Source: an uncultured Chloroflexia bacterium (GTDB lineage Bacteria > Chloroflexota > Dehalococcoidia > DSTF01 > JALHUB01). From it: a stretch of 64,000 bases of DNA. The number at the start of each line of letters is the position of its first letter. Positions within the stretch are counted from its first letter, which is position 1. The position numbers and the translations under genes are program-made. Shown piece after piece: positions 1 to 64,000 of this stretch. Under the pieces are notes generated by a model, which did not search any database, had not been told where the DNA came from, and was given only the letters and a program-made list of their open reading frames with translations. The DNA lies in assembly GCA_963703345.1 (NCBI GenBank), contig OY969814.1, forward strand, positions 512,001 through 576,000. The letters are read 5' to 3'.

Positions 1-1854
<1,854 letters not shown>

Positions 1855-1931
1855 GATGGCTCCCTCCGGTCTGGAGATGTATCTTGGCTCACCGGCTCAT
1901 CTTGAGCCTGGTGCCACACCTTCACGACAAG

Positions 1932-1951
1932 CTGAGGGTTTCAACCCTCAG
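1932..1951. repeat. Perfect 8-bp hairpin with TTCA loop (REP / IS200-IS605-end-like)
   Basis: CTGAGGGT-TTCA-ACCCTCAG; same architecture at 26800-26819. Confidence 0.5.
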
Positions 1952-2082
1952 AATTGTTCAAAACTCCCAAGTGATTCCAATTCCTGTGTGCTCGCTCGCT
2001 GCGCCCGGACGATGCGTCTAGTTCAATAATACCGCTCATCGGCCAAGAAGCGAGCGTCGTTGTCCTCCCAAGTGACGCTTGT

Positions 2083-2168
2083 TCTTCCCACCCGGCCCGC
2101 CCAGAAGGGCTTTTCTGGGGGACACCCCCAGGGCCCCTGCCAGAGGGGGAGACCCCTCTGGACTCCCT
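2083..2168 (-). repeat. Dispersed two-hairpin palindromic repeat, copy 1
   Basis: Minus strand AGGGAGTCCAGAGGGGTCTCCCCCTCTGG...CTGGGGGTGTCCCCCAG...GGGTGGGAAGA; related copies at 14088 and 25611. Confidence 0.75.
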
Positions 2169-2421
2169 ATTCCGCGGCTCTCACTCCTCGACCTCGGAGT
2201 TCGTAGAGTTCGCGAATCGCCTGTTTCCATTGCTCGTTGGCCTTATCGCGCTCGTCAACGGCTTCGTTGAAGGGGCCCGGCGAATCATTTATGAAGGGAC
2301 CCCGGGGCACACGAGTCTGTACAGGATAGGCGAGTCTTCTCACTTCTCCATCCAAACGCTCGAACTCTCGGCGGGCCTGCTCTTCTCTCTGAGTCAGTTC
2401 TTTTTCGCGCTCGTGCATCAT
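2167..2421 (-). CDS. Hypothetical 84-aa helical protein between grpE and dnaK
   Basis: ATGA overlap with grpE stop; charged, coiled-coil-like sequence. Confidence 0.55.
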   Translation of the reverse strand: MMHEREKELTQREEQARREFERLDGEVRRLAYPVQTRVPRGPFINDSPGPFNEAVDERDKANEQWKQAIRELYELRGRGVRAAE

Positions 2422-3014
2422 TCACCTTTGACTTCCCGTTCGCCGTCCTTCGCGCCGCGGCCGACGACGACCATCGCCGGACGCAGCACGCGGTCGCCGA
2501 GCATGTACCCCTTCTGCACCTCGGCGACCACCTTGCCCTCCTCGCCTTCGCCGAACATCGTCGCCTCGTGGTAGCGCGGGTCGAAGTCCTGGCCCTCCGT
2601 CTGGATCTCCTTCAGGCCGCTCGCCTCCAGCACGGCCAGGAACTTGCGATAGATCAGGCGGATGCCGTCTACCCAGGTCAAGCCGGCGAGATGGGCATCG
2701 ACGTTGCGGAGGGCGCGCTCCAGGTCGTCGAGAATCGGCAGGATGTTGATGATGAGCGACGCGTTGGCGAACAGCGCCACCTCCTGGCGCTCCTGCTCCG
2801 TGCGACGCTTGTAGTTCTGGAAGTCGGCGGCCGTGCGCTGCCAGCTCGCCAGACAGCTTTCCGTCTTCTTCTTTTCTTCTTCTAGCTGCGCCTTCAGCGT
2901 CGTCACGTCCTCCGGCGGCGCGGACGCGGCGTGCTCGCCGTGGTGTTTGCCGCCGGTGGAGCTGCGTTTGTCGATGTGAGACGGGTGCTGCTTGTCTTGC
3001 TCTTGCTCGGACAT
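2418..3014 (-). CDS. grpE: Nucleotide exchange factor GrpE
   Basis: ADFQNYKRR, FDPRYHEA, QKGYMLGDRVLRPAMVVV. Confidence 0.97.
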   Translation of the reverse strand: MSEQEQDKQHPSHIDKRSSTGGKHHGEHAASAPPEDVTTLKAQLEEEKKKTESCLASWQRTAADFQNYKRRTEQERQEVALFANASLIINILPILDDLERALRNVDAHLAGLTWVDGIRLIYRKFLAVLEASGLKEIQTEGQDFDPRYHEATMFGEGEEGKVVAEVQKGYMLGDRVLRPAMVVVGRGAKDGEREVKGE

Positions 3015-3042
3015 CCTTGTCTCCGCGCCTTCAGGCTGGCGC

Positions 3043-3825
3043 TCAGCCCCGGGCGACGAGATCGCCCATTAGCAGTGAGAGGTAACGTACGGCGGGTATG
3101 ACGCGAGAATAAGCCATCCTCGTCGGGCCCAGGACGGCCAGGATTCCCACGGCCGTGCCCGGCACCCCGTAGCGGGTGAGCACAACGCTGCAGCGGCGCA
3201 TGACGTCCTCGCGGTTCTCTTCGCCGATGACCACGGTCACGTCCTCGCCGGAGAGGTTGTCGAAGGGTATCGCCCGCATCAGGTTGCCTTCCTCGAGCAC
3301 GCAGACGAGGTCGATGACGTCCTCCGTCTGCGAGAACTCCGGCTGGCTGAGGACGTTGCGAAGCCCTTCCAGGTAGGCTTGGTCGTAGAGCGCCTGGTCC
3401 TCTTCGTCCATCCGGGGCGAGCGAGGCGCCGTTGCGACCGCGGCGTTGCGGACGCTCTCCGCCAGCACCGTCGCCGCGATTCGCGCCTGCTCGGCCAGCA
3501 ATTCCGCGTGACCGGAAGCCGCCCTGGCCGCTGCCCGCAGGCGCCTCTGGATCGACTGCTTCTCATACCAGGGTAAGTCCTCTTCTTCCATGAGGCTTTC
3601 GACGTAGAAGCGATAGCCCCTATCGGAAGGGACGCGGCCGGCGGATGTGTGAGGGTGCGTGATGTAGCCTTCCTCCTCCAACCTCGCCATCTCGCTGCGC
3701 ACCGTGGCAGGAGAGATGGGCAAGGCGTACTTGCGGACGATGGTCTCGGAACCTACCGGCAGGGCCGTGCTTACGTATTCACTTACGATGTGGCCCAGAA
3801 TGCGGGCCCGTCTTTCCACCAACAC
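3043..3825 (-). CDS. hrcA: Heat-inducible repressor HrcA (short, 260 aa)
   Basis: PVGS, SPATVRSEMARLEEEGYITHPHTSAGRVPSDRGYRFYV, LGPTRMAY. Confidence 0.93.
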   Translation of the reverse strand: MLVERRARILGHIVSEYVSTALPVGSETIVRKYALPISPATVRSEMARLEEEGYITHPHTSAGRVPSDRGYRFYVESLMEEEDLPWYEKQSIQRRLRAAARAASGHAELLAEQARIAATVLAESVRNAAVATAPRSPRMDEEDQALYDQAYLEGLRNVLSQPEFSQTEDVIDLVCVLEEGNLMRAIPFDNLSGEDVTVVIGEENREDVMRRCSVVLTRYGVPGTAVGILAVLGPTRMAYSRVIPAVRYLSLLMGDLVARG

Positions 3826-3921
3826 TGCCGGGCTGCCCTCAAATAAAAGTCAGATTACGGGGTTATCGTTAGTTGGACCGAGGCTCGCTCCCCCTCCTAA
3901 TAGGCCTCCCATCACGAGTTT

Positions 3922-3951
3922 AGTTAACCATCGGCTCCCTTGACCTGTCAA
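3922..3951 (-). promoter_or_regulatory. Putative sigma70 promoter for hrcA operon
   Basis: TTGACA-N18-TTAACT with TG extended -10. Confidence 0.45.
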
Positions 3952-4012
3952 GTGCTGCCATCGCGCCCTTGTCCTGCTGACCGGCCATCCCGGCCATGCT
4001 ATACTGCGGGCG

Positions 4013-4648
4013 ATGGAACTCATCTGGCTGGGAAGCTTCTGCTTCCGCATACGCAGTCGCGAAGCGACGATACTCACCGATCCGACTCCGAAGAGCAGCG
4101 GCTACGCCATCGGCAAGGTCACCGCCGACATCGTCACCGTCAGCTCCGACCATCCCGGCAGCACGAACCTGTCGGCCGTCAGCGGCTCGCCACTCGTCAT
4201 CTGGGGCCCGGGCGAATACGAGAGCGCGCAGGTCTTGATCACCGGCGTCGCCACGGAACGAGGCCGCGACGGCGAAAAGGGCGTGACAAATACGTCCTAC
4301 GTCATCGAGACCGAGAATCTGCGCATTTGCCACCTGGGAAGGCTTCGGCACGTGCCGACGTCGGACGAGGTCGAGGAGATGAGCAACATCGATCTCCTGC
4401 TGGTCCCGGTGGGCGGGAGCGGCGCGCTGGACGCCTCGCAGGCGGAGGAGACGATTACGCTCCTGGAGCCAAAGTTGATTGTGCCGATGAACTACGCCAC
4501 GTCCGCCTCATCCGACAAGCTCGACCCGCTGGAGCAATTCCTCCGAGAGCGAGGTGGGACGCCCCTCGAACCGCAGCCGCGACTCTCCGTGAACCGCTCA
4601 TCGCTGCCCCACGAGCCGGAAGTGGTCGTCCTCGACTACAAGCGCTGA
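4013..4648 (+). CDS. MBL-fold metallo-hydrolase (Lactamase_B_3-like)
   Basis: WLGSFCFRI, ILTDP, GPGEYE, ICHLG, PVGG, IVPMNY; several usual metal His residues replaced. Confidence 0.8.
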   Translation: MELIWLGSFCFRIRSREATILTDPTPKSSGYAIGKVTADIVTVSSDHPGSTNLSAVSGSPLVIWGPGEYESAQVLITGVATERGRDGEKGVTNTSYVIETENLRICHLGRLRHVPTSDEVEEMSNIDLLLVPVGGSGALDASQAEETITLLEPKLIVPMNYATSASSDKLDPLEQFLRERGGTPLEPQPRLSVNRSSLPHEPEVVVLDYKR

Positions 4649-4720
4649 TGATTGCGGAGTTTCAGGTGAACAAGAAGGCGGCCCATGCGGCCGCCTAGCT
4701 GGTTCTGATGGCTGCTCCGT

Positions 4721-5884
4721 CTAAGGCAGGTAGTCGAGCGGATCGACGACGGCCCCGTTCCGGTGTACTTCGAAGTGTAGGTGGTAGCCGGTCGAGCGCC
4801 CGGTCATGCCCACGTAGCCGATAACCTCCCCCTGCTGCACGTACTCGCCCTGGGTGACTGTGATCGAGGCCATGTGAGCGTAGAGCGTTTCAAAGCCGTT
4901 CTGGTGGTTTATGACGACGTACAGGCCGTAGGAGCAGCAGGAATCGCCGCCGGCGAAGGTCACTACGCCGGAAGAGGCGGCGACAATCGGTCCGCCGGCA
5001 TTGTTGAACTGGTCGATGTCGATGCCCAAGGGGTGCGACGGGCCGAAGTAGCTGGAGACGGGCCCGGAAACCGGCCATATGAAGCCGCTGGACGACGGGC
5101 CCGATGGGGCTGGCTGCGACGGGGAAGAGCTGCTGGGTGGGCTCGCGGGAGCTGCGGGTTCCGGCGTTGGGGGTGGCGGCGCGGGCATCTTGCCGTTCGG
5201 GATGAAGATGATCTGGCTCTCAGCGATGCCGTCGGCGTTGACCAGGTGATTCCCGGCAAAGCTGGTGATGGATGCCACGTCCACGTCGTACCGGCTCGCG
5301 ATGTCGCTGAGCGTATCGCCCAACTTCACGTCATAGATGATCCCGTCAGTCATCGGGATGCGCAGGAACTGGCCCAGCGCCAGGGTGTCCGGGCTTTCAA
5401 GGTCCGTGTTGTTCCAGACGATGGAGTCAGATGAGATGCCGTATTGCGCCGCTAACCCGTCGACCGTGTCGCCCTGCTGGATGGCGTAGATGATGTATAC
5501 GGGGACGGGCGTCGGTGCTGGCGTTGGCTGAAGGCCGGCAGCCATCATGATCGCGTCGTCGGACGGAGCGGCTGTGGACCGAACCAGCGGCGCCGGCGTC
5601 TGCGTCGATTGGGCGGTCACGAGGGTCAGCGGAAGAACGGAGGCCTGAAACGCGGCGTCCTGTTGGACCGGCGCAGCGACAACAGTCTCCGGCGAGGAGA
5701 TGCTGTTGACGCGCATGGATACGCTCGTTGCGGGTAAACCGAGTCGTCCGGAGAAGGAGATGGTGGAGAGAAGAACGGATGCTGCGAGGGCCAGGACGAA
5801 AAAGTGGATGCAGGAACGATACCGCCTGCGAGATCCGGCAGCAGTAGGAGGCTGTCGTCCTAAACTACTTGGTCGCGCCTCCAA
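4721..5884 (-). CDS. LysM-repeat M23 peptidase (start uncertain)
   Basis: Two LysM repeats (QQGDTV, KLGDTLSDIA), Pro/Ser linker, HPLGIDI, YAH and HLHFEV M23 motifs. Confidence 0.9.
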   Translation of the reverse strand: MEARPSSLGRQPPTAAGSRRRYRSCIHFFVLALAASVLLSTISFSGRLGLPATSVSMRVNSISSPETVVAAPVQQDAAFQASVLPLTLVTAQSTQTPAPLVRSTAAPSDDAIMMAAGLQPTPAPTPVPVYIIYAIQQGDTVDGLAAQYGISSDSIVWNNTDLESPDTLALGQFLRIPMTDGIIYDVKLGDTLSDIASRYDVDVASITSFAGNHLVNADGIAESQIIFIPNGKMPAPPPPTPEPAAPASPPSSSSPSQPAPSGPSSSGFIWPVSGPVSSYFGPSHPLGIDIDQFNNAGGPIVAASSGVVTFAGGDSCCSYGLYVVINHQNGFETLYAHMASITVTQGEYVQQGEVIGYVGMTGRSTGYHLHFEVHRNGAVVDPLDYLP

Positions 5885-6109
5885 CCGGTCTTCCGGTCCG
5901 GGAGCGCGCGGGCTGAGCGTGCCTCTGATGCTCCTCGCCTCCTACTTGTGGGCCAAACTCAGAGAGCCTGCCTCCTCCACCCGGCATACGCAACATCCCC
6001 GACACCCTACCAGACGCTGTTAGCTGTTGTCAAGGGCAAAAAGGCGCAATTTGCGGCCCGTTTTTGTCTCTCCGGACGTAACGAATGCCGCTGATAGCAG
6101 CGAGTGGAA

Positions 6110-7390
6110 CTAGATTTCCTGCTTCAGCGTGGCGAGGAACTCGGCGTTGCTGCGCGTTCGCGCCAGCCTCTCCAGGAGCCTTTCCGTCGCCTCGGTAGGA
6201 TTGGGAGCGTTCTGGCTGATCATCGCCGTCATGCGCCGCACCAGCCAGACCTGTCGTAGCGTCTCTTCGTCCAGCAGCAGCTCCTCGCGACGGGTGCCGC
6301 TGCGGTGAATGTCGATCGCCGGCCACATGCGCCGCTCAGCCAGGCGGCGGTCGAGGTGGATTTCCATGTTGCCCGTGCCCTTGAACTCCTCGTAGATCAC
6401 CTCGTCCATCCGGCTGCCGGTGTCGACCAGGCAAGTGCCGATGATCGTGAGGCTGCCGCTTTCCTCGGTGTTGCGGGCGGCGCCAAAGAAGCGCTTCGGC
6501 GGGTGCAGGGCGATAGGGTCGATGCCGCCGGAAAGCGTCCGGCCGCTCGTCGGCATCGCCAGGTTGTAGGCGCGGGTGAGGCGCGTGATGCTGTCCAGCA
6601 GGACAACGACGTCCGTGCCGGACTCCACCAACCTCTTCGCCCGCTCCAGCCCCATGTCGGCGACGCGCGTGTGGTCTTCGACCGGCTCGTCGAAGGTGGA
6701 CGCTATAACCTCGCCGTGAACGGAGCGTCTCATGTCCGTAACTTCCTCCGGCCGCTCGCCGATGAGGAGCACCATGAGGTGCACGTCGTTGTAGTTCGCC
6801 GTGATGCCGTTGGCGATAGCCTTGAGGAGGAACGTCTTGCCCGCTTTGGGAGGCGAGACGATGAGCCCGCGCTGTCCCCGGCCGATGGGCGCGATAAGAT
6901 TGATCACGCGTGCCGAGAGCTTCTCCGGCGTGGTCTCCAGGTTGAACTGGCGGAGGGGGAAGATGGCCGTCAAGGCCTCAAAATAGGGACGGGCCTTCGC
7001 GACCTCCGGGTCAAGGCCGTTCACCGCCTCAACGCGGAGCAGCCCGTAGTAGCGCTCGCTGTCCTTCGGCGGCCGCACCTGTCCCGTCACGTAGTCGCCC
7101 GTACGGAGGGCGAAGCGCCGGATCTGCGATTGCGACACGTAGACGTCGTTCAGCGAGGGCAGGAGGCTCTCGCCGCGCAGGAAACCGTAACCGTCGTCGA
7201 CGATCTCGAGGACGCCGCCGCTGAAGATGTTCCCTTCCCGTTCCGTCTGTGCCTGTAGCAGGCGGAAGATAAGGTCTTGCTTCTTGAGCGCGCTGTAGCC
7301 GGAGATTCCAAGCTCCTTGGCGATCTCCATCAGGTCCTCGCGGGTCCTGGTCTCTAGCTCGGCAATGTTAAGTTCGCCTGCTGGCTTCAT
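6110..7390 (-). CDS. rho: Transcription termination factor Rho
   Basis: [44 protein letters not shown]. Confidence 0.98.
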
Positions 7391-7476
7391 CGTTCAAACC
7401 TCAGATATGAGAATGGATGTGGGGCCTCAAGAAAAAACACAGAGGGAAAAGTGCAGTAGTACTCGCGGCCGACTGT

Positions 7477-7505
7477 ATGATACAGCATCTACTCCTTGTT
7501 TTCAA
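7477..7505 (-). promoter_or_regulatory. Putative sigma70 promoter for rho
   Basis: TTGAAA-N17-TATCAT. Confidence 0.55.
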
Positions 7506-7517
7506 GCAATAGCCGTC

Positions 7518-8174
7518 CTAAGCCTTCACTTTTGAGTACTGCTGCGCGTCCGCCAGGAAGCGCTCGATGCCGACGTCGGTTAGCGGGTGTTTCACCATCG
7601 CCATTAGCACGGCATAAGGCATCGTCGCGATGTGCGCGCCCGCCTGCGCCGAAGCGATGACGTGCCGGGGGTGCCGCAGGCTGGCCGAAATGATCTGCGA
7701 AGGCAGCCGGTAGCGGTCTAGTATTGCCACGCTTTCCCGGACGACCTCCATGCCGTCGTGGCCGGCGTCGTCCAACCGCCCGACGAAGGGGCTGATGTAC
7801 GTCGCGCCCGCCAGAGCCGCCAGCAGCGCCTGGTTGACGGAGAAGACAAGCGTCATGTTGACCTTCACGCCTTCCCGGGCCAGCTTCGCGGTCGCCTCCA
7901 GGCCCGCAGCGTCAATTGGTATCTTGACCACGACGTCCGGATGCCAGCCCGCCACCTCGCGCGCCTCGGCGACAATGCCGGGCGCGTCGCGGGCGATGCA
8001 CTCGGCGGAGACGGGCCCATGTACCGTCTCGCAAATCTCCACCACCCGTTCCTTGTAGCTGACGCCTCGCTCCTTCGCCATCAACGTCGGATTCGTCGTT
8101 ACGCCGGAGACGACGCCCAGCTTCACCGCCTCGCGCACCTCGTCGATGTTCGCCGTGTCAAGGAATATGCGCAT
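7518..8174 (-). CDS. tal: Transaldolase / fructose-6-phosphate aldolase family
   Basis: FLDTAN, GVTTNPT, VVKIP, YISPFVGRLDD. Confidence 0.93.
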   Translation of the reverse strand: MRIFLDTANIDEVREAVKLGVVSGVTTNPTLMAKERGVSYKERVVEICETVHGPVSAECIARDAPGIVAEAREVAGWHPDVVVKIPIDAAGLEATAKLAREGVKVNMTLVFSVNQALLAALAGATYISPFVGRLDDAGHDGMEVVRESVAILDRYRLPSQIISASLRHPRHVIASAQAGAHIATMPYAVLMAMVKHPLTDVGIERFLADAQQYSKVKA

Positions 8175-8267
8175 TCTTCTCGTTTCCCTCGATAGCTGAT
8201 TCTACAGACGTCCGGTCTCGAAATCGAGGAGGACCGTTCTCATGTCGAGAATAACGGGAATGTCCGG

Positions 8268-9950
8268 CTAGCGCTCCGAAGTCTCCGATGCCGAGCTTGC
8301 GACCGGCATTTCGGAGACGGGATGGAAATGCGTTGCTGAGCCTGCCGCCTCCAGGACGCGCTCCTTCACCGCTCCGATGAAGTCACGGAAGAGCGGATGC
8401 GGCCGGTCCGGGCGGGAACGGAACTCCGGGTGGAACTGCGTGCCCACCATGAACGGGTGCCCGGCGATCTCGCAGATCTCCGCCAGAGTGCCGTCGGGAG
8501 AGAGACCGCTGACGACCAGCCCCGTCTGAGACAGCGCCTCCCGGAACGCCATGTTGAACTCATAGCGATGGCGGTGCCGCTCGCTGATCTCGTCCGCTCC
8601 GTAGGCCGCGCGCGCCTTCGTGCCCGCCACCAGCCGGCAGGGGTAGCTGCCGAGTCGCATCGTCCCGCCCATCTGGCTTACGCCCGTCTGCTCTTCGAGC
8701 AGGCTGATGACTGGGTACGGCGTCTTCGGGTTGAATTCCGTCGAGTTCGCCGTATCGTCGCCGAAGGCCTTGCGCGCCGCCTCGACGACCATCACCTGCA
8801 TACCCAGGCAGAGGCCCAGGTAGGGCAGCTCCTGCTCGCGGGCGTAGCTGGCCGCCTTGATCTTGCCCTCGATGCCGCGCTCGCCGAAACCGCCCGGCAC
8901 GACGACGCCCTGCACGTGCTGCAGCGCCGTCTCGCCGCCGACCGTCTCCAGCGTCTGCGAGTGCACCCACTCGATGTCCACCGCCACGTCGTGGTGAATG
9001 CCGGCGTGAATGAGCGACTCCTTTACCGAAAGATAGGCGTCCGGCAACTCGATGTACTTGCCGACGATCGCCACCGTCACCCTGTTCTCTGGATGCAGCA
9101 GCCGGTCGACAAGCCCGCGCCATTCGGTCAGGTCGCGGCCGCCGGCGGGAAGCGAAAGGCGCTCGATTACGAGATCGCCCAGCCCCGCCTCTTCGAGGAC
9201 GATCGGCACCTGGTAGATGCTGGACATCGTTCGCAGCGGTATGACGGCGCGCTTCTCGACGTCGCAGAACAGGGCGATCTTGTCCTTGAGGTCCTGCGAC
9301 ACCGCGAAGTCGCTGCGGCAGACGATGACATCGGGTTGAACGCCGGCGCTGCGGAGCTCGCGGACGCTGTGCTGGGTCGGCTTCGTCTTTATCTCGCCCG
9401 TGGCGCCGATATAGGGCAGAAGCGTCACGTGGATGGCCAGGACGTGGTCGCGCGGTTCCTCGGTGCGCATCTGCCGGATCGCCTCCAGGAACGGCTGCCC
9501 TTCGATGTCGCCGACGGTGCCGCCGACCTCGACGATAAGGACATCGGCGCCGCTCGTGCGCGCCACCTCGCGGATGCGGCTCTTGATCTCGCCGGTGATG
9601 TGCGGGATCGCCTGAATCGTCCCGCCGAGGAAATCGCCCCGGCGCTCTTTCTGAATCACGGCCTGATAAATCTGCCCAGTCGTAACGGAGCTTATCCCCG
9701 TCAGGTTCTCATCGATGAAGCGCTCGTAGTGGCCGAGGTCCAGGTCCGTCTCAGCGCCGTCGTTCGTGACGAACACTTCGCCGTGCTGATAGGGCGACAT
9801 GGTCCCCGGGTCGACATTGAGGTAGGGGTCCAGCTTCTGAATGGAGACGGAGATGTTTCGGCTCTTGAGGATGCGGCCGATAGCCGCTGTGGTGATTCCC
9901 TTGCCGACGGAGCTGACCACTCCGCCGGTCACGAATATGTACTTAGGCAT
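8268..9950 (-). CDS. pyrG: CTP synthase
   Basis: [43 protein letters not shown]. Confidence 0.98.
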
Positions 9951-10009
9951 CTATAAGACAAGCGGCCCTCGGTCCGCCGAATGCGGACGGGAGGCGCCGC
10001 CCATCAACA

Positions 10010-10038
10010 ATTCTAGTCAGGCCCGATCACACTGTCAA
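10010..10038 (-). promoter_or_regulatory. Putative sigma70 promoter for pyrG
   Basis: TTGACA-N17-TAGAAT. Confidence 0.65.
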
Positions 10039-11609
10039 GGGATTCCGCCGGCGATGAGGGCGGGGGGCTCCTCCAGCGAGGCCGGACGCTCCAGCAGCGG
10101 CGCCGGCGCAAACGGCTTCGCCTCCGGCTGCCGGAAGGCCGCCATCTGCACTTCCAGCCAGCGGTTGATGTCGTGGCGGGCGATCGTCTGTCGCAGCCCC
10201 CGTGCCCGCTCTCGACGCTCCTCGGCGCCCATGACAAGCGCCCGCCGGAGCGCCTCCGCCGTCCCTTCGATGTCCCTGGCTTCGACCGTCAGCGCCACGC
10301 CCCCGAGCTCCCGACATGCGCCGACGGCGGTTGAAAGAACGACGACGCCGTCGCGCTCGTTTAGAATCGGCCCCTCCTTGACGACGAGGTTCATGCCGTC
10401 GGCGATGGAGTTCGCGATAAGAACGTCGTACAGGCTAAGGCCGGCCAGCGCCTGCGTGCGGTTCTGCTCGTAGAAGACCCTTATCGGCTGCCAGCGTTTG
10501 TTGCCGTGGCGCAGATTGATCTGGTCGATGAGGGAGAAGACTTCGTCCCTGTACGTCCGGTACTCGGGGATCGCCTCACGCGACGGCACCAGGAACGTGA
10601 GCAGCCGCACCTTGCCGATCCACTCGGAGGAACGCTCCAGGAGGAGATTGAACGCCTTGAGCGCGCCGGCCACGTTTTTCGCCGGGTCCAAGCGGTCAAC
10701 GCAGACGACAGTCTTCACGTCCTCGTCGCCGGCCAGCGCTTCCCGGTATGACTTGACTCCAGGGGAGACGAGTTGCCGCCTCAGGTCGAAAACGTCCACG
10801 GATATTGGATTGGCGAAGATGGCGACCGACCGTCCGTCGTAGCGGACCGTGGTTTCCGCCAGGTCGACGGTCACGCTCGGGAGGTGCGCCAGGCAGGTGA
10901 GAGCGAAGTTGCGCTTCGATTGCTCCGTCTGGAACGCCACGCTGTCGTTCGCCAGCATCCCCTCGCAGATCCGCGCGACGATGCCCTCCGGCAGCGCCCG
11001 CCAGGCGTCCGGCCCCGGCCAGGGGATGTGGTTGAAGTGCTGCAGCAGCGCCTCTGGATGGCGCGCGCGGATGAACAGCGGCGCGAGATAAAGATGATAG
11101 TCGTGCAGCATCACCCGGGCTGGGCCGCTCGCCGTGCCAATCTCCTCGTCGACAGCGTCGGCGAAGGCGCGGTTGACCGGCACGTAGCCGTCCTGCCAGG
11201 AACGGACGATCTGCTCCTCCAGGTCGGCGCGGCCATCGAGCAGATGCCACAGCGAGTGCTGGAGGAACCAGAGGATTGGATTGCTGAACGTGCGATAGAA
11301 GAGATCGTATGAGTGCGAATCCGCCGCCGCGAAGCACAGGCGATGGCCGCGACCGAATGAGAATCGGCGAAGGTCGCGCGCCACAAGCTCCCTGTCCACC
11401 CCTCCAACCGCGCCGACAATCCACGTCAAGTCCTGCCGGCCGAGGATGCTGGAGAGGGCGACGGCCACGCCGCCGCTGGTCGGCCGACGCGCCAGGGCGC
11501 CGCTATCGTCGCGATAATGCTCGAACGGCCCGCGGTTGCTGACGACGATGAGCGGGCCCGGACGGCTTATTCGCCGCAAAGAGGTATACGCTGGGTCCCC
11601 GGAGTTCAC
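10035..11609 (-). CDS. otsA: GT20 trehalose-6-phosphate synthase (OtsA-like)
   Basis: VVSNRGP, HDYHL, HIPWP, VDRLDPAKN, DGMNLVVKE. Confidence 0.9.
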   Translation of the reverse strand: MNSGDPAYTSLRRISRPGPLIVVSNRGPFEHYRDDSGALARRPTSGGVAVALSSILGRQDLTWIVGAVGGVDRELVARDLRRFSFGRGHRLCFAAADSHSYDLFYRTFSNPILWFLQHSLWHLLDGRADLEEQIVRSWQDGYVPVNRAFADAVDEEIGTASGPARVMLHDYHLYLAPLFIRARHPEALLQHFNHIPWPGPDAWRALPEGIVARICEGMLANDSVAFQTEQSKRNFALTCLAHLPSVTVDLAETTVRYDGRSVAIFANPISVDVFDLRRQLVSPGVKSYREALAGDEDVKTVVCVDRLDPAKNVAGALKAFNLLLERSSEWIGKVRLLTFLVPSREAIPEYRTYRDEVFSLIDQINLRHGNKRWQPIRVFYEQNRTQALAGLSLYDVLIANSIADGMNLVVKEGPILNERDGVVVLSTAVGACRELGGVALTVEARDIEGTAEALRRALVMGAEERRERARGLRQTIARHDINRWLEVQMAAFRQPEAKPFAPAPLLERPASLEEPPALIAGGIP

Positions 11610-11692
11610 GTCGGCCTCCTTTTGTATGTCGCGGGGAGGGTATCACCGCTATCTTAGCGATACTGACACACCACCAAACCGAGCGGGCCGGG

Positions 11693-11712
11693 CCTGCCTG
11701 CCGATAGGCAGG
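11693..11712. repeat. Short REP-like palindrome
   Basis: CCTGCCT-GCCGAT-AGGCAGG. Confidence 0.45.
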
Positions 11713-11723
11713 AATGAGGGTAC

Positions 11724-11752
11724 AAAAAGGCCGGAGGATCTTGGCTCCGGCC
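11724..11752 (-). terminator. Intrinsic terminator (riboswitch expression platform)
   Basis: GGCCGGAG-CCAAGATC-CTCCGGCC-TTTTT. Confidence 0.8.
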
Positions 11753-11769
11753 GTCTTGCTTTGGAACCA

Positions 11770-11925
11770 GCCCTCTTTCAGTGGCCTACGAGGTTAGCTG
11801 TCGGGTTAGGGCTGAAAGAGACTGCCCCTTCCGCCTTCCGGCGGAATACACCCCATGCTGCCTTCGGTTCCCCCGTCCCGCCTCTCGCCGCTGGCGAGTC
11901 GCCTTTGGCGACAAGCGAGCTAGGC
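11770..11925 (-). ncRNA. c-di-AMP (ydaO/yuaA) riboswitch
   Basis: GGGGGAACC...TGGGGTGTATTCC...GGAAGGGG...CCCTAACCCGACAGCTAACCTCGTAGGC matches the ydaO core; lies between a promoter and a terminator upstream of otsA. Confidence 0.9.
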
Positions 11926-11936
11926 CCTGTGCTCGT

Positions 11937-11965
11937 AAATTAGCACCGCGACGAAGGTTTGTCAA
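11937..11965 (-). promoter_or_regulatory. sigma70 promoter for riboswitch-otsA
   Basis: TTGACA-N17-TAATTT with TG extended -10. Confidence 0.65.
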
Positions 11966-11998
11966 TATTTCGGGTTCAACAGAGGCACTCGTGGGAGG

Positions 11999-13291
11999 CT
12001 AGGCGAGTCCGGCGAAGGCGGTTTTGGCGGCGTCTATCGTGGCGTCGATCTTTTCGTCTCTGTGCGCCGACGACATGAACACCGCCTCGAACTGCGACGG
12101 CGCCAGGTAGACGCCGCGCTCCAGCATCGCGTGGAAGAAGCGGGCGTAGAGTCCGGTATCGGCGCGAAGGGCGCTCGCGTAATCGGTGACCGGCGCGTCG
12201 ACGAAAAAGGGCGTCCGCATGGAGCCGACGCGATTGAGCCGCAGCGAGACGCTGGCGCGCTCTGCCGCCCGCCCGACGCCTTCGACCAGCTTCGCCGAAA
12301 GCGCTTCCAGTCGCTCGTAGAGGCCCGCGGACTGGAGCACCCGCAGCGTCGCCAGTCCCGCCGCCATCGCCAGCGGGTTGCCGGAGAGCGTGCCCGCCTG
12401 GTAGACGGGCCCCAGCGGCGCCAGCATCGCCATCACGTCGCGCCTGCCGCCGTACGCCCCGACGGGCAGGCCGCCGCCGATTATCTTGCCCAGGCAGGTC
12501 AGGTCCGGCGTCACGCCGTAGAGCGACTGCGCGCCGCCGTAGGCGACCCGGAAGCCCGTGATCACCTCGTCGAACACCAGCAACGCGCCTTCGCGACGCG
12601 TTATCTCACGCAGCGACTCCAGGAAGCCGGGCTGCGGGGCCACGACACCCATGTTGCCGGCGACCGGCTCGACGATGATCGCCGCTACCTCACCGCTGTA
12701 TCGTTCGAACAGGGTTTCGACGCTCGCTATGTCGTTGTAGCGCGCCACGAGCGTCTCCCGCGCGTAGGACGCCGGCACGCCCGGGCTGTCCGGCAGGCCG
12801 AGCGTGGCCACGCCGGAGCCGGCGCGCACGAGGAGACCGTCGGCGTGGCCGTGGTAGGAGCCCTCGAACTTGACGATCTTGTCGCGGCCGGTGAACGCGC
12901 GGGCTAGGCGCAGCGCCGACATCGTCGCCTCGCTGCCGGAGTTTACGAAACGCACCGTCTCGATCGATGGCACCGCCTCGACGATGAGCTGCGCCAGATC
13001 GGCCTCCGCCTCCGTCGGCGCACCGTAGCTTGTGCCGCGCTCCGCCGCCTGCCGCACCGCCTCGACGACCGCCGGATGGGCGTGCCCGAGGATGAGTGCG
13101 CCCCACGAGCAGACGTAGTCGACATAGCGATTGCCGTCAACGTCGTACAGGTAGGGCCCTTCGCCGCGGGCTATGACGATGGGCTCACCGCCGACGGCGC
13201 GGAAGGCGCGCACGGGGCTGTCTACGCCGCCGGGCAGGTAGCGCAGCGAGCGCTGGAACACCTCATGCGAGCGGTCGTGAGGCAGGGGCAT
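11999..13291 (-). CDS. hemL: Glutamate-1-semialdehyde 2,1-aminomutase
   Basis: [46 protein letters not shown]. Confidence 0.97.
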
Positions 13292-13336
13292 CGGTCCTTC
13301 GATTCGAACAAAAAAACCGCGGCGCGAGACGTCCTG

Positions 13337-14185
13337 CTAGGGCAGAAGGTCCAGCAGGTCGCAGAGCGAAGCGATCTCGTGGTCGGGCTGCGGGACGCCT
13401 TCGCGCAGCGACGAGCCGTCGCGGTTGAGCCAGGCCACCGGCAGGCCCGCGTTCTTCGCGCCGAGCACGTCCGCCGACTGGCTGTCGCCGACGTAGAGCA
13501 CCTCGTGGCGGGCAAAGCCGCTCGCCTCGACAAACGAGTGGAAGATCTGCTCGTGCGGCTTGTAGACGCCGGCGCTCTCCGAAGTGACGACGAGCTGGAA
13601 CTCGACGTGCAGGCCGTTCTTCTCCAGGCAGGCCGTCAGGAAGTCGTTGTCGGCGTTGGAGAGGATGCCGAGGTGGTAGCGCGACTTCAGCGCCGACAGC
13701 ACCGCCGCCGTCTCCGCGAACGCCGACGCCTCCGCCAGGCCGTTTCGGACGTGCGCGTAGGCAGCGACCCCGTCGCCGAAAATGCCCAGCTCGCGAAAGC
13801 AGGCCTCGAAATGCTCCGGCCACTCCTCGCTGTAGGGACGAAAGTCGAGCGTCGGGCGCGCGGTAGTCCAGGAGGTCGCTTCGTTGCGCGGGTTCTCGCG
13901 GGCGCGACCCTGGGACGCCATGCGCCGCCAGATGTCCATCCATTTGTCCCAGAGCGTCTTGCCGTCGCAGGGGAGGCCCTGCTGAAGGCAGATTTCGTGA
14001 TAGGTGCGAATGAACGCCTGGTCGGTGAAGTCGATCAGCGTGCCATAGCAGTCGAAGGCGACGGCGCGAATGCCGTCACGACGAGAAAGGGAGAGTGCAG
14101 AGAGGGAGTCCCTCTCTGCCGGGGGTTCGGGGGTGTCCCCCGAATCCAAACGCATCTCGGGTGGGCGGGTGGGAAGATCAGACAT
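13337..14185 (-). CDS. HAD-family hydrolase with repeat-derived N-terminal extension
   Basis: FDCYGTL, LSN, YKP, VGDSQSADVLGA; about the first 33 codons overlap the dispersed repeat. Confidence 0.85.
   Translation of the reverse strand: MSDLPTRPPEMRLDSGDTPEPPAERDSLSALSLSRRDGIRAVAFDCYGTLIDFTDQAFIRTYHEICLQQGLPCDGKTLWDKWMDIWRRMASQGRARENPRNEATSWTTARPTLDFRPYSEEWPEHFEACFRELGIFGDGVAAYAHVRNGLAEASAFAETAAVLSALKSRYHLGILSNADNDFLTACLEKNGLHVEFQLVVTSESAGVYKPHEQIFHSFVEASGFARHEVLYVGDSQSADVLGAKNAGLPVAWLNRDGSSLREGVPQPDHEIASLCDLLDLLP
14088..14177 (+). repeat. Dispersed two-hairpin palindromic repeat, copy 2
   Basis: AGGGAGAGTGCAGAGAGGGAGTCCCTCTCTGC...TTCGGGGGTGTCCCCCGAA...GGGCGGGTGGGAAGA. Confidence 0.75.
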
Positions 14186-14224
14186 AGCTTTCAAAAGGTC
14201 CGGGCGACCACGCCGGGTCGCGAG

Positions 14225-15229
14225 TTATTCGTTCAGCCAGCGGGCTGCCTCTTTGGCATGATATGTGATGACGATGTCCGCGCCGGCCCGCTTGATCGCC
14301 GTCAGCACCTCGAGCACGACGCGCTTCTCGTCGAGCCAGCCGTTCGCGGACGCCGCCTTTATCATAGCGTACTCGCCGCTGACGTTATAGGCGGCTAGCG
14401 GCAGGTCGAAGCGCTGGCGGGCGCGCGCCAGCACGTCGAGGTAGGCGAGCGCCGGCTTCACCATCACAATGTCGGCGCCTTCGGCCGCGTCGCTCTCAAT
14501 CTCGCGCAGCGCCTCGCGGACGTTCGCCGGGTCCATCTGGTAGCCGCAGCGGTCGCCGAACTGCGGCGCCGACTCCGCCGCCTCGCGGAAGGGGCCGTAG
14601 AAAGCGGAGGCGTACTTGGCCGCGTAGGCCATTATCGGCGTCTGCGCGAAGCCGTCCTCGTCGAGCGCCCGGCGGATCGCCGCGACCTGGCCGTCCATCA
14701 TCGCCGACGGGGCGACCATGTCGGCGCCGGCCTGGGCGTGCGAGAGCGCCGTCTTGGCGAGCAGCGGCAGCGTCGCGACGTTATCGACGTCGCCATTCTT
14801 GACGATGCCGCAGTGGCCGTGGCTGGTGTACTCGCAGAGGCAGACGTCGGTGATGACGAGGACCTCCGGGTCGGCCTGCTTGAGGGCGCGAACCGCCTGC
14901 TGGACGATGCCGTCCGCCGCGTACGCCTCGGACGCCTGCTCGTCCTTCGATGCCGGTATGCCGAAGAGGAGGACGGCGGGAATGCCGAGCTCGCGCAGCT
15001 CCCGGGCGTCTGCCGCAAGCTGGTCGACGGAGAGCTGCGCCTGGCCGGGCATGGACGGGATGGCGTTGCGGACGCCGCTGCCGTGCACGACGAACAACGG
15101 GTAGACGAAGTCCTCCGGCGACAGCCGCGTCTCCCGTACGAGGCGCCGTAGTGCCTCCGTTCGCCTCAACCGCCGCAGACGGGTAAGGGGGGAATGGAGA
15201 ATTGCGTTAACATCAGGACTCTGGAGCAT
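14225..15229 (-). CDS. hemB: Porphobilinogen synthase (start approximate)
   Basis: [42 protein letters not shown]. Confidence 0.97.
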
Positions 15230-15857
15230 GCGCCTTCCTTTCACCGGATGCAAGCTTGTAGAGTCGTCCGCTCTTGTAATCGAGTTCATACACGACGTTG
15301 AGCACGTCTTCGATCACCTCGATCGCCAAAGCTAATTCTTTCGGCTGCGGACGCTCCAACTCGTGAAGGGCCCTTCCGCCCAAGAACCGGAAGCTGTGCA
15401 AGTTATCAACGATTTTGTCGGGCACGTTGGATTTTAGGGTGTCTATCTTCTGCGGTAGGCGTTTCTTGGGGCCGGCCAAAGAAGGGTCTCTGTCCACGCA
15501 AATCGCCTCCAGTAATGCTCGTAACCCGGCCGCACACAGAATGTGTGATCCATTATTGAACGCCTGAACGATTTCAGCGTAGATGGAATCCAACTGGCTC
15601 GGAATGTTCTCGTACTCTTTCTTCTCCGCTTGGCCGGAGGATCGCGGCGGGTAGTAGGTGGGTTCGTCGTCCATCCAAGAATCAATGGCTAAAGTAGTTT
15701 CGCAGCCGAGGCATTCCCAGATGGCCCACGTTTCTTGAATGTCGAAATCATCATCAAGAACATAGGTCTTGCTATAGACAGCCCGGCGACTATGGCGAGT
15801 CAGGCGTTGGCACGTATTGCAGAAATGCTTCTCGACTTCGGCATCAGCGTGCTTCAT
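15213..15857 (-). CDS. DUF4145-like protein, lower GC insertion
   Basis: Two Cxx[32 protein letters not shown]. Confidence 0.75.
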
Positions 15858-15971
15858 GTCCCCCTCCCGCGTCACGCCAGCATCATTGGGGAGCTCACGC
15901 AACTCCTGTTTCAACGGGGTGGAGCCCCTTTGGTCTGACTGGGCCATGACGCCGAGACTGGAAAATCTCGG

Positions 15972-16082
15972 CTACGTTTGTTCGAAATGAGTTTTCAGTG
16001 CCTTTATCAGCCCCTCGATTGTGTGCTACGACGCCTGGACGTCCATGCGCAGGCCCGCGCGACGCGCCGTGGCCGCCGTCAC
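15972..16082 (-). pseudogene. Duplicated remnant of cobA-hemD 3' end
   Basis: Translates VTAATARRAGLRMDVQAS*HTIEGLIKALKTHFEQT* versus VTARTARRAGLRVDVQAPEHTIEGLLAVLESHLSQ* in the intact gene. Confidence 0.85.
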
Positions 16083-16720
16083 GGCTGCTTCCCTTTCGTG
16101 CCATTGGCAATGTACACTAGCCCGCCCGCATAGTCACGTCGCGAAACGTCTTCCAGAAGGGCGGGTAGCTCCTCCCACGCCTTCCGGTCGAGGTGGACGA
16201 CGCCGACGCCGGACAGGGCCACCAGCGGGGTCAGTGCCCTGGCCCATAGCGCCGAGCCGCGCTTGGGCTCCAGCAGCACGAGCCGGCCGCCGGGCTTGAG
16301 GACGCGCACTGCCTCCGCTAGCGCCTGCCGGTAGTCGGGGATGATCGCCATGGCGTAGGAGCAGAGTACGGCGTCGCATGAGTCGGCGGCGAGCGGTAGG
16401 TTAGTGGCGTCGCCTTCGACGAGGGCGGCGTTCTTCCAGTGATTGCGATCTGCTCTTCGTCGAGCGCGCTTCAGCATTGGGCGGGTGATGTCCGTGCCAA
16501 CGATCCTGCCCTTTGGGCCGACCCGTTCGATTATGTGGCTGAAGTTGAGGCCCGTGCCGCAGGCCAGGTCCAGCACCGTGTCCCCCGCGTTAGGCCGGAG
16601 GGCATCGAGGGCGGGCTTCCGCCAGCGCAGGAACGTACCGACGCGAAGGTCGTATATGCCGGCTACTAGGCTGTAGAGGCGCCGGACTCTGCGCTGCTCC
16701 TTCGCGGTCCCGCCCTTCAT
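16079..16720 (-). CDS. Class I SAM methyltransferase (UbiE-like)
   Basis: VLDLACGTG, GDATNLP, RVLKPGG. Confidence 0.88.
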   Translation of the reverse strand: MKGGTAKEQRRVRRLYSLVAGIYDLRVGTFLRWRKPALDALRPNAGDTVLDLACGTGLNFSHIIERVGPKGRIVGTDITRPMLKRARRRADRNHWKNAALVEGDATNLPLAADSCDAVLCSYAMAIIPDYRQALAEAVRVLKPGGRLVLLEPKRGSALWARALTPLVALSGVGVVHLDRKAWEELPALLEDVSRRDYAGGLVYIANGTKGKQP

Positions 16721-18240
16721 TGCGACAGGTGACTTTCTAGGACCGCCAGCAGCCCCTCAATTGTGTGCTCCGGCGCTTGGACGTCTACGCGCAGGCCCGC
16801 TCGACGCGCCGTTCGCGCCGTCACCGGGCCGATGCAGGCGATCAGCGGCTTGTCCAACGGCGCCTTGTCGCCGTCCAGCATCTTCAGCAGGTTGCGCACC
16901 GCCGACGAGCTGGCAAACGTGACGATGTCAACCTCGCCGGCGCGCAGTCGGGCCATTGCCTCGGCGTCGACCTCTTTCGGCACGGCGGCGCTGTACAGCG
17001 GCAGCTCGTCGACCGTCGCGCCCAGCCGCTCCAGCCCGGTGACCAGCGCTCGACGGGCGCCGCGGGCCCGCGGCCAGAGCACGCGCTGCCCCATTATACC
17101 GCGCTCCGCCAGGGCTTCGACGACGCCTTCTGCCAGAAAACGCTCCGGCACGAGGTCGGCGTGGATGCCGTGGCGGCCGAGCGCTGTCGCCGTCGCCGGG
17201 CCGATGGCGCAGACACGGGCGCGACCCAGGGCACGGGCGTCCTTCTTGCGACGTCGCAGTTCGTCGAAGAAGACATCGACGCCGTTGGCGCTGCTGAAGA
17301 CGAGCCAGTCGTACTCGCCGGCGTCGAGACCTTCGAGTGAGCGGCGCAACGCTTTCTGGTCGATGCGCGGGACGATCTCGATCGCGGGCAATTCTATTGG
17401 CTCCGCGCCCGCCTTGGCCAGGGCGTGCGAGAAGACGCCGGCCTGCTCAGCGGCGCGGGTCACAAGAACGCGCTTGCCGAAGAGGGGACGGTTGTCGAAC
17501 CAGCGGAGCTTGTCGCGCAGGCGAACGACGGGCCCGACGACCGTGACGAGCGGCGGCTCGAGGCCGGCCTCGGCGACGCGCTTCGCCAAATCGGAAATGG
17601 TTACCGCGATTACTGCCTGATTCGGCGTGGTTCCCCAGCGTACAACGGCGGCCGGCTCATCCGGCGATCGGCCGCATTCGGAGATGAGTCTCATGATCTC
17701 GTCCAGATTCGAGCCGCCCATCAGGATAATCAGCGTGTCGGCGCTCTTCGCGATGCGTTCCCAGTCGACGGCGTTCTCCGCCTTCTCCGGGTCCTCATGG
17801 CCCGTCACCACCGTGAACGACGACGACAGCCCGCGATGCGTCACCGGAATGCCGGCGTAAGCGGGTGCCGCGATAGCCGACGACACGCCGGGGACGACCT
17901 CGAATGGAATGCCGGCGTCCGCCAGCGCCTCCGCCTCCTCGCCGCCGCGCCCGAAGACGAATGGGTCGCCGCCCTTGAGACGGACCACCCGTTTGCCCTC
18001 GCGCGCCTTAGCCACGAGCAACTCGTTGATCTGCTTCTGACTGAAGCCGGAGCCGTCCTCTGTCGGATGCTTGCCGACGAAGATGCGCTCCGCCTTCGCC
18101 GGCGCCAGGTCGACGAGGCGACGGCTGACCAGGCGGTCGTAGACGACCACCTCCGCGCGAGAAAGCGCGTCGACGCCGGCGACCGTTATCAGTCCCGGGT
18201 CGCCGGGGCCCGCGCCGACAAGCCAGACACGTCCGTTCAT
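16717..18240 (-). CDS. cobA-hemD: Uroporphyrinogen-III C-methyltransferase / synthase fusion
   Basis: LVGAGPGDPGLIT, RLKGGDPFVFGRGGEE, PLFGKRVLVTR, FASSSAV. Confidence 0.95.
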   Translation of the reverse strand: MNGRVWLVGAGPGDPGLITVAGVDALSRAEVVVYDRLVSRRLVDLAPAKAERIFVGKHPTEDGSGFSQKQINELLVAKAREGKRVVRLKGGDPFVFGRGGEEAEALADAGIPFEVVPGVSSAIAAPAYAGIPVTHRGLSSSFTVVTGHEDPEKAENAVDWERIAKSADTLIILMGGSNLDEIMRLISECGRSPDEPAAVVRWGTTPNQAVIAVTISDLAKRVAEAGLEPPLVTVVGPVVRLRDKLRWFDNRPLFGKRVLVTRAAEQAGVFSHALAKAGAEPIELPAIEIVPRIDQKALRRSLEGLDAGEYDWLVFSSANGVDVFFDELRRRKKDARALGRARVCAIGPATATALGRHGIHADLVPERFLAEGVVEALAERGIMGQRVLWPRARGARRALVTGLERLGATVDELPLYSAAVPKEVDAEAMARLRAGEVDIVTFASSSAVRNLLKMLDGDKAPLDKPLIACIGPVTARTARRAGLRVDVQAPEHTIEGLLAVLESHLSQ

Positions 18241-19163
18241 GGCGACAGCTCCTCGAGGATGTCCGACGCTCCTTCGGCCAGCAGGCTCTCCGCCAGGCGC
18301 TCGCCCAGCGACTCCGCGTCGTTGGGAGCGCCGCTGATCTCGCCGCGAACCGCCTGCCGGGCGCGCGGATCGACCACGAGCCCCTGCAAGCGGAGCTTTC
18401 CGCCTTCCACGTTGGCGAATGCCGCGACGGGCACGCTGCAGCCGCCGCCAAGGCGACGCAAGAACGCCCGCTCCGCCGCCGTCGCCGCGCGCGATTCGGA
18501 GTCGTCGACGGTGGAAGCGACGTCTCGCGCCTCAGCGTCGTCGCCCCGCGTCTCGACCGCCAGAGCCCCTTGCCCGGGCGCGGGCAGCATCGCTTCCAGC
18601 GAGAGCAGCTCCGACGCGGCATCCAGCCGGCCAAGCCGCGCCAGCGCCGCCGCGGCGACGATGATCCCGTCCATTTCGCTGGACTCGACCTTACCGAGGC
18701 GCGTGTCGACATTGCCGCGAATGGGCAGCGGCTTCACGTCCGGCCGAAGGAGGAGCAACTGCGCCGCTCGTCGCACGCTGCCCGTTCCGATGCGCGCCCC
18801 TTCCGGAAGCTGCGCGAGAGTGCGACCGCCGGCGGCCACCAGCGCATCGCGCGGGTCCTCGCGACGGGTCACCGCCGCCAGGGCGAGGCGATGGTGCATT
18901 GTCGTCGGCAGGTCCTTCAGGCTGTGGACCGCTATGTCGATCTGCCCGTCGAGGAGCGCCTCTTCGAGCTCTTTCGTGAATACGCCCTCGCCGGCGATCT
19001 CCGAAAGCGGCTGCGGACGGCGGTCGCCCGTAGTGCTGACGGCTCGCACCTCGAAACGGCAGTCCGGACGGCTCTGTTGGAGAGCTGCGACCACTATGTC
19101 CGTTTGCCGTCGGGCCAGCCGGCTGCCTCGCGTCCCTACGATCAGCTTCCTGCCCGTCGCCAC
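18237..19163 (-). CDS. hemC: Hydroxymethylbilane synthase
   Basis: GTRGSRLA, AVHSLKDLP, RGNVDTRL, LGGGCSVP; GTG start at 19163. Confidence 0.96.
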   Translation of the reverse strand: MATGRKLIVGTRGSRLARRQTDIVVAALQQSRPDCRFEVRAVSTTGDRRPQPLSEIAGEGVFTKELEEALLDGQIDIAVHSLKDLPTTMHHRLALAAVTRREDPRDALVAAGGRTLAQLPEGARIGTGSVRRAAQLLLLRPDVKPLPIRGNVDTRLGKVESSEMDGIIVAAAALARLGRLDAASELLSLEAMLPAPGQGALAVETRGDDAEARDVASTVDDSESRAATAAERAFLRRLGGGCSVPVAAFANVEGGKLRLQGLVVDPRARQAVRGEISGAPNDAESLGERLAESLLAEGASDILEELSP

Positions 19164-19164
19164 G

Positions 19165-20442
19165 TCAAGGGCCCGCCTCGCCGGCCCGGGTCGACTTCTC
19201 GTCAGTGCCGAACAGTTCGCGCGCCGCCTCAACGACGGCCGGGCCGCCTGCCTTCGCCTTCAAGCGCGAGATAGGCCGGTGGAGGAGCTTCTTGACGATG
19301 GCCTCGGAGAGGCTCTCGATGCGCAGCTTCTCCTCGTCCGAAAGGTCGGGCAGGCGCGCCAGCGTCTTCGCTACCTCCGCGCGACGTATCCTCTCGGCGT
19401 AGCGACGCATCGCGCTGATCGTCGGCACGACGGCCAGGGAGCGCGACCAGTCGAGGAAGCGTTTCGCCTCCTCTTCGACGATCGCCTCGACCGCCGCCGA
19501 CTCTTTCTGCCGCGCGCGGCGATTCGCTTCGGCGACCGACTGGAGGTCGTCTATGTCATACAGGTACACGCCGTCGAGATCGCGCACCGCCGGCTCAACG
19601 TCCCGCGGCACGGCGATGTCGATGAGCAGTAGCGGCGAGCCGTCGCGCCGCGACATGACTTGGCCGACCAAGTCACGATCGATGATGAAGGATGGCGACC
19701 CGGACGAAGTTATGACGATGTCCGAGCTGGCCAGCGCCTCGCCCAGCCGGTCGAGAGGCATCGCCTCGCCGGACAGCTCCGACGCCAACTCTTCGGCGCG
19801 CTCGAACCGCCGGCTCACTACCAGCGTGCGCCCGACGCCGCAGTCCTGCAGGGCGTGCGCCGTCAGCTTGCCCGCCTCGCCGGCGCTGATGACGAGCGCG
19901 CAGCGCTTCGAGAGGTCGCCAAGCGTCTTTCGCGCCAGGGCAACGGCGGCTGCGCTCACCGAAAGGCCGTGGCGGCCGATCTCCGTCTCGCTGCGCGCGC
20001 GCCGGCCGACGCGGATGGCCGAATGAAATAGTCGCGCCAGGTAGGGATTCGTTGAGCGGGCGTCCGTGGCGGCGATGAAGGCGGCGCGCACCTGCCCCAG
20101 TATCTCCGCCTCGCCCAGCACCTGCGATTCTATGCCGGCCGTGACGCGGAACAGGTGGCGTACGGCTTCGGCGTCCTGATAGAAATGGAAGCGGTCGTCG
20201 AACAGCCCTTCGGTCAGCCCCTTCGCCTCCGTGAGGAAGGAGAGCATCTGCTCCGGCATGTCGCGACCGCGCGGAGCGTCGACATACAGCTCGGTGCGAT
20301 TGCAGGTGGAAAGGATGACGCCGCCGCCGAACTCCCGTCGCAGCCCGGCGAGCGCGCGCTCCACCTCCTCGGCGCAGAACGCGAAGCGCTCCCGCACCGC
20401 GACCGGCGCCGTCTTTTGGTTAATCGTTGCTAGATAGAGCAT
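19165..20442 (-). CDS. hemA: Glutamyl-tRNA reductase
   Basis: LSTCNRTE, GEAEILGQV, DIAVPRDVE, KKLLHRP. Confidence 0.96.
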   Translation of the reverse strand: MLYLATINQKTAPVAVRERFAFCAEEVERALAGLRREFGGGVILSTCNRTELYVDAPRGRDMPEQMLSFLTEAKGLTEGLFDDRFHFYQDAEAVRHLFRVTAGIESQVLGEAEILGQVRAAFIAATDARSTNPYLARLFHSAIRVGRRARSETEIGRHGLSVSAAAVALARKTLGDLSKRCALVISAGEAGKLTAHALQDCGVGRTLVVSRRFERAEELASELSGEAMPLDRLGEALASSDIVITSSGSPSFIIDRDLVGQVMSRRDGSPLLLIDIAVPRDVEPAVRDLDGVYLYDIDDLQSVAEANRRARQKESAAVEAIVEEEAKRFLDWSRSLAVVPTISAMRRYAERIRRAEVAKTLARLPDLSDEEKLRIESLSEAIVKKLLHRPISRLKAKAGGPAVVEAARELFGTDEKSTRAGEAGP

Positions 20443-20467
20443 GTAGCGCAGGCCTCTGCCAATCGAT

Positions 20468-21109
20468 TCATGCCTTGAGTTGCGCGCCGGCGCCCAGCGA
20501 CGCCAGCAGCCTCGCCCGCGCCTCGTCGAAGCGGCCACCGGCGATGAGCTCCAGCAGGCGGCTGTCGATGCTCCGCTGCCACGCCTCTGCCGCGACGACG
20601 ACGCCGCGCTCCCGGAGCTCGACCCGCACGTCGGCGAGAAGCTGCGCCAGCCGTTCGAAGTCCTCCGAGACGTACGTCTCCAGCTCCTGCCGCAGCCAGC
20701 GGGCCAGCGCTGGGCTGAGGCCGCCGGTCGATATTGCGAGGACGACGTCGCCGCGGCGAATGACCGACGGCACGATGAAGTCGCAGAGCGCCGGCTGGTC
20801 GACGACGTTCACAAAGACGCCGCTCCGGCGCGCGTCCAGGGCCACGCGCTCGTTGGTCACCGGGTCGTCCGTCGCCGCGATGACGACGGTATATCCCTTC
20901 AGATCGCCGCTCTGGTACTGTCTCGCAACGTGCTGGATGCGTCTTTCCGCTTTCAGCCTGTCTATCTCCGGCTCGAGCGCGGCGCTGACGACGCTGACGG
21001 CGGCGCCGGCGGCCAGCAGACCCTCGACCTTTCGCGCTGCGACCTGCCCGCCGCCGACGACGAGGCAGCGTCGGCCCTTCATCTCCAGGAACAGCGGATA
21101 GTAACCCAT
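20468..21109 (-). CDS. Precorrin-2 dehydrogenase / sirohydrochlorin ferrochelatase (SirC/CysG N-terminal type)
   Basis: YPLFL, VVGGGQVAARK, NVVDQPALCDF, ISTGGLSPALA. Confidence 0.92.
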   Translation of the reverse strand: MGYYPLFLEMKGRRCLVVGGGQVAARKVEGLLAAGAAVSVVSAALEPEIDRLKAERRIQHVARQYQSGDLKGYTVVIAATDDPVTNERVALDARRSGVFVNVVDQPALCDFIVPSVIRRGDVVLAISTGGLSPALARWLRQELETYVSEDFERLAQLLADVRVELRERGVVVAAEAWQRSIDSRLLELIAGGRFDEARARLLASLGAGAQLKA

Positions 21110-21114
21110 CGTCG

Positions 21115-22329
21115 CTACTGTCCCGCCTGGGCCGTGGCCTCTTCCGGCGCCATGTTCAGCTCGGCGTCGGTCATGTAGCAGGCGGGGTCCTCCATCCAGA
21201 AGTCGCCGAAGTAGGACTCGGCGCGGGCCCGCAGGTTGCCGTTGCAGATGTCGAAATAGCCGCAGCGGGCGCAGCGACCTTTCACCCGCCCGCGACGATG
21301 TCTGAGGGCGGCGAGAACGGGGTCGCTTTCGTCCGTCCAGATCTCGCTGAAAGGCCGCTCGCGGACGTTGCCGAAGGTGTGGCTGCCGCTAAACTGGTCG
21401 GCGTGCACGTTCCCCAGCGGGTCGATGTTGCCGACGGCGATCCCGGACTGGTTGCCGCCCTGCCAGCGCAACATCTGGAGCACCTCGTCGGCGCGCTGGG
21501 GCTCCATCTCGCGCACGGTCTGATAGAGGTAGACCGCGTCGGTGTGGTTGTCGACGGTAAGGACGTCCTTCGTATTGCCGCGGCGGGCGAAGTCGAGCGT
21601 CCGCGCGAAGATGAGGTCGACGGCGGCGCGCGTGTCGGCGTGCGACAGGTCGAACTTGACGATCTTATCGCCGCGGCCGGCGTAAGCGAGGTGATAGAAG
21701 CAGACCCGCGGAATGTCCTCACTGTCCACGATATCGAAGATGTCCTTCAGATGCGCGTAGCTGAACTGCGTAAGCGTCACACGCAGCCCTACGCGCAGGC
21801 CGACTTCCTTGCAGTTGCGGATGCCCTGCAGCGCTTCTTGATAGGCGCCGGCCATGCCCCGGAAGCGGTCGTGCACCGGCGGTGGCCCGTCGATGCTGAC
21901 GCCGACGTACGACACGCCGAGGTCTTTCATCTTCTGCGCGACGCCGTGGATCAGCAGCGTGCCGTTGGTGGAAAGGACGCTGCGGATTCCCCGCATCTGC
22001 GCCCGCTCAACGAGCTCCGGCAGGTCCGGTCGCAGCAGAGGCTCGCCGCCGCTGAACAGGATGACCGGCACGCCGAACGCCGCCAGGTCGTCGATGACGG
22101 CCTTTGCCTCTTCCGTCGTCAGCTCGCCCTCAAAGGCGCGGTCGAAGGAGTCGCTGTAGCAGTGGGCGCAGTGCAGATTGCAGCGCCGGGTCACGTTCCA
22201 GGCGATGACCGGCTTCTTGTCCTGCGAGTAGTGCAGCAGGTGCGGCGGCAGCTCCCCGGAAAGCCGCCCAAAGCGCAGCGCATCGCCGGGCGTGATGGTT
22301 CCGCACAAGAGCCTTGTGACCCCTAGCAT
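21115..22329 (-). CDS. ahbC: Radical SAM/SPASM protein, AhbC (NirJ1-like)
   Basis: MLGVTRLLCG, DKKPVIAWNVTRRCNLHCAHCY, CNGNLRARAE, EDPACY; heads the hem operon. Confidence 0.82.
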   Translation of the reverse strand: MLGVTRLLCGTITPGDALRFGRLSGELPPHLLHYSQDKKPVIAWNVTRRCNLHCAHCYSDSFDRAFEGELTTEEAKAVIDDLAAFGVPVILFSGGEPLLRPDLPELVERAQMRGIRSVLSTNGTLLIHGVAQKMKDLGVSYVGVSIDGPPPVHDRFRGMAGAYQEALQGIRNCKEVGLRVGLRVTLTQFSYAHLKDIFDIVDSEDIPRVCFYHLAYAGRGDKIVKFDLSHADTRAAVDLIFARTLDFARRGNTKDVLTVDNHTDAVYLYQTVREMEPQRADEVLQMLRWQGGNQSGIAVGNIDPLGNVHADQFSGSHTFGNVRERPFSEIWTDESDPVLAALRHRRGRVKGRCARCGYFDICNGNLRARAESYFGDFWMEDPACYMTDAELNMAPEEATAQAGQ

Positions 22330-22517
22330 GCAGACATCCTCTGGAGAAACGTCTCCGAAAGCGAATTCGCTATCATTATTATGACATGGCCGCAGACAGG
22401 AAGTATACTGACTAGCGGAGCGGTCGGCGGGAGTCAGGCCGTTGAAAGCCGCATCGCCGCCGGCTAGACTGGCGCTTGACAGGGACGGCAAGGCAGCCAA
22501 GCGGAAGGAGCGGCACC

Positions 22518-22769
22518 ATGGCTGAGCAGCAGATAGGCATCATCAACGAGTTCTTCGCCAGGATAAACGTCGCCGGCATCGAGCTCAGCGATACGCTGCG
22601 CGTGGGCGACACGATCCACGTCAAGGGGCACACCACGGACCTGGAGCAGACGGTGGACTCGATGCAGATCGAGCGCGAGGAGGTACAGGAGGCGAAAGCC
22701 GGTCAGGCCGTGGGAATCAAGGTGAAAGACCGCGTGCGCCACGGCGACCACGTCTACAAAGTCACCTAG
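22518..22769 (+). CDS. Small translation-factor-like beta-barrel protein
   Basis: LRVGDTIHVKGHTTD, SMQIE, GQAVGIKV; SD GGAG. Confidence 0.8.
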   Translation: MAEQQIGIINEFFARINVAGIELSDTLRVGDTIHVKGHTTDLEQTVDSMQIEREEVQEAKAGQAVGIKVKDRVRHGDHVYKVT

Positions 22770-22781
22770 CCGGCGCCTCGG

Positions 22782-23114
22782 TTACTCTTCCTCTTCGCCT
22801 TCTGTCCCGTCCAGGCGGACGGCGTTCTCTATCTCCTCGGGCGTCAGGCCCTCCAGGATCTCGTCGGGCGACTCACCGCGGCGCTGACGGCGCGTGATGG
22901 CGATGCCCGCGAGAAGGACCGCGCCGGTAGAAAGGATCGCTGCCGGCCCGGCGAGGCGACTGTAGCGCTTCCGCAGCTCCGGGAACTTGTCCAGCGCCCT
23001 GTGCGCCAGCCCCAGCGCGTCGTTCGTCAGACCGTCCGGCTGTTCGCCGATGACCGGCTGCTCCCAGATGTCGTCGTCAGGAGTTGGCTCCCTCACTTGT
23101 TCCATGTCGGTCAC
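22782..23114 (-). CDS. Hypothetical single-TM protein
   Basis: Coupled to ribH stop; TM followed by RRQRR. Confidence 0.6.
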   Translation of the reverse strand: MTDMEQVREPTPDDDIWEQPVIGEQPDGLTNDALGLAHRALDKFPELRKRYSRLAGPAAILSTGAVLLAGIAITRRQRRGESPDEILEGLTPEEIENAVRLDGTEGEEEE

Positions 23115-23605
23115 TATCCCTGCTCCTTCTCCCCCACTGCGTCGATCTTCTTCAGCAGGTTCGCCATCCGCACGGCCGTCATCACGGCGTCGTAGCCCTT
23201 GTTGCCGTGCGCGCCGCCGGCCCGCTCGACTGCCTGCTGAAGCGTGTTCGCGGTGACGACGCCAAAGGCCACCGGCACACCCGTCTCGAGCGCCACCCGC
23301 GCGATGCCTTCCGCCGCCGGCCCGGCCACGTAGTCGAAATGAGGCGTCTCGCCGCGCAGAACGCACCCCAGGCAGACGATAGCCTGATAACGTCCTGTTC
23401 CGGCGAAGCGCTTCGCCGCCAGCGCCAACTCGAATGAGCCCGGCACCCAGGCGACGGCGACATCCCCATCATCGAGGCCGCATTTCGTCAGCGCTTCCCT
23501 GGCGCCGGCGAGGAGCTTCTCCGTGAGAGCCTCGTTAAACCGGGAAACGACGATGGCCAGAGACAGACCGTTGCCGTCCGGCTCTCCCTCCAGGACTCGC
23601 GACAA
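23114..23605 (-). CDS. ribH: Lumazine synthase
   Basis: VSRFN, VPGSFE, GETPHFDYV, GNKGYDA. Confidence 0.96.
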   Translation of the reverse strand: MSRVLEGEPDGNGLSLAIVVSRFNEALTEKLLAGAREALTKCGLDDGDVAVAWVPGSFELALAAKRFAGTGRYQAIVCLGCVLRGETPHFDYVAGPAAEGIARVALETGVPVAFGVVTANTLQQAVERAGGAHGNKGYDAVMTAVRMANLLKKIDAVGEKEQG

Positions 23606-23698
23606 TCGTCACCTCGTCGGTGGTGGACTGATCCGGCGCACGCCGTGGTCGCCGGGACCGGCCCACGCCGTCATTCAGCAGGACGGGTAGGCCGCGGC

Positions 23699-24943
23699 CT
23701 AATACTGGCCGTCACTTTCGATTATACCCTCAACGCCGAGGAGATGTCCCAGCTTGGTGCGTTTTGTCTCGAGGTAGCGCATGTTGAAGGCGTTGGGCTC
23801 GACGACGATGGGTATCCGCTCCACGACCTTCAGGCCGTAGCCCTCCAGGCCGGCGCGCTTGGCGGGATTGTTCGTCAGCAGACGCATCTCGCGGATGCCG
23901 AGGTCGGCCAGGATCTGCATGCCTATGCCGTAATCGCGCCTGTCAGCGGGGAAACCGAGGGCGTGATTGGCCTCCACCGTGTCCATCCCTTCGTCCTGCA
24001 GAGCGTAGGCGCGCAGCTTGTTGTGCAGCCCGATGCCGCGACCCTCCTGACGCATGTAGAGCAGCACGCCGCGGCCCTCTTCGCCAATGCGCTTCATCGC
24101 CAGGGCGATCTGCTCGCCGCAGTCGCAGCGCAGGCTGCCGAAGACGTCGCCGGTCACGCACTGGCTGTGGACGCGCACCAGCACCGGCTCCGGCGTCGTG
24201 ATGTCGCCGAGGACCATCGCCAGATGCTCGTCCGGGTCGATCATGCTCTTGAAGGCGATGGCGCGGAAGTGGCCGTAAGGCGTCGGCAGCACGGTTTCGG
24301 TTACCCGCTCGATTAGCCGGTCTTTGCGCAAACGATAGGTAATGAGGTCGTTGACGCTGATTATCTTCAGCCCGTGACGCGACGCGAAGCGTTTGAGGTC
24401 GGGCAGACGCGCCATCGTGCCGTCGGCGCGCATGATCTCGCAGAGGACGGCCGCCGGCGTGAGCCCCGCCAGTCGGCACAGATCGACGGAGGCCTCAGTC
24501 TGGCCGGCGCGCACGAGGACGCCGCCTTCGCGGGCCCGCAGCGGGAACATGTGTCCCGGCATCACGAGGTCCTCCGGCCGCGCGTCTGGGTCCGCCAGCA
24601 CCTGCACGGTGCGCGCCCGGTCCGCCGCCGAGATGCCGGTTGTGACGCCTTTCCGCGCCTCGACCGACACGGTGAAGCCGGTGCCGAAGTGGGAATCGTT
24701 GCGCCCGACCATGAGCGGGATGCGCAGCTCGTCCAGGCGCTCGCCGCTCATCGAAACGCAGATTAGGCCGCGGCCGTAGCGCGCCATAAAGTTGATCGCG
24801 TCAGCGTCGATGAACTGGGCCGGCAGCGTCAGGTCGCCCTCGTTTTCGCGGTCGCGGTCGTCGACGATTATGACGAACCGACCCCGCTGGTAGTCTTGAA
24901 TCGCCTCCTCGATCGAGGAAAGCTCGCTCCGTTTTCGGGCCAC
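23699..24943 (-). CDS. ribBA: DHBP synthase / GTP cyclohydrolase II
   Basis: DRENEGD, RVHSQCVTGDVFGSLRCDCG, QEGRGIGL, LTNNP. Confidence 0.97.
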   Translation of the reverse strand: MARKRSELSSIEEAIQDYQRGRFVIIVDDRDRENEGDLTLPAQFIDADAINFMARYGRGLICVSMSGERLDELRIPLMVGRNDSHFGTGFTVSVEARKGVTTGISAADRARTVQVLADPDARPEDLVMPGHMFPLRAREGGVLVRAGQTEASVDLCRLAGLTPAAVLCEIMRADGTMARLPDLKRFASRHGLKIISVNDLITYRLRKDRLIERVTETVLPTPYGHFRAIAFKSMIDPDEHLAMVLGDITTPEPVLVRVHSQCVTGDVFGSLRCDCGEQIALAMKRIGEEGRGVLLYMRQEGRGIGLHNKLRAYALQDEGMDTVEANHALGFPADRRDYGIGMQILADLGIREMRLLTNNPAKRAGLEGYGLKVVERIPIVVEPNAFNMRYLETKRTKLGHLLGVEGIIESDGQY

Positions 24944-24955
24944 TTATTGCCTCCG

Positions 24956-25543
24956 CTATTGCTGCCCTCGCTCCGTCAGCAGTTGCTCCACGTAACGGGC
25001 GATGATATCCGTCTCCAAGTTTACTGCATCGCCGACTTTTCGGCGAGTGAGGTTCGTGTTCGCCTGCGTGTAGGCGACCAGCGATACGACGAAGGAGGCG
25101 GCGTCGCGCTCCACCACCGTGAGACTGACGCCATCGACCGCGATCGGCCCCTTGACGACGACGTAGCGCATGAGCTCTGGCGGCGCGGCGTATCGGGCCA
25201 GGATCGCGTCTGCCTCGGGCGTCAGCGACAGCAGTTGCCCGGTCCCTTCGACGACGCCGCGCACCAGGTGGCCGCTCAGCCGGCTGGCCAGCGTGAGCGA
25301 GCGCTCCAGGTTCACCGCGTCGCCCTTCGCCAGCGCGCTGAGGTTGCTCCGCCGGTAGGTCTCGGGCATGACGTGGAACGTGAAGCACTCCTCGTCCATG
25401 TGGGCGACGGTCAGGTCGACGCCGTTGATGGCGATGCTGTCGCCCAGGTTCGTGCCCCAGAGCGTACGCCGCGCCTCGATGATCAGCTTGCCGCCGCCGC
25501 TCTCTCTGACGACGCCCACCTCTTCGATGATGCCTGTGAACAT
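24956..25543 (-). CDS. ribE: Riboflavin synthase alpha chain
   Basis: MFTGIIEE, VNLER, VDGVSLTV. Confidence 0.96.
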   Translation of the reverse strand: MFTGIIEEVGVVRESGGGKLIIEARRTLWGTNLGDSIAINGVDLTVAHMDEECFTFHVMPETYRRSNLSALAKGDAVNLERSLTLASRLSGHLVRGVVEGTGQLLSLTPEADAILARYAAPPELMRYVVVKGPIAVDGVSLTVVERDAASFVVSLVAYTQANTNLTRRKVGDAVNLETDIIARYVEQLLTERGQQ

Positions 25544-25610
25544 AGGTGGCCTCTTTCCGCTAGCCCTGCGCTCGCCCCCCGCCTGCTGCCGCTACCTCCA
25601 TGAACCGCAA

Positions 25611-25677
25611 TCTTTCCCACCCGCCCGCCCAGGGAAGGTCCACGCGAACAGAGAGAGATTCCCCTCTCGACTCCCCT
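25611..25677 (-). repeat. Dispersed palindromic repeat, copy 3 (lacks second hairpin)
   Basis: AGGGGAGTCGAGAGGGGAATCTCTCTCTG...CTGGGCGGGCGGGTGGGAAAGA. Confidence 0.65.
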
Positions 25678-26776
25678 ACGTGAGACGATCTTCTCGCGGC
25701 GGGTAGCCTGTAACGAGCACGTCATCGCCGAGCCGCTCAACGCTCACTTCGCGTAGCCTCAGCGCCTCCGCCATCCGCTCGACGCCGCGTCCCGCGACTG
25801 CCGCCGGCGCCTCCCTGCCGCCGATTACCAGCGGCGCGACCACTGCGTGCACTTTGTCGACCAGACCGGCGTCGAAGAAGGAGCCGAGCAGCTCGCCGCC
25901 GCCTTCGACGAGAAGGCTGAGCAGTTGCCGCTCCCCCAGGACGCGCAGCAGCTCCTCCAGGTCGACGCGACCTTCCCGGTCCGGCAGGACCAGCACTTCC
26001 GCTCCGGCCTCCGCCATCTGCCTGCGCCAGACCGCGCTGGAGGCAGACGTCGTCGCCAGCAACGCCCTTCCCGGGCCGTCGAGCACGCGTGCGGTCACCG
26101 GCGTGCGACCGCGACTGTCGGCGACGATCCGCAGCGGCTGCCGCTCGGCGTCGATGCCACCCGGCCGCGCCGTGAGCTGTGGGTCGTCGATGAGCACCGT
26201 CCGGACGCCGACCATGATGGCGTCGATCTTCGTTCGCAGGCGGTGACTCCACTCGCGCGTCTCCGGCCCGCTCACCCAGCGCGAGTCGCCGCTCGTCGCC
26301 GCGATCTTGCCGTCCAGGCTCATCGCCCACTTGGCGACGACGAACGGAAGGCCCGTAAGACGCTGCTTGACGTACGCTTCGTTTATGCGTCGCGCCTCTT
26401 GTTCGCCCTCGCCGGCGTGGACCGTGATGCCCGCCTCTCGCAACTCCTCGGCGCCGCGGCCTCGACCCTGTGCGTCGGGGTCGTCGTGCGCGTAGTGAAC
26501 TTCGCCGATGCCGGCGTCGATGATCGCTTTCGTGCAGGGAGGCGTGCGCCCATAGTGACTGCACGGCTCCAGCGTGACGTACAGAGTAGCGCCGCGCGCA
26601 TCGTCGCCCGCCTGCTCGATGGCGACGATCTCTGCGTGCGGGCCGCCCGGCGGCTGCGTGTGGCCCTCGCCGACAATGCGTCCATCCTTGACCAGCACCG
26701 CGCCGACGGCCGGATTGGGGCTCGTCGTGCCGAGCGCCTCACGGGCAAGCTCCAGGGCGCGCGCCATGTAGTCCAT
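25676..26776 (-). CDS. ribD: Riboflavin deaminase/reductase
   Basis: SPNPAVG, HAE, LEPCSHYGRTPPC, SLDGKIA, VEGGG. Confidence 0.97.
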   Translation of the reverse strand: MDYMARALELAREALGTTSPNPAVGAVLVKDGRIVGEGHTQPPGGPHAEIVAIEQAGDDARGATLYVTLEPCSHYGRTPPCTKAIIDAGIGEVHYAHDDPDAQGRGRGAEELREAGITVHAGEGEQEARRINEAYVKQRLTGLPFVVAKWAMSLDGKIAATSGDSRWVSGPETREWSHRLRTKIDAIMVGVRTVLIDDPQLTARPGGIDAERQPLRIVADSRGRTPVTARVLDGPGRALLATTSASSAVWRRQMAEAGAEVLVLPDREGRVDLEELLRVLGERQLLSLLVEGGGELLGSFFDAGLVDKVHAVVAPLVIGGREAPAAVAGRGVERMAEALRLREVSVERLGDDVLVTGYPPREDRLT

Positions 26777-26799
26777 CGTTCCCGAATTCCTATCTCATG

Positions 26800-26819
26800 C
26801 CGCGGACTTCAGTCCGCGG
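26800..26819. repeat. Perfect 8-bp hairpin with TTCA loop
   Basis: CCGCGGAC-TTCA-GTCCGCGG. Confidence 0.5.
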
Positions 26820-26864
26820 TGGCGTTTCCGCTAACCCGCTGGCCTGCGCGTATTCTACCTAGGA

Positions 26865-27431
26865 TCAGACCTTGAAGTCTTCGTGGATGCGACTCGGCGT
26901 CGGCTCCTGCTGCCCCTGGTACTTGCTGCCGAGCCCGGGCGACCCGTACGGGCGCTCCACAGGCGTCGACAGGCGCAGGAAAGATATCTGGCACACCTTC
27001 ATGCCGCCGTAGAGAGCGATGGGCATCGGCGAGGCGTTGGAGAGCTCCAGCGTCAGCTTGCCGCTGAAGCCGGGGTCAACGTAGCCGGCGGTGGCATGGA
27101 CGAGTAGGCCGAGGCGGCCCAGCGAGCTGCGTCCGTCGAGGCGGGCGACGAGGTTGTCCGGCAGCGTAATCGTCTCGAGCGTGTTGGCGAGGACGAGCTG
27201 CCCCGGCGCGATGACGAACGGCTTGCCCTCGTCGACGGAGACAAGCTCCGTGCAATCGTCGCACGGCTCGCGGACGTCGATCTGGGAGCGCGCGCCCATC
27301 TTGAAGACGCGGAAGAGGCGGTCGAGGCGGAGGTCGACGCTGGAGGGCTGGACGGCGTTATCGCCCAGCGGCTCGATGCGCAGCCGGCCGCTCGCCAGCT
27401 CCTCGCGGATAGACTTATCGCTAAGAACCAA
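26865..27431 (-). CDS. dcd: dCTP deaminase
   Basis: VLSD, QPSSVDLRL, GRSSLGRLG, AGYVDPGF, SKYQGQ. Confidence 0.95.
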   Translation of the reverse strand: MVLSDKSIREELASGRLRIEPLGDNAVQPSSVDLRLDRLFRVFKMGARSQIDVREPCDDCTELVSVDEGKPFVIAPGQLVLANTLETITLPDNLVARLDGRSSLGRLGLLVHATAGYVDPGFSGKLTLELSNASPMPIALYGGMKVCQISFLRLSTPVERPYGSPGLGSKYQGQQEPTPSRIHEDFKV

Positions 27432-27993
27432 GGTCTCTTCCGAATCTAGCGGCATAGTCGGGGTGAGCTTTCACCTTCTCAATCTGGTCGGCGTGGTCTC
27501 GGGCGTGCACGTACACGAACGCCGCCCACTCCTTGCACGTCAGGTCGCCGAAGAACGGGTGATAGGCCGTCGCCTGCGACACCGCGCCCTCGGGGATCGC
27601 CGCTACCGCCGCCCGCACCTCATCGAACGACCGCGCGACGCCGCGACGTAGCTCCGCCAGCGTCTGCCCGGCGTCCTCGAGAACCGCCGGCGTCTCTACG
27701 TAAGGGCCGCCGCCCTCTCCCGTAGCCAGCGCGCCGATAATCCGTGCGGTGTCGCGCATCGACGCGTCGACATGCCTCAGCACGTCCGCGATGCACCATT
27801 CGCCGGGCGAGGGACGGAAGCGGGCCTGCGATTCGCTCACGCCCGCCAGCGATTGCTCCAGCCAGCCGGCCGCTCGGTTGACGAGAGCCAGCAGGTCAGA
27901 CGTGGACTTCGACGCCTGGTGCCTCAGGTAGCCGACCACCTGTTGCCTGGCGTCGTCCGCCAGCGGTGCTTGGTTCTCCCGATTCTCTTGCAT
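27421..27993 (-). CDS. DinB-family protein
   Basis: WCIADVLRH, HPFFG, HARDH. Confidence 0.8.
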   Translation of the reverse strand: MQENRENQAPLADDARQQVVGYLRHQASKSTSDLLALVNRAAGWLEQSLAGVSESQARFRPSPGEWCIADVLRHVDASMRDTARIIGALATGEGGGPYVETPAVLEDAGQTLAELRRGVARSFDEVRAAVAAIPEGAVSQATAYHPFFGDLTCKEWAAFVYVHARDHADQIEKVKAHPDYAARFGRDLGS

Positions 27994-28200
27994 CTCGCGC
28001 TCGCTTCCGCTTCGGCCCGTTCCGCGAATCTTGATCATTCTATCACGCGCCGGCCGCGTTAACCTTTGCCCTAATGAAGCGTTACAAATGATACAACTGA
28101 TGTCTGTAGACGCGCTTGCGCTCCTGTCTGCACTTGACAACGGCGGAAGCGGGGGCTAGTCTATAGCTCCGCGCGCTTGAGGGAAAGGGATAGAGGCGGC

Positions 28201-29427
28201 ATGGGAGACTTCGAGCCTTCAGGCAGGACCACAATTCCAGGCTTCTCTTTACTTGAGTACCAGATCACCCGACGCCGGCTGCTCGCCCTCTCAGCGATGG
28301 CCGGCGCGGCGGCGGTAACTGTCAGTTGCCTTCCCCCGGTCGAACCGAAAAAGGTCACTTCGACGACGCACCTGGCCTGGGCCTGGCAGTTCTCTGCCGA
28401 CGGTGCGCCGGAGAAAATAGCCGGCGTCCTCGCGCAAAATAACCTGGGAATCATCCTCAAGACGCACAACGGCACCCGCTGGATGGGCGACTGGGACAAG
28501 TCGTCTCAGGCCGTGACCGGTCCCGCGCAAGTGCAGAACCTGGCCAACTATTTCGAGAAGAACGGCGTTCCGTTCCACACGTATTGCGTGTTGAATGGTC
28601 TCGATCCGATGACTGAGGCGCAGATGTGCGCTCAGGTCATTGGTGCCGGCGCGCGCAGCATCGTAATTGATCTTGAGCCGTGGGCCGGCTACTGGGCAGG
28701 CACCCCGCAGACCGCAGCCGCTTTCGCGCAGGAGTTCCGGCGCCAGCAGCCGAACGGCGTCGTCAGCCTTTGCGTCGAGCCGCGGCCTTGGGTGATGCCG
28801 CGTATCCCGATGGCTGAGTTCGCCTCCATCGCCCAGATCATTGCGCCGATGATCTACTGGGAGACGTTCGCCACCTCAGAGAACGTCTCGTCGTTCAAGG
28901 CCGCCGGCTTCGATCCCGGTCAGCGCGGTATCTGCCCGGAATTCCTTCTCGACGTCTCCAGCAGCATGTTTAGCCGCTACGGCCTTCCTATCCAGCCCGT
29001 CGGCCAGGGCGACTCGACGCTCGACGCCTGGGTCCACTTCCTGACCCGCGCTTACGCCCTGGGAATGGGCTGCGTCTCTGCCTGGCGCTACGGCGTCACC
29101 AACACCGACGTCTGGCCGCTGCTGAAGGCAAATCCACCGGGCTCGCAGATCGTAGCGCCCACGCCAACCGCGGCGCCCACCGTGGCGCCAAAGTTCAAGA
29201 TCGGTGGCCGCGCCAAAGTCGCAAACACCGGCTCCTCCTGCCTCAACGTGAGGGAGGCGCCGTCGGAGTTGGCAAACGTCACCGGCTGCCTGACGGACGG
29301 GACGAGAGTCACAATCAAGGACGGCCCCGTCGATGCCGGCGGCTACCGCTGGTGGCTCGTCCAGACCAGCACCGTCAAAGGCTGGGCCGCCGAAGCGAAC
29401 GCCTGGGGCATCGCCTGGCTCGTGTAG
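28201..29427 (+). CDS. Tat-signal protein, probable glycoside-hydrolase-like barrel plus C-terminal SH3b
   Basis: TRRRLL twin-arginine signal, VIDLE and PMIYW motifs, CLNVREAP...GYRWW; upstream TTGACA-N17-TAGTCT. Confidence 0.65.
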   Translation: MGDFEPSGRTTIPGFSLLEYQITRRRLLALSAMAGAAAVTVSCLPPVEPKKVTSTTHLAWAWQFSADGAPEKIAGVLAQNNLGIILKTHNGTRWMGDWDKSSQAVTGPAQVQNLANYFEKNGVPFHTYCVLNGLDPMTEAQMCAQVIGAGARSIVIDLEPWAGYWAGTPQTAAAFAQEFRRQQPNGVVSLCVEPRPWVMPRIPMAEFASIAQIIAPMIYWETFATSENVSSFKAAGFDPGQRGICPEFLLDVSSSMFSRYGLPIQPVGQGDSTLDAWVHFLTRAYALGMGCVSAWRYGVTNTDVWPLLKANPPGSQIVAPTPTAAPTVAPKFKIGGRAKVANTGSSCLNVREAPSELANVTGCLTDGTRVTIKDGPVDAGGYRWWLVQTSTVKGWAAEANAWGIAWLV

Positions 29428-29487
29428 CCATTCGGTCGATCCCCGCAGCCCCCCAAACGGTGCGGCATCGCCCCGATTCTCCTCGGT

Positions 29488-30108
29488 CTAAAGCCGCGGC
29501 CTCGATACGAACTCGTTGTCCGATAGGTAGAACCGCAGCTTTCGGTCCTTCCACGCCTGCGCGTAAGCCACGCCCACCCTACGCGTTGCGACGATCTGCG
29601 ACGCCTTGACCGTCTCGCCGCGGTCCTCGATCCAGATGAGATCGCCGCACAGGTCCACGCCATTCAGGCCGCCGTCGGCGCCGAGGGCGCAACTGAGCCG
29701 CGCCGGTCCGGAAGCGAGCAGACGCCCGTCTTTGCCACCGCGGTTCGCCACCATCTCTTCGACGCCTTCCACCGGTTCCAGCGCCCTCAGCAGAACGGCG
29801 CCGGCGCTCCCCTCCGTCTCCGTCACGACGTTCATCATCCAGAAGAGGCCGTAGATGAAGTACATATACAAATGCCCACCCTCGCCGAACATCACGTCCG
29901 TGCGCCTCGTCCGTCCGCGAAAGGCGTGGGACGCCATGTCCCGCACGCCCAGGTAAGCCTCGGTCTCGACGATCTTGCCGGCCAGCCGCCGCTTTCCCGG
30001 CGGCGCATACACCAGGTACTTGCCGAGAAGCTGTCTTGCGACCGTGCGAGCATCGCGCTCATAAAAGGAACGTTCAAGCTTATTGTGGAGTTCCCGCCCG
30101 GAGTTCAT
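29488..30108 (-). CDS. DNA-3-methyladenine glycosylase (AAG/Mpg family)
   Basis: GKIVETEAY, YFIYG, AVLLRA, GPARL. Confidence 0.92.
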   Translation of the reverse strand: MNSGRELHNKLERSFYERDARTVARQLLGKYLVYAPPGKRRLAGKIVETEAYLGVRDMASHAFRGRTRRTDVMFGEGGHLYMYFIYGLFWMMNVVTETEGSAGAVLLRALEPVEGVEEMVANRGGKDGRLLASGPARLSCALGADGGLNGVDLCGDLIWIEDRGETVKASQIVATRRVGVAYAQAWKDRKLRFYLSDNEFVSRPRL

Positions 30109-30147
30109 GCTTTTCCTGATGTCGCGCCTGAGGTATAGTCTCTTATC

Positions 30148-30624
30148 ATGGCCATCATCGATCGAGAGCGCAACATGACGGTCAGCAACCTTCCTCCAGA
30201 CCGAGAAGAATGGGCGGGTCTCTACGCCGCCTTCGCGATTCTGCGCAAGGAATCGGAGAGGGCGCTGTCGGCGTGGGATCTGACGGTCCCCCAGGCGGCG
30301 GTGCTGGCGCTCCTCGCCGAAGCCCCCGGTCCGCTGCCGATAACGAAGCTGGCCCGGCTGTTGCTTCAGGAGAGCCCAAGCATCACTAGCCTTGTCGACC
30401 GAATGTGCAACAACGGCCTCGTGAAGCGCGGCAAGGACCCCGACGACCGACGTTTGGTGCTGATTCAGCTAACCGCCAAAGGCCGCCGCGTCCACGACGA
30501 AGTCCGCTCCCACGCCACAGCCTTTAGCGACGAGATGTTCGGCGTGCTGACGGACGAGGAGCGCATCACTCTCCGCCAGCTACTGCACAAATTCGGGCGC
30601 GCTAACGTAAAGCGGCTCCGCTGA
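30148..30624 (+). CDS. MarR-family regulator
   Basis: LTVPQ, DPDDRR, LTAKG. Confidence 0.9.
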   Translation: MAIIDRERNMTVSNLPPDREEWAGLYAAFAILRKESERALSAWDLTVPQAAVLALLAEAPGPLPITKLARLLLQESPSITSLVDRMCNNGLVKRGKDPDDRRLVLIQLTAKGRRVHDEVRSHATAFSDEMFGVLTDEERITLRQLLHKFGRANVKRLR

Positions 30625-30637
30625 TCGCGGTCCTCGC

Positions 30638-31543
30638 TTACGTCAACCATCGCCTCCTTGCGTACCAGCCTGCGGCACCGAGGAGCAGGATTCCTGCGAT
30701 GCCGCCGACGATGGCCGCGTGCATTGGAGTCGACGAGCTCCCTGAGGCGGCGCCAGCAAGCGGTCGCCCGTTCACATCTGGTGCGTCTGCCACACCGCCG
30801 ATGGCCGCGGGCGTTGGCGGTACGATCGTCTTGATCGCAGGCGCGCACACCTCCGCCGGCGAGAGAACCGCTACGTTCTGCTGCGGGCCGAACTGGGAAA
30901 TCACGTTAAGGACGGGGCCCGGCGGAGATCCGGCGATGCCGAAGCACTCAACATGGGGCACGTTCATATCCCCTACGCCGTTCTTGATCGACGGCAGGCA
31001 GAGATGCGTAGGCGGCCCAACTGACACACTTTGCTCCACGCCCAACTGCGTCTCCAGTGTCACCGGCGGAAATGCAGGCGATGTTCCGGTAACGCCATAG
31101 CACTCGTAATGCGGTGCCACCGGCAGTATCGTGGACGGTAGTTCCGGCGCTATCGCTATGTTGGCGGGCACGCACAGCTCGTTGGGAGCGCCAACCGGAA
31201 CGTTTGTCTGAATGCCGAACTGCGTTTGCAGATTTACGACCCGGTCGGGAAGAGGTTCCGCAATAGCAAAACATTCCACGTTCGGCGCGTTCAGGTCTCC
31301 CTCGCCGTTCTTCAGGGCGGCCAGACAAAGGCGCGTTGAAAGACCGACGGCCACTTCCTGCACGACGCCGAACTGATTCTGCAGCCTCACCGAGAAACCT
31401 GGCAGCGGCCGCGCGCCGATATCGTAGCACTTGTAATGGGGCACCGTGGGGAGCGGCGGCTGAGCCGTCGCCGGCCCCGGGACCCCCCAGGCGAGATACG
31501 TCGCCGCGAGAGCCGCCACCAGTGCTGAAGCTATCTTCTCCGT
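30638..31543 (-). CDS. Secreted Cys-repeat protein with C-terminal GG-sorting-like tail (probable ACG start; alternative ATG at 31591/31600)
   Basis: Signal peptide; four repeats like HYKCY...QFG...LC; tail IGGVADAPD-TM-WYARRR. Confidence 0.75.
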   Translation of the reverse strand, partial: TEKIASALVAALAATYLAWGVPGPATAQPPLPTVPHYKCYDIGARPLPGFSVRLQNQFGVVQEVAVGLSTRLCLAALKNGEGDLNAPNVECFAIAEPLPDRVVNLQTQFGIQTNVPVGAPNELCVPANIAIAPELPSTILPVAPHYECYGVTGTSPAFPPVTLETQLGVEQSVSVGPPTHLCLPSIKNGVGDMNVPHVECFGIAGSPPGPVLNVISQFGPQQNVAVLSPAEVCAPAIKTIVPPTPAAIGGVADAPDVNGRPLAGAASGSSSTPMHAAIVGGIAGILLLGAAGWYARRRWLT

Positions 31544-31680
31544 CTCCTTAGCCCCTCGTTTTCCGCTGCCCGACGGGCCTTCCCGGCGCATGCACTTCAC
31601 TGGAGCACGTCCGGCATGGCCCGACGGGCCAATCGCCGCCGTTCGTTCGTTCGTCTTGGGCGCGCGGTCCTCGACGGCGG
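31544..31680 (-). promoter_or_regulatory. Conserved structured 5' leader, copy A
   Basis: Strongly similar to 33169-33312; CCGCCGT/ACGGCGG and GCCCGnCGGGCC/GGCCCGTCGGGC stems. Confidence 0.65.
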
Positions 31681-31824
31681 GAGACGCTCATGGGGAAATA
31701 TCTCGTCAACCGAGAGATTTCGCTCCCGCGGGCACAAACACCCGGATCTCGACGCTTCCGTTGCCTGGTCAAGGCTTACAGGTAGGAGCCCGGCAGCTCT
31801 CTTGGCTGTGGCAACAGCTCCCGT

Positions 31825-33168
31825 TTACGCCAACCATCGCCTCCTTGCGTACCAGCCCGCGGCGCCGAGGAGGAGGATTCCGGCGATGGCGCCGCCGATG
31901 GCCGCGTACGTCGTGGTCAACGAGCCCCCTGAGGCGCCCGCAAGCGATCCCCCGTTCATATCCGGTGCCTCCGCGACGCCGCCGACAAGACGCGGAGTGC
32001 TTGTGGGCGTCAGCGTCCGTGTTGGCGTAGGCGTGGGCGTGTTCGTCGGCGTGGAAGTGGGGGTGGGCGTATCAGCCGGCAGCGACACATAGATCAGGTC
32101 CACGACCGACCACGGCACCCATCCGCCGTTGTCTTCGTCGTAGCACCGGATCGCCAGCGGGGCCGTGCTAGTGACGTCGCACAGGTTGAATGGGTCAGTA
32201 CCGTTAGAGGCCGCCGAATTGTTGTGGTCGGGCTTGCTTTGCCAGAGTGGCGGGAGGGCAGCATCACTATGAAGGCCGCTGGGCACAGGGTTTGGTGGTG
32301 GCGCGGAGGCATTGGTGGTGTGAGTCCAGGGATCGGCGACGGTGATGGTCCCATGCCCAGCAGCACCCCCGGCAGTGTTGTAGCCTACTCCTGCGACCAC
32401 GTGGGCGGTCTCGGGAGTGGGGGAAGTGGTTCTCTCCAGCCACAGCAGGACGTCCTTACCGCTGCTCAGTTGGGTCTGGTAGTCCAGGAAGGTGGGCGGG
32501 CCGGCGACCTGGTCAACACCGGGCACGTGGCCGGGCGCGACCGCTCCCGGGCCGCAGGGGTTGAGAGTGTTCTGGGTGGGTGCAGCCCTGTTGACTTTCA
32601 GCCCGAAGTGACCGGGCGCGCACTTGGCCGGGTCGATGATGTCGTGGACCGCCAGGCCGTTACCGTTGTTTACGTAGGTCTTGAGGCCGATGAGGTAGTC
32701 CCACTCCTCTACGCCCTGGCCGTAGCAGTAGTTGGTCTCTAAGCCGTCCTTGCTGCCGTTCTGGTTGGTATCCGTGAACGTGCTCTCGGCGATCTTCCTC
32801 AGTACCATGGGGTAACCTATGACCGGAGCCGGAAGGCCGTCAACTGCGTCGCGCGAATCGTACCAGCAGGCGCTTCCGGCGTTCTTGCTGTCGTCGTCGA
32901 TATTCTTCCAGGTCTCATCTGGGCCCAGCAGCCCCTGCTGTCCGCTGGCATTATCCGCAAACCACCAGAAGGAGTCGGCGGCCGCTCCCACCCAGCACCA
33001 GGCGTCCGAGTGCTGGCCGAGGTCGGGCATGGAAACCTTCCAGAAGCTCACCGGCGGCGCATCCGCCCGCGCCGTGCTGCCGGCAGTATGCAGCAGGGCG
33101 AGTGTGAGGACCGGGGCTATCGCCGCCAGAGCTGCTGCACCAACTAAAACTGAGAATAGCTTCTTCAT
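31825..33168 (-). CDS. Secreted papain/C39-like cysteine peptidase with PT linker and GG-sorting-like tail
   Basis: MKKLFSVL signal; Q...WCWVGAAA, AHVVAGVGY, VADPW (Cys-His-Asp); VGGVAEAPD-TM-WYARRR. Confidence 0.75.
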   Translation of the reverse strand: MKKLFSVLVGAAALAAIAPVLTLALLHTAGSTARADAPPVSFWKVSMPDLGQHSDAWCWVGAAADSFWWFADNASGQQGLLGPDETWKNIDDDSKNAGSACWYDSRDAVDGLPAPVIGYPMVLRKIAESTFTDTNQNGSKDGLETNYCYGQGVEEWDYLIGLKTYVNNGNGLAVHDIIDPAKCAPGHFGLKVNRAAPTQNTLNPCGPGAVAPGHVPGVDQVAGPPTFLDYQTQLSSGKDVLLWLERTTSPTPETAHVVAGVGYNTAGGAAGHGTITVADPWTHTTNASAPPPNPVPSGLHSDAALPPLWQSKPDHNNSAASNGTDPFNLCDVTSTAPLAIRCYDEDNGGWVPWSVVDLIYVSLPADTPTPTSTPTNTPTPTPTRTLTPTSTPRLVGGVAEAPDMNGGSLAGASGGSLTTTYAAIGGAIAGILLLGAAGWYARRRWLA

Positions 33169-33312
33169 CTCCTTAACCTCTCGCTTTCCGCTGCCCGACG
33201 GGCCCTCCCGGCGCACGCACGTCGCTGGAGTGCGTCCGGCACGGCCCGTCGGGCCAATCGCCGCCGTTCGTTCGGCTTGGATGCGTAAGCGGCATCCCGC
33301 CCCCGACGGCGG
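33169..33312 (-). promoter_or_regulatory. Conserved structured 5' leader, copy B
   Basis: Strongly similar to 31544-31680. Confidence 0.65.
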
Positions 33313-33513
33313 CCAACCCCGCTGTCTATTCCTGTCGGCGCCTCCTTTCGGCTAAGGGGTCCTTCCGATTGAATTCCAACGAGCCGACCTATAGAATATG
33401 AAGTGCTAGGGTCTGCGCCCGCATTCCTTAGCCCGGGCCCCGCTGGCCACCACTATGCGGGGCCTCTTCTTGCCGCGTAGGCGATGTTCTAGTGTTCGAC
33501 CTAGCGCACAGAC

Positions 33514-33542
33514 AAAAACCGGCCGGGGAGTCGCCGGTCGGC
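33514..33542 (-). terminator. Intrinsic terminator
   Basis: CCGACCGG-CGACTCC-CCGGCCGG-TTTTT. Confidence 0.65.
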
Positions 33543-33692
33543 CTTCATCAAAGGCTTGCGCCCTGGGCCTCTAGCCCTTAGCAATCGCAGACACGCTGCC
33601 GACATCTTGTCCGCCGTGCCTTTTGGCCGCGGTCCGCTTCGCGCCAGCCAGCCGGAAAGGGGAGCCTGCGGTCAGTCTGTACTCTTAGAGAC
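33514..33692 (-). ncRNA. Candidate rod-shaped ncRNA / attenuator leader
   Basis: TATAAT at 33702-33697 just upstream; four nested helices; small hairpin; terminator. Confidence 0.5.
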
Positions 33693-33836
33693 ACGCATTA
33701 TACACCGCCTGTCAAGGGGCTACCAGCTTCCCCCTTCGACCCTGTCGGTGACTCGGCGAACCAGAACCTCGCGAAAATTGCCTCCGATGCCTGATCTTTC
33801 ATGGGAGGCCGGAAAGGGGAATCTGCTGGCCGCTCC

Positions 33837-34787
33837 CTACTTGGGGAAGACCGTGCCGGCCATGGCAGCGGCTATTCTCGGCGCCAGCCAGCGCGCCACG
33901 ATGTAGGAGGCTTCCGGCGTGAAGTGGACGCCGTCGTAGCGCATTCGCACGCCGTCGATGTACAGGTCCTCGAACTTGCCGTTTGGACAGACGAAGCTCT
34001 TCAGGTCGATCAGCGACACTCTGTCCGGGTTCTCTTCGGCGAAGCGACGGTACAGGGCGTTGAGCTCGTCGTCGCGCCAGCGGGCGTCCGCTTCCGCCGC
34101 CTTGCCGCCGTCCGACAGCATCAACCAGAGGTCGGGCCGCGGGTACGGCCACGTCAGAAGGATCAACTTCCCGTTCGGCGGCACTACCTTGTCGAGCACC
34201 GATTGCAGGTGATCGAGCACGTAAGCCTTCCATTCGAGCGTGCCGGTCTTGAGAGTAACGCCGTTCACGATGTGGTCGGGATAGTCCCAACCGCCGAACA
34301 CCATGAGGACGACATCCGGCCGATAGTTGACGGCGTCCCATGCCCAACTGGTCCGCCATTGCTGGCACTGCTGCTCGTGCTCGACGGATAGGTGTCCCGT
34401 CATGTCGATCATCATGTCCGCCGGAAGGAAGCCGCAGAAGAGGCCTCCGCGATTCAAGATGGAGAACTTCCAGTCGCGCCCCACGTCCGTCAGGCCCGGG
34501 TCCAGCGCCAGCCCCAGCGAGTCGCCGACGACCATTATGCGGAGAGGCCCCCTCGCCGGGTCGGCTGCCAGCGGCGTGGCAGTCGGCTCCGCGGCTTTCG
34601 TCGCCGAGCGTTGAACCTCCGCGGCCGCGACCTGCCGTTTCGCCGAGGTGCGGGTGCAGGAAAGCGACGTTAGCAGAAGGCAAACAGCGAACACGGCGAC
34701 AAGCAGCAGCGGGGCGGCGCTTCCCGCCCTGACCGAGCGCACTGCCGCGATATGTCGGAGCAGCGCTCTCGATATTGAAGAACGCAT
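33837..34787 (-). CDS. Membrane-anchored SGNH hydrolase
   Basis: TM, VVGDSL, RYDGVHF. Confidence 0.85.
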   Translation of the reverse strand: MRSSISRALLRHIAAVRSVRAGSAAPLLLVAVFAVCLLLTSLSCTRTSAKRQVAAAEVQRSATKAAEPTATPLAADPARGPLRIMVVGDSLGLALDPGLTDVGRDWKFSILNRGGLFCGFLPADMMIDMTGHLSVEHEQQCQQWRTSWAWDAVNYRPDVVLMVFGGWDYPDHIVNGVTLKTGTLEWKAYVLDHLQSVLDKVVPPNGKLILLTWPYPRPDLWLMLSDGGKAAEADARWRDDELNALYRRFAEENPDRVSLIDLKSFVCPNGKFEDLYIDGVRMRYDGVHFTPEASYIVARWLAPRIAAAMAGTVFPK

Positions 34788-34929
34788 CGCGAAGCCTCCT
34801 GGAGGCGTCAACGGGAACAGTGACTGGCGAGGGCCGTTGGAACGATTATAGTTGAAGCTGCCTGCCTGTCAACTTCCGCCGACCAGTTGACGACTTTGCT
34901 AAGATGGAATTGAGGGGATGGTGTGAGGC

Positions 34930-35520
34930 ATGGCGATGTCGATGGAAGAGGAAGACGAGGCGAAAGCGGCACCGGGCGAGCTTGAGACGGCTACGTTCGC
35001 CGGCGGTTGCTTCTGGTGCACCGAGGCGATCTTCAAGCGGATTAGGGGCGTTCACTCGGTCACTTCAGGTTACGCCGGCGGCCACGTGGAGAACCCCTCG
35101 TACGGGCAGGTCTCCGGCGGCCGCACCGGCCATGCCGAAGCCGTGCAGGTCACGTTCGACCCGCAAGTCGTCTCCTACGACAGCCTGCTCGACGTCTTTT
35201 GGTCGACCCACGACCCGACGACTCTCGACAGGCAGGGCGCGGACGTCGGCCACCAGTACCGCTCGGCTATCTTCTATCACAATGAAGAGCAGCGGCGCGC
35301 CGCGGAAGCCTCGCGAGACAGATGGCAGGCGTCCGGCAAGTTCAACGACAAGATCGTCACCAGCATCGAGCCGTTCACGCGGTTCTACCCGGCCGAGGAC
35401 TATCACCAGGACTACTACGCCGCCAATCCGCACGCGTCTTACTGCTCGATAGTAATCGAACCCAAGATCCGGAAGCTGCTGCGCGACTTCCGCGATGAGG
35501 TGAAGGAGGAATGCCGGTGA
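34930..35520 (+). CDS. msrA: Methionine-S-sulfoxide reductase
   Basis: AGGCFWC, GHAE, QYRS, AEDYHQ. Confidence 0.96.
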   Translation: MAMSMEEEDEAKAAPGELETATFAGGCFWCTEAIFKRIRGVHSVTSGYAGGHVENPSYGQVSGGRTGHAEAVQVTFDPQVVSYDSLLDVFWSTHDPTTLDRQGADVGHQYRSAIFYHNEEQRRAAEASRDRWQASGKFNDKIVTSIEPFTRFYPAEDYHQDYYAANPHASYCSIVIEPKIRKLLRDFRDEVKEECR

Positions 35521-35927
35521 AGGGGAGCAAAGTCAAAGCAACCGAGGAAATGAAGAAGAAGCTAACGCCTGAGCAGTACAACGTCTGCTTCTTGAAGGGG
35601 ACCGAGCCGCCGTTCTCCGGCAAATACACGCACAACAAGGAGCCGGGGACTTATCGCTGCGCCGTCTGCGGCAGCGAGCTATTCACGTCCGAGTCGAAGT
35701 TCGATTCCGGCACCGGCTGGCCGTCCTTCGACCGCGCCGAAGGCAACGAGCGCATCGAATACACCGACGACTACGCGTACGGCATGCGACGGACCGAGGT
35801 GACCTGCGCGAACTGCGGCTCGCACCTGGGCCACGTCTTCGACGACGGCCCGACGGCGACCGGTAAGCGCTACTGCATCAACTCGCTATCGCTGGAGTTC
35901 GTCTCGAAAGCGAAGTCTTCCCAATAG
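35511..35927 (+). CDS. msrB: Methionine-R-sulfoxide reductase
   Basis: GTEPPF, SGTGWPSF, HLGHVF, RYCINS. Confidence 0.96.
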   Translation: MPVKGSKVKATEEMKKKLTPEQYNVCFLKGTEPPFSGKYTHNKEPGTYRCAVCGSELFTSESKFDSGTGWPSFDRAEGNERIEYTDDYAYGMRRTEVTCANCGSHLGHVFDDGPTATGKRYCINSLSLEFVSKAKSSQ

Positions 35928-35930
35928 CGA

Positions 35931-38072
35931 TTAGCGCGCCTTCCGCCAGCGCCTCCGCGCGTACCAGCCGCCCGCCCCGAGAACGATCACTGCAGCCCCG
36001 GCTCCCGTCAGAGCGGCGTAAGGCGGCGACGTTGAGCCGGCCGTCTGCGGAGGCGGCGCGTTCATGTCCGGGGCCTCCGCGATGCCGCCCACGGCAGGAT
36101 CACTCGCAGACGCGGACCGATCCACAACATTGACCTTGACGTAGTCATTGTCCCAGGCGCCTTGGCAATGGTCAGGCCAGGGCGGAATGCCGCAAGCATT
36201 CACCGTGGCAAAGTTCGTGATTACACCGGGCGTGCTCAAAGTTACGTCCACCGATTTCTCGCACGTGTTGCCCGCGGAGATCAATGAGCAGTCGCCGTCC
36301 AAGTTGGGGAGAGCGTCATCAACGACGTTCGCGTACATTGGTCGGTCACCGCTGTTGGTGACAACCCAACGGAAAGTGACCGAATCTCCAACGTGTAAGG
36401 TGATAGGCCCCTGCTGGCCGTTGGCGGTCTCGTCAATGGACGCCTTCGGGGCGGATCTTACGCTTGTGGGCGTGAAGGTGGGAGTGGGTGTCGGTGTGCA
36501 CATGCCAGGAGGACACGGCGTCGCGGTTGGGGTTGGAGTCCCCGTGTCGGTAGGGGTGGGAGTGGGAGTCGGCGCCAGGAGCGTGAAACTGAGATCTCCT
36601 CTGCTCCCGGCAAAGCCTCCTACCTGAAAGTGATAAGTGGTGCCGGCGATAGCATCGAACGTGATGAGAGACGTCAACCCGGGCCCCGAATCATCGTCGC
36701 AGGCCAGGTTGGTCAAGTCCCCCAAATCGCTTCCCGTGTAGACTGCCAGGGCCGAGTCGTAGTCGCTTCCCGCGGTATCGACCTGCAGCATCACGCTTTG
36801 AGACGGCGTGTAACTGTACCACACGGTCGAGCCGATGCTGGCGCAGGGCTGGGGCTCGCTAGTCTGCGATGAGGCGCACATAGTAGATGTGTTAGCCGAA
36901 AACGGTTCTGCCCCTATCCCAGCCGCGTTGGCGAAATAGTCGTTCCCGGGCGGAATACAGGCCTGGAAGTCCAACACGTTCACCGGGCTGACGCTGTCGG
37001 TCGTCGTGCCATCACCTAGTTGGCCGTATCCGTTGAAACCCCAGCACTGGGCGCTGCCGTCGCTGAGCAGGGCGCATGTATGGTTCCAGCCGGTGGCGAT
37101 GGCAACTGCGTTGCTCAGGCCCGAGACCGGCACCGGACTGCCACCGTAGCCCGCGCCCCAGCATTTGGCCGTGCCGTCACTAAGCAACGCGCAACTGTGC
37201 TCCCAGCCGATAACGACAGCGATCACGTTGCTCAGGCCCGAGACCGCCACCGGGCTACTCTGACTAACATTTGTCCCGTCTCCTAATTGGCCGTTATTGT
37301 TGAAGCCCCAGCACTTGACGGTCGCGTCAGCGAGGAGGACACAAGTGTGGCCGAAGCTCCGACCGGGTGCGATGCCGGTGGCGTTGTTTAGACCCGAGAC
37401 TGTGACGGGGGCAGACTGGCTAATCAGTGTGCCGTCCCCAAGCTGACCGAACGAGTTGAAACCCCAGCACCTGACAGTGCCGTCATTGAGCACGGCGCAA
37501 GTATGATATTCTCCGCCGCCAATCGCTACGGCATTGCTGAGATTCGAGACGGCCACCGGGTTGGAGCGATTCATCGTGGTGCCGTCGCCTAGCTGACCGT
37601 GCGAGTTCTCGCCCCAACAGCGCATCGAGCCGTCGCCGAAGAGGGCGCAAGTGTGGTTGCCCGCCGCATTGATGGCGATGACGTTGTTCAAGCCCGAGAC
37701 CGTGACGGGTGTGTGGTGGTCCGCGGTCGTACCGTCTCCGAGCTGGCCATCTCCGTTCCAGCCCCAGCACTTGGCGGTGCCGTCGTTGAGGAGGGCGCAG
37801 GTGTGGCTGGTACCGGCGGAGATCGCGACGGCGTCGGTCAAACCCGAGACCGTGACGGGTGTGTGGTGCTCTGCGGTCGTACCGTCCCCAAGCTGGCCGT
37901 ATCCGTTCCAGCCCCAGCACTTGGCGGTACCGTCGCTGAGCAGAGCGCAGGTATGCTGCCCTCCACCAGAGACAGCGCCGAGGAGGGTTGCAGAGCCAGG
38001 CTTGGGCCGGCCCAGCCCCAGGATTGCGAGCACCGCCAGAAAGGATAGGACTATCGGAATCAAGCGTTTTAT
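35931..38072 (-). CDS. Secreted RCC1-repeat beta-propeller + PPC-like + Ig-like protein with GG-sorting-like tail (ATA start at 38072 or GTG at 38081)
   Basis: Seven HTCALL..G..KCWG.N..GQLGDG repeats; PT linker; VGGIAEAPD-TM-WYARRR. Confidence 0.88.
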   Translation of the reverse strand: MKRLIPIVLSFLAVLAILGLGRPKPGSATLLGAVSGGGQHTCALLSDGTAKCWGWNGYGQLGDGTTAEHHTPVTVSGLTDAVAISAGTSHTCALLNDGTAKCWGWNGDGQLGDGTTADHHTPVTVSGLNNVIAINAAGNHTCALFGDGSMRCWGENSHGQLGDGTTMNRSNPVAVSNLSNAVAIGGGEYHTCAVLNDGTVRCWGFNSFGQLGDGTLISQSAPVTVSGLNNATGIAPGRSFGHTCVLLADATVKCWGFNNNGQLGDGTNVSQSSPVAVSGLSNVIAVVIGWEHSCALLSDGTAKCWGAGYGGSPVPVSGLSNAVAIATGWNHTCALLSDGSAQCWGFNGYGQLGDGTTTDSVSPVNVLDFQACIPPGNDYFANAAGIGAEPFSANTSTMCASSQTSEPQPCASIGSTVWYSYTPSQSVMLQVDTAGSDYDSALAVYTGSDLGDLTNLACDDDSGPGLTSLITFDAIAGTTYHFQVGGFAGSRGDLSFTLLAPTPTPTPTDTGTPTPTATPCPPGMCTPTPTPTFTPTSVRSAPKASIDETANGQQGPITLHVGDSVTFRWVVTNSGDRPMYANVVDDALPNLDGDCSLISAGNTCEKSVDVTLSTPGVITNFATVNACGIPPWPDHCQGAWDNDYVKVNVVDRSASASDPAVGGIAEAPDMNAPPPQTAGSTSPPYAALTGAGAAVIVLGAGGWYARRRWRKAR

Positions 38073-38241
38073 GACGCTCACCTCCCAAGACTACTTGCGG
38101 CCCCACAACAATTTCAAGCCGGAACTAGCGGCACCTGCGGCGTGCATCAAGGAAGAGCGGCAATAACTTCCATTCGCTCAACCTCGCTGTTGGCGGGGGT
38201 GAAGCAGCGGAGCTATTCAGCAACGAGCCGTCGATGCGAGG

Positions 38242-38269
38242 ATTATAGCATCGGCAGCACGGTTGTCAA
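38242..38269 (-). promoter_or_regulatory. sigma70 promoter for RCC1 gene
   Basis: TTGACA-N16-TATAAT with TG extended -10. Confidence 0.7.
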
Positions 38270-38270
38270 C

Positions 38271-38585
38271 TCATAGGGTGGGGGACGTGACGCTTTCCGA
38301 CGCCTCCTCGGAAAGGTGGAGCAGGCCCGCCGCCAACTCTTCCATGCTGTAGGGCCCTTGTCGACGATGGCGCAGCAACGCCTCGATGTTCACCGAATAG
38401 CGGTTACGCCGGCCCTCTTTCTGGCGGGAGATCATGCCGTCCTCTTCCAGAGCCCGGAGAATGGAGAAGGCAGCTCTGTCTGTGATGCCGACGGCGAGAG
38501 AGATGTCGCGCTGGGTTGAGCGAGGGTGGTCGATGACGTGGATCAGGACAAGCGCGTGATTGGTGAGGAAATCCCAATGAGCCAT
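38271..38585 (-). CDS. Winged-HTH transcriptional regulator
   Basis: WDFLTNHALVL, GITDR, KEGRRNRY; SD GGAGG. Confidence 0.85.
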   Translation of the reverse strand: MAHWDFLTNHALVLIHVIDHPRSTQRDISLAVGITDRAAFSILRALEEDGMISRQKEGRRNRYSVNIEALLRHRRQGPYSMEELAAGLLHLSEEASESVTSPTL

Positions 38586-38605
38586 ATTTTCTTCCTCCAA
38601 AGGAC

Positions 38606-38633
38606 TTGACAAGGCTTAAAAAGGAAGTACAAT
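38606..38633 (+). promoter_or_regulatory. sigma70 promoter divergent from the HTH gene
   Basis: TTGACA-N16-TACAAT. Confidence 0.55.
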
Positions 38634-39190
38634 ACTGGCAAAGAGTAACCAGGTATGAAGTTCATGGTACGCCTGTCTGGAATGTAGTAGCCGGTCTTAC
38701 TTGTCGAGAATCATTGTTCATGATGGACGCTCCAAAGTCAAGCGGTTGGAGCGACAAAAAGATAAAAATCGCGGCAAGGCCGGATTATTAAACGCCGTGG
38801 ACTGGAGAGATCTCTGGGGCCGTCCATTCAGGGAGGATTCGGAGCCCGTCGTCGCAGAGGGGGACTAGGCCACTAGTCGGGCTGGGCGACACGGGCATCA
38901 GTGACCGGGCCTGCGGAGAGCGGCGATGGGCGATCGGATACGGGGTCCGAGGGGTACCCCGCCGGGCGGCTGGCCAGGGTCGGCCTGTCCCGCCCCGTGG
39001 GCCTGGTCATTCCTGAGCACCACATTCACTAGGCTGCGCTGCCTGTAGGACCTGCTAATTGTCCAACCTCCCGCTCGCCGCTGCGTAACGCGCGGTCGCC
39101 GACTTCCCTTAACCTCTGCCTAACACTCTTGGCGAACCTACGAGTGCTATAATTTGATCAGGAAGTCACACCAGAAAGGTCAGGCAGGCA

Positions 39191-39484
39191 ATGAGATTCA
39201 GTTCGGCAAGATCGAGCGTCACGCTGGCGGCGTTGCCGCTGGTAGTTCTCGCTTTTCGCCACGGCGACCATATGGGGGACTGGGGAGGAGGTTGGTGGAT
39301 TGCCATGATATTGATGATGGTGATCTTCTGGGCCGCTGTCATCGCCCTGGCAGCCTGGGCCTTCAGCAGGATCGTCGGAACACATAAGGCCGAGAAGAGC
39401 CCTCTGGACATCGCTAAGGAACGCCTGGCCAGGGGCGAGATATCGGCCGAGGAGTTCGAGCGAATCAAACAGCAACTGGCCTAG
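39191..39484 (+). CDS. SHOCT-domain membrane protein
   Basis: TM then PLDIAKERLARGEISAEEF; upstream 11-bp direct repeat CTTAACCTCTG/CCTAACACTCT (OmpR-type site-like) and TATAAT. Confidence 0.85.
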   Translation: MRFSSARSSVTLAALPLVVLAFRHGDHMGDWGGGWWIAMILMMVIFWAAVIALAAWAFSRIVGTHKAEKSPLDIAKERLARGEISAEEFERIKQQLA

Positions 39485-39801
39485 GCGTCGCGCGCGATAG
39501 ACACGAAATCACAAATGAGGCAGGGCCGACAGGTTGCTCTTGCCGGGTCTCTTCTATGTTCAGGATGAGATATGGGCCACTGCGACCTTTAACCGTCGGC
39601 TCTCGAGTTGACGCCGTGAAAGGAAGAGGGTCTTCGGTCGGCCCTCAGGGCGCAGCTACCGCCAGTGTCTCGTAGGCTCCGGTTCCAGAGTCCCGGTCGA
39701 ATGGGCCCGCGGAGTCCCCGTCGAATGCAAATGCAGTGGGGTATCGAGCGGGAACGCCATTGCGCGTAGCTGGCATGTGTGGGTTTCGAGAATTGCCGCG
39801 C

Positions 39802-40632
39802 TCATGTCGGCGCGAGTTGCCCGAAACGCCACACATCGAGGCAGTACGCCACAGGCCGCACTATCTCCTCGTCCATGTTGCTGTAGTGGCGGCTGTACCA
39901 GGATTCGAGTTCGGAGAGGCACTCCGCGAACAGGTCCTCGGGTATCTCCCAGGTCCACGAATCAACCCGGTTGCGAATTCTCTCTAGGTTCTGCGCCGGC
40001 GTCCGGCGGATCTCTCCTTCGGCGAACGGCACCACTCGGCATGAGCCTCCCAGAGTCTGCAGGGTGCCACGGATCTCATCCGTGCTGGGCCTCGTGTGAG
40101 CGACGAAGTTTCGGGCCGCCATCATCTCCCTCAACTTGGACATGGCCGCACGCCACTCTTCCAGCATCGCTTCCCCTACTCTTGCGGCCTCCGTACCGTC
40201 GCATACCAGAATGCCTCCCGGTGCTAGCACGCGGCGCAACTCCTCCAGCGCTGTCTGCCAGGGGGAAACGAGGTGCAATACATGAAAGACCAGCACCGCG
40301 GGGAAGGATTCTGAGGCAAGCGGCAGCCGGGTCGCATCGCCCAGAATCAAGTCTGGCTGCATTTGGCTTGGCTCGACCTGCTCTCGCAGTCGGGCAAGCA
40401 TACGAGGAGAGATATCGATAGCTAGAACCCTGATGCCGCGCTCGGCGAGCGGGCGGGCAATGCGCCCAGTGCCGACGCCCACCTCAAGGATGCGGTCAGC
40501 ACCCGCGGCGGCTATCTCTGAGAGAAGGGCGCCCGTGAGTTCTCGGGCGATTCCTTCCGGCAGCGCCCGCGTCTGGTCATAGGTCTCGGCGGCGCGGTCG
40601 AAACTAATGCTCTCCAAGGTCTGATTCATCAT
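39802..40632 (-). CDS. Class I SAM methyltransferase
   Basis: SFDRAAETYD, LEVGVGTGR, RVLAPGG. Confidence 0.88.
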   Translation of the reverse strand: MMNQTLESISFDRAAETYDQTRALPEGIARELTGALLSEIAAAGADRILEVGVGTGRIARPLAERGIRVLAIDISPRMLARLREQVEPSQMQPDLILGDATRLPLASESFPAVLVFHVLHLVSPWQTALEELRRVLAPGGILVCDGTEAARVGEAMLEEWRAAMSKLREMMAARNFVAHTRPSTDEIRGTLQTLGGSCRVVPFAEGEIRRTPAQNLERIRNRVDSWTWEIPEDLFAECLSELESWYSRHYSNMDEEIVRPVAYCLDVWRFGQLAPT

Positions 40633-40689
40633 GGCACAGCTCGACCTCTGTGAATAGGACGATCGAATCGGCTCGCCATCGGCCCTCCT

Positions 40690-40718
40690 TTGACACCTTC
40701 AGCGCCCCCTGATATCCT
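40690..40718 (+). promoter_or_regulatory. sigma70 promoter
   Basis: TTGACA-N17-TATCCT. Confidence 0.6.
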
Positions 40719-40751
40719 CTGCGCAACCTTCAAGAATGCAAAGGCCTGCGT

Positions 40752-41381
40752 ATGCCCCCCGAGGAGCTGAAGGTCGTCAGGCTGGGGCCTCTGGGCCCGT
40801 TCGATAACAACGCCTACCTGATCGTTGACCCCTCAGGCCGAGAAAGCGTGATCGTTGACGCGCCTCCTGAGGGTGAAAAGACCTTGGAGGCGGCCCAGGG
40901 CACCTGCGTCTCCCGCATCATCGTCACGCACCGCCACGGTGACCACTGGGCCAGCATTGATGCGCTCAGGTCGGCTACGGGTGCCCCTGTCTATTGCCAT
41001 GAGACCGACCGTGAGTCTCACGCCGACAAGGTGGACGGCACGTTAGAAGACGGCGAGGAGATCGCGCTGGGCAGGGGCCGCCTGCGCGCCATCCATACGC
41101 CCGGACATACGCCGGGCAGCATCTGCCTGCTTGTCGGCGGTGTTCTTATCGCCGGCGACACCCTCTTCCCCGGCGGGCCCGGCCACAGCGACCGGCCGGA
41201 GGACCTTCAGCAGGAGATCCGCTCCATTGTCGAGCGCCTGTTCATCCTTCCCGACGAAACGGAAGTCTATCCCGGCCACGGCGACGGGACGACCATTGGC
41301 CGGGCGAAACAGGAGTACGTCGTCTTTGCCTCGCGGGAGCATCCGGGGGACCTCTGCGGCGATGTCCTGTGGGAGGCGTGA
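40752..41381 (+). CDS. MBL-fold hydrolase (glyoxalase II-like)
   Basis: THRHGDH, TPGHTPG, GDTLF, PGHG. Confidence 0.9.
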   Translation: MPPEELKVVRLGPLGPFDNNAYLIVDPSGRESVIVDAPPEGEKTLEAAQGTCVSRIIVTHRHGDHWASIDALRSATGAPVYCHETDRESHADKVDGTLEDGEEIALGRGRLRAIHTPGHTPGSICLLVGGVLIAGDTLFPGGPGHSDRPEDLQQEIRSIVERLFILPDETEVYPGHGDGTTIGRAKQEYVVFASREHPGDLCGDVLWEA

Positions 41382-41540
41382 CCGAAAGTGATGTCGAACG
41401 GCTCCCGCTCGGATCTCTGAGCCTACTCTTTAGAGTTACTGCTCTGGACGCGATAACAGGCGTAGGCTCCCTAGGGTAACCCTATGCGTGATAGGCAGAT
41501 GCTCCCACAGCCTGCAGCCCCCGAGAGCACCACACCATGA

Positions 41541-41568
41541 TGCATTAGTGTGGGCGGAAGTCAAGGCG
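41541..41568 (+). repeat. 28-bp direct repeat, copy 1
   Basis: TGCATTAGTGTGGGCGGAAGTCAAGGCG; 27/28 match at 42813. Confidence 0.8.
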
Positions 41569-41642
41569 GCATTGCGTCGGCAGCGTCGCGATGCAACAAT
41601 TCTCCCGGCAGGGTGACGTACCGCTCGACGAAAGGACTTTGC

Positions 41643-42599
41643 ATGTCTGACATCACTCATCGGATGATCACCGCGAACGGCATCAACATTCACATCGCGG
41701 AACAGGGTCAAGGCCCGCCTGTGCTGCTGCTGCACGGCTTCCCGGAGTTGTGGTACTCCTGGCGCCACCAACTCCCCGCGCTGGCTGACGCAGGGTATCA
41801 CGCCGTCGCGGCAGACGTGCGTGGCTACGGCCGCACGGACGCCCCTCAGCCGGTTGAGAGCTATTCGATGCGCAACCTAACGGGCGACGCTGTTGGCGTG
41901 CTGGACGCGCTCGGTGCCGAGAGGGCGGTCGTTGTCGGCCACGACTGGGGTGCGCCGATTGCCTGGCATTGCGCCCTCCTATATCCGGACCGTTTCTCGG
42001 CTGTGGTCGCGCTCAGCGTGCCGTACACGCGGCGTTCGCGGACGCCGCCAATTCAGGCGTTGAAGCGGATATTCACCGACAACTTCTTCTACATCCTCTA
42101 CTTCCAAGAGCCGGGGGTAGCGGAGGCCGAACTCGAGGCGGACGTCCAGAAGTCGATCCGCCTCACTCTGTACACGTGGTCCGGCGATGCGCCTAAGGGC
42201 GCAGCGTTCGCGTCGAAGCCGAAGAGCGCGAAGCTGCTCGAGGGGATGCCGGAACGCGATGAGCTACCCCGCTGGCTGACGGAGGCAGACCTGGCCTACT
42301 ATGTTGCGGAATTTGAGCGCACCGGCTTCCGCGGCGGACTCAACCGCTATCGCAACATGGACCGCGACTGGGAGGAGCTGGCGCATCTGGAAGATGCCAA
42401 AGTGCAGCAACCGGCTCTCTTCATCGCCGGCGACGGTGACCCCGTGCTCGGCTTCACAAGAATGGATGCGATGAGGACGGACGTGCCAAACCTGCGAAAG
42501 GTAGTGATGCTCCCAGGTTGTGGCCACTGGACGCAGCAGGAGCGTCCCTCCGAGGTCAACCAGGAGCTCCTCGAATTCCTGGCAGCACTCAAGCTCTGA
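41643..42599 (+). CDS. Epoxide hydrolase-like alpha/beta hydrolase
   Basis: HGFPE, GHDWG, GHWTQQE. Confidence 0.92.
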   Translation: MSDITHRMITANGINIHIAEQGQGPPVLLLHGFPELWYSWRHQLPALADAGYHAVAADVRGYGRTDAPQPVESYSMRNLTGDAVGVLDALGAERAVVVGHDWGAPIAWHCALLYPDRFSAVVALSVPYTRRSRTPPIQALKRIFTDNFFYILYFQEPGVAEAELEADVQKSIRLTLYTWSGDAPKGAAFASKPKSAKLLEGMPERDELPRWLTEADLAYYVAEFERTGFRGGLNRYRNMDRDWEELAHLEDAKVQQPALFIAGDGDPVLGFTRMDAMRTDVPNLRKVVMLPGCGHWTQQERPSEVNQELLEFLAALKL

Positions 42600-42812
42600 G
42601 ATCCTCTCCCTGCAGAGCGAGCATGAACACGGCTATCGTTCTTCGTTCGCCAGAGGAATAGCCCCGCTAGCGTGCACCGAGATCTGCTCCTCCTCTCCTC
42701 TCAGTCAGGAAGGCGTGGAGCGCCCGTTCCCAGCCCGCAGCCTCCTCGCCGATCGGGATGATGGCGGCTATCATGGCCGTTCTCCTTCGCAAGCGTAGGA
42801 TCACGACCGTAT

Positions 42813-42840
42813 TGCATTAGTGTGCGCGGAAGTCAAGGCG
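42813..42840 (+). repeat. 28-bp direct repeat, copy 2
   Basis: TGCATTAGTGTGCGCGGAAGTCAAGGCG. Confidence 0.8.
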
Positions 42841-42961
42841 ACGCCGAGGCTTGTCAGCCCATTCCCGTCATTTGCGATGGCAGAGGCGCGACGGTATACT
42901 CCAGCACAGCCGACCTGCCGATTCCGCAGAAGATCGGCAACACGAGTCCCAGATTGCTGTC

Positions 42962-45610
42962 ATGGATACTTCAAACTCCGAAGCACATGAGTGGCAAGAC
43001 CTCGACCTCGCCGCGGCGGCCCGACTCGAGACCTCGGCCGTACTCGAACAGTTGGGCAGCTCTGAGAACGGGCTCAGCGCGGCGGAGTCGACGACCCGCC
43101 TTGGGAAAGTAGGCCCTAACGCGGTCCGCAGCCACGGCGCGAGCGCTCTCGACGTACTGCTTCGCCAGGTCAAGAGCCCGTTGCTGATCCTGCTTGTCGC
43201 GGCCGCAGCCACGTCGCTGGTCGTTGGGCAGCGAACCGACTCCCTGATCATCTTTGCCATCATGGCCCTCAGTGTCGGGCTCGGGTTCTTCAATGAGTAC
43301 CGGGCCGCGCGCGCTGTAGAAGCGCTGCATTCTCGCATCCGTCACACCGCCGTCACGTCCCGCGACGGCAAAGCCGTCGAGGTCAATCTCACGGAACTGG
43401 TGCCTGGTGACATCGTGGGTCTCACTGTGGGCGAGGTGGTGCCGGCAGATATGCGACTCCTGGAAGCGAGCGACCTGGCCTGTGACGAGGCGATGCTGAC
43501 AGGCGAGGCGATGCCTGCGGAAAAGGGCATCGATCCCTCGCCTCCGTCCGAATCGCCCCTTGACCTGCCGTCGTGCGCATTCATGGGCACCGTAGTGCGT
43601 ACGGGCTCCGGCCGGGGTGTGGTGGTGCAGACGGGCCGGAACACAGCCTTCGGCCGCATCGCGGTGCGCCTCGGCGAGGCGCACGAGGAGACGGGCTTCC
43701 AGGTCGGGTTGCGCCACTTCTCTGTTCTGCTCGTGCAGGTCACAGCCGTTCTAACCATCTCCATCTTCGTGATCAATGCGGTGCTGCAGCGGCCGCTCCT
43801 GGAATCCGCGCTCTTCGCCCTGGCGATCGCGGTAGGGCTGACTCCCCAACTCTTGCCGGCGATCGTTACGGTCAGCCTCTCGACTGGGGCACGCCATCTG
43901 GCCCGCAAATCGGTCATCGTCAAGCGACTGGTCAGCATCGAGGATCTGGGTAACATCGAAGTCCTCTTCACCGACAAGACGGGCACGCTTACCGAGGGCG
44001 AGATCACCTTCTCAGCAGCGCTCGACATCGCGGGCAACCCGTCGAGCGATGTACTGCTAGACGGGCTGCTCTGCAACTCGGCGGTCCGCGACGCCGGCAG
44101 CGTCGTCGGGGGGAACCCCCTCGATCGCGCCCTCTGGGACGCCCCCGGGGCCGCGAGCAGCCCGGTATCGGGCTACGCGCGCCTCGCCGAGGCCCCATTC
44201 GACTATGACCGCCGGAGGATGTCGGTGCTCGTGCAAGACGGCAGCGGGCGCCGCATGATCATGACGAAGGGCGCGCCGGAGTCGGTGCTGGCGTGTTGCC
44301 ACGAGGTGGCGGCAGACGCTCGCACGCTGCTTGACGCCCAGTTCGAGGCCGGCAGCCGGATCATCGCTGTCGCGACGCGTGACGCAGACGGACTCTCGAC
44401 TCTCAGCCCCCAGGACGAGCATGATCTCGTCCTCGCCGGCTTCCTTTCGTTCGTCGACCGAGCAAAGGCCGGCGCAGGCGCGTCCATAGCGCGACTCAAC
44501 GCTCTGGGCATCACCGTTAAGATCGTCACCGGAGACAACGAGCGCGTAGCAAACAAGCTCTGCGCTGAGCTGGGGGTACCCGTGGCCGGCACGCTGACGG
44601 GCGCCGCGTTAGAAAAGCTCAACGATGACGAGCTCGTGGCGGCGTTACCCTCGACCTCGATCTTCGCCCGGGTGACGCCCGAACAGAAATCGCGGATAAT
44701 CCGCGCCCAACGCAAGCTCGGCGTCGACGTTGGCTTTCTCGGGGACGGCGTCAACGACGCAGTGGCCCTGCACGACGCCGACGTCGGCATCTCGGTGGAC
44801 TCTGGCACGGACGTGGCGAAGGATGCCGCCGACATTGTGCTGCTGGACAAGGACCTGGGCATCCTGGCCAACGGCGTCGTCGAGGGAAGGCGCGTATTCT
44901 CGAACACGATCAAGTACGTGCTAATGGGCACGTCATCCAACTTCGGCAACATGTTCAGCGCGGCCGGCGCCTCCCTCGTTCTGTCCTTCCTGCCGATGCT
45001 GCCGTTTCAGATACTCCTCAACAACCTCCTGTACGACATCAGTGAGATGACGATTCCTACGGACAATGTCGACGAGGAGCTGCTGCAGCGCCCGTCGTAT
45101 TGGGATACGGCTTTCATCCGCAAGTTCATGATGTTCTTCGGCCCGATTAGCTCCGCGTACGACTTCATCACCTTTGGCGTCATGCTGTGGGTCTTCAACG
45201 CTGGCGAAGTGCTGTTCCACTCCGCATGGTTCGTCGAGTCGCTCGCCACGCAGACGCTGGTGATCTTCATCATCCGCACCAGGCGCATTCCCTTCTTCCA
45301 TAGTCGTCCCAGCCTCCCTTTGCTGGCGACGACGCTTACCTGCGCCATCGTTGGCCTGGTGCTCCCTTTCTCACCGGTTGCGGGCGTGCTGGGGTTCACC
45401 GCGCTTCCGGCCGGCTTTCTGGGAATCCTGGTGCTGATGATCGTGACCTATCTGGGTCTGGTCGAGGCGGGGAAGTCCCGGTTCTTCCGACCTGTGCCGG
45501 GTAAGCAGCCTCTGGCCCGGCCGCGGGGGAAATGGGAGAGGCGGATTCACCGGGTTGCGGCGCGCTGGAGCCACCCGAAGCTTCCCGGGGCCAGGGCTAC
45601 CCCACGATAG
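42962..45610 (+). CDS. mgtA: Mg2+-translocating P-type ATPase (start approximate)
   Basis: AVGLTPQ, DKTGTLT, TGDN, GDGVND, SSNFGN, NNLLYD. Confidence 0.9.
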   Translation: MDTSNSEAHEWQDLDLAAAARLETSAVLEQLGSSENGLSAAESTTRLGKVGPNAVRSHGASALDVLLRQVKSPLLILLVAAAATSLVVGQRTDSLIIFAIMALSVGLGFFNEYRAARAVEALHSRIRHTAVTSRDGKAVEVNLTELVPGDIVGLTVGEVVPADMRLLEASDLACDEAMLTGEAMPAEKGIDPSPPSESPLDLPSCAFMGTVVRTGSGRGVVVQTGRNTAFGRIAVRLGEAHEETGFQVGLRHFSVLLVQVTAVLTISIFVINAVLQRPLLESALFALAIAVGLTPQLLPAIVTVSLSTGARHLARKSVIVKRLVSIEDLGNIEVLFTDKTGTLTEGEITFSAALDIAGNPSSDVLLDGLLCNSAVRDAGSVVGGNPLDRALWDAPGAASSPVSGYARLAEAPFDYDRRRMSVLVQDGSGRRMIMTKGAPESVLACCHEVAADARTLLDAQFEAGSRIIAVATRDADGLSTLSPQDEHDLVLAGFLSFVDRAKAGAGASIARLNALGITVKIVTGDNERVANKLCAELGVPVAGTLTGAALEKLNDDELVAALPSTSIFARVTPEQKSRIIRAQRKLGVDVGFLGDGVNDAVALHDADVGISVDSGTDVAKDAADIVLLDKDLGILANGVVEGRRVFSNTIKYVLMGTSSNFGNMFSAAGASLVLSFLPMLPFQILLNNLLYDISEMTIPTDNVDEELLQRPSYWDTAFIRKFMMFFGPISSAYDFITFGVMLWVFNAGEVLFHSAWFVESLATQTLVIFIIRTRRIPFFHSRPSLPLLATTLTCAIVGLVLPFSPVAGVLGFTALPAGFLGILVLMIVTYLGLVEAGKSRFFRPVPGKQPLARPRGKWERRIHRVAARWSHPKLPGARATPR

Positions 45611-45892
45611 TCTGAGGTGCCTAGAGGGAGGGAATCTCGCTGCGTTCTGAACCGCTCAGACCATCGCGGCAGTTCACCGACTGACAGGGGATTCGGGAGC
45701 TCTCGCGGGACACCAACCACACTTCGTGTGCGCTCGTCCTGCCTCTGGCTTGATCCCCGGACCCGTGACTGGCGCTCCAGGTTCGTGCGCCCCTGATCCC
45801 CAATCAGCAACGAAAACCGTGCCATTCCTCTGGATTCACCGTTCGTCGCGGCGTAGTATCGGCGGAGACGCGCGAAGTGCGAGGAGGGAATC

Positions 45893-46900
45893 ATGGAGTA
45901 CCGTTCGTTCGGACGGACTGGCGTGAAAGTAAGCAGCCTCTGTCTCGGCTGCATGATGTTCGGCGGCAGGACAGACCCCGCCGAATCGCAGAAGATCATC
46001 GACCGGGCGCTCGAGGCAGGCATCAATTTCATCGATACCGCAAACGTCTACAGCCTGGGCAAGAGCGAAGAAGCGACCGGCGAAGCACTCAAACGCAACA
46101 GAAGACGAGGGGACGTGGTCTTGGCGACGAAGGTGCATTGGAAGATGGGGGAAGGCGTGAACGACTGGGGCAACAGCCGCCGCCACATCATCGAGCAGTG
46201 CGAAGCAAGCCTCCGCCGTTTGCAGACCGACTCCATCGACCTCTATCAGATCCACCGCCCTCAGCCCGACATCCCGATCGACGAAGCGCTGCGTGCCCTC
46301 GACGATCTGATACACGCTGGCAAGGTGCGCTACATCGGCAGCAGCACTTTTGCAGCCTGGCAGGTGGTCGAGTCGTTGTGGGTCGCGAAGGAGCTCGGCC
46401 TGAATCGATTTGTGTCGGAGCAGCCGCCGTACAATCTCCTCGACCGTCGGATTGAGCGTGAGCTGCTGCCTATGGCGCGGACGTTCGGCCTCGCCGTCAT
46501 ACCGTGGAGCCCGCTTGCGGGCGGCCTCCTGACCGGCAAGTACCAGCGCGGTGAGGAGCCGCCTCCTGGCAGCCGGTTCGAGGATTACGAGAACAACCCA
46601 CTCCTCAGACGTCGCATGAGTGAGCGAATCTATGATGTTGTCGAAGGGTTGCAGCCGCTGGCTGAAGAGAGGGGCGTCGCACTGTCCCAGTTCGCCCTGG
46701 CCTGGTGCATGCAACGACCGGGCGTGACGAGCCCGATCATCGGCCCGCGCACGCTGGAGCAACTCGAAGACAACCTTGGTGCCCTCGAAGTCACATTCAC
46801 CGAAGAGGAACTGAAGCGCATCGATCGCATCGCCCGCCGCGGCGACGCTGTCGCTCCCTTCTACGAGGCGGACTTTGGCCCGCACCCGTATCGGATTTGA
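45893..46900 (+). CDS. Aldo/keto reductase
   Basis: LGCMMFG, DTANVY, IDLYQIH, PWSPL. Confidence 0.93.
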   Translation: MEYRSFGRTGVKVSSLCLGCMMFGGRTDPAESQKIIDRALEAGINFIDTANVYSLGKSEEATGEALKRNRRRGDVVLATKVHWKMGEGVNDWGNSRRHIIEQCEASLRRLQTDSIDLYQIHRPQPDIPIDEALRALDDLIHAGKVRYIGSSTFAAWQVVESLWVAKELGLNRFVSEQPPYNLLDRRIERELLPMARTFGLAVIPWSPLAGGLLTGKYQRGEEPPPGSRFEDYENNPLLRRRMSERIYDVVEGLQPLAEERGVALSQFALAWCMQRPGVTSPIIGPRTLEQLEDNLGALEVTFTEEELKRIDRIARRGDAVAPFYEADFGPHPYRI

Positions 46901-47300
46901 GAGAGGGCTCCTCCTCCCAAACGGTGGCAGGGGGCAGGGGCGATATGGTGGTACTGAGTCGGCGAAGGCCGGATGTTGAGACAAGCTTCTCTCTGTAATG
47001 TTACTCTTCGGACTCAGGGTACCTTGAGGTCCCTTAGTGTGCGTCCCCGCAACACCGGGGTCCGGGCGCTGGTGCACCCGAGGCGCTGCTGCCTCGGGAA
47101 AGCGACGCAGCTCTCTCACACCAGATGCTACCTGTACGAGTAACATAGAGGGCGGACTCGTTTTTGGGGGGGCGGGTCTGCTCATCTTCTCGCGAAACTG
47201 GACTGCTTGGGTCGAGCCTTCCCTCGCGCTTGACAATTTCGGCACCAAGACTAAGATAGCTCTGCAACTCTCGGTCCATCCATCATCGGGAGTGATCCTG

Positions 47301-47405
47301 ATGGCCCAAGGCTGGAACACCGTCCGCGTGTTCATCTCATCCACCTTCCGCGACATGCACGCGGAGCGGGACTACCTGGTCAGAGTCGTCTTCCCCGAGC
47401 TGCTG
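47301..47405 (+). pseudogene. N-terminal fragment of a DUF4062-domain gene
   Basis: [34 protein letters not shown], then similarity stops. Confidence 0.75.
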
Positions 47406-47459
47406 TACGGGGCAGGGACGGATGCCCGCCAGGGGACTTGTCCAGCCGGCGCAGCCAGC

Positions 47460-48509
47460 TTAGGGTCGTGCCTCGTAGAAAGCGTGCGGGGGGTGAGGCA
47501 GGTCCAACCGCCGGAAGCGCGTGAACCCTGCGGCGCTCACGAGTTCGCGCATGGCCGGCTCGGGGAGGCCGAGAGTTCCGAGCCCAGCACCGCCTGGTTC
47601 AGACAGCCCTGAGGACATGCAAACGAGAACGGATATCGCGTATAACTGGGGCGCCAGTGGATTCCTCAGATTCTCCTCAAAGGTGGGCGCGGTGTTGAAG
47701 TCGATAATGAACCAAGTGCCATCGGGGCTGACCGCCCAGCGGATGGCGGCCGCCACCTCTTCGGGTCGCGTCATGTCATGGAGACAGTCGAGCGTAGTGA
47801 CCAGGTCGAAGCTTGCGTCCGCCGGGAGGGGCTCCAGAGCCACGTTGTGAAAGGTAACGTTCGACTGTCCGGCTTCGTTCCGGTTGGCTTCGGCGCGGAG
47901 CAACGCATACTCCGAGATCTCATAGCCGTGGAATTCGGACGAGGGGAAGGCCCTAGCCATCTCAATGAGGGCAATGCCGGTGCCGCATCCTACGTCGGCG
48001 ACCCGCCCGCCCGCCCTCAGCTTGTCCACCACCCCGTCGAGCATCGGCAACGCTGTGGAGACGAGTTCCTGATGGTACCAGTTGCGCAGTGTCTGCTCGT
48101 ACGCATTGGCCATCTCGGGGCCACCGTCATCCCAGGTCAGGCCGAGGCCGGTGCGGAAAGCCTCCGGCAGTCGCCGCGCTCCATCCATGCTGAGCGGCAA
48201 GGAATAGAAGCTGGGGCCCAGGAACAGCGCGTGGTCCTCGTCGGCGAGGAGAAGCGTGGCCGCCGGCGAGAGTTCGAACCGATAATCGTCGCGATAGTAG
48301 ACCACGCCAGCCGCGGCCTGTCCTCGCAGCCACTCGCGTAGCCACCGTTCGTGGAGTCCGGTGTGACCGGCGAGTTCCTCGCTGGTAGCGGCGCCAGTCT
48401 CCTTGAGCGCCCGGTACAGCCCGAGTCTGAGCCCGACGAGAATCATGATGGATACGTGGGCCCCGACCATCAGCCCCACCAGGCGGTCTATTGACGCTCG
48501 GGCCCTCAT
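47460..48509 (-). CDS. wHTH + SAM methyltransferase (Rv2258c-like)
   Basis: [32 protein letters not shown]. Confidence 0.87.
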
Positions 48510-48644
48510 CGGGGACCGGCGCCTGGCCCGTCGTCATGACGTACCTCCCCTCAACGCGCAATCCACAGCAGCCCTACCCTAGACGATCGACATCTTCCGT
48601 GCACGGATACGGGGTATGCGGCGCTACCAGTTCGGCAAACCGCA

Positions 48645-50021
48645 TTACGACGACTCCCTCCAGTGCACCTCGTACAGCCGCACGGGGCCCTCGAAGCCGC
48701 GCAGCGCGGCCTCGCCCCGGTCGGCGAAGAGGAACCCCTTGCCTGCCACCAACTGTCGCACGACGTCCGAGGCTAGTATCTCCTCGCCCTTCGCCTGCGC
48801 CGCGATGCGAGCCGCCATAATGACCGCCGTCCCGAACAGGTCCTCGTCCTCCGCTATCGGCTCGCCCGCGTTCAGCCCCATACGGACGCGTATCAGCGTC
48901 TCCGGGTGCTCATCATCGTGGGCGGCGAAGGCCCTCTGCATGGCAACGGCGCACTCCAGCGCCCGCGTCGCCGATGAGAACGATGCCATGAACCCGTCCC
49001 CCATCGCCTTCACCTCCGCGCCACCGTGGGTCCTGAGCGCATCGCGGACGATGCCGTTGTGGGTGCGCAGGAGCTCCTGGGCCTTGGCATCCCCCAGGCG
49101 CTGGGTAAGGGTTGTGGAGCCCTCTATGTCGGTGAAGAGGATGGTGAGAGGCCCCGACGGAGCGGCTACCGTCTCCGACCTCTCGCTCACGCCTACGAAC
49201 TCCGCGATAGCCTTGTACCCAGCCTCGATCATAGGGTCGCCGGGCAGAAGGGTGTGACTTCTGCCCTCCATGGGGAGGAAGCGGGCCCCGGGTATGCTGG
49301 TCGCCAGCTCGCGGCCGGCCTCAAAGGGTACGATGGTGTCGCCGCGACGGTGAGCTACCAGGGTGGGCGCTGTCACCTGCGGCAAAAGATGCCTCACGTC
49401 GATCTCCGCCAGGGCGGATATAAAGGCAGCGGCGTTCTCGGCCGAAGTGGAAACTCGCTGCAGTTCATTGAACTGCCGTATCGACTCCGCGTCCGCGTCC
49501 GGCATGAACAGGCTCGTAAACAACTGGCGGAACGCTGGCAAATCGCTGTCCCACCCCTGGCGGATCAGGGTCAACATGGCTTCAAGCCCTTGGCGGGCTT
49601 CCTGCGTGTCGAGCAGCCAAGCCTCGCGAGCCCAGGAGCCGTAGAGTATGAGGTGGCTGACCCGCTCTGGGTGGCGCACGGCATACGTGATGGCCGTCGC
49701 GCCCCCCTGAGAGATCCCTTGCAGGGCGAAGCGGTCAAGCCCCAGGGCATCAACCACCGCCTCCAGGTCGCGCAGCTGGGCTTCCAGGGAATAGTCGCTC
49801 ACTCGGCGGTCCGACAACCCCATGCCGCGGCCATCATAGCGGATGAGCCGAAAGAAACGGGAACCAGCGTCGATGGAATAGCGCCCCAGCGGGTTCTCCC
49901 ACTCATACTCCAAGTGGGTCATCCAGCCCTGGGCGCGAACCAGCGCAGGCCCCTGGCCCACCATGGCGTAGGCTATGCGCGTCCCATCCGAGCTGGTGCA
50001 GAAGCGGATATGCTGCTCCAT
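48645..50021 (-). CDS. Alpha/beta hydrolase + class III nucleotide cyclase fusion (LipJ-like)
   Basis: YDGRGMG, GISQGG; FTDIEGST, GDG, GTAVIMAARI. Confidence 0.9.
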   Translation of the reverse strand: MEQHIRFCTSSDGTRIAYAMVGQGPALVRAQGWMTHLEYEWENPLGRYSIDAGSRFFRLIRYDGRGMGLSDRRVSDYSLEAQLRDLEAVVDALGLDRFALQGISQGGATAITYAVRHPERVSHLILYGSWAREAWLLDTQEARQGLEAMLTLIRQGWDSDLPAFRQLFTSLFMPDADAESIRQFNELQRVSTSAENAAAFISALAEIDVRHLLPQVTAPTLVAHRRGDTIVPFEAGRELATSIPGARFLPMEGRSHTLLPGDPMIEAGYKAIAEFVGVSERSETVAAPSGPLTILFTDIEGSTTLTQRLGDAKAQELLRTHNGIVRDALRTHGGAEVKAMGDGFMASFSSATRALECAVAMQRAFAAHDDEHPETLIRVRMGLNAGEPIAEDEDLFGTAVIMAARIAAQAKGEEILASDVVRQLVAGKGFLFADRGEAALRGFEGPVRLYEVHWRESS

Positions 50022-50142
50022 GGCGACACCTTTCATGCTCGCTGCGTTCCCCAAGAGTGGCCTGGCGAACAACCGGAATCAGCGCTCTGCGCAGTATGCA
50101 ACCCGTTATTGCTGCGGCTCCTCAGCCCGGTCTCTTCCCACT

Positions 50143-53100
50143 CTACGGCCTAGCCAGCAGCGCTTCCGCCATCTCCACGTGCTTGGGCATGCCGATGCGG
50201 CGATACATGGCGATGGCCTCGGTGAGGAGCTCGCGGGCCTTCTCGCAGTCGCCGGGGGCGTCGCGGTCGATGAGCATGCGGGCGTACCAGCGCCGCACCT
50301 CCGGCTGCTGGATGACGTGGGGCAGCTCGTGGGCCTGGCGCAGGGCCGTCTGGTAGTGCTCCTCCGCCTTCTCCCAGTGTTCCCCGGCCGCCGCCGCCAT
50401 CCCCGCCACAGCATGAAGTAACGGAGAGTACCAAAGAACGACGGCTCCGGTATCGACGGCCTCCAGGACCAACGGGTAGAGCTTCGCGGCCTTCTCTCGT
50501 TCACCGAGGACGGTAAGCCCTTCGACCGCCGCGAAGAGCATCGCCCAGGCCCCTATCACGTTGGCCCGGCCGGGCCGCGGCAGCTTCTCCCGACTCTGCT
50601 CCAGCACCGCAAAGGCTGAATCTCTGTCCCCAACGTATGCCTCCCCCAGGAAGAGAGCCCCCCAGTCATAGCCGGCGAGGACCCCTGGCGGCTCCAGGTT
50701 GGCCGCCTCCTGGTATTGCGCGAGCGCCTGCCCCCACTCTCCCCTCCAGAAATGTACGTCGCCAAGGTAGGTATAGGCGTTGGATATCGCGTTGCTGCCG
50801 GTTCTGCGGCAGAGCTCCAGGTCCGCCTTCGCGTACTCCTCGAACCTTTTGATGTCGCCCGTGACCATGAACTGTCCGTTGACTATACCGCGCCTGACCG
50901 ATAGGAGGGCGCCCAGATAGCCCAGACGCGTGGCCAGCGGCTCCACCTCGCGGCCGATCTCGGCGGCTTCGGTGAGGCGGCCGAGATACAACAGCGCGTA
51001 CTGGGTGTTCCAAGAAATATCAGTCAAGCTGCCGAGGTCTCCGGTTTGCCGCAGGATATCCGCCGCCCGCAGGCCGGCGTTGACCGCGTCTAGCGGCTGC
51101 AAGTGCCAGCCGTGGTGGACGGTCTTGTACCCTAGGACCTGCCCCAGTAGGCGCTGATCGCCCAGCGTCTCAGCCATGGTCAGGGCCTCGTCAAGCAGCG
51201 AGGCGCCCGCGCTGTAATCGCCGGAGAGGCTGAGGTGCGACCCAGTGTGGGCGAGAAGGCGGCAGCGGTCGGCGCTTACCCGCTCGCCCAAGGCGGCCAG
51301 GCCACGCCGCCCGATCTCCAGAGATTCGGCCAGCTTGCCGCTGTAGGCCAATTGCAGGGCCAATGCGAAGGAGACGTGGCCCGCCGCCTCGGCGTTTCCC
51401 AACTCGTCGTAGGCGGCCAGCGCCTCGCGCCAATCGGCCATCGCCTCCTCCCAGCGGCCCAGGCTGCGCAGGGCCAGCCCCCGTTTGTAGAGCAGGTCGG
51501 CCCTCCCTCTCTGGTCATCGGCCGGCTGCAAGGAGAGAGCGTCGTCGTAGTGGCGCAGGGCATCCTCGAAGGCCGCTGCCTCCATGGCTCTCTTTCCCGC
51601 CACCGTCAGGTAGCGCGCCGTCTTCTCGGGGTCGGCGGCGGCCCCCGCCTGGTAGAAATGGTGGGCCAGGTCGGTGGCATGCTCCTCCAGGGTGCGGGCG
51701 TAGAGCCGCTCCATCGCCTCGGCTACCCGCAGGTGCCGCCGCTGCCGCCGGGGCAGTGAGAGGCTGCTGACCAGCGTCTGGCGGATAAGCTCGTGGGCGA
51801 AGCTGAAGCGGGCCTCAGGGCCGTCGGCGGTGGAGGTGATGAGGTGGGCCCGCTCCGCCTCGTCGATGGCGTCCAGAAGGGCGTCGGTGCCCACATCGCC
51901 CAGCGCATCCAGCAGCTCGAAGCTGAAGCTGCGGCCGATGACGGCGGCGACGGTCAGGACCCGCCGGCAGTCCTCGCAGACGCGCTCCAGCCGCCGCCCG
52001 ATGACCAGGCGGACCCCCTCCGGCACGTTCAGCTCGCTCACGCGGAGACCAGGGTGCCAGCGGCCTTGAGCGTCGAACAGCTTTCCCTCCTCTGCCAGAT
52101 GCTGGAACACCTCCTCGACGAAGAAGGGGTTGCCCTCCGTCTCACCATAGACGGCCTGCACCAGCGAGGCCGGCGGCTCCTGGCCGCTGAGGGCCTCCAG
52201 CATCGCCGCCACGCCCGCCTCAGGCAGCCGCCGCAGGGCGATGCGGTGGGCCAGGCGCTGGCGGAGGAGCTCCTCCAGGGCCCTGGCCAAGGGGTGGCCC
52301 ACGTCCAGCTCCACGTCTCGATAGGTGCCCAGGATCATCAGGGGCATCTGGCTAACCTGCTGGGCGATGTGCTGCATCAGCAGCAGGGTCGAGTCGTCGG
52401 CCCAGTGCAGATCGTCCAGCACCAAGAGTATGGGCTGCACGCGGGCCGCCCGCTCCAGGAACTCCTGAAAGCTGTTGAACAGATAGCGCCGCTCCTGCTC
52501 AGGCGGCAGCTCCAGAGGCGGTGGGATGTCGGGGAAGAGGCGGCGCAGCTCCGGCATCAACTTGGCTACCTCTGGCGCCGCATCGCCCAGGGCCTCCCGA
52601 AAAGCCTCTCCCGGAACGATGCGAGCCGTACCCTCCAGCGTCTCCACGAAGGGAATGTAGGGCGGTGCCCCCTCCATCTCGTAGCAGTGTCCGGTCAGGG
52701 CCAGCACCCCACGCTGGCGGGCCTCCAGCAGCAGTTCCTCAGCGAGACGTGTCTTGCCCACGCCGGGCTCGCCGCCGATCAAGACCAGGGCGCCCCGACC
52801 GCGGGTCACCTGGTCGAGGCAGCGCCGGAGCTCCGCCCGTTCCGCCTCCCGGCCTACGAAGGGTGTCCGCTCGGGAAGGCGTAGCCCTGCCGGTCCGATG
52901 GCTTCCTCCTCCCACGACACCCTATGAAGCCGCATAGGCCTGGGGAAGCCCTTGAGCTCCACCTCTCCACGGTCCTCCAGTTCCACCTTCGTCGCCTCGC
53001 CCAGGACACCTTTGGCGGTCTCCGAGATCAGAATCTCGCCGGCATCGGCGTGGTCGGCGATGCGGGCAGCCGCGTTCACCGTCGCCCCGAACAGGTCCGT

Positions 53101-53430
53101 CTCCTCCCGAATGACCTCGCCGGTGTTGAGCCCAATGCGCACACGTACGGCCCGCTCAGGGTCCTGCCGGTTGCGTCCTGCTATCGCCCTCTGGATATCG
53201 ACCGCGCAGGCGACAGCCCTTCGCGCGGAGGTGAAGGCGACCATTAGGCCATCGCCGGTGTGCTTGACCTCTTGCCCGCGATGCCGGGTGACCTGCTGGC
53301 GGACCAGCTCATCACAGGCGCGCAGCACCTCACGGGCGGCGTCGTCACCGAGCCGTGTCGCGAGGTCAGTGGAGCCTTCGCAATCCGTGAAGAGGACTGT
53401 GACTGTGCCTTCAGGGATCTCGTGTGCCAT
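50143..53430 (-). CDS. Class III cyclase + STAND-type ATPase + TPR-like protein
   Basis: FTDCEGST, VNAAARI, GEPGVGKT, DDLHWAD, GNPFFVEE. Confidence 0.9.
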   Translation of the reverse strand: MAHEIPEGTVTVLFTDCEGSTDLATRLGDDAAREVLRACDELVRQQVTRHRGQEVKHTGDGLMVAFTSARRAVACAVDIQRAIAGRNRQDPERAVRVRIGLNTGEVIREETDLFGATVNAAARIADHADAGEILISETAKGVLGEATKVELEDRGEVELKGFPRPMRLHRVSWEEEAIGPAGLRLPERTPFVGREAERAELRRCLDQVTRGRGALVLIGGEPGVGKTRLAEELLLEARQRGVLALTGHCYEMEGAPPYIPFVETLEGTARIVPGEAFREALGDAAPEVAKLMPELRRLFPDIPPPLELPPEQERRYLFNSFQEFLERAARVQPILLVLDDLHWADDSTLLLMQHIAQQVSQMPLMILGTYRDVELDVGHPLARALEELLRQRLAHRIALRRLPEAGVAAMLEALSGQEPPASLVQAVYGETEGNPFFVEEVFQHLAEEGKLFDAQGRWHPGLRVSELNVPEGVRLVIGRRLERVCEDCRRVLTVAAVIGRSFSFELLDALGDVGTDALLDAIDEAERAHLITSTADGPEARFSFAHELIRQTLVSSLSLPRRQRRHLRVAEAMERLYARTLEEHATDLAHHFYQAGAAADPEKTARYLTVAGKRAMEAAAFEDALRHYDDALSLQPADDQRGRADLLYKRGLALRSLGRWEEAMADWREALAAYDELGNAEAAGHVSFALALQLAYSGKLAESLEIGRRGLAALGERVSADRCRLLAHTGSHLSLSGDYSAGASLLDEALTMAETLGDQRLLGQVLGYKTVHHGWHLQPLDAVNAGLRAADILRQTGDLGSLTDISWNTQYALLYLGRLTEAAEIGREVEPLATRLGYLGALLSVRRGIVNGQFMVTGDIKRFEEYAKADLELCRRTGSNAISNAYTYLGDVHFWRGEWGQALAQYQEAANLEPPGVLAGYDWGALFLGEAYVGDRDSAFAVLEQSREKLPRPGRANVIGAWAMLFAAVEGLTVLGEREKAAKLYPLVLEAVDTGAVVLWYSPLLHAVAGMAAAAGEHWEKAEEHYQTALRQAHELPHVIQQPEVRRWYARMLIDRDAPGDCEKARELLTEAIAMYRRIGMPKHVEMAEALLARP

Positions 53431-53569
53431 CGTAGCCACCCGCAGCTCTGGATGACGCAATGTTACTGCGTTTGCTAACGATGTCAAGAGGATAGGTTCC
53501 TCTTCGCAGCGGAAGAGGATGTGACGATGCACCCTTAGTGTCACCGATGCGAGAGGGCAGCGCCCTCTC

Positions 53570-54589
53570 TTGACACCCACCGGGCCACAACCGGCGAATG
53601 CGGCGTTCCGAGGCGCGAACGGGAGGATCACGTTTCAGAGTGACCGCGATGGTGCGACGTACGAGATTCATAAGATGAACACTGATGGCAGTGGCCAAAC
53701 GCGGCTGACGAACAATACGGCAAACGATACTTCACCTTCTTGGTCGCCGGATGGCTTGCAGATCGTGTTCGATAGCACCCGGGACGGTGCCACTTACGAG
53801 ATCTACAAGATGAACTCCGACGGTACGGCACAGACACGTCTCACCAACAACGCCGCCAACGATCTGTAGCCAGCCTGGTCGCCGGACGGCTTGAAGATCG
53901 CGTTCGCCAGCGGGGATGGTGTCACGTACGATATCTACAAGATGAACGCCGACGGCAGCGGCCGGACGCGGCTGACCAACGATAGTGCTATCAACACAGC
54001 ACCGGACTGGTCGCCCGATGGCTTGAAGATCGCGTTCGGCAGCGACCGGCAGGGGAACCGCGACATCTATGTGATGAATGCTGACGGCAGCGGCGAGACG
54101 CGGCTGACCAACGATAGTGCTATCAACACAGCACCGGACTGGTCGCCCGATGGCTTGAAGATCGCGTTCGGCAGCGACCGGCAGGGGAACCGCGACATCT
54201 ATGTGATGAATGCTGACGGCAGCGGCGAGACGCGGCTGACCAACAGCGGCGCCGTCAATGCCAATCCTGCCTGGTCTCCCGACGGACATCGTATCGCCTT
54301 CTCCTCCAGCAACCAGGTCTACGTTATGAATGCTGATGGTACCGGCCAGACACGGCTGACCAACGACTCAGCAGACGATCTGTCCCCCGATTGGCAGCCG
54401 CTGTCGGTTGTGGGTGGCGTCGCGGAGCCTCCCGACGTAGCCAGCACCTCCGTTGAACAGGCTGGAGCGCCTGAGGGACGTTCTGGCCGGTCGGCTGGCG
54501 AATACGCGGCTCTGGCTGGCGGCGCGACCGGGCTGGTCATGGCGGCGGGCATCAGCGTTTGGCACGTCAGGAAGCGCTCAAGCCGATAA
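53570..54589 (+). pseudogene. TolB-like (PD40) beta-propeller with GG-sorting-like tail; in-frame TAG at 53867-53869 and no signal peptide
   Basis: PxWSPDG repeats continue in frame across NDL*PAWSPDG; tail VGGVAEPPD-TM-WHVRKR. Confidence 0.8.
53965..54244 (+). repeat. Perfect 132-bp tandem repeat (about 2.1 units)
   Basis: Units start at 53965, 54097, 54229; one 44-aa propeller blade each. Confidence 0.92.
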
Positions 54590-54842
54590 GTTGACGACGC
54601 GCCGTTGCGTTGAGTAAGTCGTCCGAAGTGATCGGCTGGGTCGCTCAGGGCAGCGGTCTCGCCAGGATCACGGGATCACCGATGCCATCACCACGGAAAC
54701 ACGATGACTGTTCTGGAGACCCTGCGGTGCGCCGCAGCCGTGCGACACCACGCTGCTGTCTTTTCTCACTACGGGTCTCGTAGTACTATCCCCGCAAACC
54801 ATTCGGGCTCGGACGAACCTTATTGACGCGTAGAGACAGAAC

Positions 54843-56300
54843 ATGAGTATCGACTTCAAATCCGCAGGCCGCGTCGCCCTCATTGCTGGCCTCCTGCTAC
54901 TGATGGCAGCTTGCGGCGGCAACGAGAAGGCTTCTCCCGCCGCGAGCGAGACGTCGCAGCCGGAAGGCATCCACAAGATCCAGCACGTCGTCATGATCAT
55001 GCAGGAGAACCGCAGCTTCGACCACTACTTCGGGACGTTCCCCGGCGCGGAGGGCATACCGATGAAGGACGGCGTTCCCACCGTATGCGTGCCCGATCCT
55101 CGCACCAACCAATGCGTGAAGCCTTACCACGACCCCGACGACCTGAACTACGGCGGACCCCACGAGGCAAGCGCTGCCGTCGCGGACATCGACGGCGGGA
55201 AGATGGACGGCTTCATCGGCCAGCAGATAATAGGCGGGACCGGCGGCGCCTGCGTCATCTTTCCCAACAACCCGAACTGCGGCGTCACCCCTGCCACGCC
55301 GGACGTGATGGGCTACCACGACGCCCGCGAGATTCCCAACTATTGGACGTACGCCGAGCAATTCGTCCTCCAGGACCACATGTTTGAACCCAATGCGTCC
55401 TGGAGTCTGCCCGCTCATCTCTTCATGGTGTCGGAGTGGTCGGCTCAGTGCAGCCGGGCGGACGATCCTGCCAGCTGCGTCAACGCGATGAACGTGCCTG
55501 ACTACCCGCCGGACCTCCACGTCGGTCTCCGACCCGACGGCTCCGTGCCGCGGGCCGACTACGCCTGGACCGACCTGACATATCTGCTCCACAAGTCGAA
55601 CGTGCCCTGGGCCTACTACGTTGCGGAGGGCACGGAGCCCGACTGTGAGGATGACGAGATGGCCTGCATTCCAAAGCCTCAGAGCGCCGGCACGCCGGGC
55701 ATCTGGAATCCGCTGCCCTGGTTCGACACCGTGCGCGAGGACGGAGAACTAGGGAATATCCAGACGCTCGGCAACTTCTACGACGCAGCCAGGAATGGTA
55801 CGTTGCCGGCTGTCTCCTGGATTACCCCTGATGGCAACGCGAGCGAGCACCCGCCGGCGCTGGTCAGCGATGGCCAGGCCTACGTCACGGGCCTGATCAA
55901 CGCCATCATGCAGGGTCCGGACTGGGACAGCACGGCGATCTTCCTGGCATGGGACGACTGGGGTGGTTTCTACGACCATGTGCTTCCGCCTAGCGTGGAC
56001 GAGAATGGCTACGGTCTTCGCGTCCCGGGGCTGGTCATAAGCCCCTATGCGAAGAAGGGCTATATTGACCATCAGACGCTCAGCTTCGACGCCTACGTCA
56101 AATTCATTGAAGACCTATTCCTCGGCGGGCAGCGAATCGACCCGGCAACCGACGGTCGCGCCGACCCGCGCCCCGACGTCCGCGAGAACGCGCCGATACT
56201 TGGGGACCTTCTGCAAGACTTCGATTTCTCGCAGTCGCCGCGCCCGCTCTTAATCCTGCCTGAGCATCCGCCCCCAAGTCCGGCCTCGGTGGGGCCTTGA
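54843..56300 (+). CDS. Phosphoesterase / phospholipase C family lipoprotein
   Basis: Lipobox-like LMAAC; [31 protein letters not shown]. Confidence 0.9.
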
Positions 56301-56378
56301 CGCTGGGCGCCGATTCGAAAGCGACGAAGGAGCACCAATCGAGCGCTCCTTCCCCATTTCAGATTCAGAAAAGCCGTC

Positions 56379-56427
56379 TGGAGGGCCGTGAGGGATTCGA
56401 ACCCTCGACTCCCGGATTAAAAGTCCG
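56379..56427 (-). mobile_element. att-like 3' half of tRNA-Lys(TTT), copy 1
   Basis: GACTTTTAATCCGGGAGTCGAGGGTTCGAATCCCTCACGGCCCTCCA; no D-arm or 5' acceptor strand. Confidence 0.88.
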
Positions 56428-56634
56428 TTCGCCGTTCGGCCCGCACCCGGCGCTGCTCGCCGAATCTGCGGGAAGGGTCAGATGGCGCTCTGCGAGGTCG
56501 AATCCTGCGGTCTTGCCCGTGTGACATCTGACGACCGGATTGTACGCAGCAGCGAGGTGAAGCCGCAAGGCGCGCTTCTACTGCGGTGCCAGCCGCTACC
56601 AGGGAGGCTTCTCGAGGTGTAGAATAGGCTCCTT

Positions 56635-56808
56635 ATGGAGCCGCGCATACAGTACGCTAAGACCACCGACGGCGTGAGCATCGCCTTCTGGACGATGGGA
56701 GAAGGCACGCCCTGCGTGCACATGCCAAATCTTCCATACAGCCACATCCGACTGGAGTGGCAAGACCCCGGCTGGCGCCGCTGGTATGAGCGGCTGGCCG
56801 ACAAGAGG
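56635..56808 (+). pseudogene. N-terminal fragment of hydrolase-cyclase fusion
   Basis: MEPRIQYAKTTDGVSIAF...LEW resembles MEQHIRFCTSSDGTRIAY...YEW of 48645-50021. Confidence 0.75.
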
Positions 56809-56829
56809 AATTCGTTCTCGTTCTCGTGT

Positions 56830-56906
56830 GCGCTCGTAGCTCGGCTGGATAGGGCGCAGCCCTGCGGAGGCTGAGGTCATGGGTTCGAATCCCGCCGAGC
56901 GCGCCA
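56830..56906 (+). tRNA. tRNA-Arg(GCG), possibly degenerate
   Basis: GCGCTCG/CGAGCGC acceptor, CAGCC-CTGCGGA-GGCTG anticodon arm, GGTTCGAATCC, encoded CCA; G14 and an A-C mismatch in the T-stem. Confidence 0.85.
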
Positions 56907-57026
56907 CCTTCGCCCACAATCACCAAGAGCGGCAGGAGCCTTGCCCACGTGGGTCGGCGACCTGCCGTTAAGCCCCTATGGGGTCGTCTCCTGAGGAGAC
57001 GATGGGGGACAGGCAAGGAGGTTTCG

Positions 57027-57326
57027 ATGCGAAAGGTGACACTGCTCTACTGGATAGTGGTAGGCGCGTTCCTAGCGTTCGCGCTGGAGGTCTTCTCCGG
57101 CTTCGTCCTCTGGTTGGCCTTCGAGACCGGCCCCGGCTTTGGCGGACGGCGCGGTCTTGCCGGCGTTGAACCGCCCGGTCGGCAGGAGTTCATGCTCATC
57201 AGCCGCCAGAACTGGCTCAATATCCACGACTGGACGGCGGTGGCGCTGATGGTCATCGTTCTCTTTCACTTGATACTCCACTGGCGGTGGATAGTGAACA
57301 CCAGCCGCCGTCTCTTGGCCGGCTAG
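57027..57326 (+). CDS. DUF4405-like membrane protein
   Basis: SGFVLW, WLNIHDW, HLILHWRWI; SD AAGGAGG. Confidence 0.82.
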   Translation: MRKVTLLYWIVVGAFLAFALEVFSGFVLWLAFETGPGFGGRRGLAGVEPPGRQEFMLISRQNWLNIHDWTAVALMVIVLFHLILHWRWIVNTSRRLLAG

Positions 57327-57337
57327 GGGAAGGTGGT

Positions 57338-57685
57338 GGGGATGGCGTCATGGCCGCCTTCACCTCAGCTCGCCACGCCATCGGGTGCGCTCTCCGCTGC
57401 AATGCGGTGACGGAAGGGACTGGGCTCCAGTTGCATCTTGGCATCCACGCCGGTGACGTCATTCGCGAGGGGAACAACGTCTACGGCGGAGCGGTCAACA
57501 TCGCGGCCCGTATAGCAGGGTCTTCCGCTCCCGGCGAAATCCTGGCATCCGACATCGTGCGCGGTCTGGCTCGCACCTCTGCCAGCGTGTCGTTTGATGA
57601 CCGTGGGGAGCACGTACTAAAGGGTGTTGGTGAGCCGCAGCGGCTGTACGAGGTGCAATGGCACCCCGCATTGGACGAGCCGTGA
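57338..57685 (+). pseudogene. C-terminal class III cyclase fragment
   Basis: GDGVMAAF, GIHAGD, VNIAARI, LKGV; lacks the FTD motif. Confidence 0.8.
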
Positions 57686-57838
57686 GGAAGCGATGACGGC
57701 AGCCCATAGCGGCCGACTGGACGTTCTATGCGCCAGAGTGTCGTTATTCTGTCCGAATCCGGGGCCAGTCGACCGTGTATGATTACGGTTATCCACGGGT
57801 TCAGAGGGCTCGACGGTTCAGATTGGGAAAAACCGCCT

Positions 57839-57887
57839 TGGGTTGCGCGAGCGATTCGAGCCCCTGACTCCCGGATTGGAATTCCGG
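57839..57887 (-). repeat. Degenerate tRNA-Lys 3' fragment
   Basis: Plus strand GATTCGAGCCCCTGACTCCCGGATT versus GATTCGAACCCTCGACTCCCGGATT. Confidence 0.6.
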
Positions 57888-58100
57888 CGGTCAAGTGAGA
57901 GAGACCGCCGAAGAATAGACCAGCTACTGGATGCCCCAATCGTATCTGGCCGGCGCTTTCCGAAGATCAACACTCCAATAATTAGGGTGTTATAATCGTC
58001 GAATCCGGCGGTCACGGTTGGCTTTTTGGGGCAGGATTTGAGACGTGGGCTACGAGGAGGTCGCCCCTGAGGAGGGTTTTTGAACCTGGCGAGAGGCTTT

Positions 58101-58147
58101 TGGAGGGCCGTGAGGGATTCGAACCCTCGACTCCCGGATTAAAAGTC
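58101..58147 (-). mobile_element. att-like 3' half of tRNA-Lys(TTT), copy 2
   Basis: 47/47 identical to 56379-56425; 5' half absent. Confidence 0.88.
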
Positions 58148-58433
58148 AGAGCCTGTACCGCCGGACCTTCAGCTCCGCCCGCAGATTCGAATTCCGCCGT
58201 TTTAGCCGCCTGGCCAGACCGGATTCTCGTCGAGTCCAGTGCTCAGGTTCAGGTGCCCTCCGGAGTACCGGATTCGACGCAGCAATTGTACGCGAATCTT
58301 CCCACTACTTCAACGATGACTCCGGTGCTCACGTTGGAGCGGTTAGCGAAGAGAGTACCGACCGGAGAGACAGTATCCGTGTCTCTCCAAGCAACTCGGG
58401 CAGGGGCGATGCCAGGTGGGGGGCAGGCCAAGG

Positions 58434-58919
58434 CTATGCCGACCTCTTCCCGTCAGCACTGGGGGCGCTGACGGCCGCTAGCTCACCCGCGATCCTGCCG
58501 GCAGCAGCCGGCAGAGCCCTCTCCACCTCCGGTGTGAACTGCTCGCCGAATGTGTAGGGGTCCTTGACGGCGACCACATATATGAGGAGCTCCTGCGGCA
58601 GCGGCAAGGACAGCTGGCGGGCCAGCTCCAGGGCCAGACGCAGGTTAACGCCGTGGCTTAGCCAGGCGCAACTCCCGCCCAACTCGTCTTCTCGCAGCCG
58701 GCGCACCTGACCGACTGCACTCCCATCACAGATGCTGTCGATGATGACGCCCCGATCGTAGTGAGTCAGAAGCTGAACGGTCTTGAGGCCTGCAACAGCC
58801 GCCTCTACCAGGTCTGCCCTGGGATCGCCGAGCAACTCATGAACACGCCGCGCCACCGAGAGGCCGGTGGCGTCGTCGGAGAGGATGGGGTTGCCCAGTC
58901 CCAGGATCAGTGTTTTCGT
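58434..58919 (-). CDS. Hydrogenase maturation protease (ACG start inferred)
   Basis: (M)KTLILGLGNPILSDD, IIDS, SHG. Confidence 0.85.
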   Translation of the reverse strand, partial: TKTLILGLGNPILSDDATGLSVARRVHELLGDPRADLVEAAVAGLKTVQLLTHYDRGVIIDSICDGSAVGQVRRLREDELGGSCAWLSHGVNLRLALELARQLSLPLPQELLIYVVAVKDPYTFGEQFTPEVERALPAAAGRIAGELAAVSAPSADGKRSA

Positions 58920-58920
58920 T

Positions 58921-60408
58921 CTAGTCTCTCCGCAGTTCCTGAACTATCTTCCCCTGAGCATCGTAAATGTTCACTATGAGGGGCATCTCGCCGGGCAATG
59001 CGTGCGTGGCGCAGCCGAAGCAGGGGTCGTACGCGCGGAACGCCATTTCGATGCGGTTGAGGAGCCCCTCGGTGACCACCGTCCCCTTCTTGATCAGCCC
59101 CTGGCTGGCTTTCTTCACCGACATCGCGATGGCACCGTAGTTGTGAGCGGTGCCAACGATGAGGTTGACCTTGCGGGCGACCCCTCTCTCGTCGGCGTGG
59201 TAGTGGTGGATGAGAACACCGCGCGGCGCCTCGACTACGCCTACGCCCTCGCCTGGCGTGGCGGAAGGGATGGTACGAACGTCTGGGCTGGTGATCTCCG
59301 GGTCTGTGGCCAGTTCCACCATGCGCTCGGCGGCGTAGACGAGTTCGACGAGGCGGGCCCAGTGCGTCGCCAAGGTAGCGTGCACCGGCTTGCCCCCCAG
59401 GGTCGCGTACATGCGCTCGTACTCGGCCTGGGCAAGGGGGGTGGCCATCCCATCGGCGGCGTTGAGACGGGCCAAGGGCGCTACGCGGTAGATGCCACTG
59501 TCCTTGCCGTCAACGAGCCCCTGCCAGCCCAGCTTCTTCAAGTAGGTGAACTTGAGGTAGGTCCACGGTTCCACGTGCTCGGCTATGTGCTCCAGGTACT
59601 CCGACGGGTCGAACTTGAGGAACTCCTTCCCCTCCGGGTCCACCACCCGCAGCATGCCGTCGTAGAAGTTCGCTTTGTTGTCGGCGTCCACCAGGCCCAT
59701 GTAGTAGGTCTTGTGGGTGAAGGTATCGGATAGGATCATGTCAAGGTAGGTCTTGTTGGCCAACACCACGTCATCGAGGATCTTGAGAGAGAGCTTGCCG
59801 AATTCCACCGCCGAGCGGGCGATCCCCTCGATCTTGGCCCGCTCCTCCTCAGTGATGGGCTTGCTGACTCCGCCGGGAAGGCCGCAGACTGGGTGAATGT
59901 ACTTCCCCCCGATCATCGCCACCACTTCGTGGCAGAGCGCGAGGTGCTTCAGCACCTCGCCTCCGATCTCCAGGCCTACCTTTTGCACCACGCCGATGAT
60001 GTTTCGCTCAGCCGGAGGAGCGTCAGGACCTACCACAAAGTCAGGACCGCTCAGAGCATAGAAGTGCGTGGCGTGGTCGGCCACGAAGAAGGCGCTATAC
60101 AAGAGCTCTCGGAGCTTCTTGGCCGCCGGAGGGGGGTCTACCTTGAAGACGGCATCCAGAGTCTTGGCGGAGGCGATGTGGTGAGCCGACGGGCACACGC
60201 CGCAGATGCGCGAGGTGATGATCGGCAGGTCTTCGATCTGCCGGCCCTCGCAGAACTTCTCGAATCCCCTCAACTCAGGTACCTGAAAGTAGGCGTTTTC
60301 CACATCCCCCTCCTTGTCGAGGAAGATATCGATGCGGCCATGGCCTTCAAGGCGAGTGATCGGTTCGATGACTATGCGTCTTGTGGTGGGTTCGGAATCA
60401 GTGCTCAT
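58921..60408 (-). CDS. mvhA: [NiFe] hydrogenase large subunit, group 3c type
   Basis: TRLEGHG, RICGVC, EAPRG, YDPCFGCATH plus C-terminal extension. Confidence 0.93.
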   Translation of the reverse strand: MSTDSEPTTRRIVIEPITRLEGHGRIDIFLDKEGDVENAYFQVPELRGFEKFCEGRQIEDLPIITSRICGVCPSAHHIASAKTLDAVFKVDPPPAAKKLRELLYSAFFVADHATHFYALSGPDFVVGPDAPPAERNIIGVVQKVGLEIGGEVLKHLALCHEVVAMIGGKYIHPVCGLPGGVSKPITEEERAKIEGIARSAVEFGKLSLKILDDVVLANKTYLDMILSDTFTHKTYYMGLVDADNKANFYDGMLRVVDPEGKEFLKFDPSEYLEHIAEHVEPWTYLKFTYLKKLGWQGLVDGKDSGIYRVAPLARLNAADGMATPLAQAEYERMYATLGGKPVHATLATHWARLVELVYAAERMVELATDPEITSPDVRTIPSATPGEGVGVVEAPRGVLIHHYHADERGVARKVNLIVGTAHNYGAIAMSVKKASQGLIKKGTVVTEGLLNRIEMAFRAYDPCFGCATHALPGEMPLIVNIYDAQGKIVQELRRD

Positions 60409-60452
60409 AGTACCCCTTGCGTCATGACCGACAGAACGCGCTGAGCTCTTGC

Positions 60453-61448
60453 TTATTCAGCCGTTGCCCTGTCAAAAGAAAGGCTCTCAGTCTGACGGAC
60501 CCGTCGCAGCATTGACGCCGGCAGGCCGAAGAGATAGCAGACCCCTAGGAGATCAGGGAGTGTACTCGCTACCCGCTCGATCTCGTCCGGATCCTGAGTA
60601 TCGACGATAGAAGCCAGGGCGCTGAGAAGCTTTCCGCCCTGATCGATCACATTCGGCGGGGGCCCGTAGCAGCCCCGACACGGCATGTTGACCGAAGTGC
60701 AGGGCGCGCCACAGCCGCCCCGCGTGGCCGGGCCGGCGCAGACGATGCCTTGCTCCAGCAGGCAACGCGTCGGGTCCGGCACGATCTCATACGGCCGGTG
60801 GAAGCCCTTGATTCGCTTGTCTTCCTTAATGCGACCGCAGTCGTAGCAGACTGTCCTCTCGGACGCTCCCACGACCGAGCCCGGGGGAGGCAACTGGCCT
60901 GCCATCACGGCTTGCAACACCGCCCAGATTTGCTCCTTCACAGGCGGACAGCCCGGCACGAAGTACTCTACAGGCACCACCTGGTTCAGCGTCCGGACGG
61001 TGTCGTAGAACTCGGGCAGCGTAAGCTCTCCCTCGGGCATCTGATAGCTGAGCTGGGGACGGACGCCGTTTTCGTTGTCTGTGGACGCCGTGTCTCGGTA
61101 GACAAGGTCGAGGATGGACTCCCGGTTGGCGACGTTGGCCAGGCCCGGGATGCCGCCCGTGTGGGCGCAGGCGCCGAAAGCGACTAGCGCCTTCGACTTC
61201 TCTCTTAGCAGGTGCGCCAAGTGCTCCTGCTCAGAGTTTCTGATCGCCCCGTTGAACAGGCAGAGGTCGATGCTCTTGTCCGGCAGCGCCTCCACGTCCT
61301 TGTACTTGAAGTCCATGATGCAGGGCCAGAGAACGATGTCGAAGGCCTCGGCTACGTCCAGGATCTTAGCGTACAGCTCGACGACCGCGATCTCGCAGCC
61401 GCCACAGCTGGCGGCCCAGTACAGAGCTAGTTTCGGCTTCTGACCCAT
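60453..61448 (-). CDS. mvhG: [NiFe] hydrogenase small subunit
   Basis: SCGGCE, GACA, PGCPP, CRGCYG. Confidence 0.92.
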   Translation of the reverse strand: MGQKPKLALYWAASCGGCEIAVVELYAKILDVAEAFDIVLWPCIMDFKYKDVEALPDKSIDLCLFNGAIRNSEQEHLAHLLREKSKALVAFGACAHTGGIPGLANVANRESILDLVYRDTASTDNENGVRPQLSYQMPEGELTLPEFYDTVRTLNQVVPVEYFVPGCPPVKEQIWAVLQAVMAGQLPPPGSVVGASERTVCYDCGRIKEDKRIKGFHRPYEIVPDPTRCLLEQGIVCAGPATRGGCGAPCTSVNMPCRGCYGPPPNVIDQGGKLLSALASIVDTQDPDEIERVASTLPDLLGVCYLFGLPASMLRRVRQTESLSFDRATAE

Positions 61449-61466
61449 GACAACCCCCAGGCTTGG

Positions 61467-61907
61467 CTAACGCTGCTCGCTCACTGCTGTTTTCGCATCC
61501 TTCTTTAGCGGGCCCAGTTCCTTTATGGTCTTCGTGAAGTCTGCCACGACCTCGGCAAACCTGGCCCCTTCAGATGCCGAAACCCATTCCAGTCTCAGCC
61601 TCTCGGGCTCGATCCCGAAATCGCTGAGCATCTTTCTCAGCATGTGAATCCTTCTTTGTGCCTTGTAGTTTCCTTCCATATAGTGGCAATCACCCGGGTG
61701 GCAACCCCCGATCAGCACACCATCCACACCCCTAGAGAAGGCCTTCAGAATGAAGGTCGGATCGACCCTGCCACTGCACATCACTCTTATCATCCTCAGG
61801 TTGGGCGGATACTGGATTCTAGAGGTGCCTGCAAGGTCCGCGCCCGCATAGGTGCACCAGTTACAGGCAAAGCCAAGTATCAGGGGCTCAAACCCGTTCC
61901 TATCCAT
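61467..61907 (-). CDS. mvhD: Hydrogenase iron-sulfur delta subunit
   Basis: FACNWCTYAGAD, MCSGRVD, GCHPGDCHY, WVSASEG. Confidence 0.95.
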   Translation of the reverse strand: MDRNGFEPLILGFACNWCTYAGADLAGTSRIQYPPNLRMIRVMCSGRVDPTFILKAFSRGVDGVLIGGCHPGDCHYMEGNYKAQRRIHMLRKMLSDFGIEPERLRLEWVSASEGARFAEVVADFTKTIKELGPLKKDAKTAVSEQR

Positions 61908-61935
61908 TGTCAGATCCTCTTCTCATATGCTTTCG

Positions 61936-63619
61936 CTACGCTTCCGTCAGAGCCTCTATCTGCGCCAGGATCTCTTGGTCTTCGAAATGATTCATTGTAA
62001 TCGCCCCGGATGGGCAGGCAGCCCCGCAGGTGCCGCATCCTTTGCACACCGCTTCGATGGTGCGGGCAAACGCTTTGCCATTCTCGCTGACCATCTGCAT
62101 GGCGCTATAAGGACAAAGAACGGCGCAGATGCCGCAGCCTCCACAGAGGTCCTCATTGACGGAAGAAGTAATGGCTTCAGGACTCACATGCCCTCTTTTC
62201 ATGGGTACCACTGCTTTGCCGGCGGCGGCGTAAGCCTGGAACACGGCTTCGGACACTTCGACTGGCCATCTGGCCGAGCCACATATGTAGATGCCATCCG
62301 TGGCAAATTCCACGGGCTGCAGTTTCAGGTGGGCCTCCAGGAAGAAGCCCTCCGAACTGAGGGGAACCTTGAGCATCCTGGAGATCCCCGCGTTGTCGCT
62401 CCGCGGAACAAGGGGTGTGGTCAGCACAACCATATCCGACGGAAGCTCCACCAATTTGCCTATCAACTGGTGGTAGACCCTGACACCCTTGACCCCGCCG
62501 TTCGCAACAACCTCGGGCGGGCTCCCCAGGCTGTACCTCACGAACCTGACACCCAGTTCCATCGCCTTTCGATAGTAGTCCTCGAACTCCACCCCATAGG
62601 CCATGATATCGCGATGGAGGATCCAGACGTTCGCCTCGGGGATCATTCTCCTTGATCAGCACAGCATTCTTGATCGCCGTCAGACAGCAGAACCTGCCGC
62701 AGTAGGGCCTTTCGGGGACGCGAGCGCCGACGCAGTTGATCATGACGACGTTCTTAGCCTCTACTGTATGCTGTTTCAGTCGTTCTTCCAGCTCGAGCTG
62801 AGTGAGCACGCCGTCCGTCTCACCGTAGCCGTACTGACCTGCCGGTTTGAGCTCCTCGGCGCCCACAGCGACTATGATGGTGCCGACTCTGAGCTTGCTT
62901 CCCTCCTCGCCTTGCTCCAAAATGACGTCGAAATTGCCTATGAAGCCCTTTACTTCCTTGACCTCTGTGGAGAGATGAGCCGTTATACGCTCATGGTTCC
63001 TCACCTGGTCAATGAGGGGCCCGATCAGTTCTCTGGCCTCTTTGTTGGTTGCGAAGAGTCGGTTTACATCAAGTAGCAGGCCACCGAGCTGTGCCTGCTT
63101 TTCCACCAGGTGGACCTCAAAACCCTGATTGGCCAGGTTCAGGGCTGCGGTCATTCCGGCCACGCCGGACCCGATTACTAGAGAAGCCGGAGTGACTTCA
63201 ATCTCGATCTCTTCCAGCGGCTTCAGTAGCCTGGCCTTCGCCACCCCCATTCTAACGAGGTCTTTGGCCTTTTCGGTGGCTTCCGTGGGGAGGGTCATGT
63301 GCACCCACGAGCATTGGTCCCTTATGTTGACGAACTCGAAGAGATACTTGTTCAGGCCCGCTTCCTGACAGGCAGACCTGAACAGTGCCTCGTGGGTTCT
63401 GGGGGTACAAGATGCCACTATGACACGGTTCAGGTCGTTTTCTTGAATCTTCTTCTTTATGGACGAGATGCCTTCTTCTGAACAGGTGTAGAGGTTGTGC
63501 TCGGCATGCGCTACATTGGGCAGACTCTTCGCGTACTCCACCACTTGGGGCACGTCGACATAGCCGCCGATGTTCCTGCCACAGTGACACACAAAGACGC
63601 CAATCCGGGTATCAGGCAT
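61936..63619 (-). pseudogene. hdrA: HdrA-like flavoprotein with 1-bp frameshift near 62638-62641 (real or sequencing error)
   Basis: VFVCHCG, SCTPRTHE, NIRDQCSWVH, GSGVAG in 62177-63628 join KLQPV, CGGCGIC, CKGCGTC in 61936-62646. Confidence 0.88.
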
Positions 63620-64000
63620 GCTCAGCACCCCCTGCTAGAACTTCAGCCGCTCGAGCCGCTGACCCGGATGCTTGAACCACCGAGTCCGGGATATCCCGAG
63701 GGCTGTGAGCATAGCCGCAGGCGAAGATCCCGGCCCTGCTGCTGTCCAGCGGGTGGGACAGGCGGTCCGGGATTTCCACGAAGCCGTGTTCATCTAAGGT
63801 TATGCCCAGCCTGGCCGCTAACTCCCGGACGCCCACAGACGGTACCAAGGCTTGGGCGAGGATGACCAGCTCGGTCTCGAAGGTCTTCGTTTCACGCGTG
63901 GTGGTATCCTCGTACAAGATGATCGGGTTGCCGTTCTCGGCAACGTCAATCCTTGCGGGCCGGCCTCTGACATATGTGACGTTATACTCATCTCTGGCAC
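63612..64000 (-). CDS. hdrA: C-terminus of a second HdrA-like protein (5' end off window)
   Basis: YVRGRP, YED, LDEHGF, GIFACG, PRDIPDSVVQASGSA. Confidence 0.85.
   Translation of the reverse strand, partial: ARDEYNVTYVRGRPARIDVAENGNPIILYEDTTTRETKTFETELVILAQALVPSVGVRELAARLGITLDEHGFVEIPDRLSHPLDSSRAGIFACGYAHSPRDIPDSVVQASGSAARAAEVLAGGAEHA

What the first reader, a model, noticed from the sequence alone, without database searches (positions are those of the whole stretch)
30638..54589. Candidate undescribed C-terminal protein-sorting system: [VI]GG[VI]A[ED]xPD - TM - WYARRR on four unrelated extracellular-type proteins
Seen: four ORFs with unrelated bodies (Cys-repeat, C39-like peptidase, RCC1 propeller, PD40 propeller) end in the same tripartite tail: IGGVADAPD (30638-30802), VGGVAEAPD (31825-31986), VGGIAEAPD (35931-36092), VGGVAEPPD (54410-54589). 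Each motif is followed by a variable Ser/Gly/Pro linker, [YH]AA[IL], a Gly/Ala-rich TM and W[YH]xR[RK]R. Known: motif + TM + basic cluster is the layout of LPXTG/sortase, PEP-CTERM/exosortase and GlyGly-CTERM/rhombosortase signals. Inference: this is a lineage-specific signal for surface anchoring or release by a dedicated enzyme; the motif sits unusually far (about 15-25 aa) from the TM. I cannot match it to a named family from memory, and I see no processing enzyme in this window.
Basis: partly seen in the sequence, partly recalled or inferred. Interest (0 to 1): 0.85.

Follow-up and report, generated by a model that had tools for sequence, protein, structure and literature searches.

The report
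VGG sorting tail, caspase-fold partner protease
Twenty-one otherwise varied proteins of this uncultured Dehalococcoidia bacterium, nearly all with export signals, end in the same uncatalogued "VGG + spacer + membrane helix + arginine" tail, and across related bacteria (more loosely in Bathyarchaeia archaea) that tail comes and goes with, sits next to, and is sometimes fused to a membrane-tethered protease with a predicted caspase fold, which likely cuts the tail and re-anchors the protein on the cell surface; nobody has tested this in the lab.

Summary
The genome has 21 such tails; 20 follow an export-signal-like N-terminus, and the fourth window gene looks broken. No NCBIfam or Pfam model covers the VGG motif. 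The likely enzyme lies outside the window: an unannotated, N-terminally anchored protein with invariant Arg-x-His and Cys and a predicted caspase/CHAT fold (two paralogs here). In 61 genomes of the order, all 41 with the enzyme have tail hits; of five enzyme-negative genomes inspected, two have true tails. A congener lacks the enzyme at an intact locus, has no tails and keeps five sortases. A tail gene lies directly upstream in 32 of 79 enzyme loci (background 8 of 1964 genes), and all 5 longer homologs are tail-enzyme fusions. Sortases fit a separate xPxTG class; no exosortase or rhomboid was found. Against: three intact tails in one genome without the enzyme, 42 of 63 enzyme-positive Bathyarchaeia without a detected tail, and no structural support for docking. 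Cleavage and anchoring are inferred. This scan reported the pairing earlier on other DNA; that lead was retested here.

The parts
30638..31600 (-). ORF1, DUF7450-repeat protein with signal-like N-terminus and VGG tail (320 aa from the first GTG; true start probably later)
30638..30802 (-). VGG tail 1: IGGVADAP motif (30779-30802), Gly/Ser spacer, hydrophobic helix, WYARRRW
31825..33216 (-). ORF2, signal-like N-terminus, unclassified Cys/His-containing body, Pro/Thr stalk, VGG tail
31825..31986 (-). VGG tail 2: VGGVAEAP motif (31963-31986), spacer, helix, WYARRRW
35931..38081 (-). ORF3, signal-like N-terminus, RCC1 propeller, further extracellular-type domains, VGG tail (716 aa)
35931..36092 (-). 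VGG tail 3: VGGIAEAP motif (36069-36092), spacer, helix, WYARRRW
53570..54589 (+). ORF4, PD40 propeller gene broken by an in-frame TAG at 53867-53869 and lacking an in-frame signal peptide; probable pseudogene
54410..54589 (+). VGG tail 4: VGGVAEPP motif (54410-54433), spacer, helix, WHVRKR
33185..33274 (-). 5' leader of ORF2, about 90% identical to the leader of ORF1 (31560-31649): the two genes share a leader and a tail around unrelated bodies

Best explanation
The VGG tail is likely a C-terminal sorting signal that a dedicated membrane-tethered His/Cys protease, predicted to have a caspase fold, would cut at the Gly-Gly, likely swapping the tail's membrane helix for a non-peptidoglycan surface anchor. 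Steps: (1) Sec export through the N-terminal signal (signal-like segment shown in 20 of 21; export inferred). (2) The C-terminal helix and Arg cluster would halt the protein in the membrane with VGG 17-29 residues outside (spacing shown; topology inferred). (3) The enzyme (G000:C1:938348-939244 and 1832491-1833396, both outside the window) has a basic N-terminus, one hydrophobic helix, a short stalk and the catalytic domain, so its active site would sit on the same face above the membrane (architecture shown; fold predicted). (4) Cys would attack at or just after GG to form a thioacyl intermediate (inferred from the invariant GG and the invariant His/Cys). (5) An amine-bearing lipid or glycan would resolve it, as in PIG-K and PorU (inferred by analogy; weakest step). 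I put enzyme-dependent cleavage at about 0.8, and cleavage plus re-anchoring at about 0.58.
For: Neighbourhood: of 29 loci from other genomes fetched on tail hits alone, 6 held the full enzyme directly behind a tail gene and one held a fragment. Of 79 loci fetched on the enzyme alone, 31 have a tail gene directly upstream on the same strand (21 bacterial, including 2 VGW variants; 10 archaeal), one more has it across an N gap, and 8 more have one within 4 kb. Background in G000 is 8 of 1964 genes directly downstream of a tail gene and 121 of 1966 within 4 kb. The 48 neighbouring bodies fall into 35 unrelated clusters, so this is not one inherited operon. Profile: in 201 Dehalococcoidia genomes the enzyme is in 17 and all 17 have a tail; sortase is in 102. 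In 61 genomes of the order, 41 have the enzyme and all 41 have tail hits, 40 of them at best E <= 1e-6. Of the 20 without the enzyme, 14 have no hit; 5 of the 6 with hits were inspected and only G089 and G627 have true VGG tails, those of G627 including a frameshifted tail and a remnant. Congener G636 has the flanking genes 33 bp apart with the enzyme gone, whereas six other congeners have it in between; G636 shows no VGG tail yet keeps 5 sortases. Fusions: all 5 longer homologs read body, VGG-type motif, helix, basic loop, (second helix), enzyme domain; three are related at 74-79% identity and come from separate assemblies. Enzyme: R-x-H and Cys are invariant in 148 aligned homologs; 222 of 243 homologs with the start motif carry an N-terminal hydrophobic helix, median stalk 16 residues. 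The AlphaFold2 model (pLDDT 87) matches SAVED-CHAT (Z 15.2, rmsd 3.0, 177 aligned), separase (14.1), gingipain RgpB (12.9), legumain (10.7) and PIG-K (9.3). Precedent: PorU (C25) is proposed as a sortase-like transpeptidase (PMC4560394, passages), and PIG-K (C13) cuts at a small residue 8-12 spacer residues from a hydrophobic tail, with its dyad about 22 A above the membrane (PMC9098846, passages). Haft notes that signals cut by intramembrane proteases lack the hydrophilic spacer that LPXTG signals have (bioRxiv 10.1101/2023.06.07.544157, Introduction). For a non-peptidoglycan acceptor: four genomes with enzyme and tails show no Mur ligase and no sortase, and archaea carry the pair. For retention rather than release: Pro/Thr stalks precede VGG in several substrates, and one substrate is a cohesin protein.
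Against: No biochemical or proteomic evidence exists for cleavage, the site or an anchor. G089 (96% complete, about 120 contigs) has three intact tails and no enzyme match. In 151 genomes of the Bathyarchaeia class the link is looser: the enzyme is in 63 and tails in 28, with 21 shared; 42 enzyme-positive genomes had no tail at E <= 1e-5, and 7 tail-positive genomes had no enzyme, two of them with 8 and 3 tails. Only 3 of 15 top archaeal enzyme loci showed a VGG-like tail in the 1.5 kb flanks by my script (a fourth by the coordinates). 39 of 79 enzyme loci have no tail within reach, including all of the second G000 paralog clade. The His is followed by Ser, Ala or Ile, not the Gly of legumain and PIG-K. 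That these His and Cys residues are the catalytic dyad rests on invariance and their place after strands, not on a residue-level superposition. Genomes are related, so the tallies are not independent events. Three of the four A7-positive Dehalococcoidia and seven of the 20 loci contributed to the search models; 8 of the other 13 loci have an upstream tail.
Confidence: 0.58

Rival explanations
1. The same caspase-fold protease cuts at GG but only hydrolyses, shedding the proteins into the medium or maturing them, with no new anchor.
For: All co-occurrence, adjacency and fusion evidence fits equally well. The closest folds (CHAT, separase, gingipain) are hydrolases, and PIG-K scores lower (Z 9.3). 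No anchor-synthesis gene was seen recurring beside the enzyme (not searched systematically). One 864-residue ORF joins a body, VGG and the enzyme domain with no clear helix between them, which looks like self-release.
Against: Known tripartite signals end, as a rule, in surface anchoring. Pro/Thr stalks and a cohesin scaffold among the substrates suggest tethered display. A signal peptide alone would already release a protein.
Confidence: 0.22
2. The tail is an uncleaved membrane anchor. VGG is a docking, glycosylation or quality-control motif, and the partner binds or degrades these proteins without sorting them.
For: No cleavage data. The helix and WYARRRWLR end also occur behind a PPNTG motif in G636, so the anchor module moves between proteins by recombination. 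ORF1 and ORF2 share a leader as well as a tail.
Against: GG stays fixed while spacers diverge across two domains of life, with varied codons. The partner keeps invariant His and Cys. Tail and partner are absent together in G636 and in family f2.
Confidence: 0.09
3. One of the five class F-like sortases processes the VGG tail.
For: G000 has five sortase matches, all four tested closest to class F though below its cut-off. The spacer layout is LPXTG-like. In G070 two sortase genes, a VGG gene and the caspase-fold gene lie in a row on one strand. Three of 21 tails pass the LPXTG_anchor cut-off.
Against: Those three matches cover only the helix and basic end (profile positions 7-11 onwards). The motif has no Thr-Gly. 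The sortase cluster lies beside genes ending in xPxTG, a separate class of about 14. Sortases are in 102 of 201 genomes and tails in about 18. G636, G635 and G644 have sortases and no VGG tails; G031, G066, G103 and G116 have tails and no sortase match.
Confidence: 0.06
4. An intramembrane protease (rhombosortase, exosortase/archaeosortase or a myxosortase-type CPBP) cuts the tail, as for GlyGly-CTERM.
For: The motif is a Gly-Gly, and rhombosortase cuts after GG. One CPBP gene is present in G000.
Against: No rhomboid, exosortase or exo/archaeosortase match even at E <= 1 in a single-contig genome that is 95.85% complete. The CPBP sits among aromatic amino-acid biosynthesis-type genes (read by eye) and is far below the myxosortase cut-offs. 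The tail has no Cys. The 17-29 residue spacer puts GG well away from the helix.
Confidence: 0.05

Closest known systems
Tripartite prokaryotic sorting signals: LPXTG/sortase (TIGR01167), PEP-CTERM/exosortase (TIGR02595), PGF-CTERM/archaeosortase, GlyGly-CTERM/rhombosortase, MYXO-CTERM/myxosortase (TIGR03901)
   Same: Motif + hydrophobic helix + basic cluster at the C-terminus of many unrelated exported proteins; about 20 substrates per one or two enzyme genes; patchy distribution with tail and enzyme present together; a hydrophilic spacer as in LPXTG signals.
   Different: The motif VGG[IV]AExP / VGGxVxLPP / VGGxxxPxxK is in no model. The spacer is longer. The partner is neither a sortase nor a multi-pass intramembrane protease but a single-pass protein with a predicted caspase fold.
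GPI transamidase subunit PIG-K/Gpi8 (clan CD, family C13)
   Same: Caspase/legumain fold with a His/Cys dyad held above the membrane; the substrate has a small residue, a hydrophilic spacer and a hydrophobic C-terminal tail (PMC9098846, passages); structural match Z 9.3, rmsd 3.6, 171 aligned.
   Different: PIG-K is part of a five-subunit ER complex and its signal has no sequence consensus; here there is one small protein and a strict GG. CHAT, separase and gingipain folds score higher than PIG-K, so no special kinship is shown. Transamidation is not shown.
PorU (PG0026), type IX secretion sortase (clan CD, family C25)
   Same: A gingipain-fold Cys protease that removes a C-terminal signal and is proposed to attach the protein to a surface anchor; it also has an extra conserved Arg (PMC4560394, passages). 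Weak C25 hits in 9 of 148 homologs and an Atlas lead at 0.88.
   Different: PorU acts on a C-terminal secretion domain at the surface of Bacteroidota. The enzyme here is about 290 residues with an N-terminal helix, and its signal contains a membrane helix.
CHAT-domain peptidases (PF12770): SAVED-CHAT, Craspase Csx29, DdvA; separase
   Same: Best structural matches (Z 14-15; Foldseek E 5e-5 to 1e-3); weak CHAT hits in 10 of 148 homologs (best E 4e-4).
   Different: The hits whose scores were shown are below the Pfam cut-off (13-15 bits against 24). No TPR, SAVED or sensor domain; a stand-alone membrane-tethered domain linked to surface proteins, not to defence loci.

Membership tests
Tripartite C-terminal sorting domain (general kind) | Signature motif + transmembrane helix + basic cluster at the extreme C-terminus | tested here: met
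   17 of 17 strict hits lie 48-60 residues from the stop; 95 of 98 database hits have xGG 45-61 residues from the end
Tripartite C-terminal sorting domain (general kind) | Many unrelated proteins per genome, with N-terminal signal peptides | tested here: met
   21 proteins in 11 sequence clusters, 20 with a hydrophobic signal-like N-terminus (hydropathy script, not a signal-peptide predictor)
Tripartite C-terminal sorting domain (general kind) | Co-occurrence with a dedicated processing enzyme | tested here: met
   41 of 41 enzyme-positive genomes of the order have tail hits, and 14 of 20 enzyme-negative ones have none; looser in Bathyarchaeia
Tripartite C-terminal sorting domain (general kind) | Cleavage at the motif and attachment of a new C-terminal moiety | not testable with these tools
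   Needs proteomics or reconstitution
LPXTG / class F sortase substrates (TIGR01167, NF058571 GVDTG) | Thr-Gly scissile motif | tested here: not met
   No TG in the motif; GVDTG model at most 22.8 bits against a cut-off of 29; three LPXTG_anchor passes cover helix and basic end only
LPXTG / class F sortase substrates (TIGR01167, NF058571 GVDTG) | Co-occurrence with sortase | tested here: not met
   Tails without a sortase match in G031, G066, G103, G116; sortases without tails in G636 and most of 102 genomes
GlyGly-CTERM / rhombosortase | GG directly before the helix, and a rhomboid in the genome | tested here: not met
   GG lies 17-29 residues before the helix; no PF01694 match in G000; no GlyGly-CTERM model hit among the 21 tails
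PEP-CTERM, PGF-CTERM / exosortase, archaeosortase | Signature motif next to the helix, and an exo/archaeosortase in the genome | tested here: not met
   No PF09721 or TIGR04178 match in G000; 1 of 21 tails just passes PEP_CTERM (17.1 against 16 bits) through an incidental VPVPAE near its helix
MYXO-CTERM and related Cys signals / myxosortase | Invariant Cys in the motif, and a myxosortase-subfamily CPBP | tested here: not met
   No conserved Cys; the one CPBP scores 19-32 bits against cut-offs of 75-130 for MrtJ, MrtS and Mrt_core
Clan CD cysteine peptidase (partner enzyme) | Caspase-like alpha/beta fold | tested here: met
   Predicted model only: 35 of the first 35 VIA-align rows are caspase-fold chains by title or by my recall, Z 15.2 to 9.3; Foldseek agrees
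Clan CD cysteine peptidase (partner enzyme) | His then Cys, each at the end of a core strand | tested here: met
   H122 follows strand 116-119 and C214 follows strand 207-211; both invariant; no residue-level superposition was available
Clan CD cysteine peptidase (partner enzyme) | His-Gly motif as in legumain and PIG-K | tested here: not met
   His is followed by Ser, Ala, Ile, Val or Thr; legumain H148-G149 and PIG-K H164-G165
Named families CHAT (PF12770), C25 (PF01364), C13 | Score above the curated family cut-off | tested here: not met
   No hit near a cut-off for the G000 enzymes; among 148 homologs only weak hits (best E 4e-4 for CHAT, 9e-3 for C25)
Clan CD cysteine peptidase (partner enzyme) | Proteolytic or transamidase activity | not testable with these tools
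   No assay possible

The most novel reading that the evidence does not exclude
This is a fifth class of prokaryotic C-terminal sorting machine: a single-subunit, caspase-fold transamidase that recognises VGG at a set height above the membrane and swaps a protein's tail for a lipid anchor, a GPI-anchoring-like reaction shared by Dehalococcoidia bacteria and Bathyarchaeia archaea, with paralogs specialised for tail subtypes (VGGxVxLPP against VGGIAExP) and natural self-processing fusions.
Probability: 0.4. Interest if true: 0.92.

Novelty: new variant of a known kind. Interest (0 to 1): 0.83.

Why it matters
Every tripartite prokaryotic sorting signal named in Haft's Introduction is served by a sortase or a multi-pass intramembrane protease. 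A single-pass caspase-fold partner would be a new enzyme class for this job and would join PorU and PIG-K as a third use of the caspase fold to replace a protein's C-terminus. It would explain how widespread sediment and soil lineages, some without detectable peptidoglycan genes and some archaeal, display hydrolases, propeller proteins and scaffolds. It gives a name and a testable function to an unannotated family of 622 clusters at E <= 1e-30 (1063 at 1e-10). The small enzyme and short tag make the test easy, and a GG-specific ligase could be a protein-engineering tool.

Tried and rejected
Family scans of tails: NCBIfam (21 tails; 13 short-spacer tails) and Pfam (57 tails) hit only helix and basic parts. 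Exosortase, exo/archaeosortase and rhomboid searches of G000 were empty. Listing three genes each side of the 21 tail genes showed no recurring neighbour by eye; I missed the enzyme there until an earlier finding pointed to it. PDB sequence searches with enzyme profiles gave only noise. The complex predictor was not available, so there is no verdict on binding. Folding the C-terminal 311 residues of a natural fusion gave a two-helix hairpin plus the enzyme domain, but the GG segment stayed under pLDDT 50; only three alignment rows truly covered it, so this is no verdict. Sequencing runs: one DNA run holds the TAG of ORF4 with no difference over 53838-53994 but may be the source sample; the RNA run holds only relatives' pieces, so there is no evidence on expression. 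A further check of paralog-subtype pairing on 12 adjacent pairs gave 7 duplicates of loci already held and 5 new pairs, all non-clade-A enzymes with non-VxLPP tails: consistent, but no new clade A case. The enzyme tree is the quick tree; the careful search did not finish, and three loci were left out as duplicates along with hits under 170 residues. Distant homologs in family f76 are secreted-type proteins with other domains and no VGG neighbour seen; I did not count them as members. Literature: searches showed no paper on this tail or enzyme (listings and abstract starts only). The library lacks most subscription papers, and no supplements were read, so a description in such a paper or table is not excluded.


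Full report
1. Observation. The window is G000:C1:512001-576000 of a single-contig, 2.28 Mb genome that is 95.85% complete; homologs of the tail proteins are labelled Dehalococcoidia where a source names them. A strict pattern finds 17 copies in six frames, all 48-60 residues from a stop, against 0.1 expected in shuffled proteins. A profile adds four: one VGGIGEPP and three of a second subtype, VGGxVxLPPAAIAAES. In the 21-tail alignment the GG and a Pro six residues after the first Gly are invariant (partly circular, since the tails were picked on that motif). Bodies are RCC1, NHL/YVTN, Kelch and PD40 propellers, an M28 peptidase, an esterase, TSP3, cohesin, vWA and unknowns, in 11 sequence clusters; 20 of 21 begin with a hydrophobic signal-like segment. 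The exception is the fourth window gene, which has an in-frame TAG at 53867-53869 and no in-frame signal peptide.

2. Not a catalogued signal. NCBIfam (June 2026) and Pfam match only the helix and basic end. Three of 21 tails pass the LPXTG_anchor cut-off and one passes PEP_CTERM that way; none aligns the VGG motif. The literature searches listed under Tried and rejected showed no paper on it. Haft's 2023 preprint has no occurrence of 'VGG', 'Dehalococc', 'Chlorofl' or 'Bathyarch' in its main text.

3. The usual enzymes do not fit. G000 has no exosortase, exo/archaeosortase or rhomboid match and one generic CPBP. It has five sortases, four in tandem beside genes ending in xPxTG, and about 14 xPx[TS]G tails with a shorter spacer. 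Sortases occur in 102 of 201 genomes of the class, far more widely than the tail.

4. The partner. An earlier finding of this scan (e1-1498316) named a membrane-anchored caspase-fold enzyme; I tested that lead. G000 has two paralogs, one starting directly behind a VGG gene (C1:938348-939244) and one elsewhere (C1:1832491-1833396). They have a basic N-terminus, one hydrophobic helix and a domain with invariant R-x-H and Cys; 222 of 243 homologs with the start motif have the helix (27 of 270 lacked the motif and were not scored). The family has no Pfam or NCBIfam name, sits in unnamed Atlas clusters, and counts 622 clusters at E <= 1e-30. The AlphaFold2 model matches SAVED-CHAT, DdvA, separase, gingipain, caspases, legumain and PIG-K.

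5. Linkage, tested four ways. (a) Neighbourhood: 6 of 29 loci chosen on tails alone hold the enzyme directly behind the tail gene. Of 79 loci chosen on the enzyme alone (59 bacterial, 20 archaeal by record title; the best 80 of 97 matches), 32 have a tail gene directly upstream and 8 more within 4 kb (curated by eye from script output; three of these loci repeat ones already held). Background is 0.4% and 6%. The bodies are mostly unrelated (35 clusters of 48). (b) Profile: class, 17 of 201 genomes have the enzyme and all have a tail (10 by model A1, 4 by model A7, 3 by the adjacent gene). Among the 184 without it, G089 has true tails; 14 others have single weak A1 hits, 12 of which start after the GG, and 2 have weak A7 hits without the motif. 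Order, 41 of 61 have the enzyme and all have tail hits (one of the 41, G652, is unpublished: 40 of 60 without it). Of the 20 without it, 14 have no hit and 6 have hits; five of the six were inspected (G630, one weak hit, was not), and only G089 and G627 have true tails. Family f2 has no enzyme in 15 of 15; G171 lacks both while its congener G199 has both. Phylum, strong matches in 300 further-sampled genomes are confined to the class except one fusion-like ORF. (c) A natural control: congener G636 (5 contigs, 92% complete) has the second locus intact with the enzyme gene missing between neighbours 33 bp apart, shows no VGG tail, and keeps five sortases and a PPNTG tail. (d) Fusions: all five longer homologs found join a body, a VGG-type motif, a helix, a basic loop and the enzyme domain, four with a clear second helix (only 7995 candidates were scored). 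The fold model of one shows the two-helix hairpin that would return the enzyme to the motif's side. Single fusions could be read-through artefacts, but three related ones from separate assemblies differ by 21-26%.

6. Range and subtypes. A short-spacer form (VGGxxxPxxK-LLAPW) occurs in other Dehalococcoidia and in Bathyarchaeia. In 151 genomes of the Bathyarchaeia class, 21 of 28 tail-positive genomes and 16 of 18 with two or more tails have the enzyme, against 63 of 151 overall; but 42 enzyme-positive genomes show no tail with my model. In the quick tree, the clade of the first G000 paralog has VGGxVxLPP tails in 6 of 6 loci with a nearby tail (5 genomes), and that subtype was not seen beside other clades. 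This suggests subtype specificity, though shared descent could explain it. Which paralog serves the window's VGG[IV]A[ED]xP tails is not shown: the second paralog's clade has no adjacent tail genes.

7. Mechanism. Haft's Introduction states that signals cut inside the membrane lack the hydrophilic spacer of LPXTG signals. The 17-29 residue spacer therefore points to an enzyme whose active site stands off the membrane, which is what a single helix plus a median 16-residue stalk would give. The caspase fold has twice been put to this use: PorU (PMC4560394, passages) and PIG-K, whose substrates have a small residue, an 8-12 residue spacer and a hydrophobic tail (PMC9098846, passages). I infer a cut at GG, the only element kept across all subtypes, and transfer to an amine acceptor. 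G000 and G175 have Mur ligase matches, but G031, G066, G103 and G116 do not, and archaea carry the pair, so peptidoglycan is unlikely to be the general acceptor. Shown: tails, signal-like N-termini, enzyme architecture, invariant residues, linkage, fusions. Predicted: fold. Inferred: export, topology, cleavage, site, anchor.

8. Verdict. A real, uncatalogued sorting-type signal with a strongly linked candidate enzyme of a fold not among the enzymes Haft lists for such signals. It works like LPXTG/sortase or GPI/PIG-K but fails membership in each named system. The scan had reported the pairing on other DNA; those notes are not independent support, and the evidence above was generated here. Interest 0.83; new variant of a known kind.

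Noticed in passing
G000:C1:1047020-1052188 and 1807341-1808069 (L059): Two ORFs end in a different tail, PVGG...GC...D + short helix + Arg cluster, resembling Cys-type sorting signals; each lies directly upstream of a VGG gene. No NCBIfam hit for the first.
   Followed up: partly
G000:C1:682458-692426 (L026): Four tandem class F-like sortases beside genes ending in PPxTG; about 14 xPx[TS]G tails in the genome form a second, sortase-type sorting class.
   Followed up: partly
G070:C7:1011-8000 (L245): Two PxTG genes, two sortases, a VGG gene and the caspase-fold enzyme lie in a row on one strand: both sorting systems in one island. Sortases also lie within about 5 kb of the enzyme in G185:C41.
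   Followed up: partly
L207:2444-5038 (G605): 864-residue ORF in another Chloroflexota class: body, long Thr/Pro linker, VGGMSM, then the enzyme domain with no clear helix between; possible self-cleaving protein.
   Followed up: partly
L214 (G636:C2:396830-396964): In the congener without the enzyme, a PPNTG sortase-type motif precedes a helix ending AAWYARRRWLR, the end typical of VGG tails; perhaps a swap between systems.
   Followed up: no
L216, L219 (G627); L068 (G021:C30:5723-5845): Decayed tails: a frameshifted VGG tail and a remnant in enzyme-negative G627, and a stop-interrupted tail remnant directly upstream of the enzyme in G021.
   Followed up: partly
window 31560-31649 and 33185-33274: ORF1 and ORF2 share about 90-105 bp of 5' leader at about 90% identity and near-identical tails around unrelated bodies, like cassettes with swapped cargo. 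Other VGG genes share upstream peptide-frame motifs too.
   Followed up: no
window 30148-30624; G000:C1:936236-936616: MarR-like genes sit beside VGG genes in G000 and, by coordinates, in congeners; possible co-regulation.
   Followed up: no
G000:C1:1665862-1667907, 1737504-1739210, 1739325-1740887: Three paralogous signal-bearing proteins ending in a coiled-coil-like segment, a helix and RRRAGGKR; two sit directly upstream of small Cys-rich VGG proteins.
   Followed up: no
L193-L202 (family f76): Distant homologs of the enzyme domain in another Chloroflexota family are secreted-type multi-domain proteins with ETHS and NGC motifs and Pro/Thr stalks, one to five per genome.
   Followed up: partly
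G000 whole genome: No rhomboid match, although all 14 control genomes have one; Mur ligase and penicillin-binding protein matches are present.
   Followed up: no
window 42821-45610, 50143-53634, 58921-63634: By eye: a P-type ATPase, an adenylate-cyclase-like/ATPase multi-domain protein, and a NiFe hydrogenase/heterodisulfide-reductase-like cluster; labels recalled, not scanned.
   Followed up: no

Follow-up and report, generated by a model that had tools for sequence, protein, structure and literature searches.

The window analysed here is a stretch of 64,000 nt (G000:C1:512001-576000) from the genome studied (G000), which is a single contig of 2.28 Mb with 64% G+C. Two neighbouring genes on its minus strand, B (31825-33168) followed by A (30638-31543), with a convergent MarR gene beyond them, make up the locus, whose features are:

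30148..30624, plus strand: MarR-family regulator (Pfam MarR), convergent, the constant downstream neighbour; 78-89% identical and syntenic in four congeners.
30638..31543, minus strand: gene A, 301 codons from ACG; a B-derived signal-peptide start, a DUF7450 payload and a VGG tail.
30638..30802, minus strand: tail of A, with an I-G-G motif, a linker, a hydrophobic helix and WYARRRWLT; a copy of the tail of B, including a 12-nt insertion.
30653..30657, minus strand: GGAGG in the tail of A, made up by a pair of AGG Arg codons, 12 nt short of the stop codon of A.
30803..31462, minus strand: payload of A, four Cys-pair repeats (DUF7450).
31532..31649, minus strand: leader of A, a copy of that of B, with two 13-bp palindromes near 31568 and 31618 and a weakened hairpin.
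31650..31824, no strand: spacer from the stop codon of B to the leader of A; weakly resembles the B-MarR spacer of congeners.
31825..33168, minus strand: gene B, 447 aa; signal peptide, papain-fold domain, Pro/Thr linker and VGG tail; the resident gene at the locus.
31825..31986, minus strand: tail of B, of the VGG type.
31840..31844, minus strand: GGAGG in the tail of B, made up by a pair of AGG Arg codons, 12 nt short of the stop codon of B.
32071..33054, minus strand: predicted clan CA (papain-like) cysteine peptidase domain, residues ~39-366 of B, from fold and conserved residues.
33157..33274, minus strand: leader of B, a 12-bp stem whose arms are the palindromes, immediately upstream of the ribosome-binding site.
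33388..33432, minus strand: conserved dyad-like element 220-260 nt upstream of B, missing from the copy at A.

No terminator-like site was seen in the B-A spacer, and a promoter/terminator scan of the region returned a single site, on the opposite strand, and no terminator.

A sequence-only reading of this region had claimed that A and B share similar 3' ends and upstream regions around unrelated payloads, and the BLASTN comparison bears this out: the tails (30635-30801 against 31822-31985) are identical at 140 of 167 positions (84%, E-value 5e-48) and the leaders (31532-31649 against 33157-33274) at 104 of 118 (88%, E-value 7e-40). In weaker form the leader likeness reaches over ~150 nt and about the first 15 codons of both genes, beyond which it may continue up to the predicted signal-peptidase site, and it returns at the VGG codons; judged from these limits, the stretch predicted to have been exchanged in A is roughly the mature domain. 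The claim of a shared upstream region holds for the leader, which was copied, but not for the element 220-260 nt upstream of B, which lies outside the copied part, nor for the start codon, which is ACG in A and ATG in B. The longest perfect matches in the flanks are 27 and 25 nt. In the 2.28-Mb genome the leader occurs in two copies only (BLASTN), while over their last 165 nt the A and B tails rank second among the 231 tail pairs (identity 0.84 against a median of 0.65), the first-ranked pair and the two ranked just below them being full-length paralogues. The middles, whose homology would have contradicted the earlier reading, show none (best BLASTP E-value 2.1) and differ in fold and family. 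An assembly artefact is an unlikely source of the pair, as protein A has another, independent record that departs from it at a single residue, and the flanks have diverged by 12-16%. Contigs from one low-depth DNA read set cover parts of the region only and contain no joint.

The payload of A, correctly read earlier as a Cys-repeat protein, is identified by profile search as DUF7450 (44.4 bits against a Pfam cut-off of 27, E-value 1.9e-11) and contains four Cys-pair repeats with all eight Cys residues kept. It is nearest to proteins that combine a stand-alone DUF7450 with a VGG tail (50-55% identity), and an atlas search with the payload returned DUF7450 clusters only, at 0.78, which we regard as a lead only; a literature search that mostly excluded subscription journals found nothing on DUF7450. 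A begins with ACG at the position of the ATG of B, and an alternative in-frame ATG at 31591, 48 nt upstream, would give a product of 317 aa and has no evident Shine-Dalgarno sequence. The leader hairpin of A folds no better than shuffled sequences (z -0.4 against -4.2 for B), and the conserved upstream element of B was not copied. With the element absent, the hairpin weakened and the start changed to ACG, the suggestion that A inherited the same regulation as B is doubtful, and A may be poorly translated at present; that A is sorted in the same way as B, as had been suggested, is likely. Against decay of A speak its open frame, the retention of all eight Cys residues, a tail dN/dS of 0.41 and the existence of the second protein record.

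For B, the assignment as a cysteine peptidase is supported by the predicted fold and the conserved residues Gln52, Cys58, His256 and Asp279, while searches against Pfam and NCBIfam gave no peptidase match and a search of the PDB by sequence with the B alignment gave 0 matches. The structure model, built from 37 homologues (pLDDT 62.8), aligns with staphopain C (VIA-align Z 11.2, rmsd 3.3 over 164 residues), and its top-ranked structural matches are papain-like folds; the top Foldseek rows also belong to clan CA, but all with E-values above 0.001, hence in weak agreement. Q52, C58, H256 and D279 are kept in 90% or more of the 37 B sequences and follow the papain order. The model and these residues support B as a predicted clan CA, papain-fold cysteine peptidase. 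B resembles the clan CA peptidases (staphopain of C47, interpain/SpeB of C10, IdeS of C66, papain of C1A) in predicted fold and in the conserved Gln, Cys, His and Asp, but its sequence identity to them is only 8-17% and no family model matches it; since several clan CA families lie within 1 Z unit, B is given no family.

The leader of B folds far better than shuffled sequences (z -4.2), and its main stem shows no compensatory change at paired positions among 5 sequences. Rfam searches with the leader gave a best E-value of 0.14, all 5 matches being far below the gathering threshold; the upstream element (33388..33432) had no match, nor did 9 and 5 further sources. A riboswitch or other known RNA in either place is thus rejected for want of Rfam support. 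In G001, G004, G010 and G013 the element of 33388..33432 also stands upstream of further VGG-tail genes, whose payloads are different.

The tail is a feature of the genome and of its relatives. An iterated profile search found that 22 ORFs among 20,557 stop-to-stop frames of G000 end in the VGG motif, a helix and WYARRR (21 of the 22 with an xGG motif), and their payloads include NHL, Kelch, RCC1, cohesin, vWA, M28, hydrolase and other domains. The tail is present in all 18 genomes of the family and, with a stricter cut-off, in 13 of 251 genomes of the class. In the aligned tails (20 of the 22), proteins with a signal peptide end in the motif, a hydrophobic helix and a basic cluster, as expected of an uncatalogued sorting-type signal, and we predict the VGG/membrane-helix/Arg tail to be one. 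The named NCBIfam sorting domains match it weakly (best E-value 1e-4 among 20 tails; the tail of A itself scores below the cut-offs). One tail type carried by many unrelated secreted proteins is a pattern of domain shuffling. Because so many G000 genes have this tail, its sharing by A and B is expected, yet their likeness of 0.84 is well above the family median of 0.65. G000 contains 5 sortase-family genes, none of them adjoining the A/B locus. Models for exosortase, caspase (PF00656), CHAT (PF12770) and C25 (PF01364) found nothing in G000; a divergent enzyme would escape them, and the C25 model was silent in controls too. Searches of the literature, again mostly without subscription journals, gave nothing relevant on sorting signals in Dehalococcoidia or on CTERM proteins in Chloroflexi, and the main text of a myxosortase preprint mentions neither VGG nor Chloroflexi.

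The tail is conserved also at the level of nucleotides. The Arg pair that follows (W)Y-x is encoded by AGGAGG in 9 of the 16 G000 tails having such a pair, against a background of 24 among the 3,841 Arg-Arg pairs of 960 likely genes, and GGAGG lies 9-30 nt from the gene end in 11 of 22 tail genes against 113 of 1,955 others; among the 11 positions listed, a distance of precisely 12 nt to the stop codon is found 8 times. GGAGG is complementary to the 16S end of G000, i.e. it is a Shine-Dalgarno match. Across genomes NGGAGG is found in 76 of 97 tails (a count that excludes family f4 and G060), in 36 of 51 after clustering at 75% (used because at 70% nearly all tails fall into one cluster) and in 17 of 19 outside the order, while in family f4 the motif is in none of the 10 tails listed. 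A change of AGG to CGG is tolerated at the first codon (10 clusters) and not at the second (0; p 0.002), as selection on GGAGG predicts. This codon pattern implies nucleotide-level selection on the Arg codons of the tail, for which our best guess is Shine-Dalgarno pairing that would hold the ribosome at termination; spread by transfer or a role at the DNA level may be alternatives. Translational coupling was rejected as the reason, as inspection by eye of the G000 tails listed found no consistent start codon after the motif. A literature search (mostly outside subscription journals) for Shine-Dalgarno-like motifs before the stop codons of tailed proteins gave nothing relevant. GGAGG explains a small part only of the A/B likeness.

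Comparison with relatives indicates whose flanks and whose payload A carries. The congeners that hold the locus (G002, G003, G007 and G008, four of eight) all have the order MarR-B-SGNH hydrolase, with A absent; in the other four, three of which have fragmented assemblies, B was not found with the G000 query. In metagenomes the leader pattern matched once, at a B-only locus. The 12-nt insertion in the tail is present in A and in the B of G000 only, being absent from the B of the four congeners. In a DNA tree of 69 tails, A falls inside the B-tail clade (support 100/99) and the B tails of the congeners form a cluster to which A and the B of G000 do not belong (99/97); support for the fork that joins A and B is weak (91/24), with the bootstrap not fully settled. 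Tail dS, a rough estimate from about 45 synonymous sites, is 0.30 between A and B, 0.45 between G002 and G003, and 0.81-1.43 between B and its congeners' counterparts, so that the A-B split is specific to this lineage yet old. The flanks of A thus come from the B of this lineage. Its middle is of foreign origin: DUF7450 occurs once in G000, in none of the 8 congeners and in 3 of 9 other genomes of the family, and 38 of 45 homologues of the payload (the record of A itself counted) score with the tail model. As its flanks descend from the B of G000 and its payload from a separate family, A is a chimera, and genes with parts of such different ancestry are what domain shuffling produces.

Whether the same flanks enclose different payloads in relatives was the check proposed for the earlier reading. 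It is negative for this locus, where all four congeners and the metagenome match have B, and positive for other tail-gene loci. For the survey, 68 genes were recovered from the regions around tail matches in four congeners, where 71 matches were listed, and compared with the 22 of G000. Among 11 loci syntenic on both sides in at least two genomes, the payload is kept in 6 and changed in 5, and hence differs between congeners at fixed tail-gene loci. The best tail identities at the five payload-changing loci are 0.82, 0.82, 0.78, 0.73 and 0.56, values low enough at the end of the range that some of the five changes are whole-gene replacements. At G000:C1:1669292 four payloads are found between a constant front (promoter-like sequence, ribosome site and first codons) and a constant tail: RCC1 repeats in G000, an SBBP propeller with CARDB in G002 and G003, DUF11/CARDB in a tandem copy of G003, and PD40 with CARDB in G008; an M23 peptidase of G008 has the tail and the downstream flank in common and nothing else. 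The tandem pair of G003 parallels A and B, with 85% identity over 101 nt at the front and 88% over 150 nt in the tail. Common ends around unrelated payloads are found also in G014, G004 and G001, tails shared around unrelated payloads in G258, G033 and G021, and VGG-tail genes are gained and lost at intergenic sites. A tail identity of 0.8 or more combined with unrelated payloads was seen in 3 of 19 adjacent pairs, one of them A/B, against 3 of 290 non-adjacent ones; most adjacent pairs are ordinary, and the median tail identities are 0.70 and 0.69, respectively (kin not independent). The idea that constant flanks allow payloads to be exchanged therefore stands insofar as payloads have changed within a constant frame, but not as active or dedicated exchange at the A/B locus, where the flanks are old (dS 0.30, a longest match of 27 nt) and no recombinase is nearby.

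We consider it probable that A arose by local duplication of B and recombinational replacement of the mature domain, through general recombination. The leader, the signal-peptide start and the sorting tail of A come from its neighbour B and the middle from an unrelated surface-protein family, the replacement probably having used imported DNA of another VGG-tail gene; all 5 genomes examined for ComEC have it. The crossovers would have fallen within the sole stretches that VGG genes share, namely promoter, leader and signal peptide at one end and the VGG codons at the other, and selection would retain products with signal peptide, payload and tail in one frame, which would account for the cassette-like appearance. 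No donor of the payload was found, the best homologues being 50-55% identical, so that the crossover points are placed where the likeness to B stops. The tail DNA of unrelated VGG genes is ~63-69% alike, which is low for homologous recombination, and illegitimate or microhomology steps are therefore assumed. Neither of the possible intermediates, a B-B duplicate and a locus with A alone, turned up among the loci examined. The conserved GGAGG of the tail is left unaccounted for by duplication and replacement.

Alternatively, an intact A-type gene could have been inserted beside B, after which gene conversion overwrote its leader and tail with those of B. Stand-alone genes with a signal peptide, DUF7450 and a VGG tail are indeed common and VGG genes come and go at intergenic sites, but conversion of the leader needs prior homology, whereas a B-type leader is present at none of 6 DUF7450 loci (five from genome contigs and one from G011) and the single metagenome leader match is a B locus; with two separate events required besides, one for each end, we find this course of events unlikely. 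A broader proposal, that the tail genes are an evolved surface plug-in platform of Dehalococcoidia-type bacteria, in which each locus would have its own frame of promoter, leader and signal as well as the tail, the tail would be kept both as nucleotides and as protein, and an unrecognised recombination system would exchange mature domains between frames and cells, is in our opinion quite unlikely.

It is very unlikely that B gained DUF7450 before its tail and that this fusion was duplicated, each copy then losing the other domain. Two of 37 homologues of B (P0022 and P0037) do consist of a peptidase, DUF7450 and the tail, but the repeats of A cluster with stand-alone DUF7450 and not with those of the fusions (41% and 39% identity), the B of G000 clusters with that of a congener and not with P0022 (both from FastTree only), and at least four steps would be needed.

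Less probable again is a dedicated cassette system that swaps payloads via a site in the tail and the leader. The payload turnover at 5 of 11 loci, the onset of tail likeness at the VGG codons in three independent loci and the nucleotide-level conservation near the end of the tail are what such a system might leave. Yet serine recombinases (PF00239, 4 matches) come no nearer than ~96 kb, none of the 6 matches to tyrosine recombinases (PF00589) lies within 470 kb, and reverse transcriptase (PF00078) was not found in G000, which is 96% complete; moreover, leaders are unrelated between loci, inspection by eye of 7 filled/empty comparisons at 6 sites revealed no common junction motif, the VGG codons are near background codon usage, and GGAGG is at the far end of the tail, distant from the inferred crossover. 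That protein-level and regulatory constraint on a shared tail and leader alone produced the flank likeness is hardly credible and, although all VGG tails have a common motif and GGAGG increases the DNA likeness near the stop codon, is refuted by the shared insertion and the low synonymous divergence, the A/B tail identity of 0.84 against the family median of 0.65 and the non-coding leader with its two copies only pointing the same way.

The A/B pair is a clean and dated case of a surface-protein gene born from a foreign domain in the frame of its neighbour. Such change is frequent in this group, the payload differing between congeners at close to half of the loci that could be compared, so that synteny and common ends are misleading guides to orthology and function here. 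The more surprising and new point is the Shine-Dalgarno match made by rare AGG codons just before the stop codon and kept across orders; if GGAGG has an effect on the ribosome, the end of translation would be tied to the membrane anchoring of C-terminally tailed proteins.

Among known systems, the PEP-CTERM/exosortase and GlyGly-CTERM/rhombosortase sets comprise unrelated secreted proteins with a common short motif, a helix and a basic tail (PMC1569441, PMC3237569), and PEP-CTERM genes turn over rapidly between congeners through duplication and loss (PMC1569441). The available text of these two papers (PMC1569441, PMC3237569) does not describe payload replacement within a locus-specific frame. 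As far as that text goes, VGG tails are like these sets in being a common tail on unrelated secreted proteins. They differ in that the motif is VGG, the named sorting domains match weakly and no exosortase was found in G000.

Integrons, shufflons and the antigenic variation of vlsE, msp2 and pilE also combine constant flanks with a variable middle, by means of a dedicated recombinase and its site or of silent homologous cassettes with near-identical flanks. At A/B, in contrast, the middles are non-homologous, the flanks have diverged by 12-16% and no such enzyme or site was found. Site-specific cassettes would call for a recombinase at the locus and a single conserved site across loci, neither of which was found; antigenic variation by gene conversion is at odds with unrelated middles, matches of 27 and 25 nt and a dS of 0.30; and diversification driven by a retroelement is at odds with the search for PF00078, which found none in G000. 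Homology-facilitated illegitimate recombination, described in the available text of PMC3240628 as a homologous crossover at one end with illegitimate joining at the other, would fit a good match at one junction and a poor one at the other. The genomes have ComEC, and for A the parallel is by analogy only. A further parallel is the terminal reassortment of type III effectors that Stavrinides, Ma and Guttman reportedly recognised in 2006, in which a promoter and export signal are said to be joined to unrelated coding sequence by ordinary recombination. A differs from it in having inherited both ends, the leader with the signal peptide and the C-terminal tail, in export that is of the Sec type as judged from sequence, and in belonging to an environmental organism. 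The A/B likeness is a real feature of the genome, and A is a chimera in the frame of its neighbour, of a kind that recurs in the group and that probably reflects ordinary recombination rather than a new machine.

The leaders of gene A (30638-31543, reverse strand; DUF7450 payload) and gene B (31825-33168, reverse strand; predicted papain-fold cysteine peptidase), i.e. the DNA just 5' of each, carry two 13-bp palindromes apiece, spaced by ~50 nt. The 12-nt palindrome patterns have just three matches in the genome beyond these two leaders. The palindrome arms are invariant and exhibit no compensatory change, a pattern equally suggestive of operator sites and of an RNA stem. The following features were located in the window:

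30653-30657: GGAGG formed by the Arg codon pair of the tail, gene A
31568-31630: palindrome pair, leader of gene A
31840-31844: GGAGG formed by the Arg codon pair of the tail, gene B
33193-33255: palindrome pair, leader of gene B
33388-33432: dyad-like upstream element of gene B
35931-38081: further VGG-tail gene, RCC1-repeat protein
53870-54589: further VGG-tail ORF, PD40 repeats

The element upstream of gene B comprises a ~28-bp dyad-like part followed by an A/T-rich hexamer, and probably represents a promoter or operator. In four related genomes (G001, G004, G010 and G013; loci L030, L031, L032 and L033), further VGG-tail genes that carry unrelated payloads are likewise preceded by the dyad-like element, for which no Rfam match was found. 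Another upstream element, ~100 nt long, recurs in several congeners (L087, L117, L075) ahead of many VGG genes whose payloads are unrelated, again with no Rfam match in the tested loci; in the genome under study (G000) it occupies G000:C1:82385-82484 and also lies upstream of 547931 and 1197282. The VGG genes at G000:C1:82438 and G000:C1:1420329 share 121 nt at 93% across the signal-peptide region, while their payloads differ (an NHL/YNCE propeller vs RCC1); this is a recent swap of the 5' module.

At the 3' end, the Arg pair of the VGG tails (in G000 and relatives) is written with rare AGG codons, which creates a Shine-Dalgarno match, mostly 12 nt 5' of the stop codon. NGGAGG is present in 76 of the 97 tails from G000 and relatives, with the CGGAGG variant tolerated and AGGCGG nearly absent; the 10 tails listed for one family of relatives (f4), which this count does not include, lack the motif.

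The PD40-repeat ORF has no signal peptide in its frame, which may be broken. Directly 3' of another gene's stop codon lies an orphan piece of VGG-tail sequence (G000:C1:1458178-1458215), comprising the helix end and the Arg cluster. Several G000 proteins possess PxTG-like C-terminal tails, distinct from VGG, and the genome encodes the following sortase-family genes:

G000:C1:687480-692426: four clustered genes, behind a large secreted-protein gene
G000:C1:1843680: fifth gene, apart from the cluster

Congeners (L092, L077, L132, L133, L134, L122, L142) carry VGG gene units of 1.4-3.0 kb at intergenic positions where G000 has none, and one of these units is flanked by a ~28 bp direct repeat. Three homologues of gene B (P0022, P0037 and P0033) exhibit additional domains placed ahead of the tail, namely DUF7450 repeats in two of them and another domain in the third.
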